Of a stretch of DNA of 32,000 bases, positions 1-32,000 are shown piece by piece (the first letter of the stretch is position 1; every line of letters starts with the position of its first letter). The stretch lies in contig NC_002939.5 of the NCBI RefSeq assembly GCF_000007985.2, positions 2,730,001-2,762,000 on the forward strand, in the 5' to 3' direction. Under the pieces are notes generated by a model, which saw only the letters and a list, made by a program, of their open reading frames with translations, was not told where the DNA came from and did not search any database. Origin of the DNA: Geobacter sulfurreducens PCA. GTDB taxonomy: Bacteria; Desulfobacterota; Desulfuromonadia; Geobacterales; Geobacteraceae. The position numbers were made by a program, and so were the translations under genes.

Positions 1-288
1 ACCGACGAGCCCTTTGACGTGAGGACGAAGCTGACGCGGGGAATCGGCACCGGGCTCGATGCCTTCGAGGTCAACGCCGGCTACATGGAGCGGCTGGACA
101 TCGAGAAACTGCTCAAGAAACACGGGGTCGAGGAAAAGGTCATCTTTTACGGCATCGAGGACATCGACACCAGCAACCCCGTCTGGCGGATCTTTGCCAC
201 CATCAAGCGCCAGAGTGCCAACTTCGTCCAGTTCAACAAGCTGCCGGTCAGCAAGCTTCAGGGGGTGGTGACGCGGGTCGAAATGTAG
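1..288 (+). CDS. 3' end of a CDS entering from the left edge; product not recognised
   Basis: Frame 1 is open from base 1 to TAG 286-288; the track ORF 19..288 merely starts at an internal GTG. Codon usage resembles the neighbours. No family is recognisable from the last ~95 residues. Confidence 0.5.
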   Translation, partial: TDEPFDVRTKLTRGIGTGLDAFEVNAGYMERLDIEKLLKKHGVEEKVIFYGIEDIDTSNPVWRIFATIKRQSANFVQFNKLPVSKLQGVVTRVEM

Positions 289-311
289 CAGGGACGTTTT
301 TCAACAGCCTG

Positions 312-1631
312 TTAGGTGTTCAGGAAGGTTTCAAAGGCCTGCCGGAGCGGAGCCCCCTCCCCTTCGACCACGTTGTAGAAGGCGCGCAGCACCGGCCGGC
401 CGGTGCCGGTGAGGCGAGCGATGTCGATGGGGGTGGCGGCCACCACCAAGTCGCACGGTACCGAGTCGATGGTCAGGGCCAGGTCGGCCACCTGGGCGGG
501 GCTGTAGCCCATGGCCGGGAGGACCGGCCCGATGTGGGGCCAGGCGGCATAGACATCCCGCAGCGAGCCCGCCGCCCAGGGGCGCGGGTCGACCACCTCC
601 GCGGCGCCGTACTGGCGGGCTGCGGCAAGCCCGGCGCCCGAGGGCATGGAGCCGTGGGTGATGGTGGGGCCGTCCTCGATCACCAGCACCCGCTTCCCCC
701 TGATCCGTTCGCCGTCCGCCACGGTGATGACCGATTCCGTCCGCACCAGCGCGGCCGACGGGTTCGCGCTCCGGGCCGCCCCCTCCACCGCCGCCACGGC
801 CGCCGGTTCCGCGGCGTTCACCTTGTTCACCACCACCACTGCCGCCCGGCGCAGGTTCACCTCCCCCGGATACCAGGAGGTTTCATGGCCGGGGCGCAGG
901 GGGTCCGCCACCACGATCTCCAGGTCGGGTCGGAAAAAGGGGAGGTCGTTGTTCCCCCCGTCCCAGATGATGACCGCCGCTTCCTTCTCCGCCCGTCGCA
1001 GAATCCGGCGGTAATCCACCCCGGCGTAAACGATGGCCCCGTGGTCCAGGAGGTGCTCGTACTCCTCCCGTTCCTCGATGGTGCACCGGAAGCGGTCCAG
1101 GTCGGCCATGCTCTCCATCCGCTCCACGGCCTGGGCGGCCAGGTCACCGTAGGGCATGGGGTGGCGGACCACCACGGGGCGGATTCCCCGCTCCCGCAGG
1201 ATATCGCAGAAATAGCGGACCACCTGGCTCTTGCCGCAGCCGGTGCGCACCGCGCAGACCGAGACCACCGGGAGCCGGCTCGCGAGCATGGTGGCGTCGG
1301 GCCCCAGCAGGGTGAAATCGGCCCCGCAGGCCAGCACGCGGGAGGCCGTGTGCATCAGGCGCTCATGGGCCACGTCGCTGTAGGCGAATACCACCTGCTC
1401 CGCCCTGAGGCGGCGGATGAGCTCCTCCAGCTGCTCTTCGGGGACAATGGGGATGCCGTGGGGATAGAGTGTTCCGGCCAGCTCCGCCGGGTAGCGCCGG
1501 TCGCTGATGTAGGGAATCTGGGTTGCGGTGAAGGCCACCACCCGGCAGGCCGGGTTGTCCCGGAAGCAGCAGTTGAAGTTGTGAAAGTCCCGCCCGGCCG
1601 CCCCCATGATGATGATCCGTTTCCGCTTCAT
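312..1631 (-). CDS. COG2403-type P-loop protein (cyclic 2,3-diphosphoglycerate synthetase-like / predicted GTPase domain)
   Basis: 439-aa ORF. Its ATG overlaps the upstream arcC stop (ATGA at 1628-1631). N-terminal IIIMGAAGRDFHNF, Walker-A-like VRTGCGKSQ and IIWDGGNND fit the architecture I remember for COG2403. Confidence 0.65.
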   Translation of the reverse strand: MKRKRIIIMGAAGRDFHNFNCCFRDNPACRVVAFTATQIPYISDRRYPAELAGTLYPHGIPIVPEEQLEELIRRLRAEQVVFAYSDVAHERLMHTASRVLACGADFTLLGPDATMLASRLPVVSVCAVRTGCGKSQVVRYFCDILRERGIRPVVVRHPMPYGDLAAQAVERMESMADLDRFRCTIEEREEYEHLLDHGAIVYAGVDYRRILRRAEKEAAVIIWDGGNNDLPFFRPDLEIVVADPLRPGHETSWYPGEVNLRRAAVVVVNKVNAAEPAAVAAVEGAARSANPSAALVRTESVITVADGERIRGKRVLVIEDGPTITHGSMPSGAGLAAARQYGAAEVVDPRPWAAGSLRDVYAAWPHIGPVLPAMGYSPAQVADLALTIDSVPCDLVVAATPIDIARLTGTGRPVLRAFYNVVEGEGAPLRQAFETFLNT

Positions 1632-2572
1632 GTCGTCCCTCCGGTTATCTCAGTCCCCGCCGTTCCCGCCACCGCGGCCTCGATCTCGTCCAGATGGCAG
1701 ATGACGGCCCGCGTGCCGCCCCCCCGGACAAAGCGGACGGCCGCCTCCACCTTCGGCCCCATGGAGCCGGGAGGAAACTCGCCCGCCGCCAGCAACTGCT
1801 CCGCCCGCGCCGCGTCCAGCCGCCGCAGGAACGTCTCCCCTGCCGTGCCGAAGCCGGTGGCCACCCCGGCCACGTCCGTGGCGATGACCAGGGTATCCAC
1901 CCCCACTTCCCGGCCGAGGCAGGCGCTGGCCAGGTCCTTGTCGATCACCGCATCCACGCCGTGAAAGGCGCGGCCCTCCCGGGTCACGGGGATGCCGCCG
2001 CCCCCGCAGCAGACCACGATGAAATCCATCTCCACCAGCCGTTGGATCTCGTCCTTCTCCACCACGGTCAGGGGCTCGGGCGAGGCCACCACCCGGCGGA
2101 ATCCCCGGGGGGTGCTCACCATGGGCCAGGTGAAGCGCGCGGCCTCCTCCGCCGTGTAGTGGGGGCCGATGGGCTTGGTGGGGGTGCGGAACGCGGGATC
2201 GTCCTCCGCCACCTGCACGTAGCTGATCAGGCTCACCAGGCACCGCTTCGCCCCGCCCAGGGCCAGGAGTTCGCTCTCCAGGGTCGATTCGATCATGTAG
2301 CCGATCTGCCCCTGGGTCTGGGCCACCAGGATCTCCAGGGGCATGGCCGGCACCTCGGCGCATGACTCCTGCTGCATGAGGAGGTTGCCCACCTGGGGCC
2401 CGTTGCCGTGGGTGATGATGAGCCGGTACCGGTCGGTCAACCGGGCGATCTGCCCCATGGGACGCCGCAGGTTGGCGAACTGCTCCGCGCAGGTCCCCCG
2501 TTCGCCAGGGCGGATCAGGGCGTTGCCGCCGAGGGCAACCAGCAGGATGGGCCGGGTCGGGCTGTCGGTCAT
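1628..2572 (-). CDS. arcC: carbamate kinase
   Basis: 314 aa from ATG 2572, preceded by AGGGGAGAA SD; the track start 2629 is an upstream extension. Motifs LVALGGNAL, ITHGNGPQVGNLL and VVCCGGGGIPV are typical of carbamate kinase (amino-acid kinase fold). Confidence 0.85.
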   Translation of the reverse strand: MTDSPTRPILLVALGGNALIRPGERGTCAEQFANLRRPMGQIARLTDRYRLIITHGNGPQVGNLLMQQESCAEVPAMPLEILVAQTQGQIGYMIESTLESELLALGGAKRCLVSLISYVQVAEDDPAFRTPTKPIGPHYTAEEAARFTWPMVSTPRGFRRVVASPEPLTVVEKDEIQRLVEMDFIVVCCGGGGIPVTREGRAFHGVDAVIDKDLASACLGREVGVDTLVIATDVAGVATGFGTAGETFLRRLDAARAEQLLAAGEFPPGSMGPKVEAAVRFVRGGGTRAVICHLDEIEAAVAGTAGTEITGGTT

Positions 2573-2680
2573 GGGTTCTCCCCTGTGGTGATCTGTCTGC
2601 CGCGGCCGGTGCCGGGGCGCGGTTTTCATGAATGACTCTGGAATGGTACCACAGGGATCGGCCGGATGCAGGCCCGACCA

Positions 2681-2709
2681 TTGACAACCGCGCCGGCAGG
2701 GGCTTTACT
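2681..2709 (+). promoter_or_regulatory. candidate sigma-70 promoter for the LOR/SDH-type gene (TTGACA-17-TTTACT)
   Basis: TTGACA at 2681-2686, a 17-nt spacer and TTTACT at 2704-2709, about 40 nt upstream of ATG 2749 in the divergent intergenic region. Confidence 0.4.
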
Positions 2710-2748
2710 TTGCCTGACGCTACCGAGATTTTCCTGGGAGGTACGGCC

Positions 2749-3840
2749 ATGACACCTTTTCCCGCCTATGTTCCCCCCGACTTCACCCGGCCCGACCTGG
2801 CCGCCGCGCCGCCGGTCCGCGTGGCCGAGGCCCCCGGCAGCGGCGTGCTCCCCGCCGGGTTTCACGCCACCTCAAACTATCCCGAATACGTCCACCTGGG
2901 GGGCGGTCGCTGGCTCCTGGCCTCGGGAAGCAGAATGGACGCGGTGCTGGTGCTGGACGGCGACATGCTCAGGGTGGTGGAACCCCGCCTGGTCCGGCGG
3001 GGAGACCGGGTGGTGGTGGGGCGGACCGAGAACGGCGAAGAAGGGATCTACGTGCACACCACGGGGTTCGACGCCCCGGCCGGGGCGGGGGGAGACAAGT
3101 TCACCTTCCGCAGCCGCGGCACCCGGGAGAGCCCCTTTTCCCGCTCCTATGAAGAGTTGTACGACATCCTGCGCCACGACCGGGACCACGGCCACATCGT
3201 CTGGGTCCTCGGGCCCGCCGTGGCGTTCGACCGGGACAGCCGCGCCGCCATGGCCGGCCTGATCGGCGGGGGCTACTGCCACGCGCTCCTGGCCGGCAAC
3301 GCCCTGGCCACCCACGATCTGGAGGCGGCCCTGTTCCACACCGGCCTCGGCCAGGACATCTACACCCAGGCCCTGGTGGCCGGCGGGCATTACCACCACC
3401 TGGACGTCATCAACGAAGTCCTGCGGCACGGCTCCCTGGAACGGGCCATCGCCGAGCTGGGGATTCGCGACGGGATCATCCGCGCCTGCCTGGAGCACCG
3501 GGTGCCGGTGGTCCTGGCGGGCTCCATCCGGGACGACGGCCCGCTCCCCGACGTGATCACCGATTCCCGCCAGGCCCAGGACGCCATGCGCGCCCACGCC
3601 CGACGGGCCACCACGGTCATCGCCCTGGCCACCCAGCTGCACGCCATTGCCGTGGGCAACATGACCCCCAGCTACAGGGTGCTGGATGACGGCACCGTGC
3701 GGCCGGTATATTTCTATATCGTGGACATGTCCGAATTCGGGGCCGACAAGCTGGCCAACCGCGGGTCCGGCCAGGCCCGGGCCATCCTCACCAACGTGCA
3801 GGATTTCATGGTCAATCTCTGGAACAATCTCAAGGGATGA
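2749..3840 (+). CDS. LOR/SDH-domain protein of TIGR00300 type (archaeal-type ornithine cyclodeaminase / ArgZ C-terminal-like)
   Basis: 363 aa from ATG 2749 (GGGAGG SD 7 nt upstream; the track start 2632 is an extension). It contains LAGSIRDDGPLPDVITD and GNALATHDLE, which I associate with the LOR/SDH conserved region. It is divergent from arcC. Confidence 0.6.
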   Translation: MTPFPAYVPPDFTRPDLAAAPPVRVAEAPGSGVLPAGFHATSNYPEYVHLGGGRWLLASGSRMDAVLVLDGDMLRVVEPRLVRRGDRVVVGRTENGEEGIYVHTTGFDAPAGAGGDKFTFRSRGTRESPFSRSYEELYDILRHDRDHGHIVWVLGPAVAFDRDSRAAMAGLIGGGYCHALLAGNALATHDLEAALFHTGLGQDIYTQALVAGGHYHHLDVINEVLRHGSLERAIAELGIRDGIIRACLEHRVPVVLAGSIRDDGPLPDVITDSRQAQDAMRAHARRATTVIALATQLHAIAVGNMTPSYRVLDDGTVRPVYFYIVDMSEFGADKLANRGSGQARAILTNVQDFMVNLWNNLKG

Positions 3841-3945
3841 CCCTCCCCTCGCGGGCTTGTCACGGCACGGCCGTTCGTGGTAGCCTTGTCGGCAGTGGCG
3901 GCTCTTCCGGCCGCCATCGGCATTCACGGACCGGGAAGGACCACC

Positions 3946-5334
3946 ATGAACGAGTCAGGTTTTCTCATCGACACCCACGCCCATATCGACGGCCACGACT
4001 TTGCGGCCGATTTCGACGCCATGCTCTCCCGCGCCTGGGAGGCGGGGCTTTCCCACATCGTCACGGTAGGGGCTGACCTGGAGTCCAGCCGGGCCGCAGT
4101 GGCACTGGCCGGCCGCCACGAGCGGATCTGGTGCGCCGTGGGCATCCATCCCCACGACGCGGGGCGGGTGACCGACCGCTGCTACGACGAGATCAGGACC
4201 CTGGCCCAGGGGAACCCCAAGGTGGCGGCCATCGGCGAAATCGGGCTCGACTTCTTCCGGGACCGCTCGCCCCGCGACGAGCAGGAACAGGTCTTCCGCC
4301 GCTTCATCAGGCTGGCCCGGGAACTGGCATTGCCCATCGTGGTGCACGACCGCGACGCCCACGAGCGGGTCATGGCGATCCTGCGCGAGGAAAAGGCCCG
4401 GGACGTGGGTGGCGTGCTCCACTGCTTCTCCGGCGACCTGGCCATGGCCAGGGAATGCGTGGACATGGGCTTCCTGATCTCCATCCCCGGCACCGTCACC
4501 TACCCTTCCAACGAAGCCCTGCGCGAGGTGGTGCGCGGCGTCAAGATCGAGCACCTGCTGGTGGAGACCGACTGTCCCTACCTCACCCCGGTCCCCCACC
4601 GCGGGAAGCGGAACGAGCCGGCCTACGTGCGGCTCACCGCCGAAAAAGTGGCGGAACTGAAAGGGCTCTCCCTGGAGGACGTGGGACGGATCACCTCCCT
4701 CAACGCCCGGCGGCTCTTCGGCATCGGGGAGAGCGACCAGGCGGCCCGGATCGCCTACCGGATCAGGAACTCCCTCTACCTGAACATCACCAACCGCTGC
4801 TCAAACCGCTGTTCCTTCTGCGCCAAGTTCGACGACTACACGGTGAAAGGACACCACCTCCGGCTGGACCACGAGCCGGACAGCGCCGAGGTGCTGGCTG
4901 CCGTCGGTGAGCCGGGGCCGGTGGATGAAATCGTCTTCTGCGGCTTCGGCGAGCCCATGCTCCGCCTCGACCTGATCGTGGAAGTGGCGCGGGAACTGAA
5001 GAAACGCGGCTTCCGCATCCGTATCAACACCGACGGCCAGGCGAACCTGGTCCACGGCCGCAACGTCCTGCCCGAACTGCAAGGCCTGGTGGACTGCATC
5101 TCCGTGAGCCTCAACGCCGCCGACGCCGACACGTACGCCCGCCTCTGCAACACCCCCTTCGGCACCAACGGCTTCAACGGCATCTGCCGGTTCCTGGAAG
5201 AGGCCCGGCTGTACATCCCCACGGTGGTGGCCACGGCCGTTACCGTGCCGGGCATCGACGTGGCCGCCGTGCGCGCCCTGGCCGAGTCCCTCGGCGTCGA
5301 GTTCCGGGAGCGCGAATTTGCCGAGGTGGGGTAA
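3946..5334 (+). CDS. TatD-family metal-dependent hydrolase fused to a small radical SAM domain (TatD-associated rSAM type)
   Basis: 462 aa from ATG 3946 (GGGAAGGA SD). The N-terminal half has TatD motifs (IDTHAHID, GEIGLDF, VVHDRDAH, LHCFSG, VETDCPYLTP). The C-terminal ~195 aa carries CSNRCSFC (Cx3Cx2C, Cys codons at 4798, 4810, 4819) plus a GFGEPML glycine motif. Confidence 0.8.
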   Translation: MNESGFLIDTHAHIDGHDFAADFDAMLSRAWEAGLSHIVTVGADLESSRAAVALAGRHERIWCAVGIHPHDAGRVTDRCYDEIRTLAQGNPKVAAIGEIGLDFFRDRSPRDEQEQVFRRFIRLARELALPIVVHDRDAHERVMAILREEKARDVGGVLHCFSGDLAMARECVDMGFLISIPGTVTYPSNEALREVVRGVKIEHLLVETDCPYLTPVPHRGKRNEPAYVRLTAEKVAELKGLSLEDVGRITSLNARRLFGIGESDQAARIAYRIRNSLYLNITNRCSNRCSFCAKFDDYTVKGHHLRLDHEPDSAEVLAAVGEPGPVDEIVFCGFGEPMLRLDLIVEVARELKKRGFRIRINTDGQANLVHGRNVLPELQGLVDCISVSLNAADADTYARLCNTPFGTNGFNGICRFLEEARLYIPTVVATAVTVPGIDVAAVRALAESLGVEFREREFAEVG

Positions 5335-5511
5335 GCCCCGCCTCGGATGCATCCCCCTTTCGCATCCTCGCACGCAACCATTACCCCTCGCATTTCTGCA
5401 AACCTCATCGCGCCGATGCGGGGCATCATTGCAACCGCCCGATTTTAAAAGAATATCTTCCCATCACACCCCGCAGGTCACCGGCCGATGGCCCCAAAAG
5501 GTATAACCTGA

Positions 5512-5527
5512 TTTGCAGTTATGCAAA
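5512..5527 (+). promoter_or_regulatory. inverted repeat TTTGCA-N4-TGCAAA, candidate enhancer (UAS) for a sigma-54 activator
   Basis: A perfect 6+6 inverted repeat centred about 105 bp upstream of the -24 element at 5625, with an AT-rich bendable tract in between. Confidence 0.35.
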
Positions 5528-5623
5528 ATCTCTCGAACCCTCCGTGATTCCCCGCGCATTTTTTTGCCGTTATAACATTATGTTTTTTCGTTACTTTTTA
5601 AAATAAACATAATTTTATAACAA

Positions 5624-5639
5624 TGGTATGCAAGTTGCT
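5624..5639 (+). promoter_or_regulatory. sigma-54 (-24/-12) promoter TGGTATG-N4-TTGCT
   Basis: TGGTATGCAAGTTGCT matches TGGCACG-N4-TTGCW, with GG at 5625-5626 and GC at 5637-5638 at the exact consensus spacing. It lies about 65 nt upstream of ATG 5705. Confidence 0.6.
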
Positions 5640-5704
5640 CTACCTCAAACAAACGCACTTCGTTCGTCCACAGAGTCTGAACTCGTTCATAAGGAGGTAG
5701 CGCG

Positions 5705-7072
5705 ATGTCGGAACAAGTCAAAAACAAGGGGTGGCAAGTAGCCCTCGCCGGCACCGGGATCAACCTGGCACTCGGCGTTCTCTACGCATGGAGTATCTTC
5801 AAGGGCGCCATCAAGACGTCAATCGAGAAGGGGGGCCCGGGGGCCTTCGACTGGGACCTGGCTTCCATCAATGACCCCTACGCGGTCTGCTGCCTGACCT
5901 TCGCCTTTGCCATGATCCTTGCCGGCAAGTGCCAGGACAAGATCGGTCCGGCCCGCACCGCCCTCATCGGCGGCCTGCTGGTGGGCATCGGCTTCACCCT
6001 CCTCTCCCAGAGCAATGCCTACATGGCATGGGTCATGGGCTTCGGCATCCTGGCCGGCGCCGGCTTCGGCTTCGGCTACTCCGCCGCCACGCCGCCGGCC
6101 CTCAAGTGGTTCCCCTCGTCCAAGACGGGCCTCATCGCCGGAATCGTGGTGGCCGGCTTCGGCCTTGCCCCGGTTTACATCGCTCCGGTCTCCAGCTATC
6201 TCCTGGGCACCGTGGGCATCCAGCAGGCCATGCTGATCTACGCCGTCGCCTTCGCGATCGTCGTCTGCGGCCTCTCCTTCTTCCTGGTCAACCCGCCAGC
6301 CGGCTACGTGCCTGCCGACGTTCCCAAGGCCGACGGCACGGCCAAGGCGGCCCCGGCCAAGCCGGCGGTCAATGCCACGGCATCCGAGATGCTCCGCTCC
6401 GGCAAGTTCTACATTCTCTGGGTCACCTACTTCATCGGCGCCGGCGCCGGCCTCATGGTCATCGGCAGCGTGGCCGGCATCGCCAAGAAGAGCATGGGGA
6501 GCATGGCGTTCCTGGCAGTTGCGATCATGGCCCTTGGCAACGCGGGCGGCCGGGTCGTGGCGGGCGTCCTCTCCGACAAGATCGGCCGGATGGCGACGCT
6601 GCTCATCATGTTCGTGTTCCAGGCAGTCCTCATGTTCGCGGCCATCCCGGTCGTGGGAGCCGGGCACCCCAACGCCGTCCTCGTGGTGCTGCTGGCAACC
6701 TTCATGGGCTTCAACTACGGCGCCAACCTGGCCCTGTTCCCCTCCTTCAGCAAGGATTACTGGGGACTCAAGAACTACGGCCTCAACTACGGCATCCTGT
6801 TCACCGCCTGGGGCGTGGGCGGCTTCGTGATGGGACGCGCTTCCGAGATGCTGAACACCCAGACCGGCAGCTTCAACGCCTCCTTCATCCTGGCCGGCGC
6901 GCTGCTCTCGGTGGGCGCCCTCGTCTCCCTGGCACTGAAGCCGGCAAAGGCCGCCACCCCGGCCACCGCCGCGGCGCAGCCGGTTCCCCGCAACGACTTC
7001 ATGGAGAGCTTCATGCGCGGTTGGGCCGACTTCCTCGGCTTCACCCCCTCCACCCCGCGCGGCACCCGCTAA
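5705..7072 (+). CDS. MFS transporter, oxalate/formate antiporter (OFA)-like family
   Basis: 455 aa with AAGGAGG SD 7 nt upstream and about 12 hydrophobic segments. The N-terminus KGWQVALAGTGINLALGVLYAWSIF is typical of OFA-type MFS proteins as I remember them. Confidence 0.8.
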   Translation: MSEQVKNKGWQVALAGTGINLALGVLYAWSIFKGAIKTSIEKGGPGAFDWDLASINDPYAVCCLTFAFAMILAGKCQDKIGPARTALIGGLLVGIGFTLLSQSNAYMAWVMGFGILAGAGFGFGYSAATPPALKWFPSSKTGLIAGIVVAGFGLAPVYIAPVSSYLLGTVGIQQAMLIYAVAFAIVVCGLSFFLVNPPAGYVPADVPKADGTAKAAPAKPAVNATASEMLRSGKFYILWVTYFIGAGAGLMVIGSVAGIAKKSMGSMAFLAVAIMALGNAGGRVVAGVLSDKIGRMATLLIMFVFQAVLMFAAIPVVGAGHPNAVLVVLLATFMGFNYGANLALFPSFSKDYWGLKNYGLNYGILFTAWGVGGFVMGRASEMLNTQTGSFNASFILAGALLSVGALVSLALKPAKAATPATAAAQPVPRNDFMESFMRGWADFLGFTPSTPRGTR

Positions 7073-7105
7073 CCGCCGCCCGAGCGATCACACACGCAGC
7101 AGACA

Positions 7106-7137
7106 GAGGCCCCGTTCCGACGGGGCCTCTTTTTTTC
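7106..7137 (+). terminator. rho-independent terminator after the OFA transporter
   Basis: GAGGCCCCG (7106-7114) pairs with CGGGGCCTC (7121-7129) across a 6-nt loop, followed by T7. Confidence 0.85.
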
Positions 7138-7155
7138 AGCCGCCGGTCAATTCCG

Positions 7156-7184
7156 TTGTCCCAGTGAATCAATCTGGTTATACT
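7156..7184 (+). promoter_or_regulatory. candidate sigma-70 promoter (TTGTCC-17-TATACT)
   Basis: TTGTCC at 7156-7161, a 17-nt spacer and TATACT at 7179-7184, just upstream of the second MFS gene. This implies a very short leader. Confidence 0.4.
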
Positions 7185-7202
7185 TTTCCTGTTCATTAAA
7201 CC

Positions 7203-8465
7203 ATGATCGCCGGAATGCCCATGTCCGACAAGACCCGCTGGCTCCTCATACTCTGCCTGGCGCAGATATTCATCATGCTGGTGTTCATCAACTACTCGGC
7301 CGTGCTCCCGCTGCTCAAGGCCGAGTGGGGAATGAACAACACCATGGCGGGGTCGGTCTTTTCCGTCTACCAGCTGGGCTACATCGCGTCGGGTGTGATC
7401 CTGTCGGCCCTCACCGACCGGCTCAACACCAAGCGGATCTTCATCGGGGCGGCCCTCTGGTCGGGGACGGCCAACCTGCTCTTCGGCCTCTACGCCCATG
7501 ACTATGCCTCCGCCATGATCCTGCGCGCCCTGACCGGCATCGGCATGGGGGGCACCTACATGCCGGGGCTGAAGCTGGTGGCGGAGCGGTTCGAGCCGTC
7601 CAAACGGGGGCGCGCCGTGGGGATCTACGTGGGGGCGCTGGTGTTGGGGGCATCCCTGTCGCTGGCGCTGACCGGGGCCGTTGCCACGGTGGCCGGCTGG
7701 CGGGTTGCGATTCTCGTCTGCTCGGCCGGGGTCTACCTGGGCGCGGGGCTCTCCCTGATCGTCTTTCAGGGCTACGAGCAGGTCCGGCACGTGACATCAG
7801 ACCAGACCTTCCAGAAGGAAATCGTGCGCAACAAGCCGGCGTTTCTCATGATCCTGGGCTACGGCTCGCACATGTGGGAGATGTACGGCATGCGGAGCTG
7901 GCTGGCGCCGTTCTTTACGGCATCGCTGGTGCGGCAGGGGATCGATCAGGGGGCGGCCACCGGCTGGGCTGCCACCGCGGCGGCAGCCATCGTCGGCATC
8001 GGCACCTTTTCCACGGCCATCACCGGCACTCTCTCGGACCGGCTGGGCCGGACCAGGACCATCACCCTGGTCATGCTCGGCAGCGCCTCCCTGTCCTTCC
8101 TCTTCGGCTGGCTGGTCAACGTCTCCCCCTACCTGGCCGTGGCCGTGGGGCTGGTCTACGGCTACCTGATCGTTGCCGAGTCGCCGGTCTTCTCCACCGG
8201 CCTCACCGAGTTGGTGGCCCCCGGCTACCTGGGGGCGGCCATGGGGCTCCAATCGCTGGTGGGCTACTCGCTGGGGATGATCTCACCCACCGTGTTCGGC
8301 TGGGCGCTGGATCTCTGCCGGGGCTGGGAGCCCTTCCCCGGCGTGAGCGGAGAGTGGGGGATCGCCTTTGCCACGGCCGGCGTGGGGGCGCTCACGGGGC
8401 CCATCTTCATGTGGTTGCTGCGCCGCTGCCCCGAGAGCTCGCGCATGGCCGGGGGAAGGAAATGA
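7203..8465 (+). CDS. MFS transporter, substrate unknown
   Basis: 420 aa with about 12 TM segments and MFS loop motifs LTDRLNTKR and GTLSDRLGRTRT. The start is uncertain: ATG at 7203, 7215 or 7221, none with a strong SD. Confidence 0.75.
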   Translation: MIAGMPMSDKTRWLLILCLAQIFIMLVFINYSAVLPLLKAEWGMNNTMAGSVFSVYQLGYIASGVILSALTDRLNTKRIFIGAALWSGTANLLFGLYAHDYASAMILRALTGIGMGGTYMPGLKLVAERFEPSKRGRAVGIYVGALVLGASLSLALTGAVATVAGWRVAILVCSAGVYLGAGLSLIVFQGYEQVRHVTSDQTFQKEIVRNKPAFLMILGYGSHMWEMYGMRSWLAPFFTASLVRQGIDQGAATGWAATAAAAIVGIGTFSTAITGTLSDRLGRTRTITLVMLGSASLSFLFGWLVNVSPYLAVAVGLVYGYLIVAESPVFSTGLTELVAPGYLGAAMGLQSLVGYSLGMISPTVFGWALDLCRGWEPFPGVSGEWGIAFATAGVGALTGPIFMWLLRRCPESSRMAGGRK

Positions 8466-10954
8466 ACCGGCTCTCCCTGTTCCAGAAGATCCTGGTGGCC
8501 ATGCTGACCCTGTCGCTGGTGCCGCTGCTGGTCTCTTCGGCCATCCTCGCCCTGAACCTGGGCAGCGTGCGAGAGACCCTTGCCGACCGGATCGCCGATG
8601 CGGCCGACCGGCAGGCATCCGAAAGCCTGCGCCTTCGGGCCGAGCAGGTGGCCGAGGGCATAGCCGGCTTCCTGCAGGACTGCGAGGCCGACCTGAAGCT
8701 CTGCGTCACCCTCCCCCGCACCCCCGAAATCCTGACCGCCTTCTACGAGAGCCGCCACGGCGAGATCTGGCGGCGGGACGGCACCGCCGCGGCCCCCCGC
8801 GAGGTGCGCGAGTCGATCCCGCGCTATGCCTCCCTGGCCGTGATCGATGCCAACGGCCGGGAAACCTTCGTGATCCGCGAAGGGGCCATCGTGCCCGAAA
8901 GCGGGCTGCGCACCGTGGCCGACCCCGGCCAGACCGAGTTCCTGCGGGAGGATTACTTCCAGCGCGCCCGGCAGCTCAAACGGGGCGAAATCCTCGTGAC
9001 GCACGTCACCGGCTTCCACGTGGGGAAAGAGGAGCAGCTGGCCGGCGCCCGGGAGCCTGAGGACGCCTACAGCGGCAGGGAATTTCGGGGTGTGGTCCGC
9101 TTCGCCACCCCGCTGTTCGACAGGCGGGGCCGGTTCGACGGGGTCATGGTCCTGTCACTCGACCACCGCCACCTGATGGAATTCTCCCAGCATATCAGCC
9201 CCGGCCGGAACCGGGCCGTGGTCTTCCCCTCCTACCGCAGCGGCAACTATGCCTTCATCTTCGACGACGAAGGGTGGATCATCACCCATCCCAAGTTCTG
9301 GGACATCCGGGGGGTGGACGCCGACGGCACCCTGGTCCCCCCCTACACGAAGAACTCCCCCCCCGCCGACGTCGAGGCGGGCCGCATCCCCTTCAACCTG
9401 GACCACGCCGGCTTCATTCACCCCAACTACCCCCGGGTGGCCCAGCTGGTGCGGGAGCGCCAATCGGGCTACGTGGACATCACCAATGTTGGGGGCGCCA
9501 AGAAGATCATGGCCTTCGCGCCGATCCCCTACTCCACCGGCGACTACACGCGCCACGGCATCTTCGGCGGGGTAACCATCGGCTTCCAGGTGGACCAGTT
9601 CCATGAAACGGCCCGGGCCGGCTCCGCCGTCATCAATCTCCAGCTCCGGGAACACCTGCGGCTTTCGGCCATCATCGTGGCCGCCACGTCCCTGATGGTG
9701 GTCATTTGTGCCTGGCTCCTCTCCCGGGGCGTCACCCGGCCCCTGGCCCTGCTGACCGACGGGGTCAGGCGGCTGGCGGGGGGCGAATCCGGCGCCAAGG
9801 TGGAAGTGGCCGCGCGCGACGAGGTGGGCGAGCTGGCCGACACCTTCAACCGGATGGCCGACGAGCTGGAACTTCGCAAGAACAGACTTCTCAAGACCCT
9901 GGAGGAGCTGGAAGAATCGCGGCGGCACATCATGGATGAGCGCAACTTCAAGGAAAGCGTTCTGGAGAGCATCTCCAGCGCCATCATGACGCTGTCGCCC
10001 GAGGGGTTGCTCACCTCGATCAACGGCACCGGTACGCGCCTGCTGGGGCCGGCCGCGGTCATCGGCGCCCCTTACCAAAAGGTGTTCAGCGAATGGAGCG
10101 ACATGACCGGCCGGATCGCCGAGGCCCTGGCCGGCCGGCGCGAGTACGGCCGCGAACCGCTCGTGCTCGGGACCGATGGCAAGGAACGGCATTTCGAGGT
10201 GGGCTTCTTCCCCATCTATGCCGATCGCTCCGGCGGGCTCACCGTCACCATCCGGGACGAGACCGAGAAGGAAAGCTTTCGGGAGGAGATGACGCGGCTG
10301 GACCGGCTGGCCTCCCTGGGCAAGCTGGCCGCCGGCATCGCCCACGAGGTGCGCAACCCGCTCACGGGGGTGTCGCTGCTTCTGGACGACCTCCACGATC
10401 GGGCCGGACTCGACGCCGAAAGCCAGGCAATGATGGGCAAGGCGCTCCAGGAGATCGAGCGGGTGGAGCGGCTCGTGGCCGGGCTGCTCAACTTCTCCTC
10501 CCCGCCCAAGGCATTCCTGCGGGAGGCCGACCTGAACCGGGTCATCCAGGATACGCTCCTGCTCCTGCGTCGGGAGTGCGAGAGCCGGAACGTGGCGCTC
10601 GGCTTCGAGCCCGGCGACGTGCCGGTGTTCCGCATCGACGTGGAAAAGGTGCGGCAGGCCCTCCTGAACCTGGTGAAAAACGCCCTGGAGGCCATGCCCG
10701 ACGGCGGATCGGTCCGGGTGACCACCGGCGTGGATGGTGACACTGCCGTGGTAACGGTGGCCGACACCGGCCCCGGCATCGCCGATAACGACCTGCCGCT
10801 CATCTTCGAGCCCTTCTTCACCCGCAAGGGGGCGGGCACCGGGTTGGGGCTCTCCATCACCCAGCGCATCGTCGAGGAGCACCACGGCAGGATCAGCGTG
10901 GAAAGCAGCGCCGGGGCAGGAACGACCTTCACCATCACTCTTCCCATGGGCTAG
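8462..10954 (+). CDS. sensor histidine kinase (TM - Cache-like periplasmic domain - TM - HAMP - PAS - HisKA - HATPase_c)
   Basis: 830 aa. ATG 8462 overlaps the MFS stop (ATGA 8462-8465); the track ORF 7874.. is an out-of-context extension. It has two TM segments flanking ~330 aa, HAMP (DEVGELADTFNRMADEL), H-box AAGIAHEVRNPLTG, N-box LVKNALEAM, G1 DTGPGI and G2 GTGLGLSI. Confidence 0.85.
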   Translation: MNRLSLFQKILVAMLTLSLVPLLVSSAILALNLGSVRETLADRIADAADRQASESLRLRAEQVAEGIAGFLQDCEADLKLCVTLPRTPEILTAFYESRHGEIWRRDGTAAAPREVRESIPRYASLAVIDANGRETFVIREGAIVPESGLRTVADPGQTEFLREDYFQRARQLKRGEILVTHVTGFHVGKEEQLAGAREPEDAYSGREFRGVVRFATPLFDRRGRFDGVMVLSLDHRHLMEFSQHISPGRNRAVVFPSYRSGNYAFIFDDEGWIITHPKFWDIRGVDADGTLVPPYTKNSPPADVEAGRIPFNLDHAGFIHPNYPRVAQLVRERQSGYVDITNVGGAKKIMAFAPIPYSTGDYTRHGIFGGVTIGFQVDQFHETARAGSAVINLQLREHLRLSAIIVAATSLMVVICAWLLSRGVTRPLALLTDGVRRLAGGESGAKVEVAARDEVGELADTFNRMADELELRKNRLLKTLEELEESRRHIMDERNFKESVLESISSAIMTLSPEGLLTSINGTGTRLLGPAAVIGAPYQKVFSEWSDMTGRIAEALAGRREYGREPLVLGTDGKERHFEVGFFPIYADRSGGLTVTIRDETEKESFREEMTRLDRLASLGKLAAGIAHEVRNPLTGVSLLLDDLHDRAGLDAESQAMMGKALQEIERVERLVAGLLNFSSPPKAFLREADLNRVIQDTLLLLRRECESRNVALGFEPGDVPVFRIDVEKVRQALLNLVKNALEAMPDGGSVRVTTGVDGDTAVVTVADTGPGIADNDLPLIFEPFFTRKGAGTGLGLSITQRIVEEHHGRISVESSAGAGTTFTITLPMG

Positions 10955-11067
10955 CCATAATCTCCAGCCCCCCGGTCATTAGCCTGGTTCTTTACCCTCT
11001 TTTTTTACGCAGCCCTCAGCGAACCTCGGACGTAACATTAACACAACCCAAGAATATCCCTAATGAA

Positions 11068-11083
11068 GTGTCACATGTTACAC
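11068..11083. repeat. 16-bp near-palindrome GTGT-CA-CATG-TT-ACAC (template GTGT-N2-CATG-N2-ACAC)
   Basis: 14 of 16 positions are self-complementary. The same template recurs at 31978-31993, and a half-site ATGTTACAC at 31798-31806. Confidence 0.4.
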
Positions 11084-11210
11084 AAGTGTACGTTACAAAA
11101 CCGTATCCGGTGATACAGACATGTATCTGCTCTGCAACCCTACTGGGCACCCCACCGGTCCGCCCGGCCTTCCCGGGAACGCAGCCAACTACCTGATATT
11201 GCTCGCTGCA

Positions 11211-11243
11211 CAAAAAAAATGCCCGGAGAATAAATCTCCGGGC
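11211..11243 (-). terminator. rho-independent terminator closing the minus-strand cluster
   Basis: On the minus strand GCCCGGAGA-TTTAT-TCTCCGGGC (9-bp stem) is followed by A-T8, about 60 nt downstream of the NHL gene stop at 11302. Confidence 0.8.
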
Positions 11244-11301
11244 CAATTGAAAGGAGCCTTCCCGCCTTGTCGTGTGGAGGGCTTTGTTACTTCATTAGCA
11301 A

Positions 11302-12207
11302 CTACCTTACCACTCTGAACACCTGGATGCGGTTATTGTTCCGATCGGCGATAACCACGTCGATGTCGTTCTCCTCGCTGATGCAGAGCTGCGACGGATA
11401 GTGGAGGAACGAGTTCTTCCAGCCGATGTTGAGCTGACGGCCCTGGAAGGAGCCGTCCTGGCCGAGGGTGACGACGGCATTGCCGGTCTGGTCGAGGATG
11501 AAGATCTTCCCCTGCTTGTCGGTGGCAATGCTGGTGGGGAACTGGAGATACTCCTTCATCCCGTCGGTCAGGGGCTTGAAGGCGGTTTCGCCGCGGGCGG
11601 CCGCATAGACCCTGGACGCCACGCTGTCAAGGAGAAGCGTGGTCCCGCTGGCGCTGACCGCCAGGTCGGAGATGAAGCGGTACCCCTCGGGGAACGGCAT
11701 CTGCGACTGGAAGGTGCCGGCCGCATCGGTGACGATGACCCGCGCCCCGAAGATATCCAGGATATGGATATTGTCCTTGTCGTCCACGCGGATGCCGCGG
11801 GGGGCGATGGTGGCAGGCGCCGGAACCCCCTTCAGATCCAGGTAGCCGGCAAAGCTCCCCTCGGGCGAGAAGTGGGCGATGCGGCGGAGTTTCCCGTCGA
11901 TGACCAGGATCTCCCCCTTGGAGGTCAGCTGCACCTTGGTGGGGTACGGCACCTGCTCCGCCTTGATCTCGGTGCCGCCGCGCACCGAGCCGTTCTCGAT
12001 GCTGTAGCTCAGCAGCCGTCCGCCGCCGGTGTCGGAAACCACCAGCTGCCTCTTGCCGCAGGCTATCCCCTCGGGGGCCTTCATGGTCCCCCCCTTCTCA
12101 TCGTTGAACTCGGTAGTCAAGTGCTTGAGCTTGATGGCGTCGGCGCCCAGGGCCGGCGATGCGAGCGCTCCTGCAAGGGCAAGCATGGTTATGATCGTTT
12201 TTGCCAT
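11302..12207 (-). CDS. periplasmic/secreted NHL-repeat beta-propeller protein
   Basis: 301 aa with signal peptide MAKTIITMLALAGALASPALGA. It has repeated blades of the type PTSIATDKQGKIFILDQTGNAVVTL and PSQLCISEENDIDVVIADRNNNRIQVF. The SD AGAGGTGA is embedded in the end of the upstream gene. Confidence 0.8.
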   Translation of the reverse strand: MAKTIITMLALAGALASPALGADAIKLKHLTTEFNDEKGGTMKAPEGIACGKRQLVVSDTGGGRLLSYSIENGSVRGGTEIKAEQVPYPTKVQLTSKGEILVIDGKLRRIAHFSPEGSFAGYLDLKGVPAPATIAPRGIRVDDKDNIHILDIFGARVIVTDAAGTFQSQMPFPEGYRFISDLAVSASGTTLLLDSVASRVYAAARGETAFKPLTDGMKEYLQFPTSIATDKQGKIFILDQTGNAVVTLGQDGSFQGRQLNIGWKNSFLHYPSQLCISEENDIDVVIADRNNNRIQVFRVVR

Positions 12208-12211
12208 GGAA

Positions 12212-13493
12212 TCACCTCTTGTACTGTTCGTGGCACTGGACGCAGAGGTCGCTGGTCTTGGGATAGTAGAGCATCTTCTTGAACTCGGTCCCGTGGGCGT
12301 CGTGGCAGCTCACGCACAGGATCGGGATGTTCTTGTTGCGCGGATCCCGGAACTTCTCGCCGATGGGGTGGGTCGAGTGGTGCGCCCAGTCGTGGCAGTC
12401 GGCGCAGAGCTCGATATCCAGCGACTTCTTGGTCAGGAAGAGGTAGTTGGATGAGTGGGGATCGTGGCACGCCGTGCACTGGCCGTTCTTGACCGGCTCG
12501 TGGGTTGACGCGACCTTTTCCTGACGCTTCATGTTGTCCACGTGGCAGCTGTTGCAGAGCACCGCCATGGGCTGGCGCAGGATGCCCTTCTGCTTGCCCG
12601 CGTGGGGGTTGTGGCAGCTGAGGCAGGCCCTGCTTGCTCAGCAGCGGGCCGTGGACCCGGTTCAGGCCGAACGTCGTGTTGACCATGTCGTTATGGCAGC
12701 CGCGGCACAGATCGGTGCCGGTCTTCTTGGTGGCCAGCGGGTTCGGCGAGGTGGCCTCCTCGTGGCACTGGTTGCACATCCGGGTTGCCACCGGCTTGTG
12801 GACCGTGTTGTAGAGGATGCCCGGGTTGTCGGAGCCGTGGGGATCATGGCAGCCGGTGCAGCGGGCATTGGCCACCGGATAGTTCATGTGCTTCTTGGCG
12901 AACATGGGCCGGTCGGTCTTGTGGCAGCCCACGCAGAGCGGGATGATATCGCTCTTCAGCAGGTACGGGTTCTTGGCCGAGGCGTGGGGATCGTGGCAGT
13001 TGAGGCATCCCTGGGCCACGGGCATGTGGCGGTACTTGACCTTGGACAGGGTGGCCCCCATCTCCTTGTGGCACTCGAAGCAGAGCTCGTTCCCGCCCTT
13101 GAGCAGGTTCTCCTTGTTGGGGGCCGAGTGGGGATCGTGGCACTTCATGCAGCTCCCCTCGCCCACCACCTTGTGGACGCTCTTGGCGCCGGAGGGCACC
13201 ACCGTGGTGTGGCAGCGGTAGCAGACCCCGCCGTTATCGGCGGAGAGCAGCTTGCCGTGGGTCGAGGTATGGGGGTTGTGGCAGCCGGTACACTCCCCCT
13301 TCTTCAGGGGGGTGTGCACGAAGGGCTTGGACATCTTCTCCTTGAACGCCGCGTGGCAGTTGAAACAGAGCTTGCCGGTGGCGTCGGGCTTGAGCTTGAA
13401 CTTGAGTGCGTTGTCCTGGGCGAGCGCAAAGGATGCGCCCAGAATGACAAGCACCGCGCAGAACGTGTAAAGATATGTGCGATATGCGTGCAT
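12212..13493 (-). pseudogene. multihaem cytochrome c (16 CXXCH if the frame is restored), split by a 1-nt frameshift at about 12626
   Basis: ATG 13493 (GGAG SD) opens a signal peptide plus 10 CXXCH and reads sensibly up to ...RVHGPLLSKQG. After the extra base at 12626 the +1 frame continues CLSCHNPHAGKQKGILRQPMAVLCNSCH... with 6 more CXXCH to the stop at 12212. The original frame continues as Pro/Arg-rich nonsense to 12189. Confidence 0.7.
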
Positions 13494-13504
13494 GGGAGCT
13501 CCTT

Positions 13505-15487
13505 TTACTGTTTTCCTGTCACGTGGCAATCAGAGCACGAACGCGAAGCGAAGGGTGCGTGCACCATCTTCTTGAAGAACTTCGGGTCCTTGGAACTGTG
13601 CGGATCGTGGCAGTTCATGCAGTTCATCACCGTGGCGGAGATCCCCAGGTGAGCGTCCGCAAACGGCTTACGGTCGTAGGAGTGGCACTGGCCGCACAGG
13701 GCCACGAGCTGTTCGGTAAGCAGCGACGGCTGGCCCGAATTGTGGGGCTTGTGGCAGGTCTGGCAGTCCTGCTCCGCAGGCGTGTGGATCTTCTCGCTGG
13801 CGAACCGCTCCTTGGTCCCCTTGTGGCAGGACACGCAGAGGTCGGTCCCCTGGGCCAGCAGCAGCTTGTTGAGCTTCGCCTTGTGGGGGCTGTGGCACTT
13901 GGTGCAGTCCCCTCCCCGGAACGGGGCATGGGAGCTCTTGGAGGCCTTGTCGCCCTGCTCCAGCGACTTGTGGCAGCCGAAGCACAGCTTCGCCTCGTTG
14001 TCCACGATCATCCCCCGCACGTTGCTGCCGTGGGAATCGTGGCAGGTGAGGCACTGGCCCCCGTTGAACGGCATGTGACTGGAGCCGCCCGACTCGGCCT
14101 TCATCAGGTCCGCGTGGCAGGGTGCGCAGAGCTGCGGCACGGTATTCTTGAGCAGGTTCTTTTCGGCCGAGCCGTGGGCGCCGTGGCACGACACGCAGTC
14201 GGCGTTCATGACCGGCTTGTGGGTGAAGGTCTTCTTGAATTTGGTCTCGGCATCGGTGTGGCAGCCGTAGCAGACCGTATCGGCCCGCTCCTTGAGCATG
14301 GCGGCGAAGTTGGTGCCGTGGGGATCATGGCAGGAGCTGCAGTCGCCGCCGTTGAAGGGCACGTGCTGAACCTTGTTCTTGAGCCCTTCCTTGGTCTTGG
14401 CATGGCACGAGTAGCAGAGATCCGAGCCGGCCAGGGTGAGCAGTCCCTTGTTGGGGGCGGCATGGGGCCGGTGGCAGGAGAGGCATCCCTTCTTGTCGCC
14501 GGTGATGACCTTGTGGGGCACGGCAACGCGCAGGTTCTTGTCCTGGTGGCACCCGAAGCAGAGGTTGTTGCCGTCGGCCGTGAGCAGCTTCGCGAACTCG
14601 GAGGTGTGGGCCCGGTGACAGGAGAGGCAGTCGCCGCTCTTGAACGGCGCGTGCTCGGCCACGCCGCCGGTCCCCTTGAGCATGGCCGCATCGTGGCACT
14701 GGTAGCAGAGTTCGCTCCCCTTCTGGGTCACTCCGAAGGGCTCGGGCCCGCCGGCCGGATTGTGGCAGCCGTCACAGCCGCCCGTGGCAACGGGGTTATG
14801 GGCGCTGGAGCGGAGGAGCTTCTTGCCGGTGGCCGAGTGGGGGTTGTGGCAGATAGTGCAGCGCTTGCTTTCCACCGGATAGCCGCCGTGGGCCTTCTTG
14901 AAGCTGCCGGCGCCGCTGTCGTGGCAGCCGAGACAGATCTTCGGCTCCTTTTCCCTGAGGAGGTTGTCCTCGGTGGAGCTATGGGCCGCGTGGCAGGAGC
15001 CGCAGCCTTTTTTCGTGATGGCGCCGTGGATGGTCCCCTTCTCGTAGTCCTCCTTCTTGTGGCAGCCGTAGCAGGACTCCGGCCCGTCACCCTTCAACAG
15101 GTGCGGGGTGGTGGAGGCGTGGGGGTTGTGGCAGAGGGTACATTTCCCCTGGCGCAGGGGTGTGTGCACCTTGGGCTTGTCCAGGCCGATCTTGTCCCGG
15201 CCGTGACAGTCGAAGCAGAGCTGGTTGCCGTCCTTCTTGAGCAGCAGCTTCGGCACGATGCCGTGGCGCAGGTGACAGTCCTCGCACTTCTGCTCCTTGA
15301 CGATGGTGTGGATGTACTTCATGGAGAGGTACTTGTCATTGAACTTGCCATGACAGTCGACGCATTCCTTGCGGGCGAACTTCTTCGCCGCCAGCGCCGG
15401 GCTCTCCGACAGGTGAAGAATGAGCCCCCCCACCAGGAGGGTCATCACCAGGAATAAGAGTTGTCGTTGTGCATGCACGGTGCGCAT
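13505..15487 (-). CDS. multihaem cytochrome c with 26 CXXCH motifs
   Basis: 660 aa from ATG 15487 with GGAGGAG SD and an N-terminal hydrophobic signal/anchor. I counted 26 CXXCH, arranged as a repeating two-haem unit (LCxxCH ... VHxP..G.CxxCH(N/D)PH ... LL). Confidence 0.9.
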   Translation of the reverse strand: MRTVHAQRQLLFLVMTLLVGGLILHLSESPALAAKKFARKECVDCHGKFNDKYLSMKYIHTIVKEQKCEDCHLRHGIVPKLLLKKDGNQLCFDCHGRDKIGLDKPKVHTPLRQGKCTLCHNPHASTTPHLLKGDGPESCYGCHKKEDYEKGTIHGAITKKGCGSCHAAHSSTEDNLLREKEPKICLGCHDSGAGSFKKAHGGYPVESKRCTICHNPHSATGKKLLRSSAHNPVATGGCDGCHNPAGGPEPFGVTQKGSELCYQCHDAAMLKGTGGVAEHAPFKSGDCLSCHRAHTSEFAKLLTADGNNLCFGCHQDKNLRVAVPHKVITGDKKGCLSCHRPHAAPNKGLLTLAGSDLCYSCHAKTKEGLKNKVQHVPFNGGDCSSCHDPHGTNFAAMLKERADTVCYGCHTDAETKFKKTFTHKPVMNADCVSCHGAHGSAEKNLLKNTVPQLCAPCHADLMKAESGGSSHMPFNGGQCLTCHDSHGSNVRGMIVDNEAKLCFGCHKSLEQGDKASKSSHAPFRGGDCTKCHSPHKAKLNKLLLAQGTDLCVSCHKGTKERFASEKIHTPAEQDCQTCHKPHNSGQPSLLTEQLVALCGQCHSYDRKPFADAHLGISATVMNCMNCHDPHSSKDPKFFKKMVHAPFASRSCSDCHVTGKQ

Positions 15488-15502
15488 AGCTCCTCCAGTC
15501 CG

Positions 15503-17218
15503 TTAAAACTCGGCGAAAATCTTGACGTCGGACGCCTTCCTCAGCTTGTCCGCCCACTCCACGACCAGCTTGTTGAGCTGTTCCGACTGGACGTTCTTCC
15601 TGATTGTGGCCTCGACCTCGGGGAAGGACTGTACCTGTTCGGGGATCACGTTGCGGACCAGGATGACATAGGTGAAGCCGTTGGGGTCCGAATAGACCCG
15701 GTATTCACCGGTCTGGGCCCCGGTGATGACCTTGTTCAGCCCCTCGGGAAGGGTCTTGAGGGTGACCGGCACGTCCTCGAACTGGAGGACCCCGGCGGCC
15801 TTGGCATCCACGTGGCCCTCGGCGTTCTCCTTGAACCATTTGAAATCCATCCCCTGGCGCAGCTTTTCCGCGGCGGACTGGGCCGCGTTCTGGTCATTGA
15901 AGGCAATGCCGTCCAGCACCACCATGATCGGGTAGGAGTACTCGGACTTGTGCGCCTCGTAGTAGGCCTTCAGCTCATCCTCGGTCACCTTCACGTCCGG
16001 GCGGATGACCTTTTCCACGAAATGCCCGAAGATCACGGATTCCTGGTAGTCGGTGACCTTGTCCAGGTATTCCTTTTTCTTGTCGAAGCCCTTGTCGCGG
16101 CCCTCTTTCTCAATGGCCCGGGTGGCCAGGATCTCGAACAGCAGGGAGTCCTTGGCCTTGTTGACCTTCTTCTGGTCAATGGCCATGTCCACCCCGTGGT
16201 AGAACTTCATCCGGATCGCTTCGGCCAGGTCGGCCACGGTCACCGGCTTCTCCCCCTTGATGGTGGCCAGGGGACGCTTGTCCTCCAGGAACTTGAGGAA
16301 CCCTGCCTTGTCCTTCTCGAAATCCAGCGACTTGATCAGTTTCTTGTCCTGCTTGAAATACTTCTCGATCAGCTCGGTCCGGAATTTTTCAAGGGCCTTG
16401 AAGCGGGCCGCGGTGAGCGTTTCCTTCTCCGCCCTGTCCTTCAGTTTCGGATCGTCGGAATGCTTCACGGCATCGAGCCGGAACAGCATGGCCCCCTTCT
16501 GCATGTCGATCACCGGGCCCACGGCGCCGGGCTTCAGCGAATCGATGATCTTCACGATATCGGGGTGGATGTGCTCGTATTTCAGCTTCTCATTCTGCTT
16601 GGCCTCGGCGCGCTTCTCCTTGACCTCCTCGGCCACCAGCGCGTCAAAGGACGTGCCTTTGTCCAGGGCCTTGCGGGCCTTCTTGGCATCTTCCTCGTTC
16701 TTGAACGTGAGGGTGGAGAAGGTCCACTCCACGTTGAGCTGGCCGTAGCGCTTCTCCACCTCCTTGGGGTCGGGCCGGATGTCCTTCACATGATCCTTGA
16801 GCACCAGCTCGCGCAGGAGCTTGCGGGAGAAGGTATCGATCATCTCCTTGGGCTGCTCCTGCTGGTCCAGGCCGATGTTGCGCCCTTCCTGGATGATGAG
16901 CTTGGAGGTGATGATCCGGTTGAGGATATCCGTAAAGTTCCGGCGGGGGGCCTGCTTTCCTTCCGTCATCCCCTCGTGTACCGTTTCAAGGGAGGCGTTC
17001 AGGTCGTTGACGGTGATCGGCTCGTCGTTGACCGTTGCCACGGGGAATTCGGCAAACAGCGGCGAAAACAGGGGCACCTTCACCCTGATCGTCATCACGT
17101 CGGCCGGAGCCGGCGAGGCTTCCACGTTTTCCGGCTTTGCCGGCGAATCGGCAAAGCCCGCCACCGGGGCACCCGCGGCAATGCATGCTACCATCAGCGT
17201 AACCAAAGACTTCTTCAT
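15503..17218 (-). CDS. periplasmic SurA-like chaperone / PpiC (parvulin)-type peptidyl-prolyl isomerase domain protein
   Basis: 571 aa from ATG 17218 (AAGGGGAG SD) with signal peptide MKKSLVTLMVACIAAGAPVAGFA. It has a long Lys/Glu-rich helical chaperone-like region and a C-terminal parvulin-like segment (VVLDGIAF...GMDFKWF...GFTYVILV), in which the usual His residues seem absent by eye. Confidence 0.7.
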   Translation of the reverse strand: MKKSLVTLMVACIAAGAPVAGFADSPAKPENVEASPAPADVMTIRVKVPLFSPLFAEFPVATVNDEPITVNDLNASLETVHEGMTEGKQAPRRNFTDILNRIITSKLIIQEGRNIGLDQQEQPKEMIDTFSRKLLRELVLKDHVKDIRPDPKEVEKRYGQLNVEWTFSTLTFKNEEDAKKARKALDKGTSFDALVAEEVKEKRAEAKQNEKLKYEHIHPDIVKIIDSLKPGAVGPVIDMQKGAMLFRLDAVKHSDDPKLKDRAEKETLTAARFKALEKFRTELIEKYFKQDKKLIKSLDFEKDKAGFLKFLEDKRPLATIKGEKPVTVADLAEAIRMKFYHGVDMAIDQKKVNKAKDSLLFEILATRAIEKEGRDKGFDKKKEYLDKVTDYQESVIFGHFVEKVIRPDVKVTEDELKAYYEAHKSEYSYPIMVVLDGIAFNDQNAAQSAAEKLRQGMDFKWFKENAEGHVDAKAAGVLQFEDVPVTLKTLPEGLNKVITGAQTGEYRVYSDPNGFTYVILVRNVIPEQVQSFPEVEATIRKNVQSEQLNKLVVEWADKLRKASDVKIFAEF

Positions 17219-17249
17219 CAGACTCCCCTTTCTCTGCATTCAGGTTGCG

Positions 17250-17278
17250 GCCGCACCGGGCACTCCGCTCCGGGCGGC
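17250..17278 (-). other. intercistronic GC-rich hairpin without a U-tract
   Basis: GCCGCCCGG pairs with CCGG(T)GCGGC as a 9-bp stem with one bulge, in the only sizeable gap (89 nt) inside the 11-gene block. It may be an RNA processing or stability element. Confidence 0.25.
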
Positions 17279-17307
17279 CATCAGGACGTTTGACACAACG
17301 AATTCCG

Positions 17308-18486
17308 TTACGGGCTCATCAATATCCGTTCGAGTTCTTCCTGGCTCATCCGCGGCGGCGTCAGCTTCACTTCCCTGGTCTCCTCCACCATGACCCCCAG
17401 GAAGGCCCTCATCATCCCCTCGGTCAGGACGTTGGCGGTGGACACCCTCCGCCAGTCATAGAAGAACACACCGTCATCCCCGGTGTTCCTGCTCTTGGTG
17501 GCCCAGATCACCATTTTGCTGGAGCGTTCCAGCAGTTGCAGCGAAAAATCGACCCGGGGCTTGCCGGAGCCGCTGGGCATGTCCCGGTACTCGAAGACCC
17601 GGCCCGTGAGGATGAAATCGGTTTCCAGGTTGTTGGCCAGCAGGTCCGCCGCCGGCAGGGAGATGCCGTTCTGCATGATGATCCTCATGGCCAGCATCTT
17701 GCCCCGGATCACCCCCGGCTCGAGCACCGCGAACGCCTTGGACGACACCAGCTGCTTCACCACGTGCAGCACCATGATCTCCCCGGCATTGGTGCGATCG
17801 CTCTCGTTGAAGAACGGCAGGACCGCCACGCTGTAGCGGCGCCTGGGGTCAAGCTCCATGAAGCGGTACGCTTCCTTGGGCTTGAACCGCCGCTCCCAGC
17901 CGGGGGCAGGAGCCTCCTCGCCCGCCAGCTTGTGCAGCAGCGACCCGGACAGGCGGTCGAGGGCCCGGTTCCACAGGACCGACGGGTCTTCCACGATGCC
18001 GATCCCCAGGATTCCCGGGGCATCGTCACCGGCCATCCCCACGCTGTCCATCCAGAGGATTTCCGGCTTTTCCCCCGTGGCCACCAGGCGGGCAACCAGG
18101 GACACCTTGGGGGGGCTCACGTCGCTGTAGTACTCCAGACTCATGATGAGGACCGCGTCCACCCCGGCCTTGGCCTTGAACGCGGCCGACGTCTCCAGAT
18201 CGAGGCCGCCGGTGTAGCGGATGCGCTGCTGCTCCATGAACCGCCGCAGATCGGCCTCGTCCATGATGCGCACCCCGTTCTGCCGGAGCCGCTCCGTGAA
18301 CCCGCTGCGCATGGCCGCCAGGGGCGCGTCGGCGCCGCTCAGGTCTTCCATGGGGTAGACCGCCACCAGCGGACCGGACGGCCGGCCGGCCTCCACGGAA
18401 AGACGCGCGCATCCCGCCGCCAGGAGGAGCAGAACCAGCGGCAGCAGTGCGAGCAGTCTATTGGAACAGCTTCGAGATGAGATCAT
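17308..18486 (-). CDS. lipoprotein with two tandem LpoB/TolB-N/DUF799-like domains
   Basis: 392 aa with lipobox LLLAAGC. Two repeats of the pattern hVAVhP(M/F)..(L/N).S ... DAVL/DFIL..(S/G).hE.Y ... V.h.h.Lh ... (I/V)(L/I)W occur, at LVAVYPMEDLS... and SVAVLPFFNESD... Its start overlaps the upstream gene end by 29 nt. Confidence 0.7.
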   Translation of the reverse strand: MISSRSCSNRLLALLPLVLLLLAAGCARLSVEAGRPSGPLVAVYPMEDLSGADAPLAAMRSGFTERLRQNGVRIMDEADLRRFMEQQRIRYTGGLDLETSAAFKAKAGVDAVLIMSLEYYSDVSPPKVSLVARLVATGEKPEILWMDSVGMAGDDAPGILGIGIVEDPSVLWNRALDRLSGSLLHKLAGEEAPAPGWERRFKPKEAYRFMELDPRRRYSVAVLPFFNESDRTNAGEIMVLHVVKQLVSSKAFAVLEPGVIRGKMLAMRIIMQNGISLPAADLLANNLETDFILTGRVFEYRDMPSGSGKPRVDFSLQLLERSSKMVIWATKSRNTGDDGVFFYDWRRVSTANVLTEGMMRAFLGVMVEETREVKLTPPRMSQEELERILMSP

Positions 18487-19057
18487 CGACCGCTTTCTCA
18501 GTCACATCGTTGAGGGGCCTGCCGCCGCCGCCGAGAAGGCGGTCCGTGAACCCGATCCCCCCCTCCGTGGCCGATGCGGACCAGACGACCCTCCCGGTCT
18601 GGGCCTCCATCACCTGGAGGCTCAGGGAGATAACGTCGGCCATGGACGAGCCCGAGCGGACGTCGCCGTACTCCCGTACCATGCCCGTAATGACCGCGTC
18701 GGCCTTGATCATCTTGGCCAGCTTAACCACTTCCTCGGGGGTGGGGGCAGTGGGGTTCATGACGCCGGCCACCCCCGTCACCCGGCTGACCTCGCCCACG
18801 GGGATGACGTAGAGGGCCCCCGTGGCCAGCAGCTTGGTGTTGAACACGTCCCTGACCCGCTCCGCGGCCTGGGTGTCCTTGGACAGGTTGCCGAAGGGCA
18901 TCACCGCCACGCTCTGGATCGCCCCGAAGTCCATGTTGGGGTCCCGGAAATGCTCCACGTGGGAACAGCCCTGCATCAGCAGGAACGCAAAGAGGCCGAA
19001 GATTCCGCAGAATGCCCGCATCAGGGCGCCGGTGTGGGTGACGAATCGTGATCTCAT
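18458..19057 (-). CDS. lipoprotein, single LpoB/TolB-N/DUF799-like domain
   Basis: 199 aa from ATG 19057 (GGAGAGAGGG SD) with lipobox FLLMQGC. It shows SVAVMPFGNLSKD ... ADAVITGMVREYG ... VISLSLQVMEAQTGRVVWSAS. Confidence 0.7.
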   Translation of the reverse strand: MRSRFVTHTGALMRAFCGIFGLFAFLLMQGCSHVEHFRDPNMDFGAIQSVAVMPFGNLSKDTQAAERVRDVFNTKLLATGALYVIPVGEVSRVTGVAGVMNPTAPTPEEVVKLAKMIKADAVITGMVREYGDVRSGSSMADVISLSLQVMEAQTGRVVWSASATEGGIGFTDRLLGGGGRPLNDVTEKAVDDLISKLFQ

Positions 19058-19079
19058 ATATGCCCTCTCTCCGTGGAAA

Positions 19080-21269
19080 TCAGAACGCGAATCTCAGGGT
19101 GCTGCTGAAGGTGCGCGACTCGGACGACTGGCTGACCGACGTGCTCTTCAGGTACAGATAGGACATATCCAGGTAGGAGCCCCCCCGGATGTTCCAGCGC
19201 ATACTCGGCACGATGGTCCGGTCCTTCTGGTTGGCAGATGAATTGTACGCCTCATTATAGGAAAAACTCAACTGCAGGGCGCCGTCCCGGAACGGAGACC
19301 AGGTTCCGCCGATGTTCCGGGTGGTGACCATGTCCTTGTTCTTTTCCATGATAACGCCGAAGGCCCCGAACAGGTAGACGGAGCGCAGCGGGTTGAAGGC
19401 CGCCGACAGGTCGCCGCGGTGGGTGAAGGTGGAGTTGTCGGGCAAGCCGCCGCCGGTCTGTTCGGTCATGTTGCCGGAATAGCTCGCGTTCACCGTCAGG
19501 GTCGAGTGGGGCAGCAGGGTGAGGCCGAAGGTGACGATGGTGGTATTGGTCTTCTGGCCCGACTCGGCGGTGGCCATGCTGTAGCCCCCGTTCAGGTTCA
19601 CGTCCACCCCTTGGTAGAGGGTGGCGCTGTTGTTGAGGAACAGCGAATTGGTGTCGCTTTTCCTCCCGTCGATCTCCTCGTTGCGGCCGCTGAAGACCAG
19701 GCTGTGGGTCAGCGTGGGGAGCGGGGTGGCCGTCAGCAGGGCACTGTAGATGTAGGAGACGCGGGCGCCCTGATTCTCCTTGGAGTCCTCCCGGGCGAAC
19801 CGGGCGCTGGTCGACAGGTACTGATTGAACCGGTGGCTCGCGGAAAGACCGTTCGACAGGATGTAGCGGGAGGTGGAGAAGAAGTCCGAGTCACTCCGGT
19901 CGTAGTAGTAGCTCAGCTCGTAGTTCAGGTTCGGATTTTCCAGGATCCTCACCCGCATGTTGGTGTCGAGCACGTGGGAGACCTGGCTCGTGGTGCGTCG
20001 CTGGACATCCTCGAACTGGACGAACCCTTCCAGCTCGGTCACCTGGATGTCGGTCAGGTTCGCGGTGGGGTTCACCAGCGAAACGGTGCCCAGGGGCAGG
20101 GGCGAGGTAACGACCTTCAGGTACCGGGAGGTGGCGCCGGAAAAGCCCAGCTCGTAGAACCAGCCGGTGCCCGCCTCGTTGCTCCTGAACGGTGCCGAGG
20201 GCAGGAGCTGCACCAGGGTCCAGTTCAGGTTGTCGCTGCTGGTGTAGATCGTCCAGGAGAACCGGTTCTCGATGTCCGAGGGGAGGTCCGTGTTGAGCCA
20301 GACGCGGATGCGGTTCACGGTCACCGCGCCGCCGAAGTCGAAGCCCAGGTTCCGGGGCCTGATGTCGCCCCCCACCGGCTGGATGCCGATGGTGACGTTG
20401 CTCCCCGTGTTCAGGTTCCCGTCCACCAGCGCCGGGTTGGCGGCCAGGGTGACCAGCAGGGGCGTATCGGTCAGGGCCGACAGGCCGGCCGTGGGAAAGA
20501 GCCGGAACAGGGCACTGTTGGTCTCCTGGGACGAGATGTTGTAGTTGGCGTAGAGGGTGACCCGGTCCTGCCAGAACTGGTCGTTGTAGGTCACCCGGCC
20601 GGTGTGGGTCAGGACCGTGGTGTTGTTCCGGGTCAGGTTGTCCGTGGCATCGGTATAGAGCCCCTGGTAGTTCAGCTCCACCTGCTCCACCGGCTTATAG
20701 CGGGAACCCAGGTTGTACGAATTGAGCACCACATCCTGGAACTGCCGGTCGGCATCGTAGGAATTGGTCCGCGTATAGAGGAACTCCAGGGAGGGGAGCC
20801 CCTCGGGTCTGAGGCTCAGCTTGGCGTTGTAGTTCTCGTGGATGATGTTGGACGAGGCGATCCCCTCGGTATCGGAAATCTCCTGGCGCCGGTTGTAGCC
20901 CAGTCCCGCGGAATAGAGGGGGGTGCCCAGGGTCAGGTCCAGGAAGGGGCTCACCTTCAGCAGGGTGGTATCGAGCTGGTTGTCGTTCAACTCCGCACGG
21001 GTCATGGTGTAGTCGACAGTGCCGCCGCCCGTGAAGCGCAGGGTCGGGTAGAGCATCCGGTCCAGGGACAGGTTGTAGCGCTGTAGGATCGAGCTGCTCT
21101 TGGTGGTCGTGGTCACATTGCCGGCATCCGTCGATTGGTTGTCGGAATTGACGTAGCTCAGCTCCAGGAACCCCCGCAGCCCCTCGGCCCCCGCCGTGGC
21201 CGGCAGCAGCGCGGCCGCGAGGGCCGCTGCTGCCATGAACCCGTGGAGTATCCGCATCCCGTTGCCCAC
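19080..21269 (-). CDS. large outer-membrane beta-barrel protein with an inserted discoidin (F5/8 type C)-like domain
   Basis: 729 aa from GTG 21269 (or ATG 21257) with signal peptide ...LLPATAGA. It has alternating-hydrophobicity strands rich in Y/N/S/T and the C-terminal OMP signature ...STLRFAF. Residues ~255-415 (nt 20025-20507) read LVDGNLNTGSNV...NLGFDFGGAVTVNRIRVW...WTIYTSSDNLNWTLV...SRYLKVV. Confidence 0.75.
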   Translation of the reverse strand: MGNGMRILHGFMAAAALAAALLPATAGAEGLRGFLELSYVNSDNQSTDAGNVTTTTKSSSILQRYNLSLDRMLYPTLRFTGGGTVDYTMTRAELNDNQLDTTLLKVSPFLDLTLGTPLYSAGLGYNRRQEISDTEGIASSNIIHENYNAKLSLRPEGLPSLEFLYTRTNSYDADRQFQDVVLNSYNLGSRYKPVEQVELNYQGLYTDATDNLTRNNTTVLTHTGRVTYNDQFWQDRVTLYANYNISSQETNSALFRLFPTAGLSALTDTPLLVTLAANPALVDGNLNTGSNVTIGIQPVGGDIRPRNLGFDFGGAVTVNRIRVWLNTDLPSDIENRFSWTIYTSSDNLNWTLVQLLPSAPFRSNEAGTGWFYELGFSGATSRYLKVVTSPLPLGTVSLVNPTANLTDIQVTELEGFVQFEDVQRRTTSQVSHVLDTNMRVRILENPNLNYELSYYYDRSDSDFFSTSRYILSNGLSASHRFNQYLSTSARFAREDSKENQGARVSYIYSALLTATPLPTLTHSLVFSGRNEEIDGRKSDTNSLFLNNSATLYQGVDVNLNGGYSMATAESGQKTNTTIVTFGLTLLPHSTLTVNASYSGNMTEQTGGGLPDNSTFTHRGDLSAAFNPLRSVYLFGAFGVIMEKNKDMVTTRNIGGTWSPFRDGALQLSFSYNEAYNSSANQKDRTIVPSMRWNIRGGSYLDMSYLYLKSTSVSQSSESRTFSSTLRFAF

Positions 21270-21272
21270 GCC

Positions 21273-22721
21273 TTACCTTTCGCCCGCCACGACCACGCGG
21301 CAGGGCTCGTCGCCCACGTCGATCTGCGCCACCTCCCGCTTGCCCACCAGGCCGATGAACTGCAGCCGCTTCACGCCGGAGAGGAGGGCCAGGAGATTGT
21401 TGTGCTCGCCGTCGATGGTCAGGTACGAGGGACTGCCGCCGCCGGAGATGAAATTGCCCGGCAGGAGCGAAAAGGGGTCGAAGACGTCGATCACGGTGTC
21501 GCTCCGCTTGGCGATGTAGATCTGGTCGGTGGACGTGTCGATCTTGATCGTCCGCGCCCCCATCCCCACGTAAACCCGCTTGGCGACGAGCCTGTTGGTA
21601 AGATCGATATCGACCAGGTAGGGGGAAAGCTCGTGGATGACCAGCAGCCGGTCGCCCCGCCGGTTCAGCTGCGCCCAGAGGGGCGAGGTTTCGGTAGGCA
21701 GCGTGGCGACCACGGCGCGCCGCGCGATGTCCACCACCGACACCGAGTTGGACAGGGTATTGAGCACGTAGGCCGTGCGTCCCAGCCGGTCCACGATCAC
21801 GGCGCCGGGCCTGCTCCCCACGATGACCCGGGCCAGTTCCGACTGGGAGGCCGGGTCCACGAAGCTGAGCGTATTGGAGCCGTTGTTGGCCACCAGCAGG
21901 GTCCTGCCGTCGGGGGTCAGGGCCAGTTCGACCGGGCCGTCGCCGATGCTGAGCCGGATGCGGGTCAGGGAATAGTCGGCCATCAGGTCGATGACCTCGA
22001 TGGCGTCGTCGCCCGACAGGGCCACGTAGGCCCGGCGCGCCGCCTGATCGAAGACGATGCCGGCCGGCGCCCGCCCGGTCTCGATGAACTCCGTGACCCG
22101 GGCCTCCCGCTTGTCGAACACCGCGATGGTGTTGGCCCCCTTGTTGGTGACGAAGCCCGTGAGTCCCCACAGGGGCCGCCCGGGGATCTCGGCCTTGAAG
22201 ACCGGCGAGAAGCTGAAGCGCTTGCTGACCGATGCATCTTCATCCAGCGTGAGGGAGATGAGGATACCCTTCTGGGGTTCCACCACGAAGGGGAAGTCGA
22301 TCATGACCGGCTTCTCGGGGGGCAGCAGGGCCATTCGCCCCTCGTCGGTCTTGGTGCCCGCCCCCGAGATCCGGAACGACAGGCCGCTGTAGCGCCCCCC
22401 CGGCAGGATCGCCGACCCCAGCATCCGCTGCCACTTCATGGTGGCGGGGCTCGCCTCGGTCAGCCTGAGGGAGAGGGGTATCTCCGTGCCGTCGCTCTTG
22501 ATCGCCGAAACCCCCGCCACGGTGAAGTCGAGCCGGCCGGCGTCCCGGGGGAAAGGCTCCAGGTAGAGGAACAGTTCCCCCTCGGCGAACAGCTGGGGCT
22601 TGGTGACGACAACGGGCGCGTGGCAGCCGCTGCACGTCAGCGCGGCGAGCACGGCGACCCACAGAACGATGAGGAGGGCAGCCCCGCGGGACGTCATGCG
22701 CTTGGGAGAATTCTCGTTCAT
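21273..22721 (-). CDS. YVTN-family beta-propeller protein with N-terminal signal/anchor and a single CXXCH
   Basis: 482 aa from ATG 22721 (GGGGAG SD; the track start 22769 would overlap the upstream gene). It has repeated ~40-aa units of the type GSRPGAVIVDRLGRTAYVLNTLSNSVSVVD. The N-terminus is ...LAALTCSGCHAPV. Confidence 0.75.
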   Translation of the reverse strand: MNENSPKRMTSRGAALLIVLWVAVLAALTCSGCHAPVVVTKPQLFAEGELFLYLEPFPRDAGRLDFTVAGVSAIKSDGTEIPLSLRLTEASPATMKWQRMLGSAILPGGRYSGLSFRISGAGTKTDEGRMALLPPEKPVMIDFPFVVEPQKGILISLTLDEDASVSKRFSFSPVFKAEIPGRPLWGLTGFVTNKGANTIAVFDKREARVTEFIETGRAPAGIVFDQAARRAYVALSGDDAIEVIDLMADYSLTRIRLSIGDGPVELALTPDGRTLLVANNGSNTLSFVDPASQSELARVIVGSRPGAVIVDRLGRTAYVLNTLSNSVSVVDIARRAVVATLPTETSPLWAQLNRRGDRLLVIHELSPYLVDIDLTNRLVAKRVYVGMGARTIKIDTSTDQIYIAKRSDTVIDVFDPFSLLPGNFISGGGSPSYLTIDGEHNNLLALLSGVKRLQFIGLVGKREVAQIDVGDEPCRVVVAGER

Positions 22722-22747
22722 GGTGCTCCCCGATCCCCTTGCCACGG

Positions 22748-24061
22748 TCATGGCACGGACGTGTGGCATTTGGTGCAGAGCGTCGACTGCTCCGGCGAGA
22801 AGAGCGACGCGGGCCGGTCATAGTACGCCCTGAGGGCTTCCATCTCGCTGCGCCCCTGGCCGTAGGGCTGGTAGGCCTCCCCTTCCTGTGAATACTTGCC
22901 GTTGTAGACCACGTAGGGCGTCTTGGTGTTCCAGCGGGTGGCGCTGTCCCAGCCGCCGGCGTGGGCCCGGTGGCAGGTGAGGCACATGACGCGGGGGGTG
23001 CCGTCCGCGGTGCTGGGCCCCTTGGTGGGGGTGGCCGTCACGATATTCCTCAGCAGGGTGTAGTTGTTGGTTCCCGCCTCGAAGGGGACCAGCGACAGCC
23101 AGGAGGTGGCCTCCACGCCGGACAGGTCCCCGGTCTTGATGTACCGGTTGTAGTAATCCACCATGGCGCCGCCCAGGGGGGCCTCGGTGCCGGCCGGGTG
23201 CACCAGCCCTCCCCCGCTGCCGTCCCGGTGGATGTTCGGGTGACAGTTCCGGCACCACTCGGACATCCCCTGGCCGTAGGCCACGCGGGTCGCGGTGGTG
23301 CTTTCGCTCCGGTTGTAGTCGGCCGGGGCCACCGCCGCCGGGGGTCCGTTGATGAAGGAAAAGGCCGGTCCCAGCGACTTGGGGTAATAGCCGTTCCCCC
23401 CCAGGAGCCGGTAGGCGCCCACGGCCATGGCGGCATCGGGCTCGACGCCGGTGGCGTAGCTCCCCGAGCCCCGGATCGGCTTGCCCGTGACCGCAATGGA
23501 GCCGTCCTGGTCGCGGCGGTAGCGGCCGTGGGGGTCGTGGCAGGCGACGCAGGACAGGCCCGCCGCCGGATAGCTGCCGCCGGGGGCCGTCAGGTGGAGG
23601 GCATCCTGGAGATAGCCGTAGTCCCCCGCCACCACGTTATGGCCGTGCCGGTCCCCCTCGCTGCTCGAAAGCGTCGAGCCAAAGGCCGGAATCCAGGTGT
23701 AGGATTTCCTGAGCCAGCCGAAATCGCCGCCGGGCCCCAGCTGCTTGGGCGGGACCCCGAACGGCATCTCGAACCCCGGCGTGCTCACGTGATAGGAGGT
23801 GGGGCCCACATCCCCCGCCTTCTCGTGACAGTTCAGGCAGGTGGAGCTGGAATCGCCCCCCTTCAGGAGATAGCGGTTGCCCATGCCCACGGGGCGGCCG
23901 TTGGTGGCCACCGCGAAGCCCCCTTCCGAGTTGTGCATGGTGTGACACCCTTCGCACTCGCCCGCGCCCCCTTCGTGAAAGGCGAGGGAACGGCCTGTGG
24001 TGGCCGGCAGCAGTACCGGCAGCACGACCAGGAGCGCAAGTATGGCCTTGGGTGCTTTCAC
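22748..24061 (-). CDS. OmcS-family hexahaem cytochrome c, third paralogue
   Basis: 437 aa. Its GTG start overlaps the upstream stop (GTGA, 24058-24061), with AAGGAA SD. Signal peptide ...GRSLA then FHEGGAGECEGCHTMHNS. Six CXXCH are collinear with OmcS/OmcT, and blocks GPGGDFGWLRKSYTW, VGAYRLLGG, TRVAYGQGMSEWC.NCH and CLTCHRAHAGGWDS are shared. Confidence 0.9.
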   Translation of the reverse strand: MKAPKAILALLVVLPVLLPATTGRSLAFHEGGAGECEGCHTMHNSEGGFAVATNGRPVGMGNRYLLKGGDSSSTCLNCHEKAGDVGPTSYHVSTPGFEMPFGVPPKQLGPGGDFGWLRKSYTWIPAFGSTLSSSEGDRHGHNVVAGDYGYLQDALHLTAPGGSYPAAGLSCVACHDPHGRYRRDQDGSIAVTGKPIRGSGSYATGVEPDAAMAVGAYRLLGGNGYYPKSLGPAFSFINGPPAAVAPADYNRSESTTATRVAYGQGMSEWCRNCHPNIHRDGSGGGLVHPAGTEAPLGGAMVDYYNRYIKTGDLSGVEATSWLSLVPFEAGTNNYTLLRNIVTATPTKGPSTADGTPRVMCLTCHRAHAGGWDSATRWNTKTPYVVYNGKYSQEGEAYQPYGQGRSEMEALRAYYDRPASLFSPEQSTLCTKCHTSVP

Positions 24062-27000
24062 GCCGATTCCTTAATGGGTCGACCCTGGGCCGGGTACGGG
24101 TTGCCGTGCTGCCGGCCCGTCATGGTCGCGATGATTTCCCGCATCCTGCGGACAAATTCCGCCTGGTCCGGAAGCGGCTTGCCGCGCGCCTCCGCCCCGC
24201 TCAACTCCTCGTTGTAGGCAAGCCGGACGGCCTCCATCACCTCGGCGGCCAGCCTTTTGGCCGAGCCATCCCGCCCCCTGCCGTTAATGTCCGCCTGGCC
24301 GATGATCACCCGCTCGTCGCTGTCCACGAAATCAACCACCGTCAGCTCACGGCTGACGCGGCTCATGACCGCGGCAACGTTCACGACGACCCGGCGACCA
24401 GATTCATCTAGCAAGGCCAATGCCAGTTGATCGAGCGGCAGCGGACTGCTCGCCATTTCCTCCAGGTATTCGCTGCGCAGGAACCGCCACGGAGCGAACG
24501 CGGCATAGTTCCCTTCCAGCTCGGAGACCAGGAGGCCGAACCGGGGCGAATCGTAGCGCCCGCCCAGGAAGATGGCCCGGGCCTCCAGGGCCAGGGCCGC
24601 GGCGCGGTCGAGCCTCATCCAGCGGTTCTCCCGGGCGAGCCGGTCCGCCGGCGGCACGCTGTCGTCCAGGTAGGCCAGGACGCTCTCCCGGTGCCGGGCA
24701 AGGGCGTTCACGTTGACCTCCGGCAGCGCTGACTTGCCGGTGGAACGGGGAACCGAGAATTCGAGATAGAGGTTGTCGTCAGTGTTAATTCTACCAGTAC
24801 GGCTGAACCTGTCAGCACCCGCCGTGCCCATGACGAAATAACTCAGCAGGTCGGTGGCGCTCCCCATCTGCACCCGTGCCAGATCGGCGGCCACGGCCGG
24901 CACGGCGATCCGGGCGGCCAGCTCGTCCTCGCTCAGGAGGATGGGGGCGTTGCTGCCGATGAGCATGGCATCCCCCTGGGTCATCCAGACCAGGACGTGG
25001 CGGTAAGCCTGCCGGAAGGTCCGGACCACCGACCTGAGATCGTCGGCGGAAAGATCGTAGAGGGGGAGCCACTGGCACATGATGCCGCCGGCCCGCAGGT
25101 GCTCTGCGGCCAGCTCGAAATACTCGCGGGTGTAGTTGTAGCCGGCGCCGCTCAGCCACGGGTGGATCGGATCGGCGGTGATCACGTCGTAGCGCTCGCC
25201 CGTGGTCGCCAGGTAGTTGCGGCCGTCGCTGAACGCCACCCGCAGCCGGCGGTCTCCGAGCACGCCGTGGTTGTAGGCGGCAAAGGAGCGCGTCACCCCC
25301 AGCACCTTCGGCTCCACCTCGGCCAGCGTCATCTCGGACACGCTCGGGTGGAGCGAAACAGCGCCAAGGGTAATCCCGCTGCCCGCGCCGATCACCAGCA
25401 CCTTGCGCGGGTTGCGGTGCAGAAGCATGGGCAGGTGACCCAGGGCGTACTGGTTCTGAAGGCTCTCATTGTGGTCGGACGCCTCGATCCGGCCGTTGCG
25501 CAGGAACGCCTGGTAGCCCCCCCTGATCCTGATGGAGCTGACGATGGACTGGATTCCCTCGGCGTAATAGAGGACATCGGTGTGCCGCTTGGCCTCGGCA
25601 ATCAGGTCCGGGGTCCTGAACACCTCCGGCTGGTTGGTGCGGTAGATGGCAAAGTACTTGGCGTCCCAGATCCGGGGCATGGTGCCGGCAACGGCCATGA
25701 CGCCGACCACAGCCAGCACGGTGCCCGCCGTGGCCAGCCTGCGGGGGGTGCCACGCAGCAGGCGCGCCAGGATCAACAGGCCGAAACCGGCGTTTACCGT
25801 GGCCAGCAGGTAGAGGGAGCGCTCGATGCCGAAGACCTGGATCAACACGAAACCGCTCACCACGGTGCCGAGAATGGCGCCGATCGTGTTGCAGGTCAGC
25901 ACCTCGCCCACGGCATGCCCCACCTTGCGCCGCCGGCAGGCGTCAAGGGTGCCGGCCAGGGGAAAGGCCACCCCCATGAAAAAGGCCGGGATGAACAGGT
26001 AGGAAAAGACCAGGGCGAAATTGGCGAACTGACGCGCGCGGAACAGGTCGGTGCTTTGCGACAGGAAGAGGTCCTGGAGGAAGAACACCCTGGTGGGAAG
26101 ATCGCGGATGAGAATGGTCACCAGCAGCGCGCTGAGGCCGATCACGATCTGCACCACGCCGAACCCGCCGATCAGCTTGGACACGGGACAGCCCCCCTCC
26201 TCGGGCGGCCGGAGGCGGCGGGCCCACAGGCCATAAGCCCCGCTGCCCGCGGCAATGCCGGTCAGGAAGGCCGCCAGCATCAAAGTGAAGCCGTACACAT
26301 TCGTGCCGATCACGATCCCCAGGACCCGGGTCCAGAGCACCTCGTACCCCAGGGCGCAGAAGCCGCTGACCCCGATCCCCCAGACCACGAGCCCGATGCG
26401 GGCCTTCTCCTCGGGCAGCGTAACAGCGGACAGGGGCGCCGGGGCCTCATCCTCGCCGGCCTCCAGGTACCGGGCCGCCGGGCCCTGGAGCGCGAAGCAG
26501 GCGATGCCCAGCAGCACGTTGACGGTGATCGCGCCGGCCATGGTGTTCGATACCCCGAACCGCCCCAACAGGTAGAATCCGGCCCCAAAACAGCCGGCCA
26601 CCGCGCCGAAGGTGTTCAGGGCGTAGAGGTAGGCCACCCCCCGCCCCACCGCGCGCCGGCCCCGGACCATGAACGCGGCCAGCACCGGCAGGGTCCCCCC
26701 CAGCAGGGTCGTGGGGACGATGAGCGCGATGGCGGCGAGCACGATCCGCAGGGTGAGCAAGGCCACGCGGGGCAGCTGGTGCGAATGCTCGGTCAGCGAC
26801 TCGAAGGAGTAGGCGGGCATCAGGGAATAGAGGTTGAGCAGGGCGATGAAGAGCAGGGCGAAAAAGGCGATGCCGATCTCAAGGGCACCGTAGAGGCGCA
26901 GCAGGTTCCGGGTGGTGCGCACGCGCCGGCCGAAGAGCCAGCTACCCAGGGCAAGCCCCCCCATGACCACGGCCAGCACCGTGGTCACCGCCAGGTGCGA

Positions 27001-27111
27001 GCCGCCGAACACGAGGCTGAGCTTTCTGACCCAGACGACCTCATAGACCAGGGCGGTGGCTCCCGAGAGGAAAAAGATCAGATAGATGAGAGCGGTAATG
27101 AGGATCGGCAT
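24058..27111 (-). CDS. polytopic membrane protein fused to a spermidine-synthase-like (SpeE-fold) domain and an unassigned C-terminal domain
   Basis: About 1017 aa from ATG 27111; the track starts at GTG 27165 and neither start has a good SD. About 480 aa of hydrophobic helices are followed by KVLVIGAGSGITLGAV ... YDVITADPIHPW ... GIMCQWLPLY (class-I SAM/dcSAM fold of SpeE type), then ~330 aa with no motif I recognise. Confidence 0.75.
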   Translation of the reverse strand: MPILITALIYLIFFLSGATALVYEVVWVRKLSLVFGGSHLAVTTVLAVVMGGLALGSWLFGRRVRTTRNLLRLYGALEIGIAFFALLFIALLNLYSLMPAYSFESLTEHSHQLPRVALLTLRIVLAAIALIVPTTLLGGTLPVLAAFMVRGRRAVGRGVAYLYALNTFGAVAGCFGAGFYLLGRFGVSNTMAGAITVNVLLGIACFALQGPAARYLEAGEDEAPAPLSAVTLPEEKARIGLVVWGIGVSGFCALGYEVLWTRVLGIVIGTNVYGFTLMLAAFLTGIAAGSGAYGLWARRLRPPEEGGCPVSKLIGGFGVVQIVIGLSALLVTILIRDLPTRVFFLQDLFLSQSTDLFRARQFANFALVFSYLFIPAFFMGVAFPLAGTLDACRRRKVGHAVGEVLTCNTIGAILGTVVSGFVLIQVFGIERSLYLLATVNAGFGLLILARLLRGTPRRLATAGTVLAVVGVMAVAGTMPRIWDAKYFAIYRTNQPEVFRTPDLIAEAKRHTDVLYYAEGIQSIVSSIRIRGGYQAFLRNGRIEASDHNESLQNQYALGHLPMLLHRNPRKVLVIGAGSGITLGAVSLHPSVSEMTLAEVEPKVLGVTRSFAAYNHGVLGDRRLRVAFSDGRNYLATTGERYDVITADPIHPWLSGAGYNYTREYFELAAEHLRAGGIMCQWLPLYDLSADDLRSVVRTFRQAYRHVLVWMTQGDAMLIGSNAPILLSEDELAARIAVPAVAADLARVQMGSATDLLSYFVMGTAGADRFSRTGRINTDDNLYLEFSVPRSTGKSALPEVNVNALARHRESVLAYLDDSVPPADRLARENRWMRLDRAAALALEARAIFLGGRYDSPRFGLLVSELEGNYAAFAPWRFLRSEYLEEMASSPLPLDQLALALLDESGRRVVVNVAAVMSRVSRELTVVDFVDSDERVIIGQADINGRGRDGSAKRLAAEVMEAVRLAYNEELSGAEARGKPLPDQAEFVRRMREIIATMTGRQHGNPYPAQGRPIKESA

Positions 27112-27187
27112 GGCACGCTCAAACCCCTCGACCGGACAGGCGCCGGAAACCGAGGGGTGTTTCACCGGATAGTGGATCGATTGCTGG

Positions 27188-27227
27188 AAAAAAGGCGGCC
27201 ACGACCGGCCGGAGGCCGGCCGTGACC
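27188..27227 (-). terminator. strong rho-independent terminator immediately after omcT
   Basis: The minus strand reads GGUCACGGCCGG-CCUCCGG-CCGGUCGUGGCC (12-14 bp stem including 2 G-U pairs), then GCC and U6. It starts 20 nt after the omcT stop. Confidence 0.8.
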
Positions 27228-27247
27228 AGAACTACATGACATATGAA

Positions 27248-28540
27248 TCAGTCTTTGGCATGACACTTGTTGCACAGGACCCGTTGATACGGGGCGAAGT
27301 TGGTGGGGGGTCTTCCATAGTACGCCTGCTGCGTTTCGGCAACGGTCCGTCCCTGGGCCTGGGCTGCGTTGGTGACCGGGTCGGGCCACACGGGGTTGCC
27401 TGACGCATCGGCCACGGTCATGAACTCGTTGCCGAGGCCGTACCGCATCATGCTGTCAAAGCCGGATGCGTGGGCGCGGTGGCAGGAGAGGCACATGACC
27501 CGGTCCGTGGAGATGGGGCCGGCAGTTGACGTGGTCTGGGCCTTGAGCGCGTTCAGGTCGTGGGTGTTGTCGCTCTGGAACGGCACCAGCGAGGTGAACG
27601 CCGTATCCACGGCGCCCGTCAGGTTGCCCGACTTCTTGTACGAGTTGTAGATCTGGGCCACGAAGGGGCCAAGGTTCTGATCGGCCGGGTGAACCAGGGT
27701 GCCGAAGGTGGTGTGCATCTGCCCGTGGCAGTTGGCGCACCAGAGGGACATGCTCCGGCCGTAGGCGACCCGCGTGTCGCTGGTGGCTTCCGAGCGGTTG
27801 TAGCTGTTGGGGGCCACGGCGTAGGGGGCCGCGAACATGAAGGCATCGCCGCCGCTCAGGGACTTGGGCTTGTACCCGGCACCGCCCAGGAGGCGATAAA
27901 CGCCGACGGCAGTGGTGGCATCGGGAACAGCGCCGTAGGAGCCGGAGCTCCTGATCGGCTTGCCGGTCTTGGCCTGGACGCCCAGTGAGGTGATCCGGTA
28001 GGTGCCGTGGGGGTCATGGCAGCTGATGCAGCTGAACTGGTTGGCCGGGAAGGGGGTGTTCATGCTCCCCGGGGCCGCGGTGATGGTGCTGTCGGCCACG
28101 TAGTTGTAATCGGCGGCCACGATGTTGTGGCCCTTGCGCTCGCCGTGGCTCCACTCCGTGGCGGCACCGGCGCGCGGCACCCAGCTGTAGGTCTTCTTGA
28201 GCCAGCCGAAATCGCCGCCCGGCGTGAGCTGGAGCGGCGGAGAGCCGGCGGGCATGTCGGCTTCTGCGGTACTGATGTGGTAGCTGCTGGGCCCCGTGTC
28301 ACCGGCATGCTGGTGACAGTTGAGGCACGACGAGCTCTGGTCCGTCCCCTGGAGCAGATAAGGGCCGGTGGTGAACTGGGCAGTAGCGTTGTTCATCTGC
28401 TGGCCGCCCAGGGAGTTGTGCATGGTGTGGCATCCCTCGCACTCTGCCACGCCACCTGAGTGGAAAGCCCATCCCGTGCCGGTTGCGCCGAGAACCAGGA
28501 GCGCCGCTGCTGTGACGGGAAGAGTCTTGAAGCGTTTCAT
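27248..28540 (-). CDS. omcT: hexahaem c-type cytochrome OmcT (OmcS paralogue)
   Basis: 430 aa with AGGAGG SD 6 nt upstream. Signal peptide ...GTGWA then FHSGGVAECEGCHTMHNS, and six CXXCH. It is roughly 88% identical to OmcS over the first ~95 mature residues by my hand count (84/95). Confidence 0.9.
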   Translation of the reverse strand: MKRFKTLPVTAAALLVLGATGTGWAFHSGGVAECEGCHTMHNSLGGQQMNNATAQFTTGPYLLQGTDQSSSCLNCHQHAGDTGPSSYHISTAEADMPAGSPPLQLTPGGDFGWLKKTYSWVPRAGAATEWSHGERKGHNIVAADYNYVADSTITAAPGSMNTPFPANQFSCISCHDPHGTYRITSLGVQAKTGKPIRSSGSYGAVPDATTAVGVYRLLGGAGYKPKSLSGGDAFMFAAPYAVAPNSYNRSEATSDTRVAYGRSMSLWCANCHGQMHTTFGTLVHPADQNLGPFVAQIYNSYKKSGNLTGAVDTAFTSLVPFQSDNTHDLNALKAQTTSTAGPISTDRVMCLSCHRAHASGFDSMMRYGLGNEFMTVADASGNPVWPDPVTNAAQAQGRTVAETQQAYYGRPPTNFAPYQRVLCNKCHAKD

Positions 28541-28590
28541 AAAATACCTCCTGGCGATCTGTGTCGGACTCCGGTTGGCGGTAAGGAGGT

Positions 28591-28620
28591 GCCGGGGCCC
28601 CCTTTCAGGCGGACCCCGGC
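28591..28620 (-). other. GC-rich hairpin in the omcS-omcT intergenic spacer (no U-tract)
   Basis: The minus strand reads GCCGGGGUCC-GCCUGAAAG-GGGGCCCCGGC, about a 10-bp stem, 30 nt after the omcS stop and followed by the omcT SD. It is a candidate partial attenuator or 3'-end stabiliser. Confidence 0.35.
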
Positions 28621-28650
28621 GGAATCACACAACATCAGATTGTGGCAAGA

Positions 28651-29949
28651 TTAGTCCTTGGCGTGGCACTTGTTGCAGAGAGCGCGCTGGTAAGGAGCAA
28701 ACTTGTCAGCAGTACGGCCATAGTAGGCAGCGGTCATCTCGTTGACCGAACGGCCCTGGAGGGACGAGGTATTGGGGTCCGTACCATAGATCGAGTTGCC
28801 GGAAGCATCGGCGATGGTCGTGAACTCGTATGCCAGGTTGAAGCGGGTCATGCTGTCGAAGCCCGAAGCGTGAGCGCGGTGGCAGGAGAGGCAGTTCACG
28901 TTGCTGGTGGCGTCGGCGCCGGTCAGCGCGGTGTCGTCGATCTTGGCGTGACCCTTGAGCACGGTGTAGTCGGCAGTGCCTTCCTCGAACGGAGCAAGGG
29001 ACAGGTAGGCGGAAGCCTGGGTACCGGTCAGGTCGCCGGACTTCTTGTAGGAGTTGTACAGACCGGCGATGGTAGCACCGAACTTGGCGCCGTTGCCGGC
29101 CGGGTGACGCAGGTTGGTCGGGTACGCGCTGTTGTGGATGTCGGTGTGGCAGTTGGCGCACCACTCGGACATGCCCTGGCCGTAGGCAACGCGGGTCTGA
29201 GTCGTAGCTTCCGTCCGGTTGTAGGTGGACGGAGCAACGGCGGCCGGTACCTGGTTGGCGAAGGCATAGGAACCGCTCAGGGACTTGGGCTGGTAGCCGG
29301 TGCCGCCCAGGATGCGGTATGCACCAACGGCGCCCCACGCGGTGGGATCGTTGCTGTTCTGGTAGGAACCGCTGTTCTTGATGGGGAGACCGGTGGTGGC
29401 GATGCTGCCGTCAACAAAACGACGATACTTCCCGTGGGGATCGTGGCAGCTGGAGCAGTGAAGCTGGTTGGCCGGATAGGTACCGCCCGGGGCCGTGGTC
29501 AGGGTGGTGTCGGCAACATAGTTGTAGTCGCCGGCAACGATGTTGTGGCCTTTGCGCTCGCCTTCGCTCGTGTTGAGACCACGAACGTTCCAGGTGTAGG
29601 TCTTCTTCACCCAGCCGAAGTCGCCGCCCGGGGTCATCTGGAGCGGAGCGGTACCGGCAGGCATATCAGCTTCAGCGGTGGAGATGTGGTAGCTGGAAGG
29701 ACCGGTGTCACCGGCGTGCTGGTGGCAGTTCAGACAGGACGAGCTCTGGGTGGCGCCCTGGAGCAGCATGGGGCCGGTGGTGAACTGGGCAGTGGCGCTG
29801 TTCATGACTGCGCCGCCCAGCGAGTTGTGCATCGTGTGGCACCCTTCGCACTCGGCAACGCCGCCGGAGTGGAAAGCGAACGCCGCGGGGGCGCTCATGA
29901 GAAGTGCTGCTGCTGCCACGGAAAGACTTACTTTCATCCCCTTTTTCAT
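28651..29949 (-). CDS. omcS: hexahaem c-type cytochrome OmcS (nanowire-forming subunit)
   Basis: 432 aa from ATG 29949 (GGAGG 5 nt upstream; the track ORF extends a further 50 codons upstream). Signal peptide MKKGMKVSLSVAAAALLMSAPAAFA then FHSGGVAECEGCHTMHNSLGGAVMNSATAQ..., and six CXXCH. I recognise the sequence from memory as G. sulfurreducens OmcS. Confidence 0.95.
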   Translation of the reverse strand: MKKGMKVSLSVAAAALLMSAPAAFAFHSGGVAECEGCHTMHNSLGGAVMNSATAQFTTGPMLLQGATQSSSCLNCHQHAGDTGPSSYHISTAEADMPAGTAPLQMTPGGDFGWVKKTYTWNVRGLNTSEGERKGHNIVAGDYNYVADTTLTTAPGGTYPANQLHCSSCHDPHGKYRRFVDGSIATTGLPIKNSGSYQNSNDPTAWGAVGAYRILGGTGYQPKSLSGSYAFANQVPAAVAPSTYNRTEATTQTRVAYGQGMSEWCANCHTDIHNSAYPTNLRHPAGNGAKFGATIAGLYNSYKKSGDLTGTQASAYLSLAPFEEGTADYTVLKGHAKIDDTALTGADATSNVNCLSCHRAHASGFDSMTRFNLAYEFTTIADASGNSIYGTDPNTSSLQGRSVNEMTAAYYGRTADKFAPYQRALCNKCHAKD

Positions 29950-29950
29950 C

Positions 29951-30060
29951 ATTTCCTCCATTTTGGTTGGTTTCTCCGGCAACCCGGCCGTCCCGCTCCA
30001 GCGGCACCCGTCGGCTTTGTGTCCCCACCTTGCGATGGGTTTACTCTTTTCGGAGGAAAT
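29951..30060 (-). promoter_or_regulatory. GEMM-I (c-di-GMP-I / cGAMP class) riboswitch-like leader with an anti-SD/SD pairing
   Basis: The minus strand 30046->29974 reads GAGUAAAC-CCAUC-GCAA-GGUGG-GGACACAAAGCC-GACGGG...GGCCGGGUUGCCGGAG. This is collinear with the GEMM-I core CAAAC-stem-GNRA-stem-GGACGCAAAGCC ... GCGGGGUUACC as I remember it from Vc2. AUUUCCUCC (30060-30052) is the perfect complement of the omcS SD GGAGGAAAU (29959-29951). Confidence 0.6.
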
Positions 30061-30194
30061 TTGGTTTCGCCTTTCGGCTCGTGAGTGTTGTGCCTGCAAT
30101 GCAATACAAAATGGTCTTCAGTGCATCCCCAGCGTTTTGTGGTCCCTCCACCTCCCCTCCAAGGCGGGATGCCGGCCTGAGTTACGACTCGCGA

Positions 30195-31142
30195 TCAGTC
30201 GTGCGTTACCTTGAATACGCTTACTCCGCGATTGCCGAGCTGACCCACGTAAAGCTTCCCCTCGGCATCGATTGCCAGGTCGTCGGGGCCCACCAGACTG
30301 CCGGGGGCGTCACCGCGACCGCCGAACTCGTAGATGAACTTGAACTGCCGGTCGAACACCAGGATCGCGCATCTGAGCTTGTCGGAGATGTAGTAGTTGC
30401 CCAGGCCGTCAACCGCGATCCCCGTGGGGACTCCGAACTTGCCCGGCGCGCTGCCCCGCTTGCCGAAGGATTCAACCGTGCCGTTCGCCGAGATCCTGAA
30501 CACCTTACCGGTGACCGGCGAGGTAAAGAGCACGCTGCCGTCCGAATCGAAGGCCACTGCGCCGATGCCCGTGTTGAGGCGGTCTTCCTCGGTTACGCTC
30601 GATGCTTCGGCCAGATCGATATGCTTGACGTAGTTCCCTTCCGGATCGAGCATCACGACCATCATGGAACCCAGGCTCACCAGGCAGATCTTGCCGTCCC
30701 TCAGCATGAGCCGGTTCGGCTTGAACGCGGCCAGTTTCTCGGGCAGCCCCTTGAACTCGATGGGCTTGATGGGTTCCGCCCGGTAGTTGCAGAGGAGCAG
30801 GCTGGGCGTGCCGTTGTTGTAGGCCAGGACCAGGATCCGACCCTGCTCGTCGATGGCGGCGTCGTACACGATCCCGGACTCCATGGTGTTGGTGAACCGG
30901 TAGACTTCCATGCCGCTGTTGTTGAATACCTTGACCGTCTCGCCCGAGATCACATAGGTCTCGCGTGCCGTCGCATCAAGGGCGATCTTGGCCAGGCTGT
31001 ACGGAATCGTGCCCGTGAAGTCCGAGAGGTTATACAGATACGCAACCTTGAATTCACCCGTGCTCGCATTGGTGGGTCCACCCATGAGAACGGCGGCGAG
31101 GATGGCCAGCGGTGCTACACGCCGGTTGCCGATTTGTCTCAT
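30195..31142 (-). CDS. NHL-repeat beta-propeller protein (secreted/periplasmic)
   Basis: 315 aa from ATG 31142; the track start 31178 is a TTG. It has a signal-like RRVAPLAILAAVLMGG and NHL blades VPTGIAVDGLGNYYISDKLRCAILVFD and GPDDLAIDAEGKLYVGQLGNRGVSVFKV. Confidence 0.8.
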   Translation of the reverse strand: MRQIGNRRVAPLAILAAVLMGGPTNASTGEFKVAYLYNLSDFTGTIPYSLAKIALDATARETYVISGETVKVFNNSGMEVYRFTNTMESGIVYDAAIDEQGRILVLAYNNGTPSLLLCNYRAEPIKPIEFKGLPEKLAAFKPNRLMLRDGKICLVSLGSMMVVMLDPEGNYVKHIDLAEASSVTEEDRLNTGIGAVAFDSDGSVLFTSPVTGKVFRISANGTVESFGKRGSAPGKFGVPTGIAVDGLGNYYISDKLRCAILVFDRQFKFIYEFGGRGDAPGSLVGPDDLAIDAEGKLYVGQLGNRGVSVFKVTHD

Positions 31143-31329
31143 TCGGGTTTCAATATGTTTGCACAGGTGGTTAATCAAGTTTCGCCTCTAGCGACTGCCA
31201 GCAAAATGTGTTTGTTTTCTCGTGATTTAGCACAGCGCATGCCTAAGCATTTTTTAACAGTGGTAACAAATTTGTATCTAACGGTAATTGTTCGCTTTTT
31301 AAAATAATTAAGATTTTTTGTTGAAAGCA

Positions 31330-31860
31330 ACCGGGCAAATCGCGGCCATTTGGCGAAAACGCACTGCTATTTGGCCGTAAAACCACTACCGGATCGGACC
31401 ATGTGGCACAACCACCTGTCCTGACTGGCTTTCTGCCGAGCCGCCCGGGTGGCCGAAGGTATCGGTGAAGTCACCGGAAGGGGTGCGTCAGGCACGAAAC
31501 CGGCGCGTGACACTTACGCATGGAGCGAGAGAACGCGGGAGCGGCCCGCCGGGCTGGATCGAGGGCCGCTGCGGGCGCGGGGACGGCGGAACAAGGGGGA
31601 CGGCCGGTGCATCGGGATGCCCGCCACGCCTTGGCAAGAGGATCGACGGGAGCCGCGCGCGGGGCTACCCTCGCCTTTCTGCGGCGCAAATCGGCCGGCC
31701 TGCGCCGACAGCCTTCCCGTGGGGGGAACAACGGGGTTCCCGGGGGGGTACACCCGGTGTGGTGGTGGGGGGAATATGATGGGGGGTTCGTTAGGGGATG
31801 TTACACTTTTCAGGGTCTTGCCGGGGGCGTTGCAACGGTGAACTATGCGGGGTGTCAAAC
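31330..31860. other. GC-rich island without a credible ORF, flanked by AT-rich tracts; candidate structured RNA or long leader
   Basis: Only overlapping Arg/Gly/Pro-rich ORFs in several frames, with atypical codons (GGG, CGA, AGA, AGG). Many local stems are present, e.g. AGCGGCCC 31540-31547 with GGGCCGCT 31563-31570, and CGGCGCA 31682-31688 with TGCGCCG 31701-31707. Six runs of four or more G occur at 31721-31797. Confidence 0.3.
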
Positions 31861-31977
31861 TTACATATCAGAATTTGAATGTATAAATCTCGGCATGTTA
31901 GTGTCTTCCTGTCCGCAAATTAAATTCCGTTTATCGCTATTTCACTTATCGTTTCCGACCGGCCGTTCATTGAAAAA

Positions 31978-31993
31978 GTGTATCATGTAACAC
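31978..31993. repeat. second copy of the palindromic template GTGT-AT-CATG-TA-ACAC
   Basis: It has the same GTGT-N2-CATG-N2-ACAC layout as 11068-11083 and lies in the AT-rich tract at the right end of the window. Confidence 0.35.
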
Positions 31994-32000
31994 AGATGTT

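Follow-up and report, generated by a model that had tools for sequence, protein, structure and literature searches.

A conserved gene cluster beside omcS in Geobacter sulfurreducens encodes PelC-like lipoproteins and probably serves the biogenesis of OmcS-family haem filaments

Introduction

What do the genes beside omcS contribute to the nanowire whose subunit it encodes? The 32,000-nt sequence of G. sulfurreducens PCA analysed here (hereafter referred to as the window) contains the omcS/omcT locus together with the osc (omcS-companion) genes, from GSU2505 to GSU2493. An initial annotation of the window had proposed that these genes form a dedicated, self-contained machine for the export, assembly and charging of cytochrome nanowires, for which it knew of no mechanistic test. 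Such tests had in fact been published: the cluster was named osc and tested genetically, with deletion, interaction and overexpression experiments, by Shen et al. 2025 (Cell Chem Biol 32:239), as cited in PMC13194489. According to this source and to bioRxiv 10.1101/2025.11.06.686851, OscH is involved in folding, OscE, OscF and OscG in secretion, and OscD in filament morphology. A model in which the filament is mounted on a porin is cited in bioRxiv 10.1101/2025.10.22.684050. The mechanism of OmcS secretion and anchoring is nevertheless described as “still speculative” in a review (PMC12307469), which also reports that extracellular OmcS depends on PilA-N. The earlier proposal is largely right, but it is not new: the locus was already known, and the remaining interest, which is modest, lies in the mechanism.

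Results

Organization of the omcS/omcT locus

All plausible genes from position 31142 down to position 11302 lie on the minus strand, as first described, according to both the ORFs and the gene calls made independently for the public contig L001, which match the gene layout of the window. Positions 9079–31257 differ by one base from a public G. sulfurreducens-type contig and are otherwise identical to it. The gene set and order agree with the published names (oscC for GSU2501, PMC13194489; oscI for GSU2495; oscJ for GSU2494), with no biological difference from the published cluster. The names OscA, OscB and OscK, for the GSU2505-type NHL protein, the GSU2502-type protein and the GSU2493-type protein, respectively, are presumed from consecutive lettering. 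The features of the locus are listed in Table 1.

Table 1. Features of the omcS/omcT and osc locus, in order of transcription (positions in the window).
Feature	Position	Strand	Basis or remark
NHL/6-bladed propeller protein (GSU2505-type; presumed OscA)	30195..31142	-	Pfam NHL + DUF5128; 315 aa on L001
GEMM-I (c-di-GMP-I family) riboswitch aptamer, omcS leader	29975..30055	-	Rfam RF01051
omcS (GSU2504), hexahaem nanowire subunit, 432-aa precursor	28651..29949	-	six CXXCH
omcT, hexahaem OmcS paralogue	27248..28540	-	six CXXCH; Paired_CXXCH match
Intrinsic terminator-like hairpin after omcT stop	27196..27228	-	15-bp stem, 11 GC pairs, then TTTTTT
Fused polytopic membrane/spermidine-synthase-like protein (GSU2502-type; presumed OscB)	24058..27111	-	Pfam Spermine_synth 1.6e-23
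oscC (GSU2501), third OmcS-family hexahaem	22748..24061	-	six CXXCH
OscD, YVTN/YncE beta-propeller protein	21273..22721	-	Pfam YNCE 3.5e-13; TIGR02276
OscE, outer-membrane beta-barrel, ~28 strands, discoidin-like insert	19080..21257	-	AF2 model
OscF, one-domain lipoprotein of PelC/GNA1162/LpoB fold, 199 aa	18458..19057	-	GNA1162-like 3e-9, LpoB 2e-5 (Pfam)
OscG, lipoprotein with two tandem PelC-like domains, 392 aa	17308..18486	-	AF2 model
OscH, periplasmic parvulin-type PPIase chaperone	15503..17218	-	Pfam Rotamase_2 1e-35
oscI (GSU2495), 26-haem c-type cytochrome	13505..15445	-	26 CXXCH
oscJ (GSU2494), 16-haem c-type cytochrome gene, frameshifted	12212..13493	-	extra C at 12626
NHL-repeat propeller protein (GSU2493-type; presumed OscK)	11302..12207	-	Pfam NHL 8e-14
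Intrinsic terminator-like hairpin closing block	11221..11243	-	9-bp stem, 7 GC pairs, then ATTTTTTTT

The block is headed by an NHL gene, rather than by omcS and omcT as initially thought, and the number of genes after the omcT terminator is ten instead of eleven; there are eleven accessory genes only if the upstream NHL gene is counted. The spacing and the two hairpins with their T-runs, after omcT and at the end of the block, were recovered as annotated. The junctions downstream from omcT, from oscB to oscK, measure -4, +26, +15, +22, -29, +89, +57, +11 and +4 nt; the first is a GTGA overlap (24058–24061) between the stop of the GSU2502-type gene and the start of oscC, and the last is the gap (12208–12211) before the GSU2493-type NHL gene. 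This tight spacing, with two overlaps, suggests that oscB to oscK are co-translated. The initial domain assignments were also upheld for the three hexahaems, the 26-CXXCH protein, the polytopic SpeE-like protein, the parvulin PPIase, the YVTN propeller, the two NHL proteins, the LpoB-like lipoproteins and the barrel.

Conservation of the osc genes in other phyla

Synteny was assessed in 37 loci from other phyla (Nitrospirota, Thermodesulfobacteriota, Acidobacteriota, Desulfobacterales, Zixibacteria and others), gathered through the barrel protein OscE alone, with the loci with enough flank used as the denominator for each gene. The conserved order was NHL, hexahaem, YVTN propeller, outer-membrane barrel, two lipoproteins, PPIase, 26-haem cytochrome, 16-haem cytochrome and NHL. 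The expected linkage with OmcS-family hexahaems was found: a hexahaem gene was present near the OscE homologue in 25/25 loci, and homologues of OscF, OscG and OscD were present in 35/35, 30/30 and 29/30 loci, respectively. Wherever the upstream flank was long enough (21 related loci), an A-type NHL homologue was recovered; it usually lay upstream, but in L012, L015 and L023 it followed the K-type NHL gene. The downstream genes were detected less frequently (H, 22/29; I, 19/26; J, 17/25; K, 14/24), and in several loci of Desulfobacterales type the sequence within reach showed no H-I-J-K module. Geotalea uraniireducens has the same osc gene set. The core set therefore consists of the NHL protein, hexahaem, propeller, barrel and two lipoproteins, with the PPIase, the 26- and 16-haem cytochromes and the second NHL protein following in most loci.

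The SpeE-like protein, initially regarded as an inner-membrane platform of the machine, does not belong to this core. Its gene was present in only one of the 17 osc loci with enough upstream flank, linked SpeE-like genes occupied several different positions relative to the osc genes, and close homologues were also found away from any osc genes. It is a facultative, position-changing neighbour. The GSU2502-type protein passes the NCBIfam model NF037959 (fused MFS/spermidine synthase, MFS_SpdSyn subfamily; 159 bits, cut-off 40), but scores far below the cut-offs of the NCBIfam SpeE equivalog models, and its identification as a true SpeE (polyamine aminopropyltransferase) was rejected (TIGR00417, 91.7 bits versus 249.55).

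Geobacter genomes abound in cytochrome genes, and the SpeE-like family, with more than 3,447 matches, is large and often unlinked to osc genes, both of which could be taken to indicate that unrelated envelope and cytochrome genes simply share a strand here. Such an explanation is scarcely credible, given that the gene order is kept across phyla in 37 loci found via the barrel alone, that the genes overlap or almost abut, and that genetic phenotypes are reported in PMC13194489. Chance clustering of the osc genes is refuted by the synteny result.

Cytochromes and the oscJ frameshift

The OmcS encoded in the window is 100% identical to PDB 6EF8/6NEF across all 407 mature residues. The numbers of haem motifs in the cytochromes of the locus (6, 26 and 16) are conserved across homologues, with 26 CXXCH kept in 19 of 20 distant OscI homologues and 16 CXXCH in 15 of 16 distant OscJ homologues. 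The three hexahaems and the 26-haem protein were found as annotated, but the 16-haem protein, and with it the annotated total of 60 CXXCH, was obtained only after the removal of base 12626. The sequence has one extra C at this position (GGGCC, not GGGC), and oscJ as written corresponds to two ORFs, with 10 CXXCH (13493–12189) and 5 CXXCH (12568–12212); without the extra base, a 426-aa OscJ with 16 CXXCH is restored. This frameshift matches the “GSU2494 oscJ frameshift at position 868” mentioned in PMC13194489. The electron feed initially assigned to this cytochrome is thus encoded by a gene that is broken in the window. If the extra base is real, the 16-haem wire is not essential in this strain.

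The presence of a third hexahaem gene raises the question of which filament is served. In 12 Geobacter genomes, the eight-gene block GSU2500–GSU2493 is always accompanied by a GSU2501-type gene (12/12), whereas omcS is not present in all of them (bioRxiv 10.1101/2025.11.06.686851), and oscC appears to be translationally coupled to the accessory genes, with omcS-omcT lying upstream of a strong terminator. These data would fit a machine primarily building or serving a filament of the OscC-type hexahaem. We nevertheless consider this quite improbable: the hexahaem adjoining the propeller in distant loci has OmcS/OmcT as its best match roughly as frequently as OscC, filament formation has so far been shown for OmcS only, and we also count against it the unreliability of best-BLAST assignment among paralogues, stressed in the same preprint.

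The outer-membrane barrel, its lipoproteins and the periplasmic proteins

The AF2 model of OscE (725 aa, mean pLDDT 89.5) has 11 strands, a beta-sandwich insert (residues ~250–415) and then about 17 strands. No Pfam or NCBIfam family, TPR included, matched OscE itself, but the Pfam families F5_F8_type_C and F5_F8_type_C_2 matched 17/34 and 13/34 members of its family, in agreement with the barrel and discoidin-like insert first proposed. Foldseek returned only generic large barrels, with no close solved relative; the highest TM-score in the list of top-ranked structures was that of MtrB (6r2q_B), and it was weak (0.35–0.38).

The three lipoprotein domains initially described as LpoB/TolB-N-like, one in OscF and two in OscG, can be refined to PelC-like. 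The OscG model (pLDDT 85, pTM 0.82) consists of two alpha/beta domains, and its best Foldseek matches are PelC structures (5T10, 5T11, 5T0Z and 9H80; target-normalised TM 0.69–0.81, E 4e-9). Sequence comparisons also connected both proteins to PelC (OscG profile, E 8e-7; OscF versus 9h80_C with phmmer, E 3e-6), and the C-terminal half of OscG is homologous to OscF (31% identity). Lipobox-like sequences are present in OscG (LAAGC) and OscF (MQGC). OscF and OscG are PelC-family lipoproteins, together providing three PelC-like domains, and these domains and the barrel model of OscE, taken together, suggest a PelBC-like porin-plus-ring exporter.

OscH scored only weakly with SurA_N, SurA_N_2 and SurA_N_3 (17–20 bits, under the Pfam cut-offs of 27–31), and its closest NCBIfam models, generic PPIases and EpsD, were all under cut-off. 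The propeller OscD contains a CXXCH of its own, a further motif overlooked initially, at residue 46 in the 498-aa translation of the ORF (start 22769), or residue 30 when numbered on the called protein of 482 aa; this N-terminal motif is absent from 29/29 distant homologues.

Comparison with known envelope systems

PelB combines a smaller barrel with TPR repeats in one protein. The osc system resembles PelBC, in which a dodecameric PelC lipoprotein ring lies under the PelB porin, in that OscF and both OscG domains have the PelC fold with detectable sequence homology and their genes adjoin that of the barrel. It differs in its cargo, a folded haem protein rather than a polysaccharide, and in OscE, with its ~28 strands, discoidin-like insert and no TPR match. 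No glycosyltransferase genes were found in the osc block with Pfam. PelBC as a whole system was rejected on the absence from the block of a PelB-type TPR barrel and of glycosyltransferase genes.

OmcS polymerises through haem-histidine coordination, not donor-strand exchange. The chaperone-usher pathway (FimD/PapC with PapD) nonetheless offers a parallel: a periplasmic chaperone brings subunits, already folded, to a large barrel made of one chain, and this barrel carries the non-covalent polymer during and after its growth. The likeness is weak at the level of the barrel, FimD and PapC being among the structural matches of OscE with TM-scores of only 0.18–0.32; no usher plug, N-terminal or C-terminal domain was reported in OscE by Foldseek or Pfam. 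OscH is a parvulin PPIase, whereas PapD has an Ig fold. This pathway was rejected, the ushers matching OscE as generic barrels only and the chaperone being a parvulin PPIase.

CsgG, the curli secretion channel, shares the broad lipoprotein fold group of OscG and OscF (TolB-N, LpoB, CsgG), but lay lower in the OscG match list (target-normalised TM ~0.4, rmsd 9–12 Å), and the osc cluster, unlike curli, encodes a separate large barrel, OscE. The OscF homologue of Geotalea carries a faint Pfam CsgG mark.

The distinction from Mtr/Pcc conduits, initially taken as clear, is not settled, with MtrB giving the highest, albeit weak, TM-score of the top-ranked structures listed for OscE. As in MtrAB-C (6R2Q), the gene for a large barrel is accompanied by genes for multihaem cytochromes of the periplasm and for an extracellular cytochrome. 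The osc cluster differs in its additional PPIase chaperone, PelC-like lipoproteins and propellers, and in its published phenotype, a secretion defect (PMC13194489). No MtrA/OmaB-type decahaem or octahaem homologue was found in the block, which has the 26- and 16-haem proteins instead. OscE might be an Mtr/Pcc-like sheath around OscC or part of OscI/OscJ, serving only to charge surface OmcS, which would leave the cell via a PilA-N pseudopilus. This is unlikely, but has several points in its favour besides the MtrB match: the barrel is accompanied in most loci by two periplasmic multihaem cytochromes of very large size, whose haem counts are strictly conserved, a hexahaem gene is always in its neighbourhood (25/25), and OmcS export is reported to depend on PilA-N (PMC12307469). 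It is countered by the low OscE-MtrB score, by the PelC-family ring lipoproteins and dedicated PPIase chaperone, which are typical of export machines, by the secretion role published for OscE, OscF and OscG, and by the loci that have A, hexahaem, D, E, F and G without I and J nearby. Charging and export are, moreover, compatible with each other.

A model for filament biogenesis

The osc cluster is probably dedicated to the biogenesis of OmcS-family haem filaments, through a PelBC-like mechanism that we infer. A folding, export and assembly system, as initially proposed, is supported by both the literature and synteny, but the SpeE platform and self-containment are not retained; the latter is doubtful, as the block encodes neither an ATPase nor an energy source and extracellular OmcS is reported to depend on PilA-N as well. 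Sec-exported, haem-loaded hexahaem subunits would be held in the periplasm by the OscH parvulin chaperone and passed to a PelBC-like outer-membrane complex. In the architecture envisaged, a putative ring of PelC-like domains from OscF and OscG would lie in the periplasm beneath the wide OscE barrel, through which the subunit or the growing filament would thread, remaining mounted there. OscI and OscJ may act as periplasmic wires supplying electrons to the filament base, and the propellers (OscD and the NHL proteins) may govern polymerisation or bundling.

The omcS-omcT unit would be under separate control, by the GEMM-I riboswitch and its own terminator. This riboswitch, absent from the initial annotation, matches RF01051 with 57.1 bits (gathering score 35, E 8e-9, model positions 1–87), and the aptamer lies on the same strand as omcS, 26 nt ahead of its start (29949). 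The OmcST riboswitch responds to cGAMP and c-di-GMP alike (PMC6456294).

The osc gene block of the window

Between 31142 and 11302, a six-frame ORF listing of the window gave an unbroken run of long ORFs on the minus strand, and the gene calls of the NCBI MAG contig DPAK01000006.1 (L001) comprise the same thirteen genes. The gene junctions 3' of omcT measured −4, +26, +15, +22, −29, +89, +57, +11 and +4 nt, in agreement with the range of −29 to +89 nt given in the initial annotation; the eleven genes it had counted 3' of the omcT terminator are ten according to the gene calls.

Features of the osc block and of the omcS leader, in window coordinates
Feature	Position	Strand	Remarks
NHL protein (upstream)	31142-30195	minus	
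GEMM-I (c-di-GMP-I) riboswitch aptamer, full-length	30055-29975	minus	Rfam RF01051, 57 bits
OmcS	29949-28651	minus	
OmcT	28540-27248	minus	
Terminator-like hairpin	27228-27196		directly 3' of the omcT stop; 15 bp, 11 GC, T-run; consensus scan
Polytopic, spermidine-synthase-like (SpeE-like) protein	27111-24058	minus	1017 aa
Third hexahaem cytochrome (oscC)	24061-22748	minus	
YVTN/YncE propeller (OscD)	22721-21273	minus	
OscE	21257-19080	minus	725 aa; no Pfam or NCBIfam match
Lipoprotein OscF	19057-18458	minus	199 aa
Lipoprotein OscG	18486-17308	minus	392 aa
Parvulin PPIase (OscH)	17218-15503	minus	
26-haem cytochrome (OscI)	15445-13505	minus	
16-haem cytochrome (oscJ)	13493-12212	minus	
NHL protein (downstream)	12207-11302	minus	
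Terminator-like hairpin	11243-11221		3' of the last gene; 9 bp, T-run; consensus scan

The osc system is already known: the cluster was found, named and genetically dissected in 2025. According to PMC13194489, the block was published by Shen et al. (2025) as the osc (omcS-companion) operon, with roles in folding for OscH, in secretion for OscE, OscF and OscG, and in morphology for OscD. The names oscC, oscI and oscJ correspond to GSU2501, GSU2495 and GSU2494, respectively (PMC13194489). The dedicated OmcS assembly and export system proposed in the initial annotation is right in the main and essentially this published model, and the underlying linkage was also seen here; the accompanying remark that no mechanistic test was known is outdated, as osc phenotypes are reported in PMC13194489. 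A 2025 review still called the secretion mechanism and anchoring of OmcS speculative, and PilA-N is also needed for extracellular OmcS (PMC12307469).

Conservation of the cluster across phyla

Linkage was examined with OscE as the probe, using an alignment of 13 sequences and one genome for each of 185,579 species. The scan yielded 37 loci, mostly from Nitrospirota/Thermodesulfovibrionia, with the remainder from MAGs of Thermodesulfobacteriota, Acidobacteriota, Syntrophorhabdales, Desulfobacterales, Zixibacteria and Delongbacteria. This set contained neither G. sulfurreducens nor other Geobacter genomes; Geotalea uraniireducens, a member of the Geobacteraceae with a complete osc set, was added through an exact-protein look-up. 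To determine gene content, the window proteins were compared by BLASTP with every ORF in the scanned loci, and presence was counted only in loci with a flank long enough to decide.

The recurring gene order was NHL, one to three hexahaems, propeller, barrel, OscF, OscG, PPIase, 26-haem, 16-haem and NHL. The synteny of the accessory genes with OmcS-family hexahaems, suggested as a check in the initial annotation, was found: hexahaems were present in 25/25 decidable loci, OscF in 35/35 and OscG in 30/30, together with the upstream NHL gene (21/21) and the propeller (29/30). Lower counts were obtained for the PPIase (22/29), the 26-haem (19/26) and 16-haem cytochromes (17/25) and the downstream NHL gene (14/24). 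In four loci (L007, L009, L011 and L028), the module of PPIase, 26-haem and 16-haem genes was flipped and placed upstream of NHL; of these, L007 and L028 alone had the 16-haem gene within reach. No such module was found within reach in the Desulfobacterales-type loci L027, L029 and L035, and the only matches in L032, to the 26-haem and NHL genes, were weak and on the opposite strand. The invariant core consists of NHL, hexahaem, propeller, barrel and two PelC-like lipoproteins (see below); the SpeE-like protein and the PPIase-26-haem-16-haem-NHL module are the movable parts. Within Geobacter, an OmcS-related cytochrome occurs in only 12 of 33 genomes, and a GSU2501-type hexahaem is encoded in all 12 of the genomes with the eight-gene block GSU2500-GSU2493 (bioRxiv 10.1101/2025.11.06.686851). 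One MAG (GCA_040960975.1) carried two separate osc-type clusters (L041 and L043).

A word-indexed search with only 37 matches had suggested that the OscE family was tiny. This was an artefact of sensitivity: an exhaustive profile HMM search identified 972 representative clusters (E≤1e-30) among 1.84 billion representatives.

The SpeE-like protein scored above the cut-off of the NCBIfam "fused MFS/spermidine synthase" subfamily, and no SpeE equivalog model was passed. Its linkage to the osc genes was loose: the gene was found in 1 of 17 loci on the upstream side of the barrel, and past the last NHL gene there were no matches in the loci extending about 2 kb beyond it. Of four close homologues sampled, two were osc-linked and two unlinked. 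The position of the gene also varied: it occupies the omcT-oscC interval in the window and L042, lies 3' of the last NHL gene in Geotalea and 5' of the first NHL gene in L006, and is divergent beside the second osc-type cluster in L043; homologues about 50% identical also occur in unrelated contexts in L044 and L045. Family members number more than 3,447 (E≤1e-20). The SpeE-like protein is most reasonably regarded as an optional accessory, with a putative role as an inner-membrane platform.

Haem motifs and a frameshift in oscJ

The oscJ gene, annotated initially as a 16-haem gene, is broken in the window. The ORF starting at the ATG at 13493 encodes 10 CXXCH motifs, followed by an out-of-frame tail rich in Pro, Arg and Gly that extends to 12189, and a second frame (12568-12212) encodes five further motifs. 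Over a 22,179-column alignment, the window differed from L001 by a single extra C at 12626 (GGGCC versus GGGC), deletion of which restored a 426-aa protein with 16 CXXCH. The total of 60 CXXCH in the initial annotation therefore holds once this C is removed, but not for the sequence as given. The extra base falls at CDS nt 867-868, matching the "frameshift at position 868" of GSU2494 oscJ reported from a comparison of PCA with KN400/LT (PMC13194489). A programmed frameshift is ruled out by the otherwise identical contig lacking the extra base and by the distant OscJ homologues, 15/16 of which are single ORFs with 16 motifs. The extra C is thus a reference error or a mutation private to the stock.

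Haem counts were conserved across relatives (6, 26 and 16). OscD carries one CXXCH motif (CSGCH; window 22632-22646, residues 46-50 of the 498-aa ORF translation from 22769), right at the end of a lipobox-like signal peptide. This motif was absent from all 29 distant homologues, so haem attachment to OscD, as judged from the sequences, looks lineage-specific.

OscF and OscG as members of the PelC family

The OscG model (pLDDT 85, pTM 0.82) consisted of two tandem alpha/beta domains. PelC is the lipoprotein that forms the dodecameric ring of the Pel exporter, and PelC structures were the top structural matches of OscG (5T10, 5T11, the G. metallireducens structure 5T0Z, and PelBC 9H80), with E-values down to 4e-9 and target-normalised TM-scores of 0.69-0.81, ranking above GNA1162, TolB-N, LpoB, FlgT and CsgG. 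At the sequence level, OscF matched PelC directly (E 3e-6) and the OscG profile matched it with an E-value of 8e-7; OscF and the C-terminal domain of OscG were 31% identical. PelC was a clearly better match than the CsgG-like, TolB-like and LpoB-like readings of the two proteins. Because of these structure and sequence matches, the three LpoB/TolB-N-like domains of the initial annotation, rightly recognized, can be specified as three PelC-family domains. No literature linking PelC with OscF or OscG was found among the sources checked, a set to which Shen et al. (2025) did not belong.

In several Nitrospirota loci, the ORF matching OscG was giant (1,190-1,469 aa) and contained 8-11 Calx-beta domains; in other loci, a second giant ORF of this kind lay behind the OscG match. 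The two arrangements together were seen in L014 (13117-21025), L033 (12735-17141), L020, L021 and L031. They point to an adhesin-like extension of the lipoprotein module at the surface.

The OscE barrel and a proposed model for export

OscE was modelled with AF2 on a 34-sequence alignment (mean pLDDT 89.5). The model comprises eleven long strands, a beta-sandwich insert (residues ~250-415) and about seventeen further strands; OscE is thus a predicted barrel of about 28 strands, and strand parity would place the insert in an extracellular loop. The window OscE matched F5/8 type C with an E-value of only 0.084, but 17 of 34 family members matched F5_F8_type_C_2 and 13 of 34 matched F5_F8_type_C (best E ~1e-5), and the UniRef family name agrees with this assignment. 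The PDB matches listed by Foldseek were all large barrels of a generic kind, namely TonB-dependent receptors, FimD/PapC ushers and MtrB; TM-scores were ≤0.38, with MtrB highest among the top-ranked matches listed.

We favour an arrangement like that of PelBC, in which PelC-like domains would form a ring below the very wide OscE barrel. OscH would hand folded hexahaem subunits to this complex, and the filament would grow out of the barrel and stay mounted there. OscI and OscJ would act as periplasmic wires to the filament base, and the propellers might tune polymerisation. A pure electron conduit of the Mtr/Pcc type, the main rival, is compatible with the sequence and could be combined with export. 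Taken alone, it fits less well with the OscH chaperone, the PelC-like parts and the secretion phenotype described in PMC13194489. A further-reaching version of the favoured arrangement, which we regard as possible rather than probable, is that OscE, OscF and OscG form a previously unclassified outer-membrane exporter of protein filaments that follows the PelBC plan. Four OscF and four OscG, for example, would supply twelve PelC-like domains, the surface-facing discoidin-like insert would grip or gate the filament on emergence, and OscI and OscJ, docked at the ring, would charge the filament base. Such an exporter, if real, would join a polysaccharide-export architecture with the secretion of folded cytochromes.

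The passage of a folded six-haem protein through the outer membrane and its polymerisation into a micrometre-long conductor lie at the heart of extracellular electron transfer and of protein nanowire engineering, and the osc cluster is where this process should be sought. Our additions are modest: an independent replication of the synteny across phyla, the definition of invariant and movable parts, a concrete structural hypothesis from the homology of OscF and OscG to PelC, and the oscJ frameshift in the window. What remains of interest is the structural mechanism, together with the link to PelC and the disrupted oscJ.

The omcS leader and flanking genes

The OmcS encoded in the window is 100% identical to that of the cryo-EM filament structures 6EF8 and 6NEF over all 407 mature residues, which identifies the window as G. 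sulfurreducens of the PCA type. The GEMM-I aptamer ends 26 nt 5' of the omcS start and has an A at the unpaired model position 11, where the consensus is G; an A at this position marks the GEMM-Ib subclass, which senses cGAMP. As the folding energy of the whole leader was no better than that of shuffled controls (z −0.39), we base the riboswitch call only on the Rfam model. This riboswitch was already known, and responses to both cGAMP and c-di-GMP have been reported (PMC6456294).

A sensor histidine kinase gene on the plus strand (window ~8465-10954; 830 aa in the L001 call) runs towards the end of the osc block and may encode a local regulator; its domains are dCache_1, PAS, HAMP, HisKA and HATPase_c. 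The genes at 312-8465 appear unrelated to the osc finding; their translations alone point to a carbamate-kinase-like gene (1628-2629, minus strand), a TatD/radical-SAM-like fusion (3877-5334, plus strand) and two MFS-type transporters (5705-7072 and 7203-8465, plus strand).

Follow-up and report, generated by a model that had tools for sequence, protein, structure and literature searches.

OmcS filaments provide an electron route from cells to minerals and electrodes, and the osc (omcS-companion) cluster that accompanies them was reportedly defined by Shen et al. 2025 (Cell Chem Biol 32:239). In the 32,000-nucleotide stretch of DNA analysed here (the window), osc-type genes span 11302 to 31178 on the minus strand, and among them stands a gene whose product is a membrane protein named "spermidine synthase" in our sources. 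What could a protein with this label contribute to a cytochrome cluster, and is the label correct? The gene, its parts and its neighbours are as follows.

28651..29949, minus: first hexahaem OmcS-like gene, probably 432 aa (mechanical ORF to 30099)
27248..28540, minus: upstream hexahaem OmcS-like gene, 430 aa
27196..27228, minus: strong terminator-like hairpin, 15 pairs (11 G-C), then a T run
24058..27111, minus: coding sequence of the OscB-like MFS/SpeE-fold fusion, 1017 aa plus stop (mechanical ORF reaches GTG 27165)
25666..27111, minus: membrane domain, residues 1-482 (AlphaFold2, Foldseek, conservation)
24952..25665, minus: SpeE-fold module, residues ~483-720 (PF01564, Foldseek to SpeE structures, topology)
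25375..25389, minus: motif I, GAGSG (alignment to SpeE structures and homologues)
25156..25176, minus: motif IV, ADPIHPW (alignment to SpeE structures and homologues)
24061..24951, minus: C-terminal region, residues ~721-1017 (AlphaFold2, Pfam, homologue comparison)
24058..24061, minus: GTGA overlap of the fusion gene's stop and the OmcS homologue's GTG start (sequence; seen in the gene calls of close relatives)
22748..24061, minus: downstream hexahaem OmcS homologue, 437 aa, positional equivalent of GSU2501/oscC
21273..22751, minus: OscD-like YNCE/YVTN beta-propeller, 492 aa from ATG 22751, one CXXCH

Gene and domain architecture

An earlier, sequence-only reading of the window had described a 1035-aa ORF at 24058..27165 on the minus strand; the ORF listing of the window contains it, and the peptide quoted from it, MCQWLPLY, occurs in its translation. 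Since the ORF matches more than 6000 database proteins at E<=1e-10, it is not a chance reading frame. A 742-aa ORF antisense to it on the plus strand (24997..27225) was dismissed as an artefact of high GC, since homology is found on the minus strand only. Because the closest homologues (93% identity) are 1017 aa long, a length also given by the gene calls, the start codon is most likely ATG 27111 rather than GTG 27165.

The same reading had proposed a multi-helix N-terminal half followed by a SpeE-fold domain, to be examined by profile searches and structure prediction. Pfam and NCBIfam profiles together with AlphaFold2 and Foldseek returned an MFS fold plus a SpeE fold, and the AlphaFold2 model of the full-length protein has a pLDDT of 82 and a pTM of 0.80. 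With the NCBIfam model NF037959, "fused MFS/spermidine synthase", the protein scores 159 bits (cut-off 40), in three matched stretches that cover both membrane repeats. We thus hold the identity and architecture of the fusion protein as described here to be highly probable. The protein is newly placed in a known, uncharacterised family of MFS-SpeE fusions, and our literature search found no tested function for the NF037959 family. The wider MFS-SpeE superfamily is large and mostly TPR-tailed.

The N-terminal half is indeed polytopic, with 13 transmembrane helices predicted by AlphaFold2 in residues 1-474: a 12-helix MFS fold, and then a thirteenth helix at 455-474. It carries a repeated YExxWxR motif and conserved intramembrane residues E78, R122, E257, R262 and E403. 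A separate model of this domain was made from an alignment built from fragments of database proteins. MFS transporters make up the whole of the best 50 Foldseek matches of the membrane domain, with E-values as low as 5e-5, ~460 aligned columns and TM-scores of 0.40-0.60 when normalised to the query and up to 0.70 when normalised to the target, and the fold is of the 12-helix, two-repeat MFS type. By sequence profile, Pfam MFS_1 gave no match, residues 1-477 have no Pfam family at E<=1, and a search of the domain's profile against PDB sequences returned nothing at E<=10; two homologues do exceed the MFS_1 cut-off of 33.4 bits, P0242 with 41 bits and P0201 with 34.2.

The earlier reading had left the SpeE-like domain to be placed in either the cytoplasm or the periplasm, and topology prediction puts it in the periplasm. 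This orientation, which we consider probable, is predicted from the number of helices, from the enrichment of Lys and Arg in loops 2-3, 4-5, 8-9, 10-11 and 12-13, and from homologue P0242, in which a DnaJ J-domain is inserted in the central loop between TM6 and TM7.

The C-terminal region, which the sequence-only reading could not assign, resists assignment here too: its ~300 aa have no Pfam family and no sequence relative in the PDB, where a profile search gave a single chance match (E=0.42). The proximal ~130 aa, with the motif NTDDNLYLEFS, are common to other MFS-SpeE fusions, and the distal module, helical with a 4-strand sheet, is confined to this subfamily.

An altered SpeE active site

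The SpeE-like module consists of an N-terminal beta-hairpin domain and a Rossmann domain. PF01564 matches residues 573-720 (in the numbering of the 1035-aa ORF) with 83.7 bits against a gathering threshold of 22.9 (E=1.6e-23 to 1e-24), and Foldseek aligns the soluble core with solved SpeE structures at TM-scores of 0.62-0.70, normalised to the target (for 1UIR, ~0.69 with E=1.5e-11), so that score and fold agree on a SpeE domain.

In motif I of SpeE, GGG(D/E)G, the acid contacts the aminopropyl amine of dcSAM. The sequence-only reading had read this motif as GAGSG by hand alignment, and HMMER alignments to the solved structures 1UIR and 1INL, on which our comparison of the active sites is based, indeed pair GAGSG with GGGEG and GGGDG, respectively. 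The same alignments pair ADPIHP with IDLTDP/IDSTDP: the first (base) Asp of the SpeE D-x-x-D motif is kept, and the diamine-anchoring Asp is replaced by His, followed by Pro-Trp. In the numbering of the T. maritima enzyme, Asp101 has become Ser, Asp173 His and Tyr76 Gln (Q552, 1017-aa numbering), while the equivalents of ribose-binding Glu121, adenine-contacting Asn152/Asp and the general base Asp170 are retained. The catalytic set is therefore not intact, lacking the motif-I acid, the second Asp of D-x-x-D and the catalytic Tyr of the YHE segment.

These changes are a property of the family. At the fourth residue of motif I, 183 close homologues have Ser (172), Thr (8) or Ala (1), with two unreadable and none carrying Asp or Glu; 46 homologues at ~50% identity show the same replacements and retentions without exception, as do 181-182 of the 183. 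Invariant across the ~50%-identity homologues, too, are the pocket residues E598, D629, D647, H650, W652, Q552 and Q680-W681. The missing motif-I Asp is not peculiar to this gene, the acid being absent as well from the wider TPR-tailed MFS-SpeE proteins examined.

The family-level models agree with this picture. The SpeE equivalogs are missed by a wide margin (TIGR00417, 91.6 against 249.55; PRK00811, 88.4 against 260), and membrane SpeE (PRK03612) was rejected as an identity on a score of 133.6 against a cut-off of 472 and on disagreeing active-site residues. No speD was found among the neighbouring genes checked. The suspicion of the earlier reading that this is no housekeeping polyamine synthase is thus supported by the lost residues, the distant cut-offs and the predicted periplasmic location. 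Because the residues for the aminopropyl amine of dcSAM and for the diamine are replaced, the protein is, judged from its sequence, very unlikely to make spermidine. The "spermidine synthase" label is almost certainly wrong, and it sits on thousands of related MFS-SpeE fusions; none of those examined has the dcSAM-binding acid.

Linkage to OmcS-type cytochromes

The window holds three OmcS homologues, a beta-propeller with a haem motif, a 729-aa protein, a GNA1162/LpoB-like lipoprotein, a 392-aa lipoprotein, a SurA-like PPIase, cytochromes with 26 and 10 haems, and NHL proteins. The fusion gene is surrounded by OmcS-type cytochromes and OscD-H-like genes, and it encodes the only predicted inner-membrane protein of the cluster. 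This gene content agrees with the osc operon as given in PMC13194489, a secondary account in which OscD-H receive roles and GSU2502 none. PMC10599522 places GSU2502, a "spermidine synthase", between omcT and GSU2501 and reports its down-regulation along with both. By position, the fusion gene is the collinear equivalent of Geobacter sulfurreducens GSU2502. In a Geobacter MAG, a homologue of 46% identity stands at the head of an osc-type cluster; GSU2502 was not among the best 120 matches of a search with this homologue.

Immediately downstream, the hexahaem gene is a genuine OmcS homologue, as the sequence-only reading had supposed: it matches PDB 6EF8 over its full length with E=3e-133 and has six CXXCH motifs. 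The stop/start overlap is likewise real, reading GTGA at 24061-24058 on the minus strand with AGGA before it, and the ATG of the beta-propeller in turn overlaps the stop codon of the OmcS homologue (ATGA). On the other side, the hairpin separates the second OmcS-like gene from the fusion gene. All three OmcS homologues share the predicted mature N-terminus A|FH(S/E)GG. The further proposal of a specific 1:1 partnership with the downstream paralogue is not supported, since the 4-nt overlap is confined to the lineage of the window. Elsewhere the fusion gene and the cytochrome are separated by 64 nt (locus L087) or by 1.1 kb (Geobacter locus L030), and in other lineages the gene sits between homologues of OscF and OscG, follows the last NHL gene, or is oriented divergently from the cluster. 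The 4-nt coupling is thus lineage-specific.

A looser association does recur. Osc genes lie near the homologues in 44 of 80 species loci and in 29 of the 42 with both flanks of at least 5 kb (69%), in at least five gene orders, one of them divergent. Because so many well-flanked loci carry osc genes nearby, the general tie to OmcS-family biology that the earlier reading had suggested can be upheld. We also scanned metagenomes from the cluster's side, anchoring on OscF as the OscE alignment was too variable: the fusion gene is present in only 5 of 28 loci of at least 9 kb, and seven contain the whole NHL-to-NHL block without it. With many osc clusters lacking the gene nearby, it is therefore not an obligatory in-cluster component.

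Possible functions and known relatives

Taking these observations together, we lean towards a GSU2502-equivalent inner-membrane protein that would act as a transporter-coupled periplasmic ligand-binding or transferase module. The fusion protein, whose transcription unit follows the major cytochrome genes and would be expressed at a lower level, would combine a 12-helix MFS transporter fold with a thirteenth helix through which the remaining chain crosses the membrane; the SpeE-derived and C-terminal domains would thereby face the periplasm. There, a SpeE-derived domain that retains the nucleoside-contact residues and the general-base Asp, with the residues holding the aminopropyl amine and the diamine replaced, may serve the biogenesis of OmcS-type filaments, or the envelope where these are assembled. 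That the mechanism is catalytic and fed by the transporter is a tentative possibility. In a specific form that we regard as quite improbable, the MFS domain would export a SAM-like adenosyl donor or present a membrane-borne substrate, and the periplasmic domain would transfer an alkyl group to an amine, either of OmcS-family subunits (the conserved Phe at the mature N-terminus being one candidate) or of an envelope acceptor where assembly takes place. If true, cytochrome nanowire biogenesis would involve a periplasmic transferase that is fed by a transporter, an enzyme type not described so far; we know of no adenosyl donor available in the periplasm.

One could also speculate that the protein is a non-catalytic inner-membrane platform, a SpeE-like pseudoenzyme that anchors the assembly site by binding, through its C-terminal domain, Osc proteins of the periplasm or outer membrane or else the base of the filament. 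Three of the four substrate-specific SpeE residues are gone, related MFS-SpeE proteins bear TPR protein-interaction tails in place of the C-terminal module, no other inner-membrane protein is predicted in the cluster, and secretion and anchoring of OmcS nanowires are still speculative according to a review (PMC12307469). We nevertheless consider a platform doubtful, as the invariant pocket and the conserved charged residues within the MFS helices suggest ligand and transport over mere scaffold, and many osc clusters have no such gene nearby.

The protein could further be an N-methyltransferase derived from SpeE that uses SAM, or an alkyltransferase of another kind, with an amino group on an OmcS-family or other envelope protein as its target. 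In favour of this, motif I has the usual class-I methyltransferase form, G-x-G-(S/T)-G, and the three OmcS homologues share one predicted mature N-terminus. Loss of the motif-I Asp is what switches plant SpeE-like enzymes from dcSAM to SAM, and D-P-x-H-P-W resembles the (D/N)PP(Y/F/W) motif of amino-methyltransferases. The second-best Pfam match is indeed MTS (PF05175, E=0.006), but its 16.6 bits fall under the 23-bit cut-off, the motif likeness is no more than a lead, and the domain is predicted to lie in the periplasm, where SAM is not known to occur. To our knowledge, methylation of OmcS has not been reported, and we judge this reading unlikely.

Of similarly low probability is a role in envelope modification or transport at large, unconnected with cytochromes in particular; the gene would then occur in osc clusters because of shared envelope localisation or regulation. 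Thirteen of the 42 well-flanked loci have no osc gene nearby, some of them with tandem paralogues; a 49%-identical homologue adjoins a second SpeE-like gene, YfhO, GT2, methyltransferase and PMT_2/TPR genes, a setting of glycosylation genes; and the superfamily at large is mainly TPR-tailed. Against this, the 69% linkage persists despite repeated rearrangement and spans Nitrospirota, Acidobacteriota, Desulfobacterota, Geobacter, Rokubacteria and Methylomirabilis-type MAGs, whereas the 13 non-osc loci have no recurrent neighbour other than paralogues of the fusion gene itself.

That the database label is right, and the protein a true membrane-bound polyamine aminopropyltransferase, is highly improbable: the PF01564 match, the name and the retained ribose-binding Glu, adenine-contact Asp and base Asp speak for it, but all three equivalog cut-offs are missed, the motif-I acid, distal Asp and Tyr are replaced family-wide, the predicted orientation is periplasmic and no speD is nearby.

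A domain that is predicted to face the periplasm and yet keeps nucleoside-contact residues raises the question of which ligand is bound outside the cytoplasm, and the answer could point to a step of nanowire assembly missing so far, or to an envelope enzyme of a new type.

Among known systems, GSU2502 occupies the same place, with two OmcS-type genes ahead of it and an OmcS paralogue (GSU2501/oscC) and a YVTN beta-propeller following, goes by the same name of "spermidine synthase" and is regulated together with the genes around it; the match to it is one of gene position, and the window's organism has a GC content of ~66%. With NF037959 proteins and their TPR-tailed relatives the fusion protein shares the MFS and SpeE-like domains, a motif I that lacks the acid, the sequence (D/E)Px(H/N)PW and the NTDDN-LEF segment, while it differs in its full 12+1-helix membrane domain, in a private distal C-terminal module in place of TPR repeats and, relative to the wider NF037959 family, in belonging to a subfamily that is mostly osc-linked. 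MFS transporters such as NorA (7LO8), FLVCR1 (8UBW) and ferroportin (6W4S) have the same 12-helix fold with an internal repeat, which in the fusion protein carries conserved charged intramembrane residues; the fusion protein differs by its thirteenth helix and an extension of 540 aa predicted to be periplasmic. Plant putrescine N-methyltransferase, a SpeE derivative that went from dcSAM to SAM when the motif-I Asp was lost, sets a precedent for such a change of cosubstrate in this fold, but it is soluble and cytosolic and keeps the diamine-binding residues, so that the likeness is one of resemblance only. Canonical SpeE (PF01564; PDB 1INL/1JQ3, 1UIR, 2O06), finally, has the same two-domain fold, ribose-binding Glu, adenine-contact residue and Asp170-equivalent base, whereas the fusion protein is membrane-fused, predicted to be periplasmic and below every equivalog cut-off.

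Architecture of the fusion gene product

The ORF at 24058..27165 on the minus strand (1035 aa) is a real gene, whose product joins an MFS fold to a SpeE fold and belongs to the NF037959 family. In Pfam its sole match is PF01564 (Spermine_synth, E=1.6e-23), and the NCBIfam model NF037959, "fused MFS/spermidine synthase", is matched with a score of 159 bits, its cut-off being 40. Because the closest database proteins (93% identity) are 1017 aa long in their own gene calls, and codon 19 of the ORF is an ATG with GAGGGG just before it, the gene likely starts at 27111, and we number residues according to this 1017-aa version. An antisense ORF of 742 aa was discarded as a high-GC artefact, since all homology is confined to the minus strand.

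Using an alignment of 46 homologues, AlphaFold2 produced a confident full-length model (pLDDT 82.4, pTM 0.80), in which three parts can be distinguished:

Residues 2-474: 13 transmembrane helices
Residues ~511-720: a beta-hairpin domain and a Rossmann domain
Residues ~720-1000: helices and a four-stranded sheet

Searched with Foldseek, the whole model retrieved SpeE structures exclusively, at target-normalised TM-scores of 0.62-0.70. When residues 1-482 were modelled on their own (pLDDT 77, pTM 0.79), the top 50 matches were MFS transporters only, over ~460 aligned columns, among them NorA, SV2A, FLVCR1/2, ferroportin and VMAT. At the sequence level, neither the membrane domain nor the C-terminal 300 aa has a Pfam family or a PDB relative. 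Searched against the full library, these C-terminal 300 aa gave 379 clusters, and the complete module was confined to the C-terminal ends of proteins of ~1000 aa; MFS-SpeE proteins of 800-1150 aa that end in TPRs share its initial ~130 residues, NTDDNLYLEFS included.

Genomic setting

The fusion gene is embedded in a cluster of the osc type, the omcS-companion genes tied to OmcS filaments, which occupies 31178 to 11302 of the minus strand in the following order:

NHL protein, then two OmcS homologues (-)
27228..27196 (-): strong terminator-like hairpin (15 pairs, of which 11 are G-C) with a T run after it
Fusion gene, third OmcS homologue, beta-propeller with one CXXCH (-)
729-aa protein without a family, GNA1162/LpoB-like lipoprotein, 392-aa lipoprotein (-)
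SurA-like PPIase, 26-haem cytochrome, 10-haem cytochrome, then NHL protein (-)

This cluster matches the G. sulfurreducens osc operon in the account given by PMC13194489, which identifies oscC as GSU2501 and oscI/J as cytochromes, and assigns folding to OscH, secretion to OscEFG and filament morphology to OscD. By position, oscI/oscJ correspond to the two large multihaem cytochromes at 12189-15487 (-), one of 660 aa with 26 CXXCH and the other of 446 aa with 10 CXXCH. The first OmcS-like gene, at 28651-30099 (-), was called mechanically as a 482-aa ORF with a TTG start and is probably overlong; since its relatives are called at 417-432 aa, it probably begins near 29949 (MKKGMKVSL...), which would give it an ordinary signal peptide whose last residues, before FHSGG, are AFA.

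The sequence-only reading had described the fusion gene as translationally coupled to a downstream OmcS paralogue, and the overlap is indeed present: the fusion stop and the downstream GTG start share GTGA at 24061-24058, with AGGA a few bases upstream. The downstream product retains the CHTMH histidine, through which subunits are bridged in the OmcS filament structure. It is, as had been proposed, a real OmcS homologue, matching PDB 6EF8 over its full length (E=3e-133) and carrying six CXXCH. Its own stop overlaps by four nucleotides (ATGA) the ATG at 22751, the likely start of a YNCE/YVTN-type beta-propeller gene (OscD-like; 21273-22751, minus strand) whose single CXXCH lies at residue 46 of the mechanical ORF, and three consecutive genes are thus linked through 4-nt overlaps.

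In PMC10599522, a "spermidine synthase", GSU2502, is placed between omcT (GSU2503) and GSU2501, and we infer that the fusion gene is its equivalent. The same paper gives, for one mutant, a log2 change of about -5 for omcS/omcT and of -1.7 to -2.0 for GSU2502, GSU2501 and GSU3586. This split would fit the hairpin acting as a partial terminator. The hairpin itself suggests that the two upstream cytochromes are highly expressed and that read-through to the fusion gene and the genes downstream of it is attenuated, with which the published changes agree.

Immediately beyond the cytochrome cluster, the interval 5705-10954 on the opposite (+) strand encodes two adjoining canonical MFS_1 transporters, of 455 and 420 aa, together with a 1026-aa sensor histidine kinase of the dCache/HAMP/PAS type. 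Elsewhere in the window, in a single ORF at 3877-5334 (+), a complete TatD-type hydrolase domain spans residues 31-282 and a radical SAM domain comes after it at 302-470. Either this is a fusion of an unusual kind or the mechanical ORF call has joined two genes.

Active site and membrane orientation

Residue equivalences were read from HMMER alignments to the T. thermophilus (1UIR) and T. maritima (1INL) enzymes.

Table. SpeE active-site positions (T. maritima numbering), the roles that SpeE structural work has established for them (as reported by Korolev et al. 2002 and Wu et al. 2007), and the aligned residues of the fusion protein
Asp101 (motif I, GGGDG); contacts the dcSAM aminopropyl amine; Ser578
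Asp173; anchors the diamine; His650
Tyr76; catalytic Tyr; Gln552
Glu121; binds ribose; Glu598, kept
Asn152/Asp; contacts adenine; Asp629, kept
Asp170; general base; Asp647, kept

Of the four SpeE residues that are substrate-specific, three are missing from the fusion protein. The earlier hand alignment, which read motif I as GAGSG without its acidic residue, was correct, Ser578 being the residue aligned to Asp101. All six aligned positions are invariant or nearly so among the 46 homologues (~50% identity). In a set of 183 full-length homologues, motif I has Ser as its fourth residue in 172 cases, Thr in 8 and Ala in 1, with 2 unreadable, and in no case an acidic residue; 182 members of the set show the pattern D..HPW. 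Since the wider TPR-tailed relatives, which read E..NPW or D..HPW, are also without the motif I acid, its loss is, judging from these alignments, a trait of the whole family and not particular to the fusion gene. The second-best Pfam match of the SpeE-like domain, MTS (N-methyltransferases, E=0.006), falls below the cut-off and offers a weak lead.

As the AlphaFold2 models have 13 helices, the membrane domain starts on one side of the membrane and finishes on the other. Among the 46 homologues, Lys and Arg are concentrated in loops 2-3, 4-5, 8-9, 10-11 and 12-13 (net +1.9 to +3.7) and the alternate loops are poor in them, a pattern that places the N-terminus inside and the C-terminus outside. 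The first 12 helices form the MFS fold, and in characterised MFS members the termini and the central loop are cytoplasmic; the database homologue P0242 carries a DnaJ J-domain (74 bits, residues 240-302) inserted in this central loop. From the agreement of these three lines, the 540-aa SpeE-like part is predicted most likely to face the periplasm. P0242, which also has a TPR tail, is odd in its own right and served here as a topology marker.

Linkage across species and possible function

Scanning one genome per species, we obtained 80 loci with fusion homologues of 43-93% identity, drawn from Nitrospirota, Acidobacteriota, Desulfobacterota, Geobacter, Anaeromyxobacter, Rokubacteria and other groups, the nearest being a MAG labelled Desulfovibrio sp. 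Within the available flanks, osc genes were present at 44 of the 80 loci, and at 29 of the 42 flanked by 5 kb or more on each side. The position of the fusion gene varies: between OmcS genes in the window's lineage, at the cluster head in Geobacter and some Nitrospirota, between OscF- and OscG-like genes in Acidobacteriota, and after the terminal NHL gene or divergent to the cluster in several other groups. The 4-nt overlap with the cytochrome gene is found only in close relatives of the window, the spacing elsewhere being a 64-nt or a 1.1-kb gap. A linkage that persists through these changes of position speaks for a functional connection with the osc system as a whole. Among the 13 well-flanked loci without osc genes no other recurrent neighbour was found.

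In the reverse scan, only 5 of 28 OscF-anchored metagenome loci of at least 9 kb contained the fusion gene. Seven of the 28 (L088, L092, L112, L124, L127, L144 and L165) hold the whole block, from NHL/OmcS-like to terminal NHL, with no fusion gene inside it or within a few kb on either side, and the gene is thus not an obligatory in-cluster member. Three species loci (L015, L016, L061) have two or three tandem ~1000-aa fusion paralogues away from osc genes. At L006 (ENA contig_1415, 7960-22413) a full-length homologue of 49% identity stands in tandem with a 644-aa SpeE-like paralogue among YfhO, a GT2 with a TM C-terminus, a methyltransferase and three PMT_2/TPR genes, an envelope glycosylation context from which cytochromes are absent.

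We infer a role for the fusion protein linked to OmcS filament biogenesis. Given the invariant pocket residues and the charged residues conserved inside the MFS helices, the SpeE-like module may be a ligand-binding or catalytic unit supplied by its own transporter domain. A non-catalytic platform would instead suit the variable, interaction-type C-terminal tails of the superfamily and the lack of any known periplasmic adenosyl donor; with low confidence, we place the transporter-coupled module slightly ahead of it. A true spermidine synthase, already doubted in the sequence-only reading, is very unlikely in view of the substituted residues and of scores far below the SpeE equivalog cut-offs (TIGR00417, 91.6 vs 249.55; PRK00811, 88.4 vs 260; PRK03612, 133.6 vs 472).

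In the papers that could be searched we found neither the family-wide loss of the dcSAM/diamine residues nor the predicted outward orientation stated, and we claim no priority for either. That the osc cluster exists and contains this gene is already published, and an NCBIfam model exists for the family, so that the fusion protein belongs to a kind already known and as yet uncharacterised.

Follow-up and report, generated by a model that had tools for sequence, protein, structure and literature searches.

The omcS locus of Geobacter sulfurreducens encodes a third OmcS-like six-haem cytochrome besides OmcS and OmcT, which raises the question of whether this protein can be linked into a polymer as OmcS is, and in which role. 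The window (the whole stretch of DNA analysed, 32,000 nucleotides) is this locus, and the OmcS that it encodes is identical to PDB 6EF8 at 407/407 residues. The ORF at 22748..24061 is oscC (GSU2501), previously named as the third OmcS-like six-haem cytochrome of this organism; the name oscC was taken from PMC13194489. All features described here are on the minus strand. Both the gene and the notion of an uncharacterised nanowire are already in print (mBio 2026; Shen et al. 2025). GSU2501 was proposed as a possible uncharacterised nanowire or as part of the assembly cluster in the mBio 2026 study, according to which OmcS was the only member of its family known to form a wire as of 2025-26, and the abstract of Filman 2019 describes the purified filaments as solely OmcS.

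The oscC CDS encodes a 437-aa precursor, which was assigned to the OmcS-family hexahaem c-type cytochromes from the ORF and a phmmer search of the PDB. The search returned OmcS (6EF8/6NEF) with E 3e-133, residues 28-434 of the ORF aligning with 1-405 of 6EF8, and because of this value the likeness is one of homology and not of chance. OscC is a genuine paralogue of OmcS, with pairwise identities of 52% to OmcS and 50-51% to OmcT. The AF2 model of OscC, a predicted structure without haem, had a pLDDT of 77 and a pTM of 0.78, and its sole match in Foldseek was 6ef8_A (E 1.4e-36, TM 0.77/0.83); the predicted fold is that of OmcS. The first 27 aa (23981..24061, GTG start) form a Sec-type signal peptide ending in SLA before FH. 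This junction was placed by homology, the mature N-terminus being set at the Phe homologous to the first residue of the mature OmcS chain in 6EF8, and an A/G-F-H junction is retained among the homologues. Since the signal peptide contains no Cys, it is not of the lipoprotein type. OscC is a six-haem c-type cytochrome that is exported by Sec and adopts the OmcS fold.

The sequence-only reading had noted that OscC, OmcS and OmcT share a pattern at the start of their mature chains, six collinear CXXCH motifs and, three residues beyond the first of these, a histidine (His16), and all of these observations hold for the three proteins. The mature chain of OscC starts with FHEGGAGECEGCHTMHN (23930..23980), and both OmcS and OmcT start with FHSGGVAECEGCHTMHN; over mature residues 1-20, OscC is 80% identical to OmcS. 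This N-terminal motif includes His2, a putative distal ligand, the haem-1 CXXCH (23942-23956) and the His16 codon, CAC (23933..23935). Each of the three proteins contains exactly six CXXCH motifs in identical order, starting at mature residues 9, 48, 144, 243, 333 and 402 in OscC and 9, 47, 140, 239, 328 and 400 in OmcS, and all six are invariant in 114 homologues. The remaining five in OscC are CLNCH for haem 2 (23825..23839), CVACH for haem 3 (23537..23551), CRNCH for haem 4 (23240..23254), CLTCH for haem 5 (22970..22984) and CTKCH for haem 6 (22763..22777). An invariant His151 (23528-23530) lies after the haem-3 motif, an invariant His261 (23198-23200) beyond the haem-4 motif, and an invariant His340 (22961-22963) after the haem-5 motif, which is kept family-wide as VMCLTCHRAHA. 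Between haems 2 and 3, an H-G-H sequence (His112, Gly113, His114; 23639..23647) contains His114, the equivalent of the invariant OmcS His110.

The role of His16 in OmcS, given by the sequence-only reading as ligation of haem 5 in the neighbouring subunit, is backed by published work. For the inter-subunit ligation, PMC13319180 gives His-16 and haem V, and Filman 2019 (PMC6584659) counts 11 ligands from the same subunit and one from the neighbour, on haem 505. Among 100 full-length cluster representatives of the family, H2, H110, H147, H257 and H335 (OmcS numbering) were 100% conserved, while H63, H108 and H247 were conserved in only 50-62%. The five invariant non-CXXCH histidines align with His2, His114, His151, His261 and His340 of OscC, and these are probably its intra-subunit distal ligands, because they are invariant and because five of them together with His16 fit the published count of 11 + 1. 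As OscC keeps His16 and the five invariant histidines, its haem 5 would have no sixth ligand within its own chain. No clade-specific extra ligand was evident for haem 5 of OscC. However, three further near-invariant histidines (His64, His112 and His251) are present, and the open acceptor site at haem 5 is a putative one.

His16 was retained in 114/114 OscC-clade sequences examined. In a separate monophyletic clade of 13 sequences, His16 is replaced by T, S, A, R, K or P and the haem-5 motif is intact; such paralogues occur after oscK in other Geobacterales. Scanning of this His16-less clade for a compensating residue revealed no new conserved His or Met. The complete retention in the OscC clade is informative because another clade of the family lost the residue, and the loss in a clade that keeps the haem-5 motif suggests that His16 is dispensable for the fold and selectively kept in OscC. 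His16 is also the default state of the family, being present in about 95 of the 100 cluster representatives, and its retention does not distinguish OscC from an ordinary member.

Two further candidate features were rejected. His112 is His in 114/114 OscC-clade members and Lys in OmcS and OmcT (HGH versus KGH), and it was considered as an OscC-specific gain. In a wider sample, His proved to be the usual residue of the family and Lys an exception, derived in OmcS and OmcT of G. sulfurreducens and in a few others, and His112 was dropped as an OscC marker. The low AF2 pLDDT at the N-terminus of OscC (aa 25-63) was considered as a sign of a neighbour-dependent arm. The OmcS control, modelled with the same alignment, was also of low confidence there and worse overall (pLDDT 67), so a haem-free monomer prediction is uninformative on such an arm.

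The third paralogue had also been described as divergent in its middle and C-terminal loops. The C-terminal part of this claim stood and the middle part did not: mature residues 141-240 of OscC are 55-80% identical to OmcS. Identity was lowest at residues 21-40 (15%), 301-320 (35%) and 341-380 (20-35%). The last of these is the segment between haem 5 and haem 6 (AGGWDSATRWNTKTPYVVYNGKYSQEGEAYQPYGQGRSEM, 22841..22960), which is kept within the OscC clade with a specific conserved motif, YSQEG..YQPYGQGR. It contains 8 of the 11 OscC-clade-specific conserved positions, and a ninth, A382, lies just past it. This segment of OscC is nearer to the family consensus than that of OmcS and OmcT, as W...RWN is kept and the ADASGN insertion is absent; some of the C-terminal divergence arose as a derived change on the OmcS/OmcT side, not in OscC. 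Filman 2019 gives no list of interface residues, and paralogues and His16 are absent from the discussion in Portela 2024. Two stretches served as proxies for conservation of the 6EF8 filament interface: residues 1-20, at 80% identity to OmcS, and residues 341-380, at 20-35%. The strong difference from OmcS at 341-380 could prevent mixed OmcS/OscC contacts.

The gene order in the window is oscA, omcS, omcT, oscB, oscC, oscD...oscK, and the third paralogue does sit inside the machinery block, as the sequence-only reading had stated, behind a strong terminator that follows omcT. The omcS gene (GSU2504, 28651..29949) encodes the mature chain of the 6EF8 filament subunit, and omcT (GSU2503, 27248..28540) encodes a paralogue that shares 64% identity, the ligand set and His16 with OmcS. 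A strong intrinsic-terminator-like hairpin (27196..27228; 15-bp stem with 11 G-C pairs, then TTTTTT) lies between the omcT stop and the start of oscB (GSU2502, 24058..27165), which encodes a 1035-aa membrane protein with a spermidine-synthase-like domain. The TGA stop of oscB overlaps the GTG start of oscC (GTGA, 24061-24058), with AAGGA at 24072-24068. Downstream, oscD (GSU2500, 21273..22769) encodes a YncE-like beta-propeller, and the oscC stop codon shares an ATGA with an in-frame oscD ATG at 22751-22749. The remaining block, oscE-oscK (11302..21269; names per PMC13194489), comprises oscE (19080-21269), oscF (18458-19057, a GNA1162/LpoB-like lipoprotein), oscG (17308-18486), oscH (15503-17239, a PPIase), the multihaem oscI (13505-15487) and oscJ (12189-13529), and oscK (11302-12207, NHL). 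From this layout, omcS and omcT form a separate predicted unit closed by the terminator, and oscC is predicted to be translationally coupled to oscB and oscD. A promoter scan upstream of oscB and oscC gave nothing convincing. When a gsu1771 mutant was profiled by RNA-seq, omcS and omcT dropped by about 5 log2 units, and GSU2502 and GSU2501 by about 1.7-2. PMC13194489 quotes a PSORT-type prediction that places OscC in the periplasm and OmcS and OmcT outside the cell. In the account of Shen et al. given there, OscH is responsible for folding, OscEFG for secretion and OscD for morphology, and OscC is given no such role.

The order oscA-[hexahaem(s)]-oscD-E-F-G-H-I-J-K recurred in 80 genome loci, and the OscC-clade gene always lay immediately upstream of oscD. 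The OscC-clade genes of Geobacterales and Nitrospirota formed one clade in a neighbour-joining (NJ) tree of the family, which carries no bootstrap support values. In at least one genome, OscC is the sole hexahaem beside the machinery genes; in that locus (L009) it is the only multihaem ORF within 10 kb upstream of OscD-J. According to the mBio 2026 study, a GSU2501 homologue is present in every genome with the eight-gene block, and omcS is not in every one. Between Geobacterales and Nitrospirota, OscC-position copies are 55.3% identical and upstream copies 47.4%, with OscC higher in 48/48 comparisons, but this comparison of rates is weakened by the NJ tree, which does not clearly place the upstream copies of Nitrospirota as orthologues of OmcS. 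By position and phylogeny, OscC represents an old orthologue group at the head of the machinery genes. OmcT and OmcJ (GSU0701, outside the window) are likewise G. sulfurreducens hexahaems of the OmcS family; unlike them, OscC belongs to a separate, older clade. OmcT shares with OmcS the derived K108, F/F and ADASGN insertion and is co-regulated with omcS.

OscC and OmcS (6EF8/6NEF) are thus alike in their six CXXCH motifs, five putative distal histidines, His16, A|FH junction and gene cluster, and differ in loop 21-40, segment 341-380 and the Lys108/His112 site. They also differ in that oscC lies behind the omcT terminator, coupled to oscB and oscD, and in that OmcS alone has been observed in a filament. 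Judged from its residues, OscC appears to keep every sequence feature that OmcS uses for filament linkage, and polymerisation is plausible. His16 of one OscC subunit would complete the coordination of haem 5 in the next, as in OmcS, the haem-5 CXXCH being the site that would accept it, and we consider it rather probable that OscC can polymerise by this head-to-tail bond. A histidine of one subunit also ligates a haem of the next in the tetrahaem OmcE filaments (eLife 2022), a resemblance of mechanism only, as OmcE, with four haems, is unrelated to OscC in sequence and fold. Where a cluster has no other hexahaem, OscC would itself build the filament. For G. sulfurreducens, low, machinery-like amounts of OscC are most likely, and the protein may join the end of an OmcS-type polymer as a primer, base adaptor or cap, and not the bulk filament. 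That OscC is such a low-copy end subunit in this organism, 'low copy' being read from the operon structure, is somewhat doubtful taken by itself, and a primer, anchor or cap role is speculation. As a whole, a polymerisation-competent OscC acting as a machinery-level end subunit of an OmcS-type polymer is our best explanation, held tentatively and a little short of an even call. The cap, nucleator or anchor idea of the sequence-only reading agrees with the synteny and the operon layout, as do an independent filament and a monomeric carrier.

An independent filament would be a homopolymeric OscC nanowire, an alternative of ancestral type formed under unsampled conditions and apart from OmcS filaments. 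This possibility was raised in mBio 2026, and OscC-only clusters do exist (L009; the Clade 3A genomes of mBio 2026). The full ligand set with His16 is in agreement with it, as is the haem-5 to haem-6 segment, whose closeness to the family consensus and clade-specific motif could reflect a self-compatible interface. However, a gene that lies behind a terminator and is coupled to machinery genes would be unusual for a bulk structural subunit, and in two-copy clusters OscC is always kept beside another hexahaem, which suggests a non-redundant role. Repeated imaging of strains deleted for omcS has shown filaments of OmcE and OmcZ, which also speaks against an OscC wire. A delta-omcS strain was used in eLife 2022, and no OscC filament has been reported (mBio 2026). 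We regard a separate OscC nanowire as unlikely. A non-polymerising OscC, that is, a soluble or machinery-bound monomeric hexahaem feeding the filament base or the 26-haem OscI, with His16 kept for some other reason, would agree with the predicted periplasmic location (PMC13194489), the position of oscC among genes for periplasmic and outer-membrane machinery next to the multihaem OscI and OscJ, the lack of any report of OscC in filaments (mBio 2026) and the difference from OmcS at 341-380. In such a monomer, haem 5 would lack a sixth ligand and nothing obvious would constrain His16; yet His16 is complete in the OscC clade, whereas real non-ligand histidines drift. Moreover, the His16-less members form a different clade, in which the loss is tolerated where the residue is unneeded and no conserved His or Met compensates. 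A monomeric carrier appears fairly improbable to us.

A periplasmic capping chaperone was also considered, in which the His16 arm of OscC would fill the haem-5 site of new OmcS and block premature polymerisation until hand-over to the OscEFG channel. The donor-side N-terminus of OscC is nearly identical to that of OmcS, its acceptor side is divergent, oscC is co-encoded and coupled with assembly factors, and the cluster has a dedicated PPIase chaperone, OscH, all of which would suit a cap. On the other hand, OscC-only clusters offer nothing to cap, the idea is conjecture, and Shen et al., as reported in PMC13194489, assign OscC no such role; it is very improbable.

Returning to the end-subunit reading, it can be extended to a division of labour resembling that of major and minor pilins. 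In type IV pili and in the pseudopili of type II secretion, the minor (priming) pilins are paralogues of the major subunit present in low copy; their genes lie with those of the machinery, and on one side they polymerise through the same interface. They serve as an analogy for the proposed role only, without homology and with entirely different polymerisation chemistry. The conserved initiator or base subunit, present in low copy, would be OscC: its clade-specific surface between haems 5 and 6 would tie the polymer to the Osc machinery, and the universal His16 arm would plug it into the bulk OmcS/OmcT types, which come and go in evolution. The His16-less paralogues would be chain terminators, because they could accept His16 but could not donate it. 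This extended scheme is decidedly improbable at present.

A 2025 review describes the secretion and anchoring of nanowires as 'still speculative', and how cytochrome nanowires start, are anchored and terminate is the question on which OscC bears. Should OscC prove to be no more than a monomeric carrier, the finding would be an ordinary one. Among the hexahaems, only OscC accompanies the assembly genes every time; its polymerisation histidine is retained, and relatives that lack His16 occur in nature. Species that have OscC only are the place to seek an ancestral OmcS-type wire.

The window covers the omcS region of Geobacter sulfurreducens, since residues 26-432 of the ORF at 28651-29949(-) are identical at 407 of 407 positions to the OmcS chain of 6EF8/6NEF. 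The ORF at 22748-24061(-), encoding 437 amino acids, aligned to the same chain over its entire mature length (E 3e-133). In a three-way alignment, OmcS was 64% identical to OmcT and 52% identical to this third protein, GSU2501. PMC13194489 and mBio 2026 (preprint 10.1101/2025.11.06.686851) give GSU2501 the name oscC and assign it to the osc ('omcS companion') operon described by Shen et al. 2025. The genes lie on the minus strand in the order oscA (30195-31178, NHL repeat), omcS, omcT (27248-28540), oscB (24058-27165, a spermidine-synthase-like membrane protein), oscC and oscD (21273-22769, a YncE-like beta-propeller), followed by oscE, the lipoprotein-like oscF, oscG, oscH (PPIase), the multihaem oscI and oscJ, and oscK (NHL). 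Elsewhere in the window, a 485-residue ORF at 3877-5334(+) contains a full TatD-type hydrolase domain and a radical-SAM domain; this is possibly an unusual fusion, or else two neighbouring genes have been read as a single ORF.

After the omcT stop and before the oscB start, a very strong terminator-like hairpin occupies 27228-27196(-) (15-bp stem, 11 G-C pairs, TTTTTT tail), which implies that omcS-omcT is transcribed as a unit of its own and that read-through to the osc genes is limited. At the oscB/oscC junction the oscB stop and the GTG start of oscC overlap (GTGA, 24061-24058, with AAGGA six bases upstream), and the oscC stop overlaps an in-frame ATG of oscD (ATGA, 22751-22748); these overlaps suggest translational coupling of oscB, oscC and oscD. 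RNA-seq published for a gsu1771 mutant gave log2 changes of about -5 for omcS and omcT, -1.96 for GSU2502 and -1.69 for GSU2501. The sequence-only reading had set oscC, within the machinery block, apart from the omcS-omcT pair, and hairpin, overlaps and RNA-seq fit a strongly regulated pair and a separate, more weakly coupled unit.

OscC has a 27-residue signal peptide and its mature chain starts FHEGGAGECEGCHTMHN; mature OmcS and OmcT start FHSGGVAECEGCHTMHN. The common N-terminal start held on alignment, each paralogue having exactly six CXXCH in conserved order and carrying His16 in its mature chain. The role that the sequence-only reading gave this residue in the OmcS filament is borne out by the literature: haem V of the next monomer is coordinated by His-16 of the preceding one (PMC13319180), and in the Filman structure (PMC6584659) 11 axial histidines come from the own subunit and one, on haem 505, from the neighbour. 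Identity between OscC and OmcS was 80% at mature positions 1-20, 15% at 21-40, 55-80% in the middle, 35% at 301-320 and 20-35% at 341-380, so the divergence claimed earlier for the middle and C-terminal loops was found in the latter but not the former.

The AlphaFold2 model of OscC (110-sequence alignment) had a mean pLDDT of 77 and a pTM of 0.78, and its sole significant PDB match was 6ef8_A (E 1.4e-36, TM 0.77/0.83). Confidence was low over the first 35 mature residues. Since a control model of OmcS from the same alignment was equally poor at the N-terminus, the haem-free monomer model is uninformative on the N-terminal arm. The control was worse overall (pLDDT 67), probably because OscC-clade sequences make up most of the alignment.

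Histidines were compared in three alignments: OscC with 113 full-length close homologues (114 sequences), 115 hexahaems from 80 genome loci, and 100 full-length cluster representatives taken from the results of an exhaustive HMMER search (E<=1e-3), which fell into 645 clusters at 50% identity. Beyond the six CXXCH histidines, H2, H110, H147, H257 and H335 (OmcS numbering) were invariant in all alignments; H63, H108 and H247 were His in just 50-62% of clusters. OscC carries all five (His2, 114, 151, 261 and 340) plus His16. Because these five and His16 match the published 11+1 count, we infer from conservation, rather than from coordinates, that the five are the distal ligands supplied within the subunit and that the chain itself would give haem 5 no sixth ligand. 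The alignments establish OscC as an OmcS-family hexahaem with its predicted ligand set and His16 intact.

His16 is the family default, present in about 95 of the 100 cluster representatives. Thirteen sequences of the loci set, forming a monophyletic group, have T, S, A, R, K or P in its place. The haem-5 motif and the remaining ligands are still present in these, and a search of the group for a conserved substitute ligand found none; the fold does not need His16. His16 was kept in 114 of 114 OscC-clade sequences, which span Geobacterales and Nitrospirota and, apart from one 95% strain variant, are 54-66% identical to the window protein. With the His16-less clade as contrast, this argues for selection and not shortage of time, and makes His16 retention moderately informative. 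The OscC clade also has three near-invariant histidines outside the predicted ligand set. His112 (window 23645-23647), two residues before the invariant His110 (OmcS numbering), is His in 114/114 members and about 62% of family clusters, and is Lys in G. sulfurreducens OmcS (Lys108) and OmcT; His64 (97%) and His251 (98%) are variable elsewhere.

In the His16-less clade, CHTMHN becomes CHSKTN, CHTTPP, CHAGRP and the like. Its genes lie mostly after oscK, many directly, or on their own, and include, among the compared loci, L057:9785-11242, L058:9980-11335, L066:906-2261, L067:891-2255, L068:9926-11314, L073:9809-11314, L039:6999-8300, L060:7369-8805, L062:9869-11197, L065:9923-11296 and L072:9842-11206. 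Such proteins may accept but not donate a His16, and are candidate chain terminators or monomers. Two Geobacteraceae osc clusters have, upstream and on the opposite strand, shorter OmcS-family relatives (about 356 mature residues, seven CXXCH, no His16), at L002:520-1755(-) and L047:428-1669(-).

Eleven positions differ from both OmcS and OmcT and reach 90% or more conservation within the OscC clade; nine fall in mature 344-382, which lies between the motifs of haems 5 and 6. Compared with other clades, part of these differences (two tryptophans, 'RWN') are ancestral states lost by OmcS/OmcT, which gained an ADASGN insertion; YSQEG..YQPYGQGR occurs in the OscC clade only. Since haem 5 takes the foreign His16 and haem 6 forms a haem pair with a cofactor of the next subunit (PMC13319180), the acceptor face may plausibly lie in this segment. 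Residues 1-20, on the donor side, hardly differ among the three paralogues, but haem 1, His2 and His16 also constrain them.

The order oscA-[at least one hexahaem]-oscD-E-F-G-H-I-J-K was found in Geobacterales, Nitrospirota, Rokubacteria, Anaeromyxobacter, Desulfobulbaceae and others. A neighbour-joining tree without bootstrap values placed the OscC-like genes of Geobacterales and Nitrospirota in a single clade, every member directly upstream of oscD; the hexahaems upstream of OscC were polyphyletic and varied in number. Between phyla, OscC-position copies were more similar than upstream copies (55.3% and 47.4%, 48/48 comparisons), a rate argument weakened by the uncertain orthology of the latter. 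OscC belongs to an orthologue group that is old, conserved and linked to the machinery genes. One Nitrospirota locus (L051:6775-16500) holds six tandem OmcS-family ORFs between oscA and oscD, two apparently identical in the tree, a local expansion of the subunit gene. In L001 (JALHJW010000023.1), from a MAG labelled 'Desulfovibrio sp.', omcT, oscB, oscC and oscD are 93-98% identical to the window; the contig is G. sulfurreducens-like and was probably mis-binned.

We consider it rather likely that OscC can make the His16-to-haem-5 bond and is competent to polymerise, its His16 binding haem 5 of a neighbouring subunit as in OmcS. The chief evidence against any polymer role is negative: in the family, OmcS alone has been seen as a wire (Filman, PMC6584659; mBio 2026). 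That record sits with a non-polymerising monomeric carrier, and the selection indicated for His16 sits with a polymer; we regard the carrier as unlikely. An independent homopolymer seems rather doubtful for the same record, and has on its side a locus (L009) where the 10 kb preceding oscD-J hold no multihaem ORF other than an OscC-type gene, in agreement with the GSU2501 homologue occurring in all genomes with the eight-gene block and omcS not in all (mBio 2026). A periplasmic capping chaperone is very improbable.

The gene, its family, the name oscC and the idea of a nanowire subunit or assembly-cluster part are already published (mBio 2026; PMC13194489). The additions here are small but concrete: the family-wide 5+1 ligand logic, a clade without His16 that serves as a natural contrast, a motif between haems 5 and 6 that only the OscC clade has, and the arrangement of terminator and overlapping codons next to oscC. 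The function proposed by the sequence-only reading is a testable hypothesis and not a finding. Tentatively, OscC in G. sulfurreducens may be a low-copy subunit at a filament end, as primer, base adaptor or cap, and not the bulk filament; in OscC-only clusters, OscC itself would be the filament subunit.

Follow-up and report, generated by a model that had tools for sequence, protein, structure and literature searches.

Translational ON control is the logic of the add adenine riboswitch from Vibrio vulnificus: in the free RNA its Shine-Dalgarno sequence (SD) is paired with a strand of the aptamer, and ligand-induced folding releases it. The switch described here, in the leader of the cytochrome gene omcS of Geobacter sulfurreducens, would resemble add in mechanism only, in that neither would need a terminator; add belongs to an unrelated aptamer class and binds an unrelated ligand.

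By aptamer, the described systems closest to the omcS element are Vc2 and Gs1761. Vc2, from the tfoY/VC1722 leader of Vibrio cholerae, has the same aptamer architecture and likewise a P1 helix whose stability is central to switching, and it is reported to act on translation by masking the ribosome-binding site (Inuzuka 2018, as cited in PMC9262584). It carries G20, binds c-di-GMP and is described as a translational OFF switch whose ribosome-binding site lies far from the aptamer, whereas the omcS switch has an A at the G20-equivalent position, an SD 14 nt from P1 and, as we propose below, ON logic. Gs1761 (pgcA, GSU1761; 4YAZ/4YB0) is closer in several respects: it shares its fold family, its organism and the GacA/cGAMP regulon with the omcS switch, has an A at the G20-equivalent (A14), and its expression is turned on by its ligand. 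The two differ in that Gs1761 is described as highly cGAMP-selective and as based on a terminator and antiterminator (Hallberg 2019), whereas the omcS switch is bispecific by report, has no terminator, and has a P1 5′ strand that appears to double as an anti-SD. Expression of omcST depends on the cGAMP synthase GacA, and omcST is placed in the GacA/cGAMP regulon (Hallberg 2019). Published accounts that we consulted treat the Geobacter GEMM-Ib switches as transcriptional, which speaks against the translational output proposed below.

The omcS locus and its prior record

The window is the whole stretch of DNA that was analysed, 32,000 nt of the G. sulfurreducens PCA genome (NC_002939.5, positions 2,730,001 to 2,762,000). 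All coordinates below are window positions unless stated otherwise, and the leader is read on the minus strand. The gene that the leader precedes is:

28651-29949, minus strand: omcS coding sequence, 432 aa plus stop, with its AUG at 29949-29947 (open reading frame list and identity to OmcS structures)

Residues 26-432 of this ORF are identical to the "C-type cytochrome OmcS" of PDB 6EF8/6NEF. The mature product is thus the protein of the solved structure, and the placement of the element in the omcS leader, made in an initial annotation from the sequence alone, is correct; the end of the aptamer lies 26 nt from the omcS start. An NHL/beta-propeller-like ORF (31178-30195) stands ahead of omcS, an OmcT-like paralogue (28540-27248) follows it, and a strong terminator-like hairpin (27228-27196) comes after omcT. 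An Rfam scan found no second riboswitch before omcT, even at E <= 1.

The element itself is not new. OmcS was among the G. sulfurreducens cytochrome genes linked to the GEMM motif by Weinberg (2007), and the supplementary table of Hallberg (2019) lists GSUR3014, annotated as a "cyclic diguanylate-responsive riboswitch" upstream of GSU2504 (omcS), with feature coordinates 2765927-2766046. When the omcS start in that table (2765937) is set equal to 29949, GSUR3014 falls on window positions 29939-30058, very nearly the interval of the initial annotation, and the omcS lengths agree. What we describe is the known GEMM-I-family riboswitch of the omcS-omcT operon, GSUR3014, whose link to OmcS dates from 2007. 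Its novelty is low, and the added value of the present analysis lies in the expression platform and in the conservation of that platform across lineages and ligand types. In the literature accessible to us, which did not extend to the 2015 PNAS primary reports, we found no description of the omcS expression platform, nor one of the distribution of G, A and C over it that is given below, and we do not claim priority for either.

As to the 5′ end of the transcript, neither a sigma-70 scan nor relaxed scans for sigma-70 and sigma-54 gave a convincing site in 30040-30420; that the mRNA includes position 30060 is suggested by conservation and by the RNA-seq coverage of the annotated feature.

The aptamer and its ligand-selecting base

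The initial annotation had recognised a GEMM-I-class aptamer, and a scan with RF01051 (c-di-GMP-I, GEMM-I), run as it had suggested, bears this out: the model aligns over its full length (positions 1-87), with one non-canonical pair, to minus-strand positions 30055-29975 of the window. The score is 57.1 bits (E 8e-9), where gathering requires 35. This was the sole Rfam match at gathering score in the whole 32-kb window, and a looser Rfam scan of 27000-31400 returned nothing further of relevance. The minus strand from 30062 downwards reads ...AAAUUUCCUCCGAAAAGAGUAAACCCAUCGCAAGGUGGGGACACAAAGCCGACGGGUGCCGCUGGAGCGGGACGGCCGGGUUGCCGGAGAAACCAACCAAAAUGGAGGAAAUGAUGAAAAAG..., and the individual sequence elements that had been quoted are all found there at their minus-strand coordinates. 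The parts of the aptamer are, from 5′ to 3′:

29975-30055, minus strand: GEMM-I aptamer (c-di-GMP-I, RF01051), by covariance-model match
30051-30055, minus strand: P1 5′ strand CUCCG, pairing with CGGAG at 29978-29974
30045, minus strand: A30045, equivalent of Vc2 G20, the contact of the first ligand base and the GEMM-Ib signature (RF01051 alignment column 11)
30019-30044, minus strand: first arm, with G30044:C30019, U30043:A30020, an AAA internal loop, a 6-bp stem and a GCAA tetraloop (covariance-model structure line)
30024-30039, minus strand: first-arm hairpin CCCAUC-GCAA-GGUGGG (stem 30039-30034/30029-30024, tetraloop 30033-30030), also predicted by RNAfold
30011-30020, minus strand: ACACAAAGCC, as read in the sequence
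30018, minus strand: A30018, equivalent of Vc2 A47 (covariance-model alignment)
29981-30016, minus strand: second arm with inner hairpin CCGC-UGGA-GCGG (covariance-model alignment)
29979, minus strand: C29979, equivalent of Vc2 C92 (covariance-model alignment)
29974-29978, minus strand: P1 3′ strand CGGAG, from the sequence and the leader comparison; GGCCGGGUUGCCGGAG ends at 29974

The two-arm GEMM-I architecture is complete, with a first arm of 2 bp plus 6 bp around the AAA internal loop, a GNRA-type loop (GCAA), an AAA-containing joiner, a second arm and P1, and by every criterion that can be tested on the sequence the omcS-leader element is a GEMM-I member. In close relatives the loop of the second arm differs (CUGG, CAGG or GCGA) and its stem is retained. 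In Vc2, A47 is the base that intercalates between the two bases of the ligand; an A stands at the corresponding position here. The numbering and roles that we use for the A47 and C92 ligand contacts of Vc2 follow PMC6140456 in part.

We also considered the variant described by RF03167 (c-di-GMP-I-GGC), in which a G replaces the A47-equivalent (consensus GCGAA rather than GCAAA). It was rejected for the omcS leader, which scores 50.8 bits with that model, under the gathering score of 59, and which has the A. Nor can the RF03167 label be taken as a call of ligand class among the OmcS-family leaders compared below: many of them score best with RF03167, yet those that could be parsed carry an A at this position (28 of the first 29 leaders, the remaining one being unparsed, and with the RF03167-labelled ones of that set included).

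The base that bears on the choice of ligand is A30045. Column 11 of the RF01051 alignment is an unpaired base whose 3′ neighbours form the two opening pairs of the first arm (G:C and C:G), and the covariance-model alignment sets Vc2 G20, G21:C46 and C22:G45 against A30045, G30044:C30019 and U30043:A30020, the last of these being a compensatory change from C:G to U:A. In the initial annotation a G had been read at the G20-equivalent; the number G20 had been put on the wrong G, and the hand alignment made at that time (GAGU against GGGC) likewise sets an A opposite the middle G. The ligand had accordingly been left uncalled, whereas an A at the G20-equivalent allows the ligand class to be called as GEMM-Ib type: cGAMP-binding GEMM-Ib aptamers have adenine in place of G20 (in Gs1761 it is A14), with several natural examples that accept either ligand (PMC6140456). 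Judged by this base, the omcS aptamer carries the GEMM-Ib (cGAMP-type) signature. The signature agrees with membership of the cGAMP regulon and with the reported bispecificity, the OmcST riboswitch being described as sensitive to both cGAMP and c-di-GMP (Hallberg 2019, citing Kellenberger 2015). On that description, the omcS switch is a bispecific member of GEMM-Ib and not a selective one.

The expression platform in the window

Downstream and immediately upstream of the aptamer, three segments make up the putative expression platform:

30052-30060, minus strand: anti-SD AUUUCCUCC, whose 3′ part (30055-30052) lies in the P1 5′ strand; exact complement of 29959-29951
29960-29973, minus strand: 14-nt A/C-rich linker (AGAAACCAACCAAAAU region), free of hairpins and U-tracts
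29951-29959, minus strand: Shine-Dalgarno GGAGG (29959-29955) plus AAAU, together GGAGGAAAU, the predicted target of the anti-SD (sequence and fold)

Two pairings that the initial annotation had pointed out are both present. The 9 nt at 30060-30052 are exactly complementary to 29959-29951, as it had said of the anti-SD, and the alternative closure of the aptamer by CUCCG:CGGAG forms P1, which is conserved and covaries across related leaders. Positions 30055-30052 are common to P1 and to the anti-SD:SD helix, so the two pairings are mutually exclusive. P1 (C30055-G30051 with C29978-G29974) ends 14 nt ahead of the SD GGAGG, and the linker between them is C-rich and G-poor (GAAACCAACCAAAAU). A terminator scan found no terminator-like site in 29700-30400.

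Folding calculations favour the masked arrangement. In the lowest-energy fold predicted by RNAfold for 30075-29930, AUUUCCUCC and GGAGGAAAU form a 9-bp helix within which the local hairpins of the aptamer are kept, and in the predicted ligand-free ensemble the bases of the SD are paired with probabilities of 0.95-1.0. Taken in isolation, the anti-SD:SD helix is predicted at -11.8 to -13.3 kcal/mol and the P1 helix at -6.1 kcal/mol, and forcing P1 to form costs a predicted 5.4-6.1 kcal/mol, an amount that a nanomolar ligand could plausibly supply; these are nearest-neighbour energies, in which tertiary contacts are ignored. The canonical SD extension matching 16S rRNA is GGAGGUGAU, and the bases that follow GGAGG here fit the anti-SD of the leader instead. 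Of 20000 dinucleotide-preserving shuffles, 120 (0.6%) gave perfect complementarity over 9 nt or more between the 95 upstream nucleotides and a 23-nt segment around the SD and the start codon. By itself the 9-nt match is thus unusual but not overwhelming; at the level of sequence, it is the comparative data that make it secure.

Comparison of OmcS-family leaders

When species-representative genomes were scanned with OmcS, 78 loci at 50-65% identity and none above 65% were returned; Rfam models found 29 GEMM-I-clan aptamers in these loci. A protein search for closer relatives (64-95% identity) added ten more loci, all ten with an aptamer. Counting the window's own aptamer and both copies of locus L046, all 38 aptamers stand directly before a full-length OmcS-family ORF of 45-95% identity. 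Nearly all of these leaders follow a common layout: [N]AUCCUCCG, aptamer, CCGGAG, a linker of 7-24 nt, GGAGGAU[N], 4-10 nt and AUG. The linker from aptamer to SD is 7-24 nt long in all 37 leaders (that of the window and 36 related ones), which leaves no room for a terminator between the two.

In these leaders, as in the window, the P1 5′ strand is complementary both to the P1 3′ strand and to the SD, and both of the mutually exclusive helices are conserved in about 35 of them. P1 is paired in 95.9% of cells across 34 leaders and shows a compensatory change to CUCUG:CAGAG in L046, L083 and L084. For the nine-pair anti-SD:SD helix, 86.9% of cells are paired across 34 distinct leaders as against 40-51% for slid partners; the motifs themselves served as anchors for the aligned segments. 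The helix has a covariation score of 0.199 in the 34 leaders against 0.124 +/- 0.013 for shuffles, none of 500 of which matched it; this covariation is carried by two or three flanking pairs only, and several of the variants recur among related sequences, so that the independent events behind it are modest in number. The core CCUCC:GGAGG may be kept for separate reasons, P1 constraining one strand and 16S rRNA its partner. When each leader's own 5′ and SD segments are paired, the mean energy is -12.64 kcal/mol, compared with -11.31 +/- 0.26 kcal/mol when the partners are permuted, and none of 20000 permutations was as good.

The flanking pairs take several forms. Most leaders have AU:AU, whereas L032, L045, L061, L066 and L076 have CU:AG, the window and its close relatives have AUUU:AAAU, L006 has ACGC:GCGU (with a bulge) and L088 has UUUAU:GUGAA; the eighth pair of the helix occurs as C:G, A:U, G.U, U:A and U.G. 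The leaders of OmcS genes 90-95% identical to omcS are near-identical to that in the window, adding conservation and no covariation. Since 16S rRNA would favour the canonical extension rather than GGAGGAU, it is the leader, rather than the ribosome, that accounts for the SD extension common to these genes. In the unconstrained lowest-energy fold the SD core is masked by the anti-SD in 34 of 37 leaders, and the masked state is predicted to be more stable than the P1 state in 35 of 37, by a median of 6.3 kcal/mol; the helix is missing from L063 and stands in a shifted register in L053 and L054.

Proposed mechanism

We consider it probable, from the sequence comparison, that the omcS leader is a translational ON switch that works by strand exchange, with the SD unmasked on ligand binding. 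In the absence of ligand, the extended 5′ strand of P1 (AUUUCCUCC[G]) would pair with the SD region GGAGGAAAU over 9-10 bp, in a helix that would span the whole aptamer and hide the ribosome-binding site. Binding of cGAMP (or c-di-GMP) would stabilise the three-helix junction and P1 (CUCCG:CGGAG), the CCUCC segment would be drawn off the SD, and ribosomes could then start on omcS. Both strands of P1 are transcribed before the SD, so ligand present during transcription could trap the ON fold; the lengths of the helices would also permit equilibration later. We infer that this equilibrium is shifted when ligand binds, with translation initiation as the output. A secondary effect at the RNA level is possible, through Rho or through decay of untranslated RNA, and would account for the small changes in RNA that are described below. 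Translational ON logic had already been put forward in the initial annotation, and the comparison favours it: the leaders conserve two exclusive helices, covary beyond the SD core, leave no room for a terminator between aptamer and SD and are masked in 34 of 37 predicted folds.

Published RNA levels are compatible with such an output. For the wild type, the esnD deletion strain and the gacA deletion strain, in that order, the supplementary table of Hallberg (2019) gives the omcS leader values of 24, 36 and 17 (log2 +0.58 and -0.50 for the two deletions) and the omcS ORF values of 22, 29 and 15 (log2 +0.40 and -0.55). With gacA deleted, omcT falls from 9 to 4. The response of omcST RNA to loss of gacA is the weakest in the regulon (Hallberg 2019). 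In the gacA deletion strain, the tandem riboswitch operon of GSU2885 steps down from -2.0 (first leader) to -3.5 (second leader) and -4.8 (gene), and GSU2515 from -1.4 (leader) to -2.3 (gene); members of the regulon that fall stepwise in this way have been read as showing increased termination (Hallberg 2019). For omcS, leader and ORF change in step and by little, which is the pattern of a switch that has no transcriptional decision point. Expression of omcS was low in that RNA-seq experiment (value 22), so this argument is only suggestive.

Alternative explanations

The same aptamer could have a transcriptional output, with ligand preventing an intrinsic terminator as described for pgcA (GSU1761). 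The omcS leader has no place for such a device: the stretch from the aptamer to the start codon contains no stem with a U-tract, none was found anywhere in 29700-30400, and the linker is only 14 nt here and 7-24 nt in the 37 leaders. On the missing terminator and the linker length we reject this model, which we regard as very improbable; the equal RNA changes of leader and ORF (log2 -0.50 and -0.55) also speak against it. A different possibility, unlikely in our judgement, is that masking of the SD is real and that the main step is nevertheless the fate of the mRNA, masked omcS RNA being terminated by Rho or degraded so that the readout is RNA abundance. In other systems translational riboswitches are known to be coupled to termination by Rho, the C-rich, G-poor linker of the omcS leader would suit it, and omcS and omcT RNA are 1.5- to 2.2-fold lower without GacA. 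This RNA effect is, however, the smallest in the regulon, and the leader falls as much as the ORF, which is at odds with termination or decay limited to the ORF.

It could also be argued that the anti-SD:SD complementarity is a by-product of P1 and of a strong SD, and that translation is constitutive or controlled elsewhere. The five core pairs can indeed be explained by two independent constraints, and a 9-nt match does arise in 0.6% of shuffles. Against this, the flanking bases covary (AU:AU, CU:AG, AUUU:AAAU, ACGC:GCGU), the SD extension GGAGGAU fits the leader rather than 16S rRNA, and the matched pairs are better than all 20000 permutations. Moreover, P1 is near-invariant in OmcS-family leaders though free to differ family-wide, and the fold masks the SD in 34 of the 37 leaders. 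We regard mere coincidence of this kind as most improbable, and prefer the translational ON switch by strand exchange.

A possible wider OmcS-family cassette

The OmcS-family loci come from contigs labelled Geobacterales, Desulfuromonadales, Desulfobulbales and Nitrospirota, among others. Over their leaders the ligand-selecting position is G in 20, A in 15 and C in 2, and the A20 versions are found in contigs labelled Nitrospirota, Deferrimicrobium and Geobacterales. Tentatively, and with rather less confidence than we have in the strand exchange itself, we suggest that the omcS leader belongs to a widespread OmcS-family cassette in which a fixed translational ON platform is combined with a varying ligand base and in which an upstream module forms a further layer. 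With the platform fixed and the ligand base differing, different lineages would wire OmcS to c-di-GMP, to cGAMP and possibly to another dinucleotide.

The upstream module is conserved and has three components: a perfect SD-like AAAGGAGGUG approximately 85-130 nt upstream, a tract rich in purines, and a small GC hairpin. In the window, GGAGG repeats lie at 30160-30145 and the hairpin at 30078-30069. It could be a ribosome standby site or some other, unrecognised layer. For the GGAGGUG motif we found no conserved start codon 4-12 nt downstream at a consistent position, no complementarity to the anti-SD beyond the five core bases and no common local fold, and RNAalifold predicted no pairs in an alignment of seven upstream regions.

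Published accounts of the Geobacter GEMM-Ib regulon rest on RNA abundance, and omcST is the member that responds least. If the switch is translational, a weak RNA response is to be expected and the real control would be visible only at the level of protein or ribosomes; if the cassette reading is true, the published RNA-level data underestimate the control of OmcS by cyclic dinucleotides. A single platform that carries G20 and A20 aptamers in many lineages would be a natural series in which to set ligand specificity against output. OmcS makes up conductive cytochrome filaments of Geobacter, and how it is switched bears on extracellular electron transfer and on its bioelectrochemical uses.

Elements upstream of the aptamer

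A small GC-rich hairpin lies about 8–12 nt 5′ of the anti-SD (the segment complementary to the omcS Shine–Dalgarno sequence) in the window and in many of the other leaders that we compared, which come from loci with OmcS homologues (L-numbers). The window copy is:

30078-30069, minus strand: GCC-GAAA-GGC hairpin

Elsewhere (for example L039, L033, L021, L042, L047-L049, L053, L057, L068, L071, L006 and L015) the stem has 5–8 bp. Because these hairpins hold the same position while their stem sequences differ, the comparison suggests both that the hairpin is a conserved structural element and that the transcripts start 5′ of the anti-SD. Two leaders also contain matches to a sigma-54-type promoter (UGGCAU-N5-UUGC), at ~780-795 in L008 and ~440-455 in L063, respectively 41 and 33 nt 5′ of the G of P1, the helix that closes the aptamer; if functional, these would place the transcription start just 5′ of the anti-SD position. 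No match of this kind was found in the window between 30040 and 30420.

Farther upstream, 83–133 nt 5′ of P1, roughly two thirds of the OmcS-family leaders carry a perfect SD-like motif, (A-rich)GGAGGUG(A/G), for which the window has the following region and copies:

30160-30145, minus strand: SD-like upstream motif region
30160, minus strand: GGAGG
30155-30149, minus strand: GGAGGUG
30149, minus strand: GGAGG

The motif is found at equivalent positions in L001, L004, L021, L039, L053, L054, L061 and L065, and also in L066, L068, L071 and L083-L088. An upstream ORF on the same strand usually ends 20–40 nt before it, and a purine-rich tract often follows on its 3′ side. Across the leaders we looked for a start codon at constant spacing after the motif, for extended complementarity between the motif and the anti-SD, and for a common fold around it, and found none of these. 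The motif may let ribosomes stand by upstream of the omcS-type start, or it may act in a different kind of control. Short purine-rich tandem repeats occur between the motif and the hairpin in L021 (~1150-1240; units AGUAAGA/AGUAAAA) and L071 (~880-960; GCAGUAA).

The omcS–omcT region and gene neighborhood

Two features 3′ of omcS, which is followed by its paralogue omcT, are considered here:

28619-28546, minus strand: omcS–omcT intergenic region
24058-27165, minus strand: 1035-aa ORF, 3′ of omcT

The intergenic region contains a strong GC hairpin (GCCGGGGUCC...GGCCCCGGC) that lacks a U-tract, followed directly by ACCUCCU (28590-28584), the exact complement of the omcT SD, AGGAGGU (28552-28546). 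Since the lowest-energy fold pairs the omcT SD region elsewhere rather than with ACCUCCU, possible separate translational control of omcT is only a lead. Beyond omcT, the neighborhood appears to be conserved between the window and L083 and L084, because in those loci the OmcS homologue is followed, at the corresponding position, by large genes: they encode ~1007-1008 aa proteins with a spermine/spermidine synthase domain (PF01564), and the window ORF is matched to them by place.

In L046, two copies of the riboswitch (2320-2404 and 4168-4252) lie 1.85 kb apart on one contig, each with its own OmcS-family gene. The copies are identical across the stretches compared (flanks, aptamer ends and downstream ORF), and the pair appears to have arisen recently, by tandem duplication of the entire cassette.

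Ligand-selecting position

For many leaders (L004, L006, L032, L033, L035, L039 and others), the best-scoring Rfam model was c-di-GMP-I-GGC (RF03167). Within the set of the first 29 leaders, however, the ones with this label that could be parsed carry A rather than G where Vc2 has A47, so for RF03167-labelled leaders the cmscan family label is an unreliable call of ligand class. At the G20 equivalent, two OmcS-family leaders (L008:820-905 and L086:1086-1172, from Geobacter sp. L1geo and a contig encoding a Geobacter sp. DSM 9736 protein) have C, with the remaining aptamer and the platform normal; we know of no ligand assignment for a C20 GEMM-I variant. A20, the GEMM-Ib-type signature, is found before OmcS-family genes in L021, L042 and L071 (labelled Nitrospirota) and in L045 (Candidatus Deferrimicrobium), these names being metagenome-bin taxon labels taken as given. 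Because these A20 aptamers lie outside the Geobacter and Desulfuromonas lineages, their sequences hint that cGAMP-type control of OmcS-family cytochromes extends beyond Geobacter.
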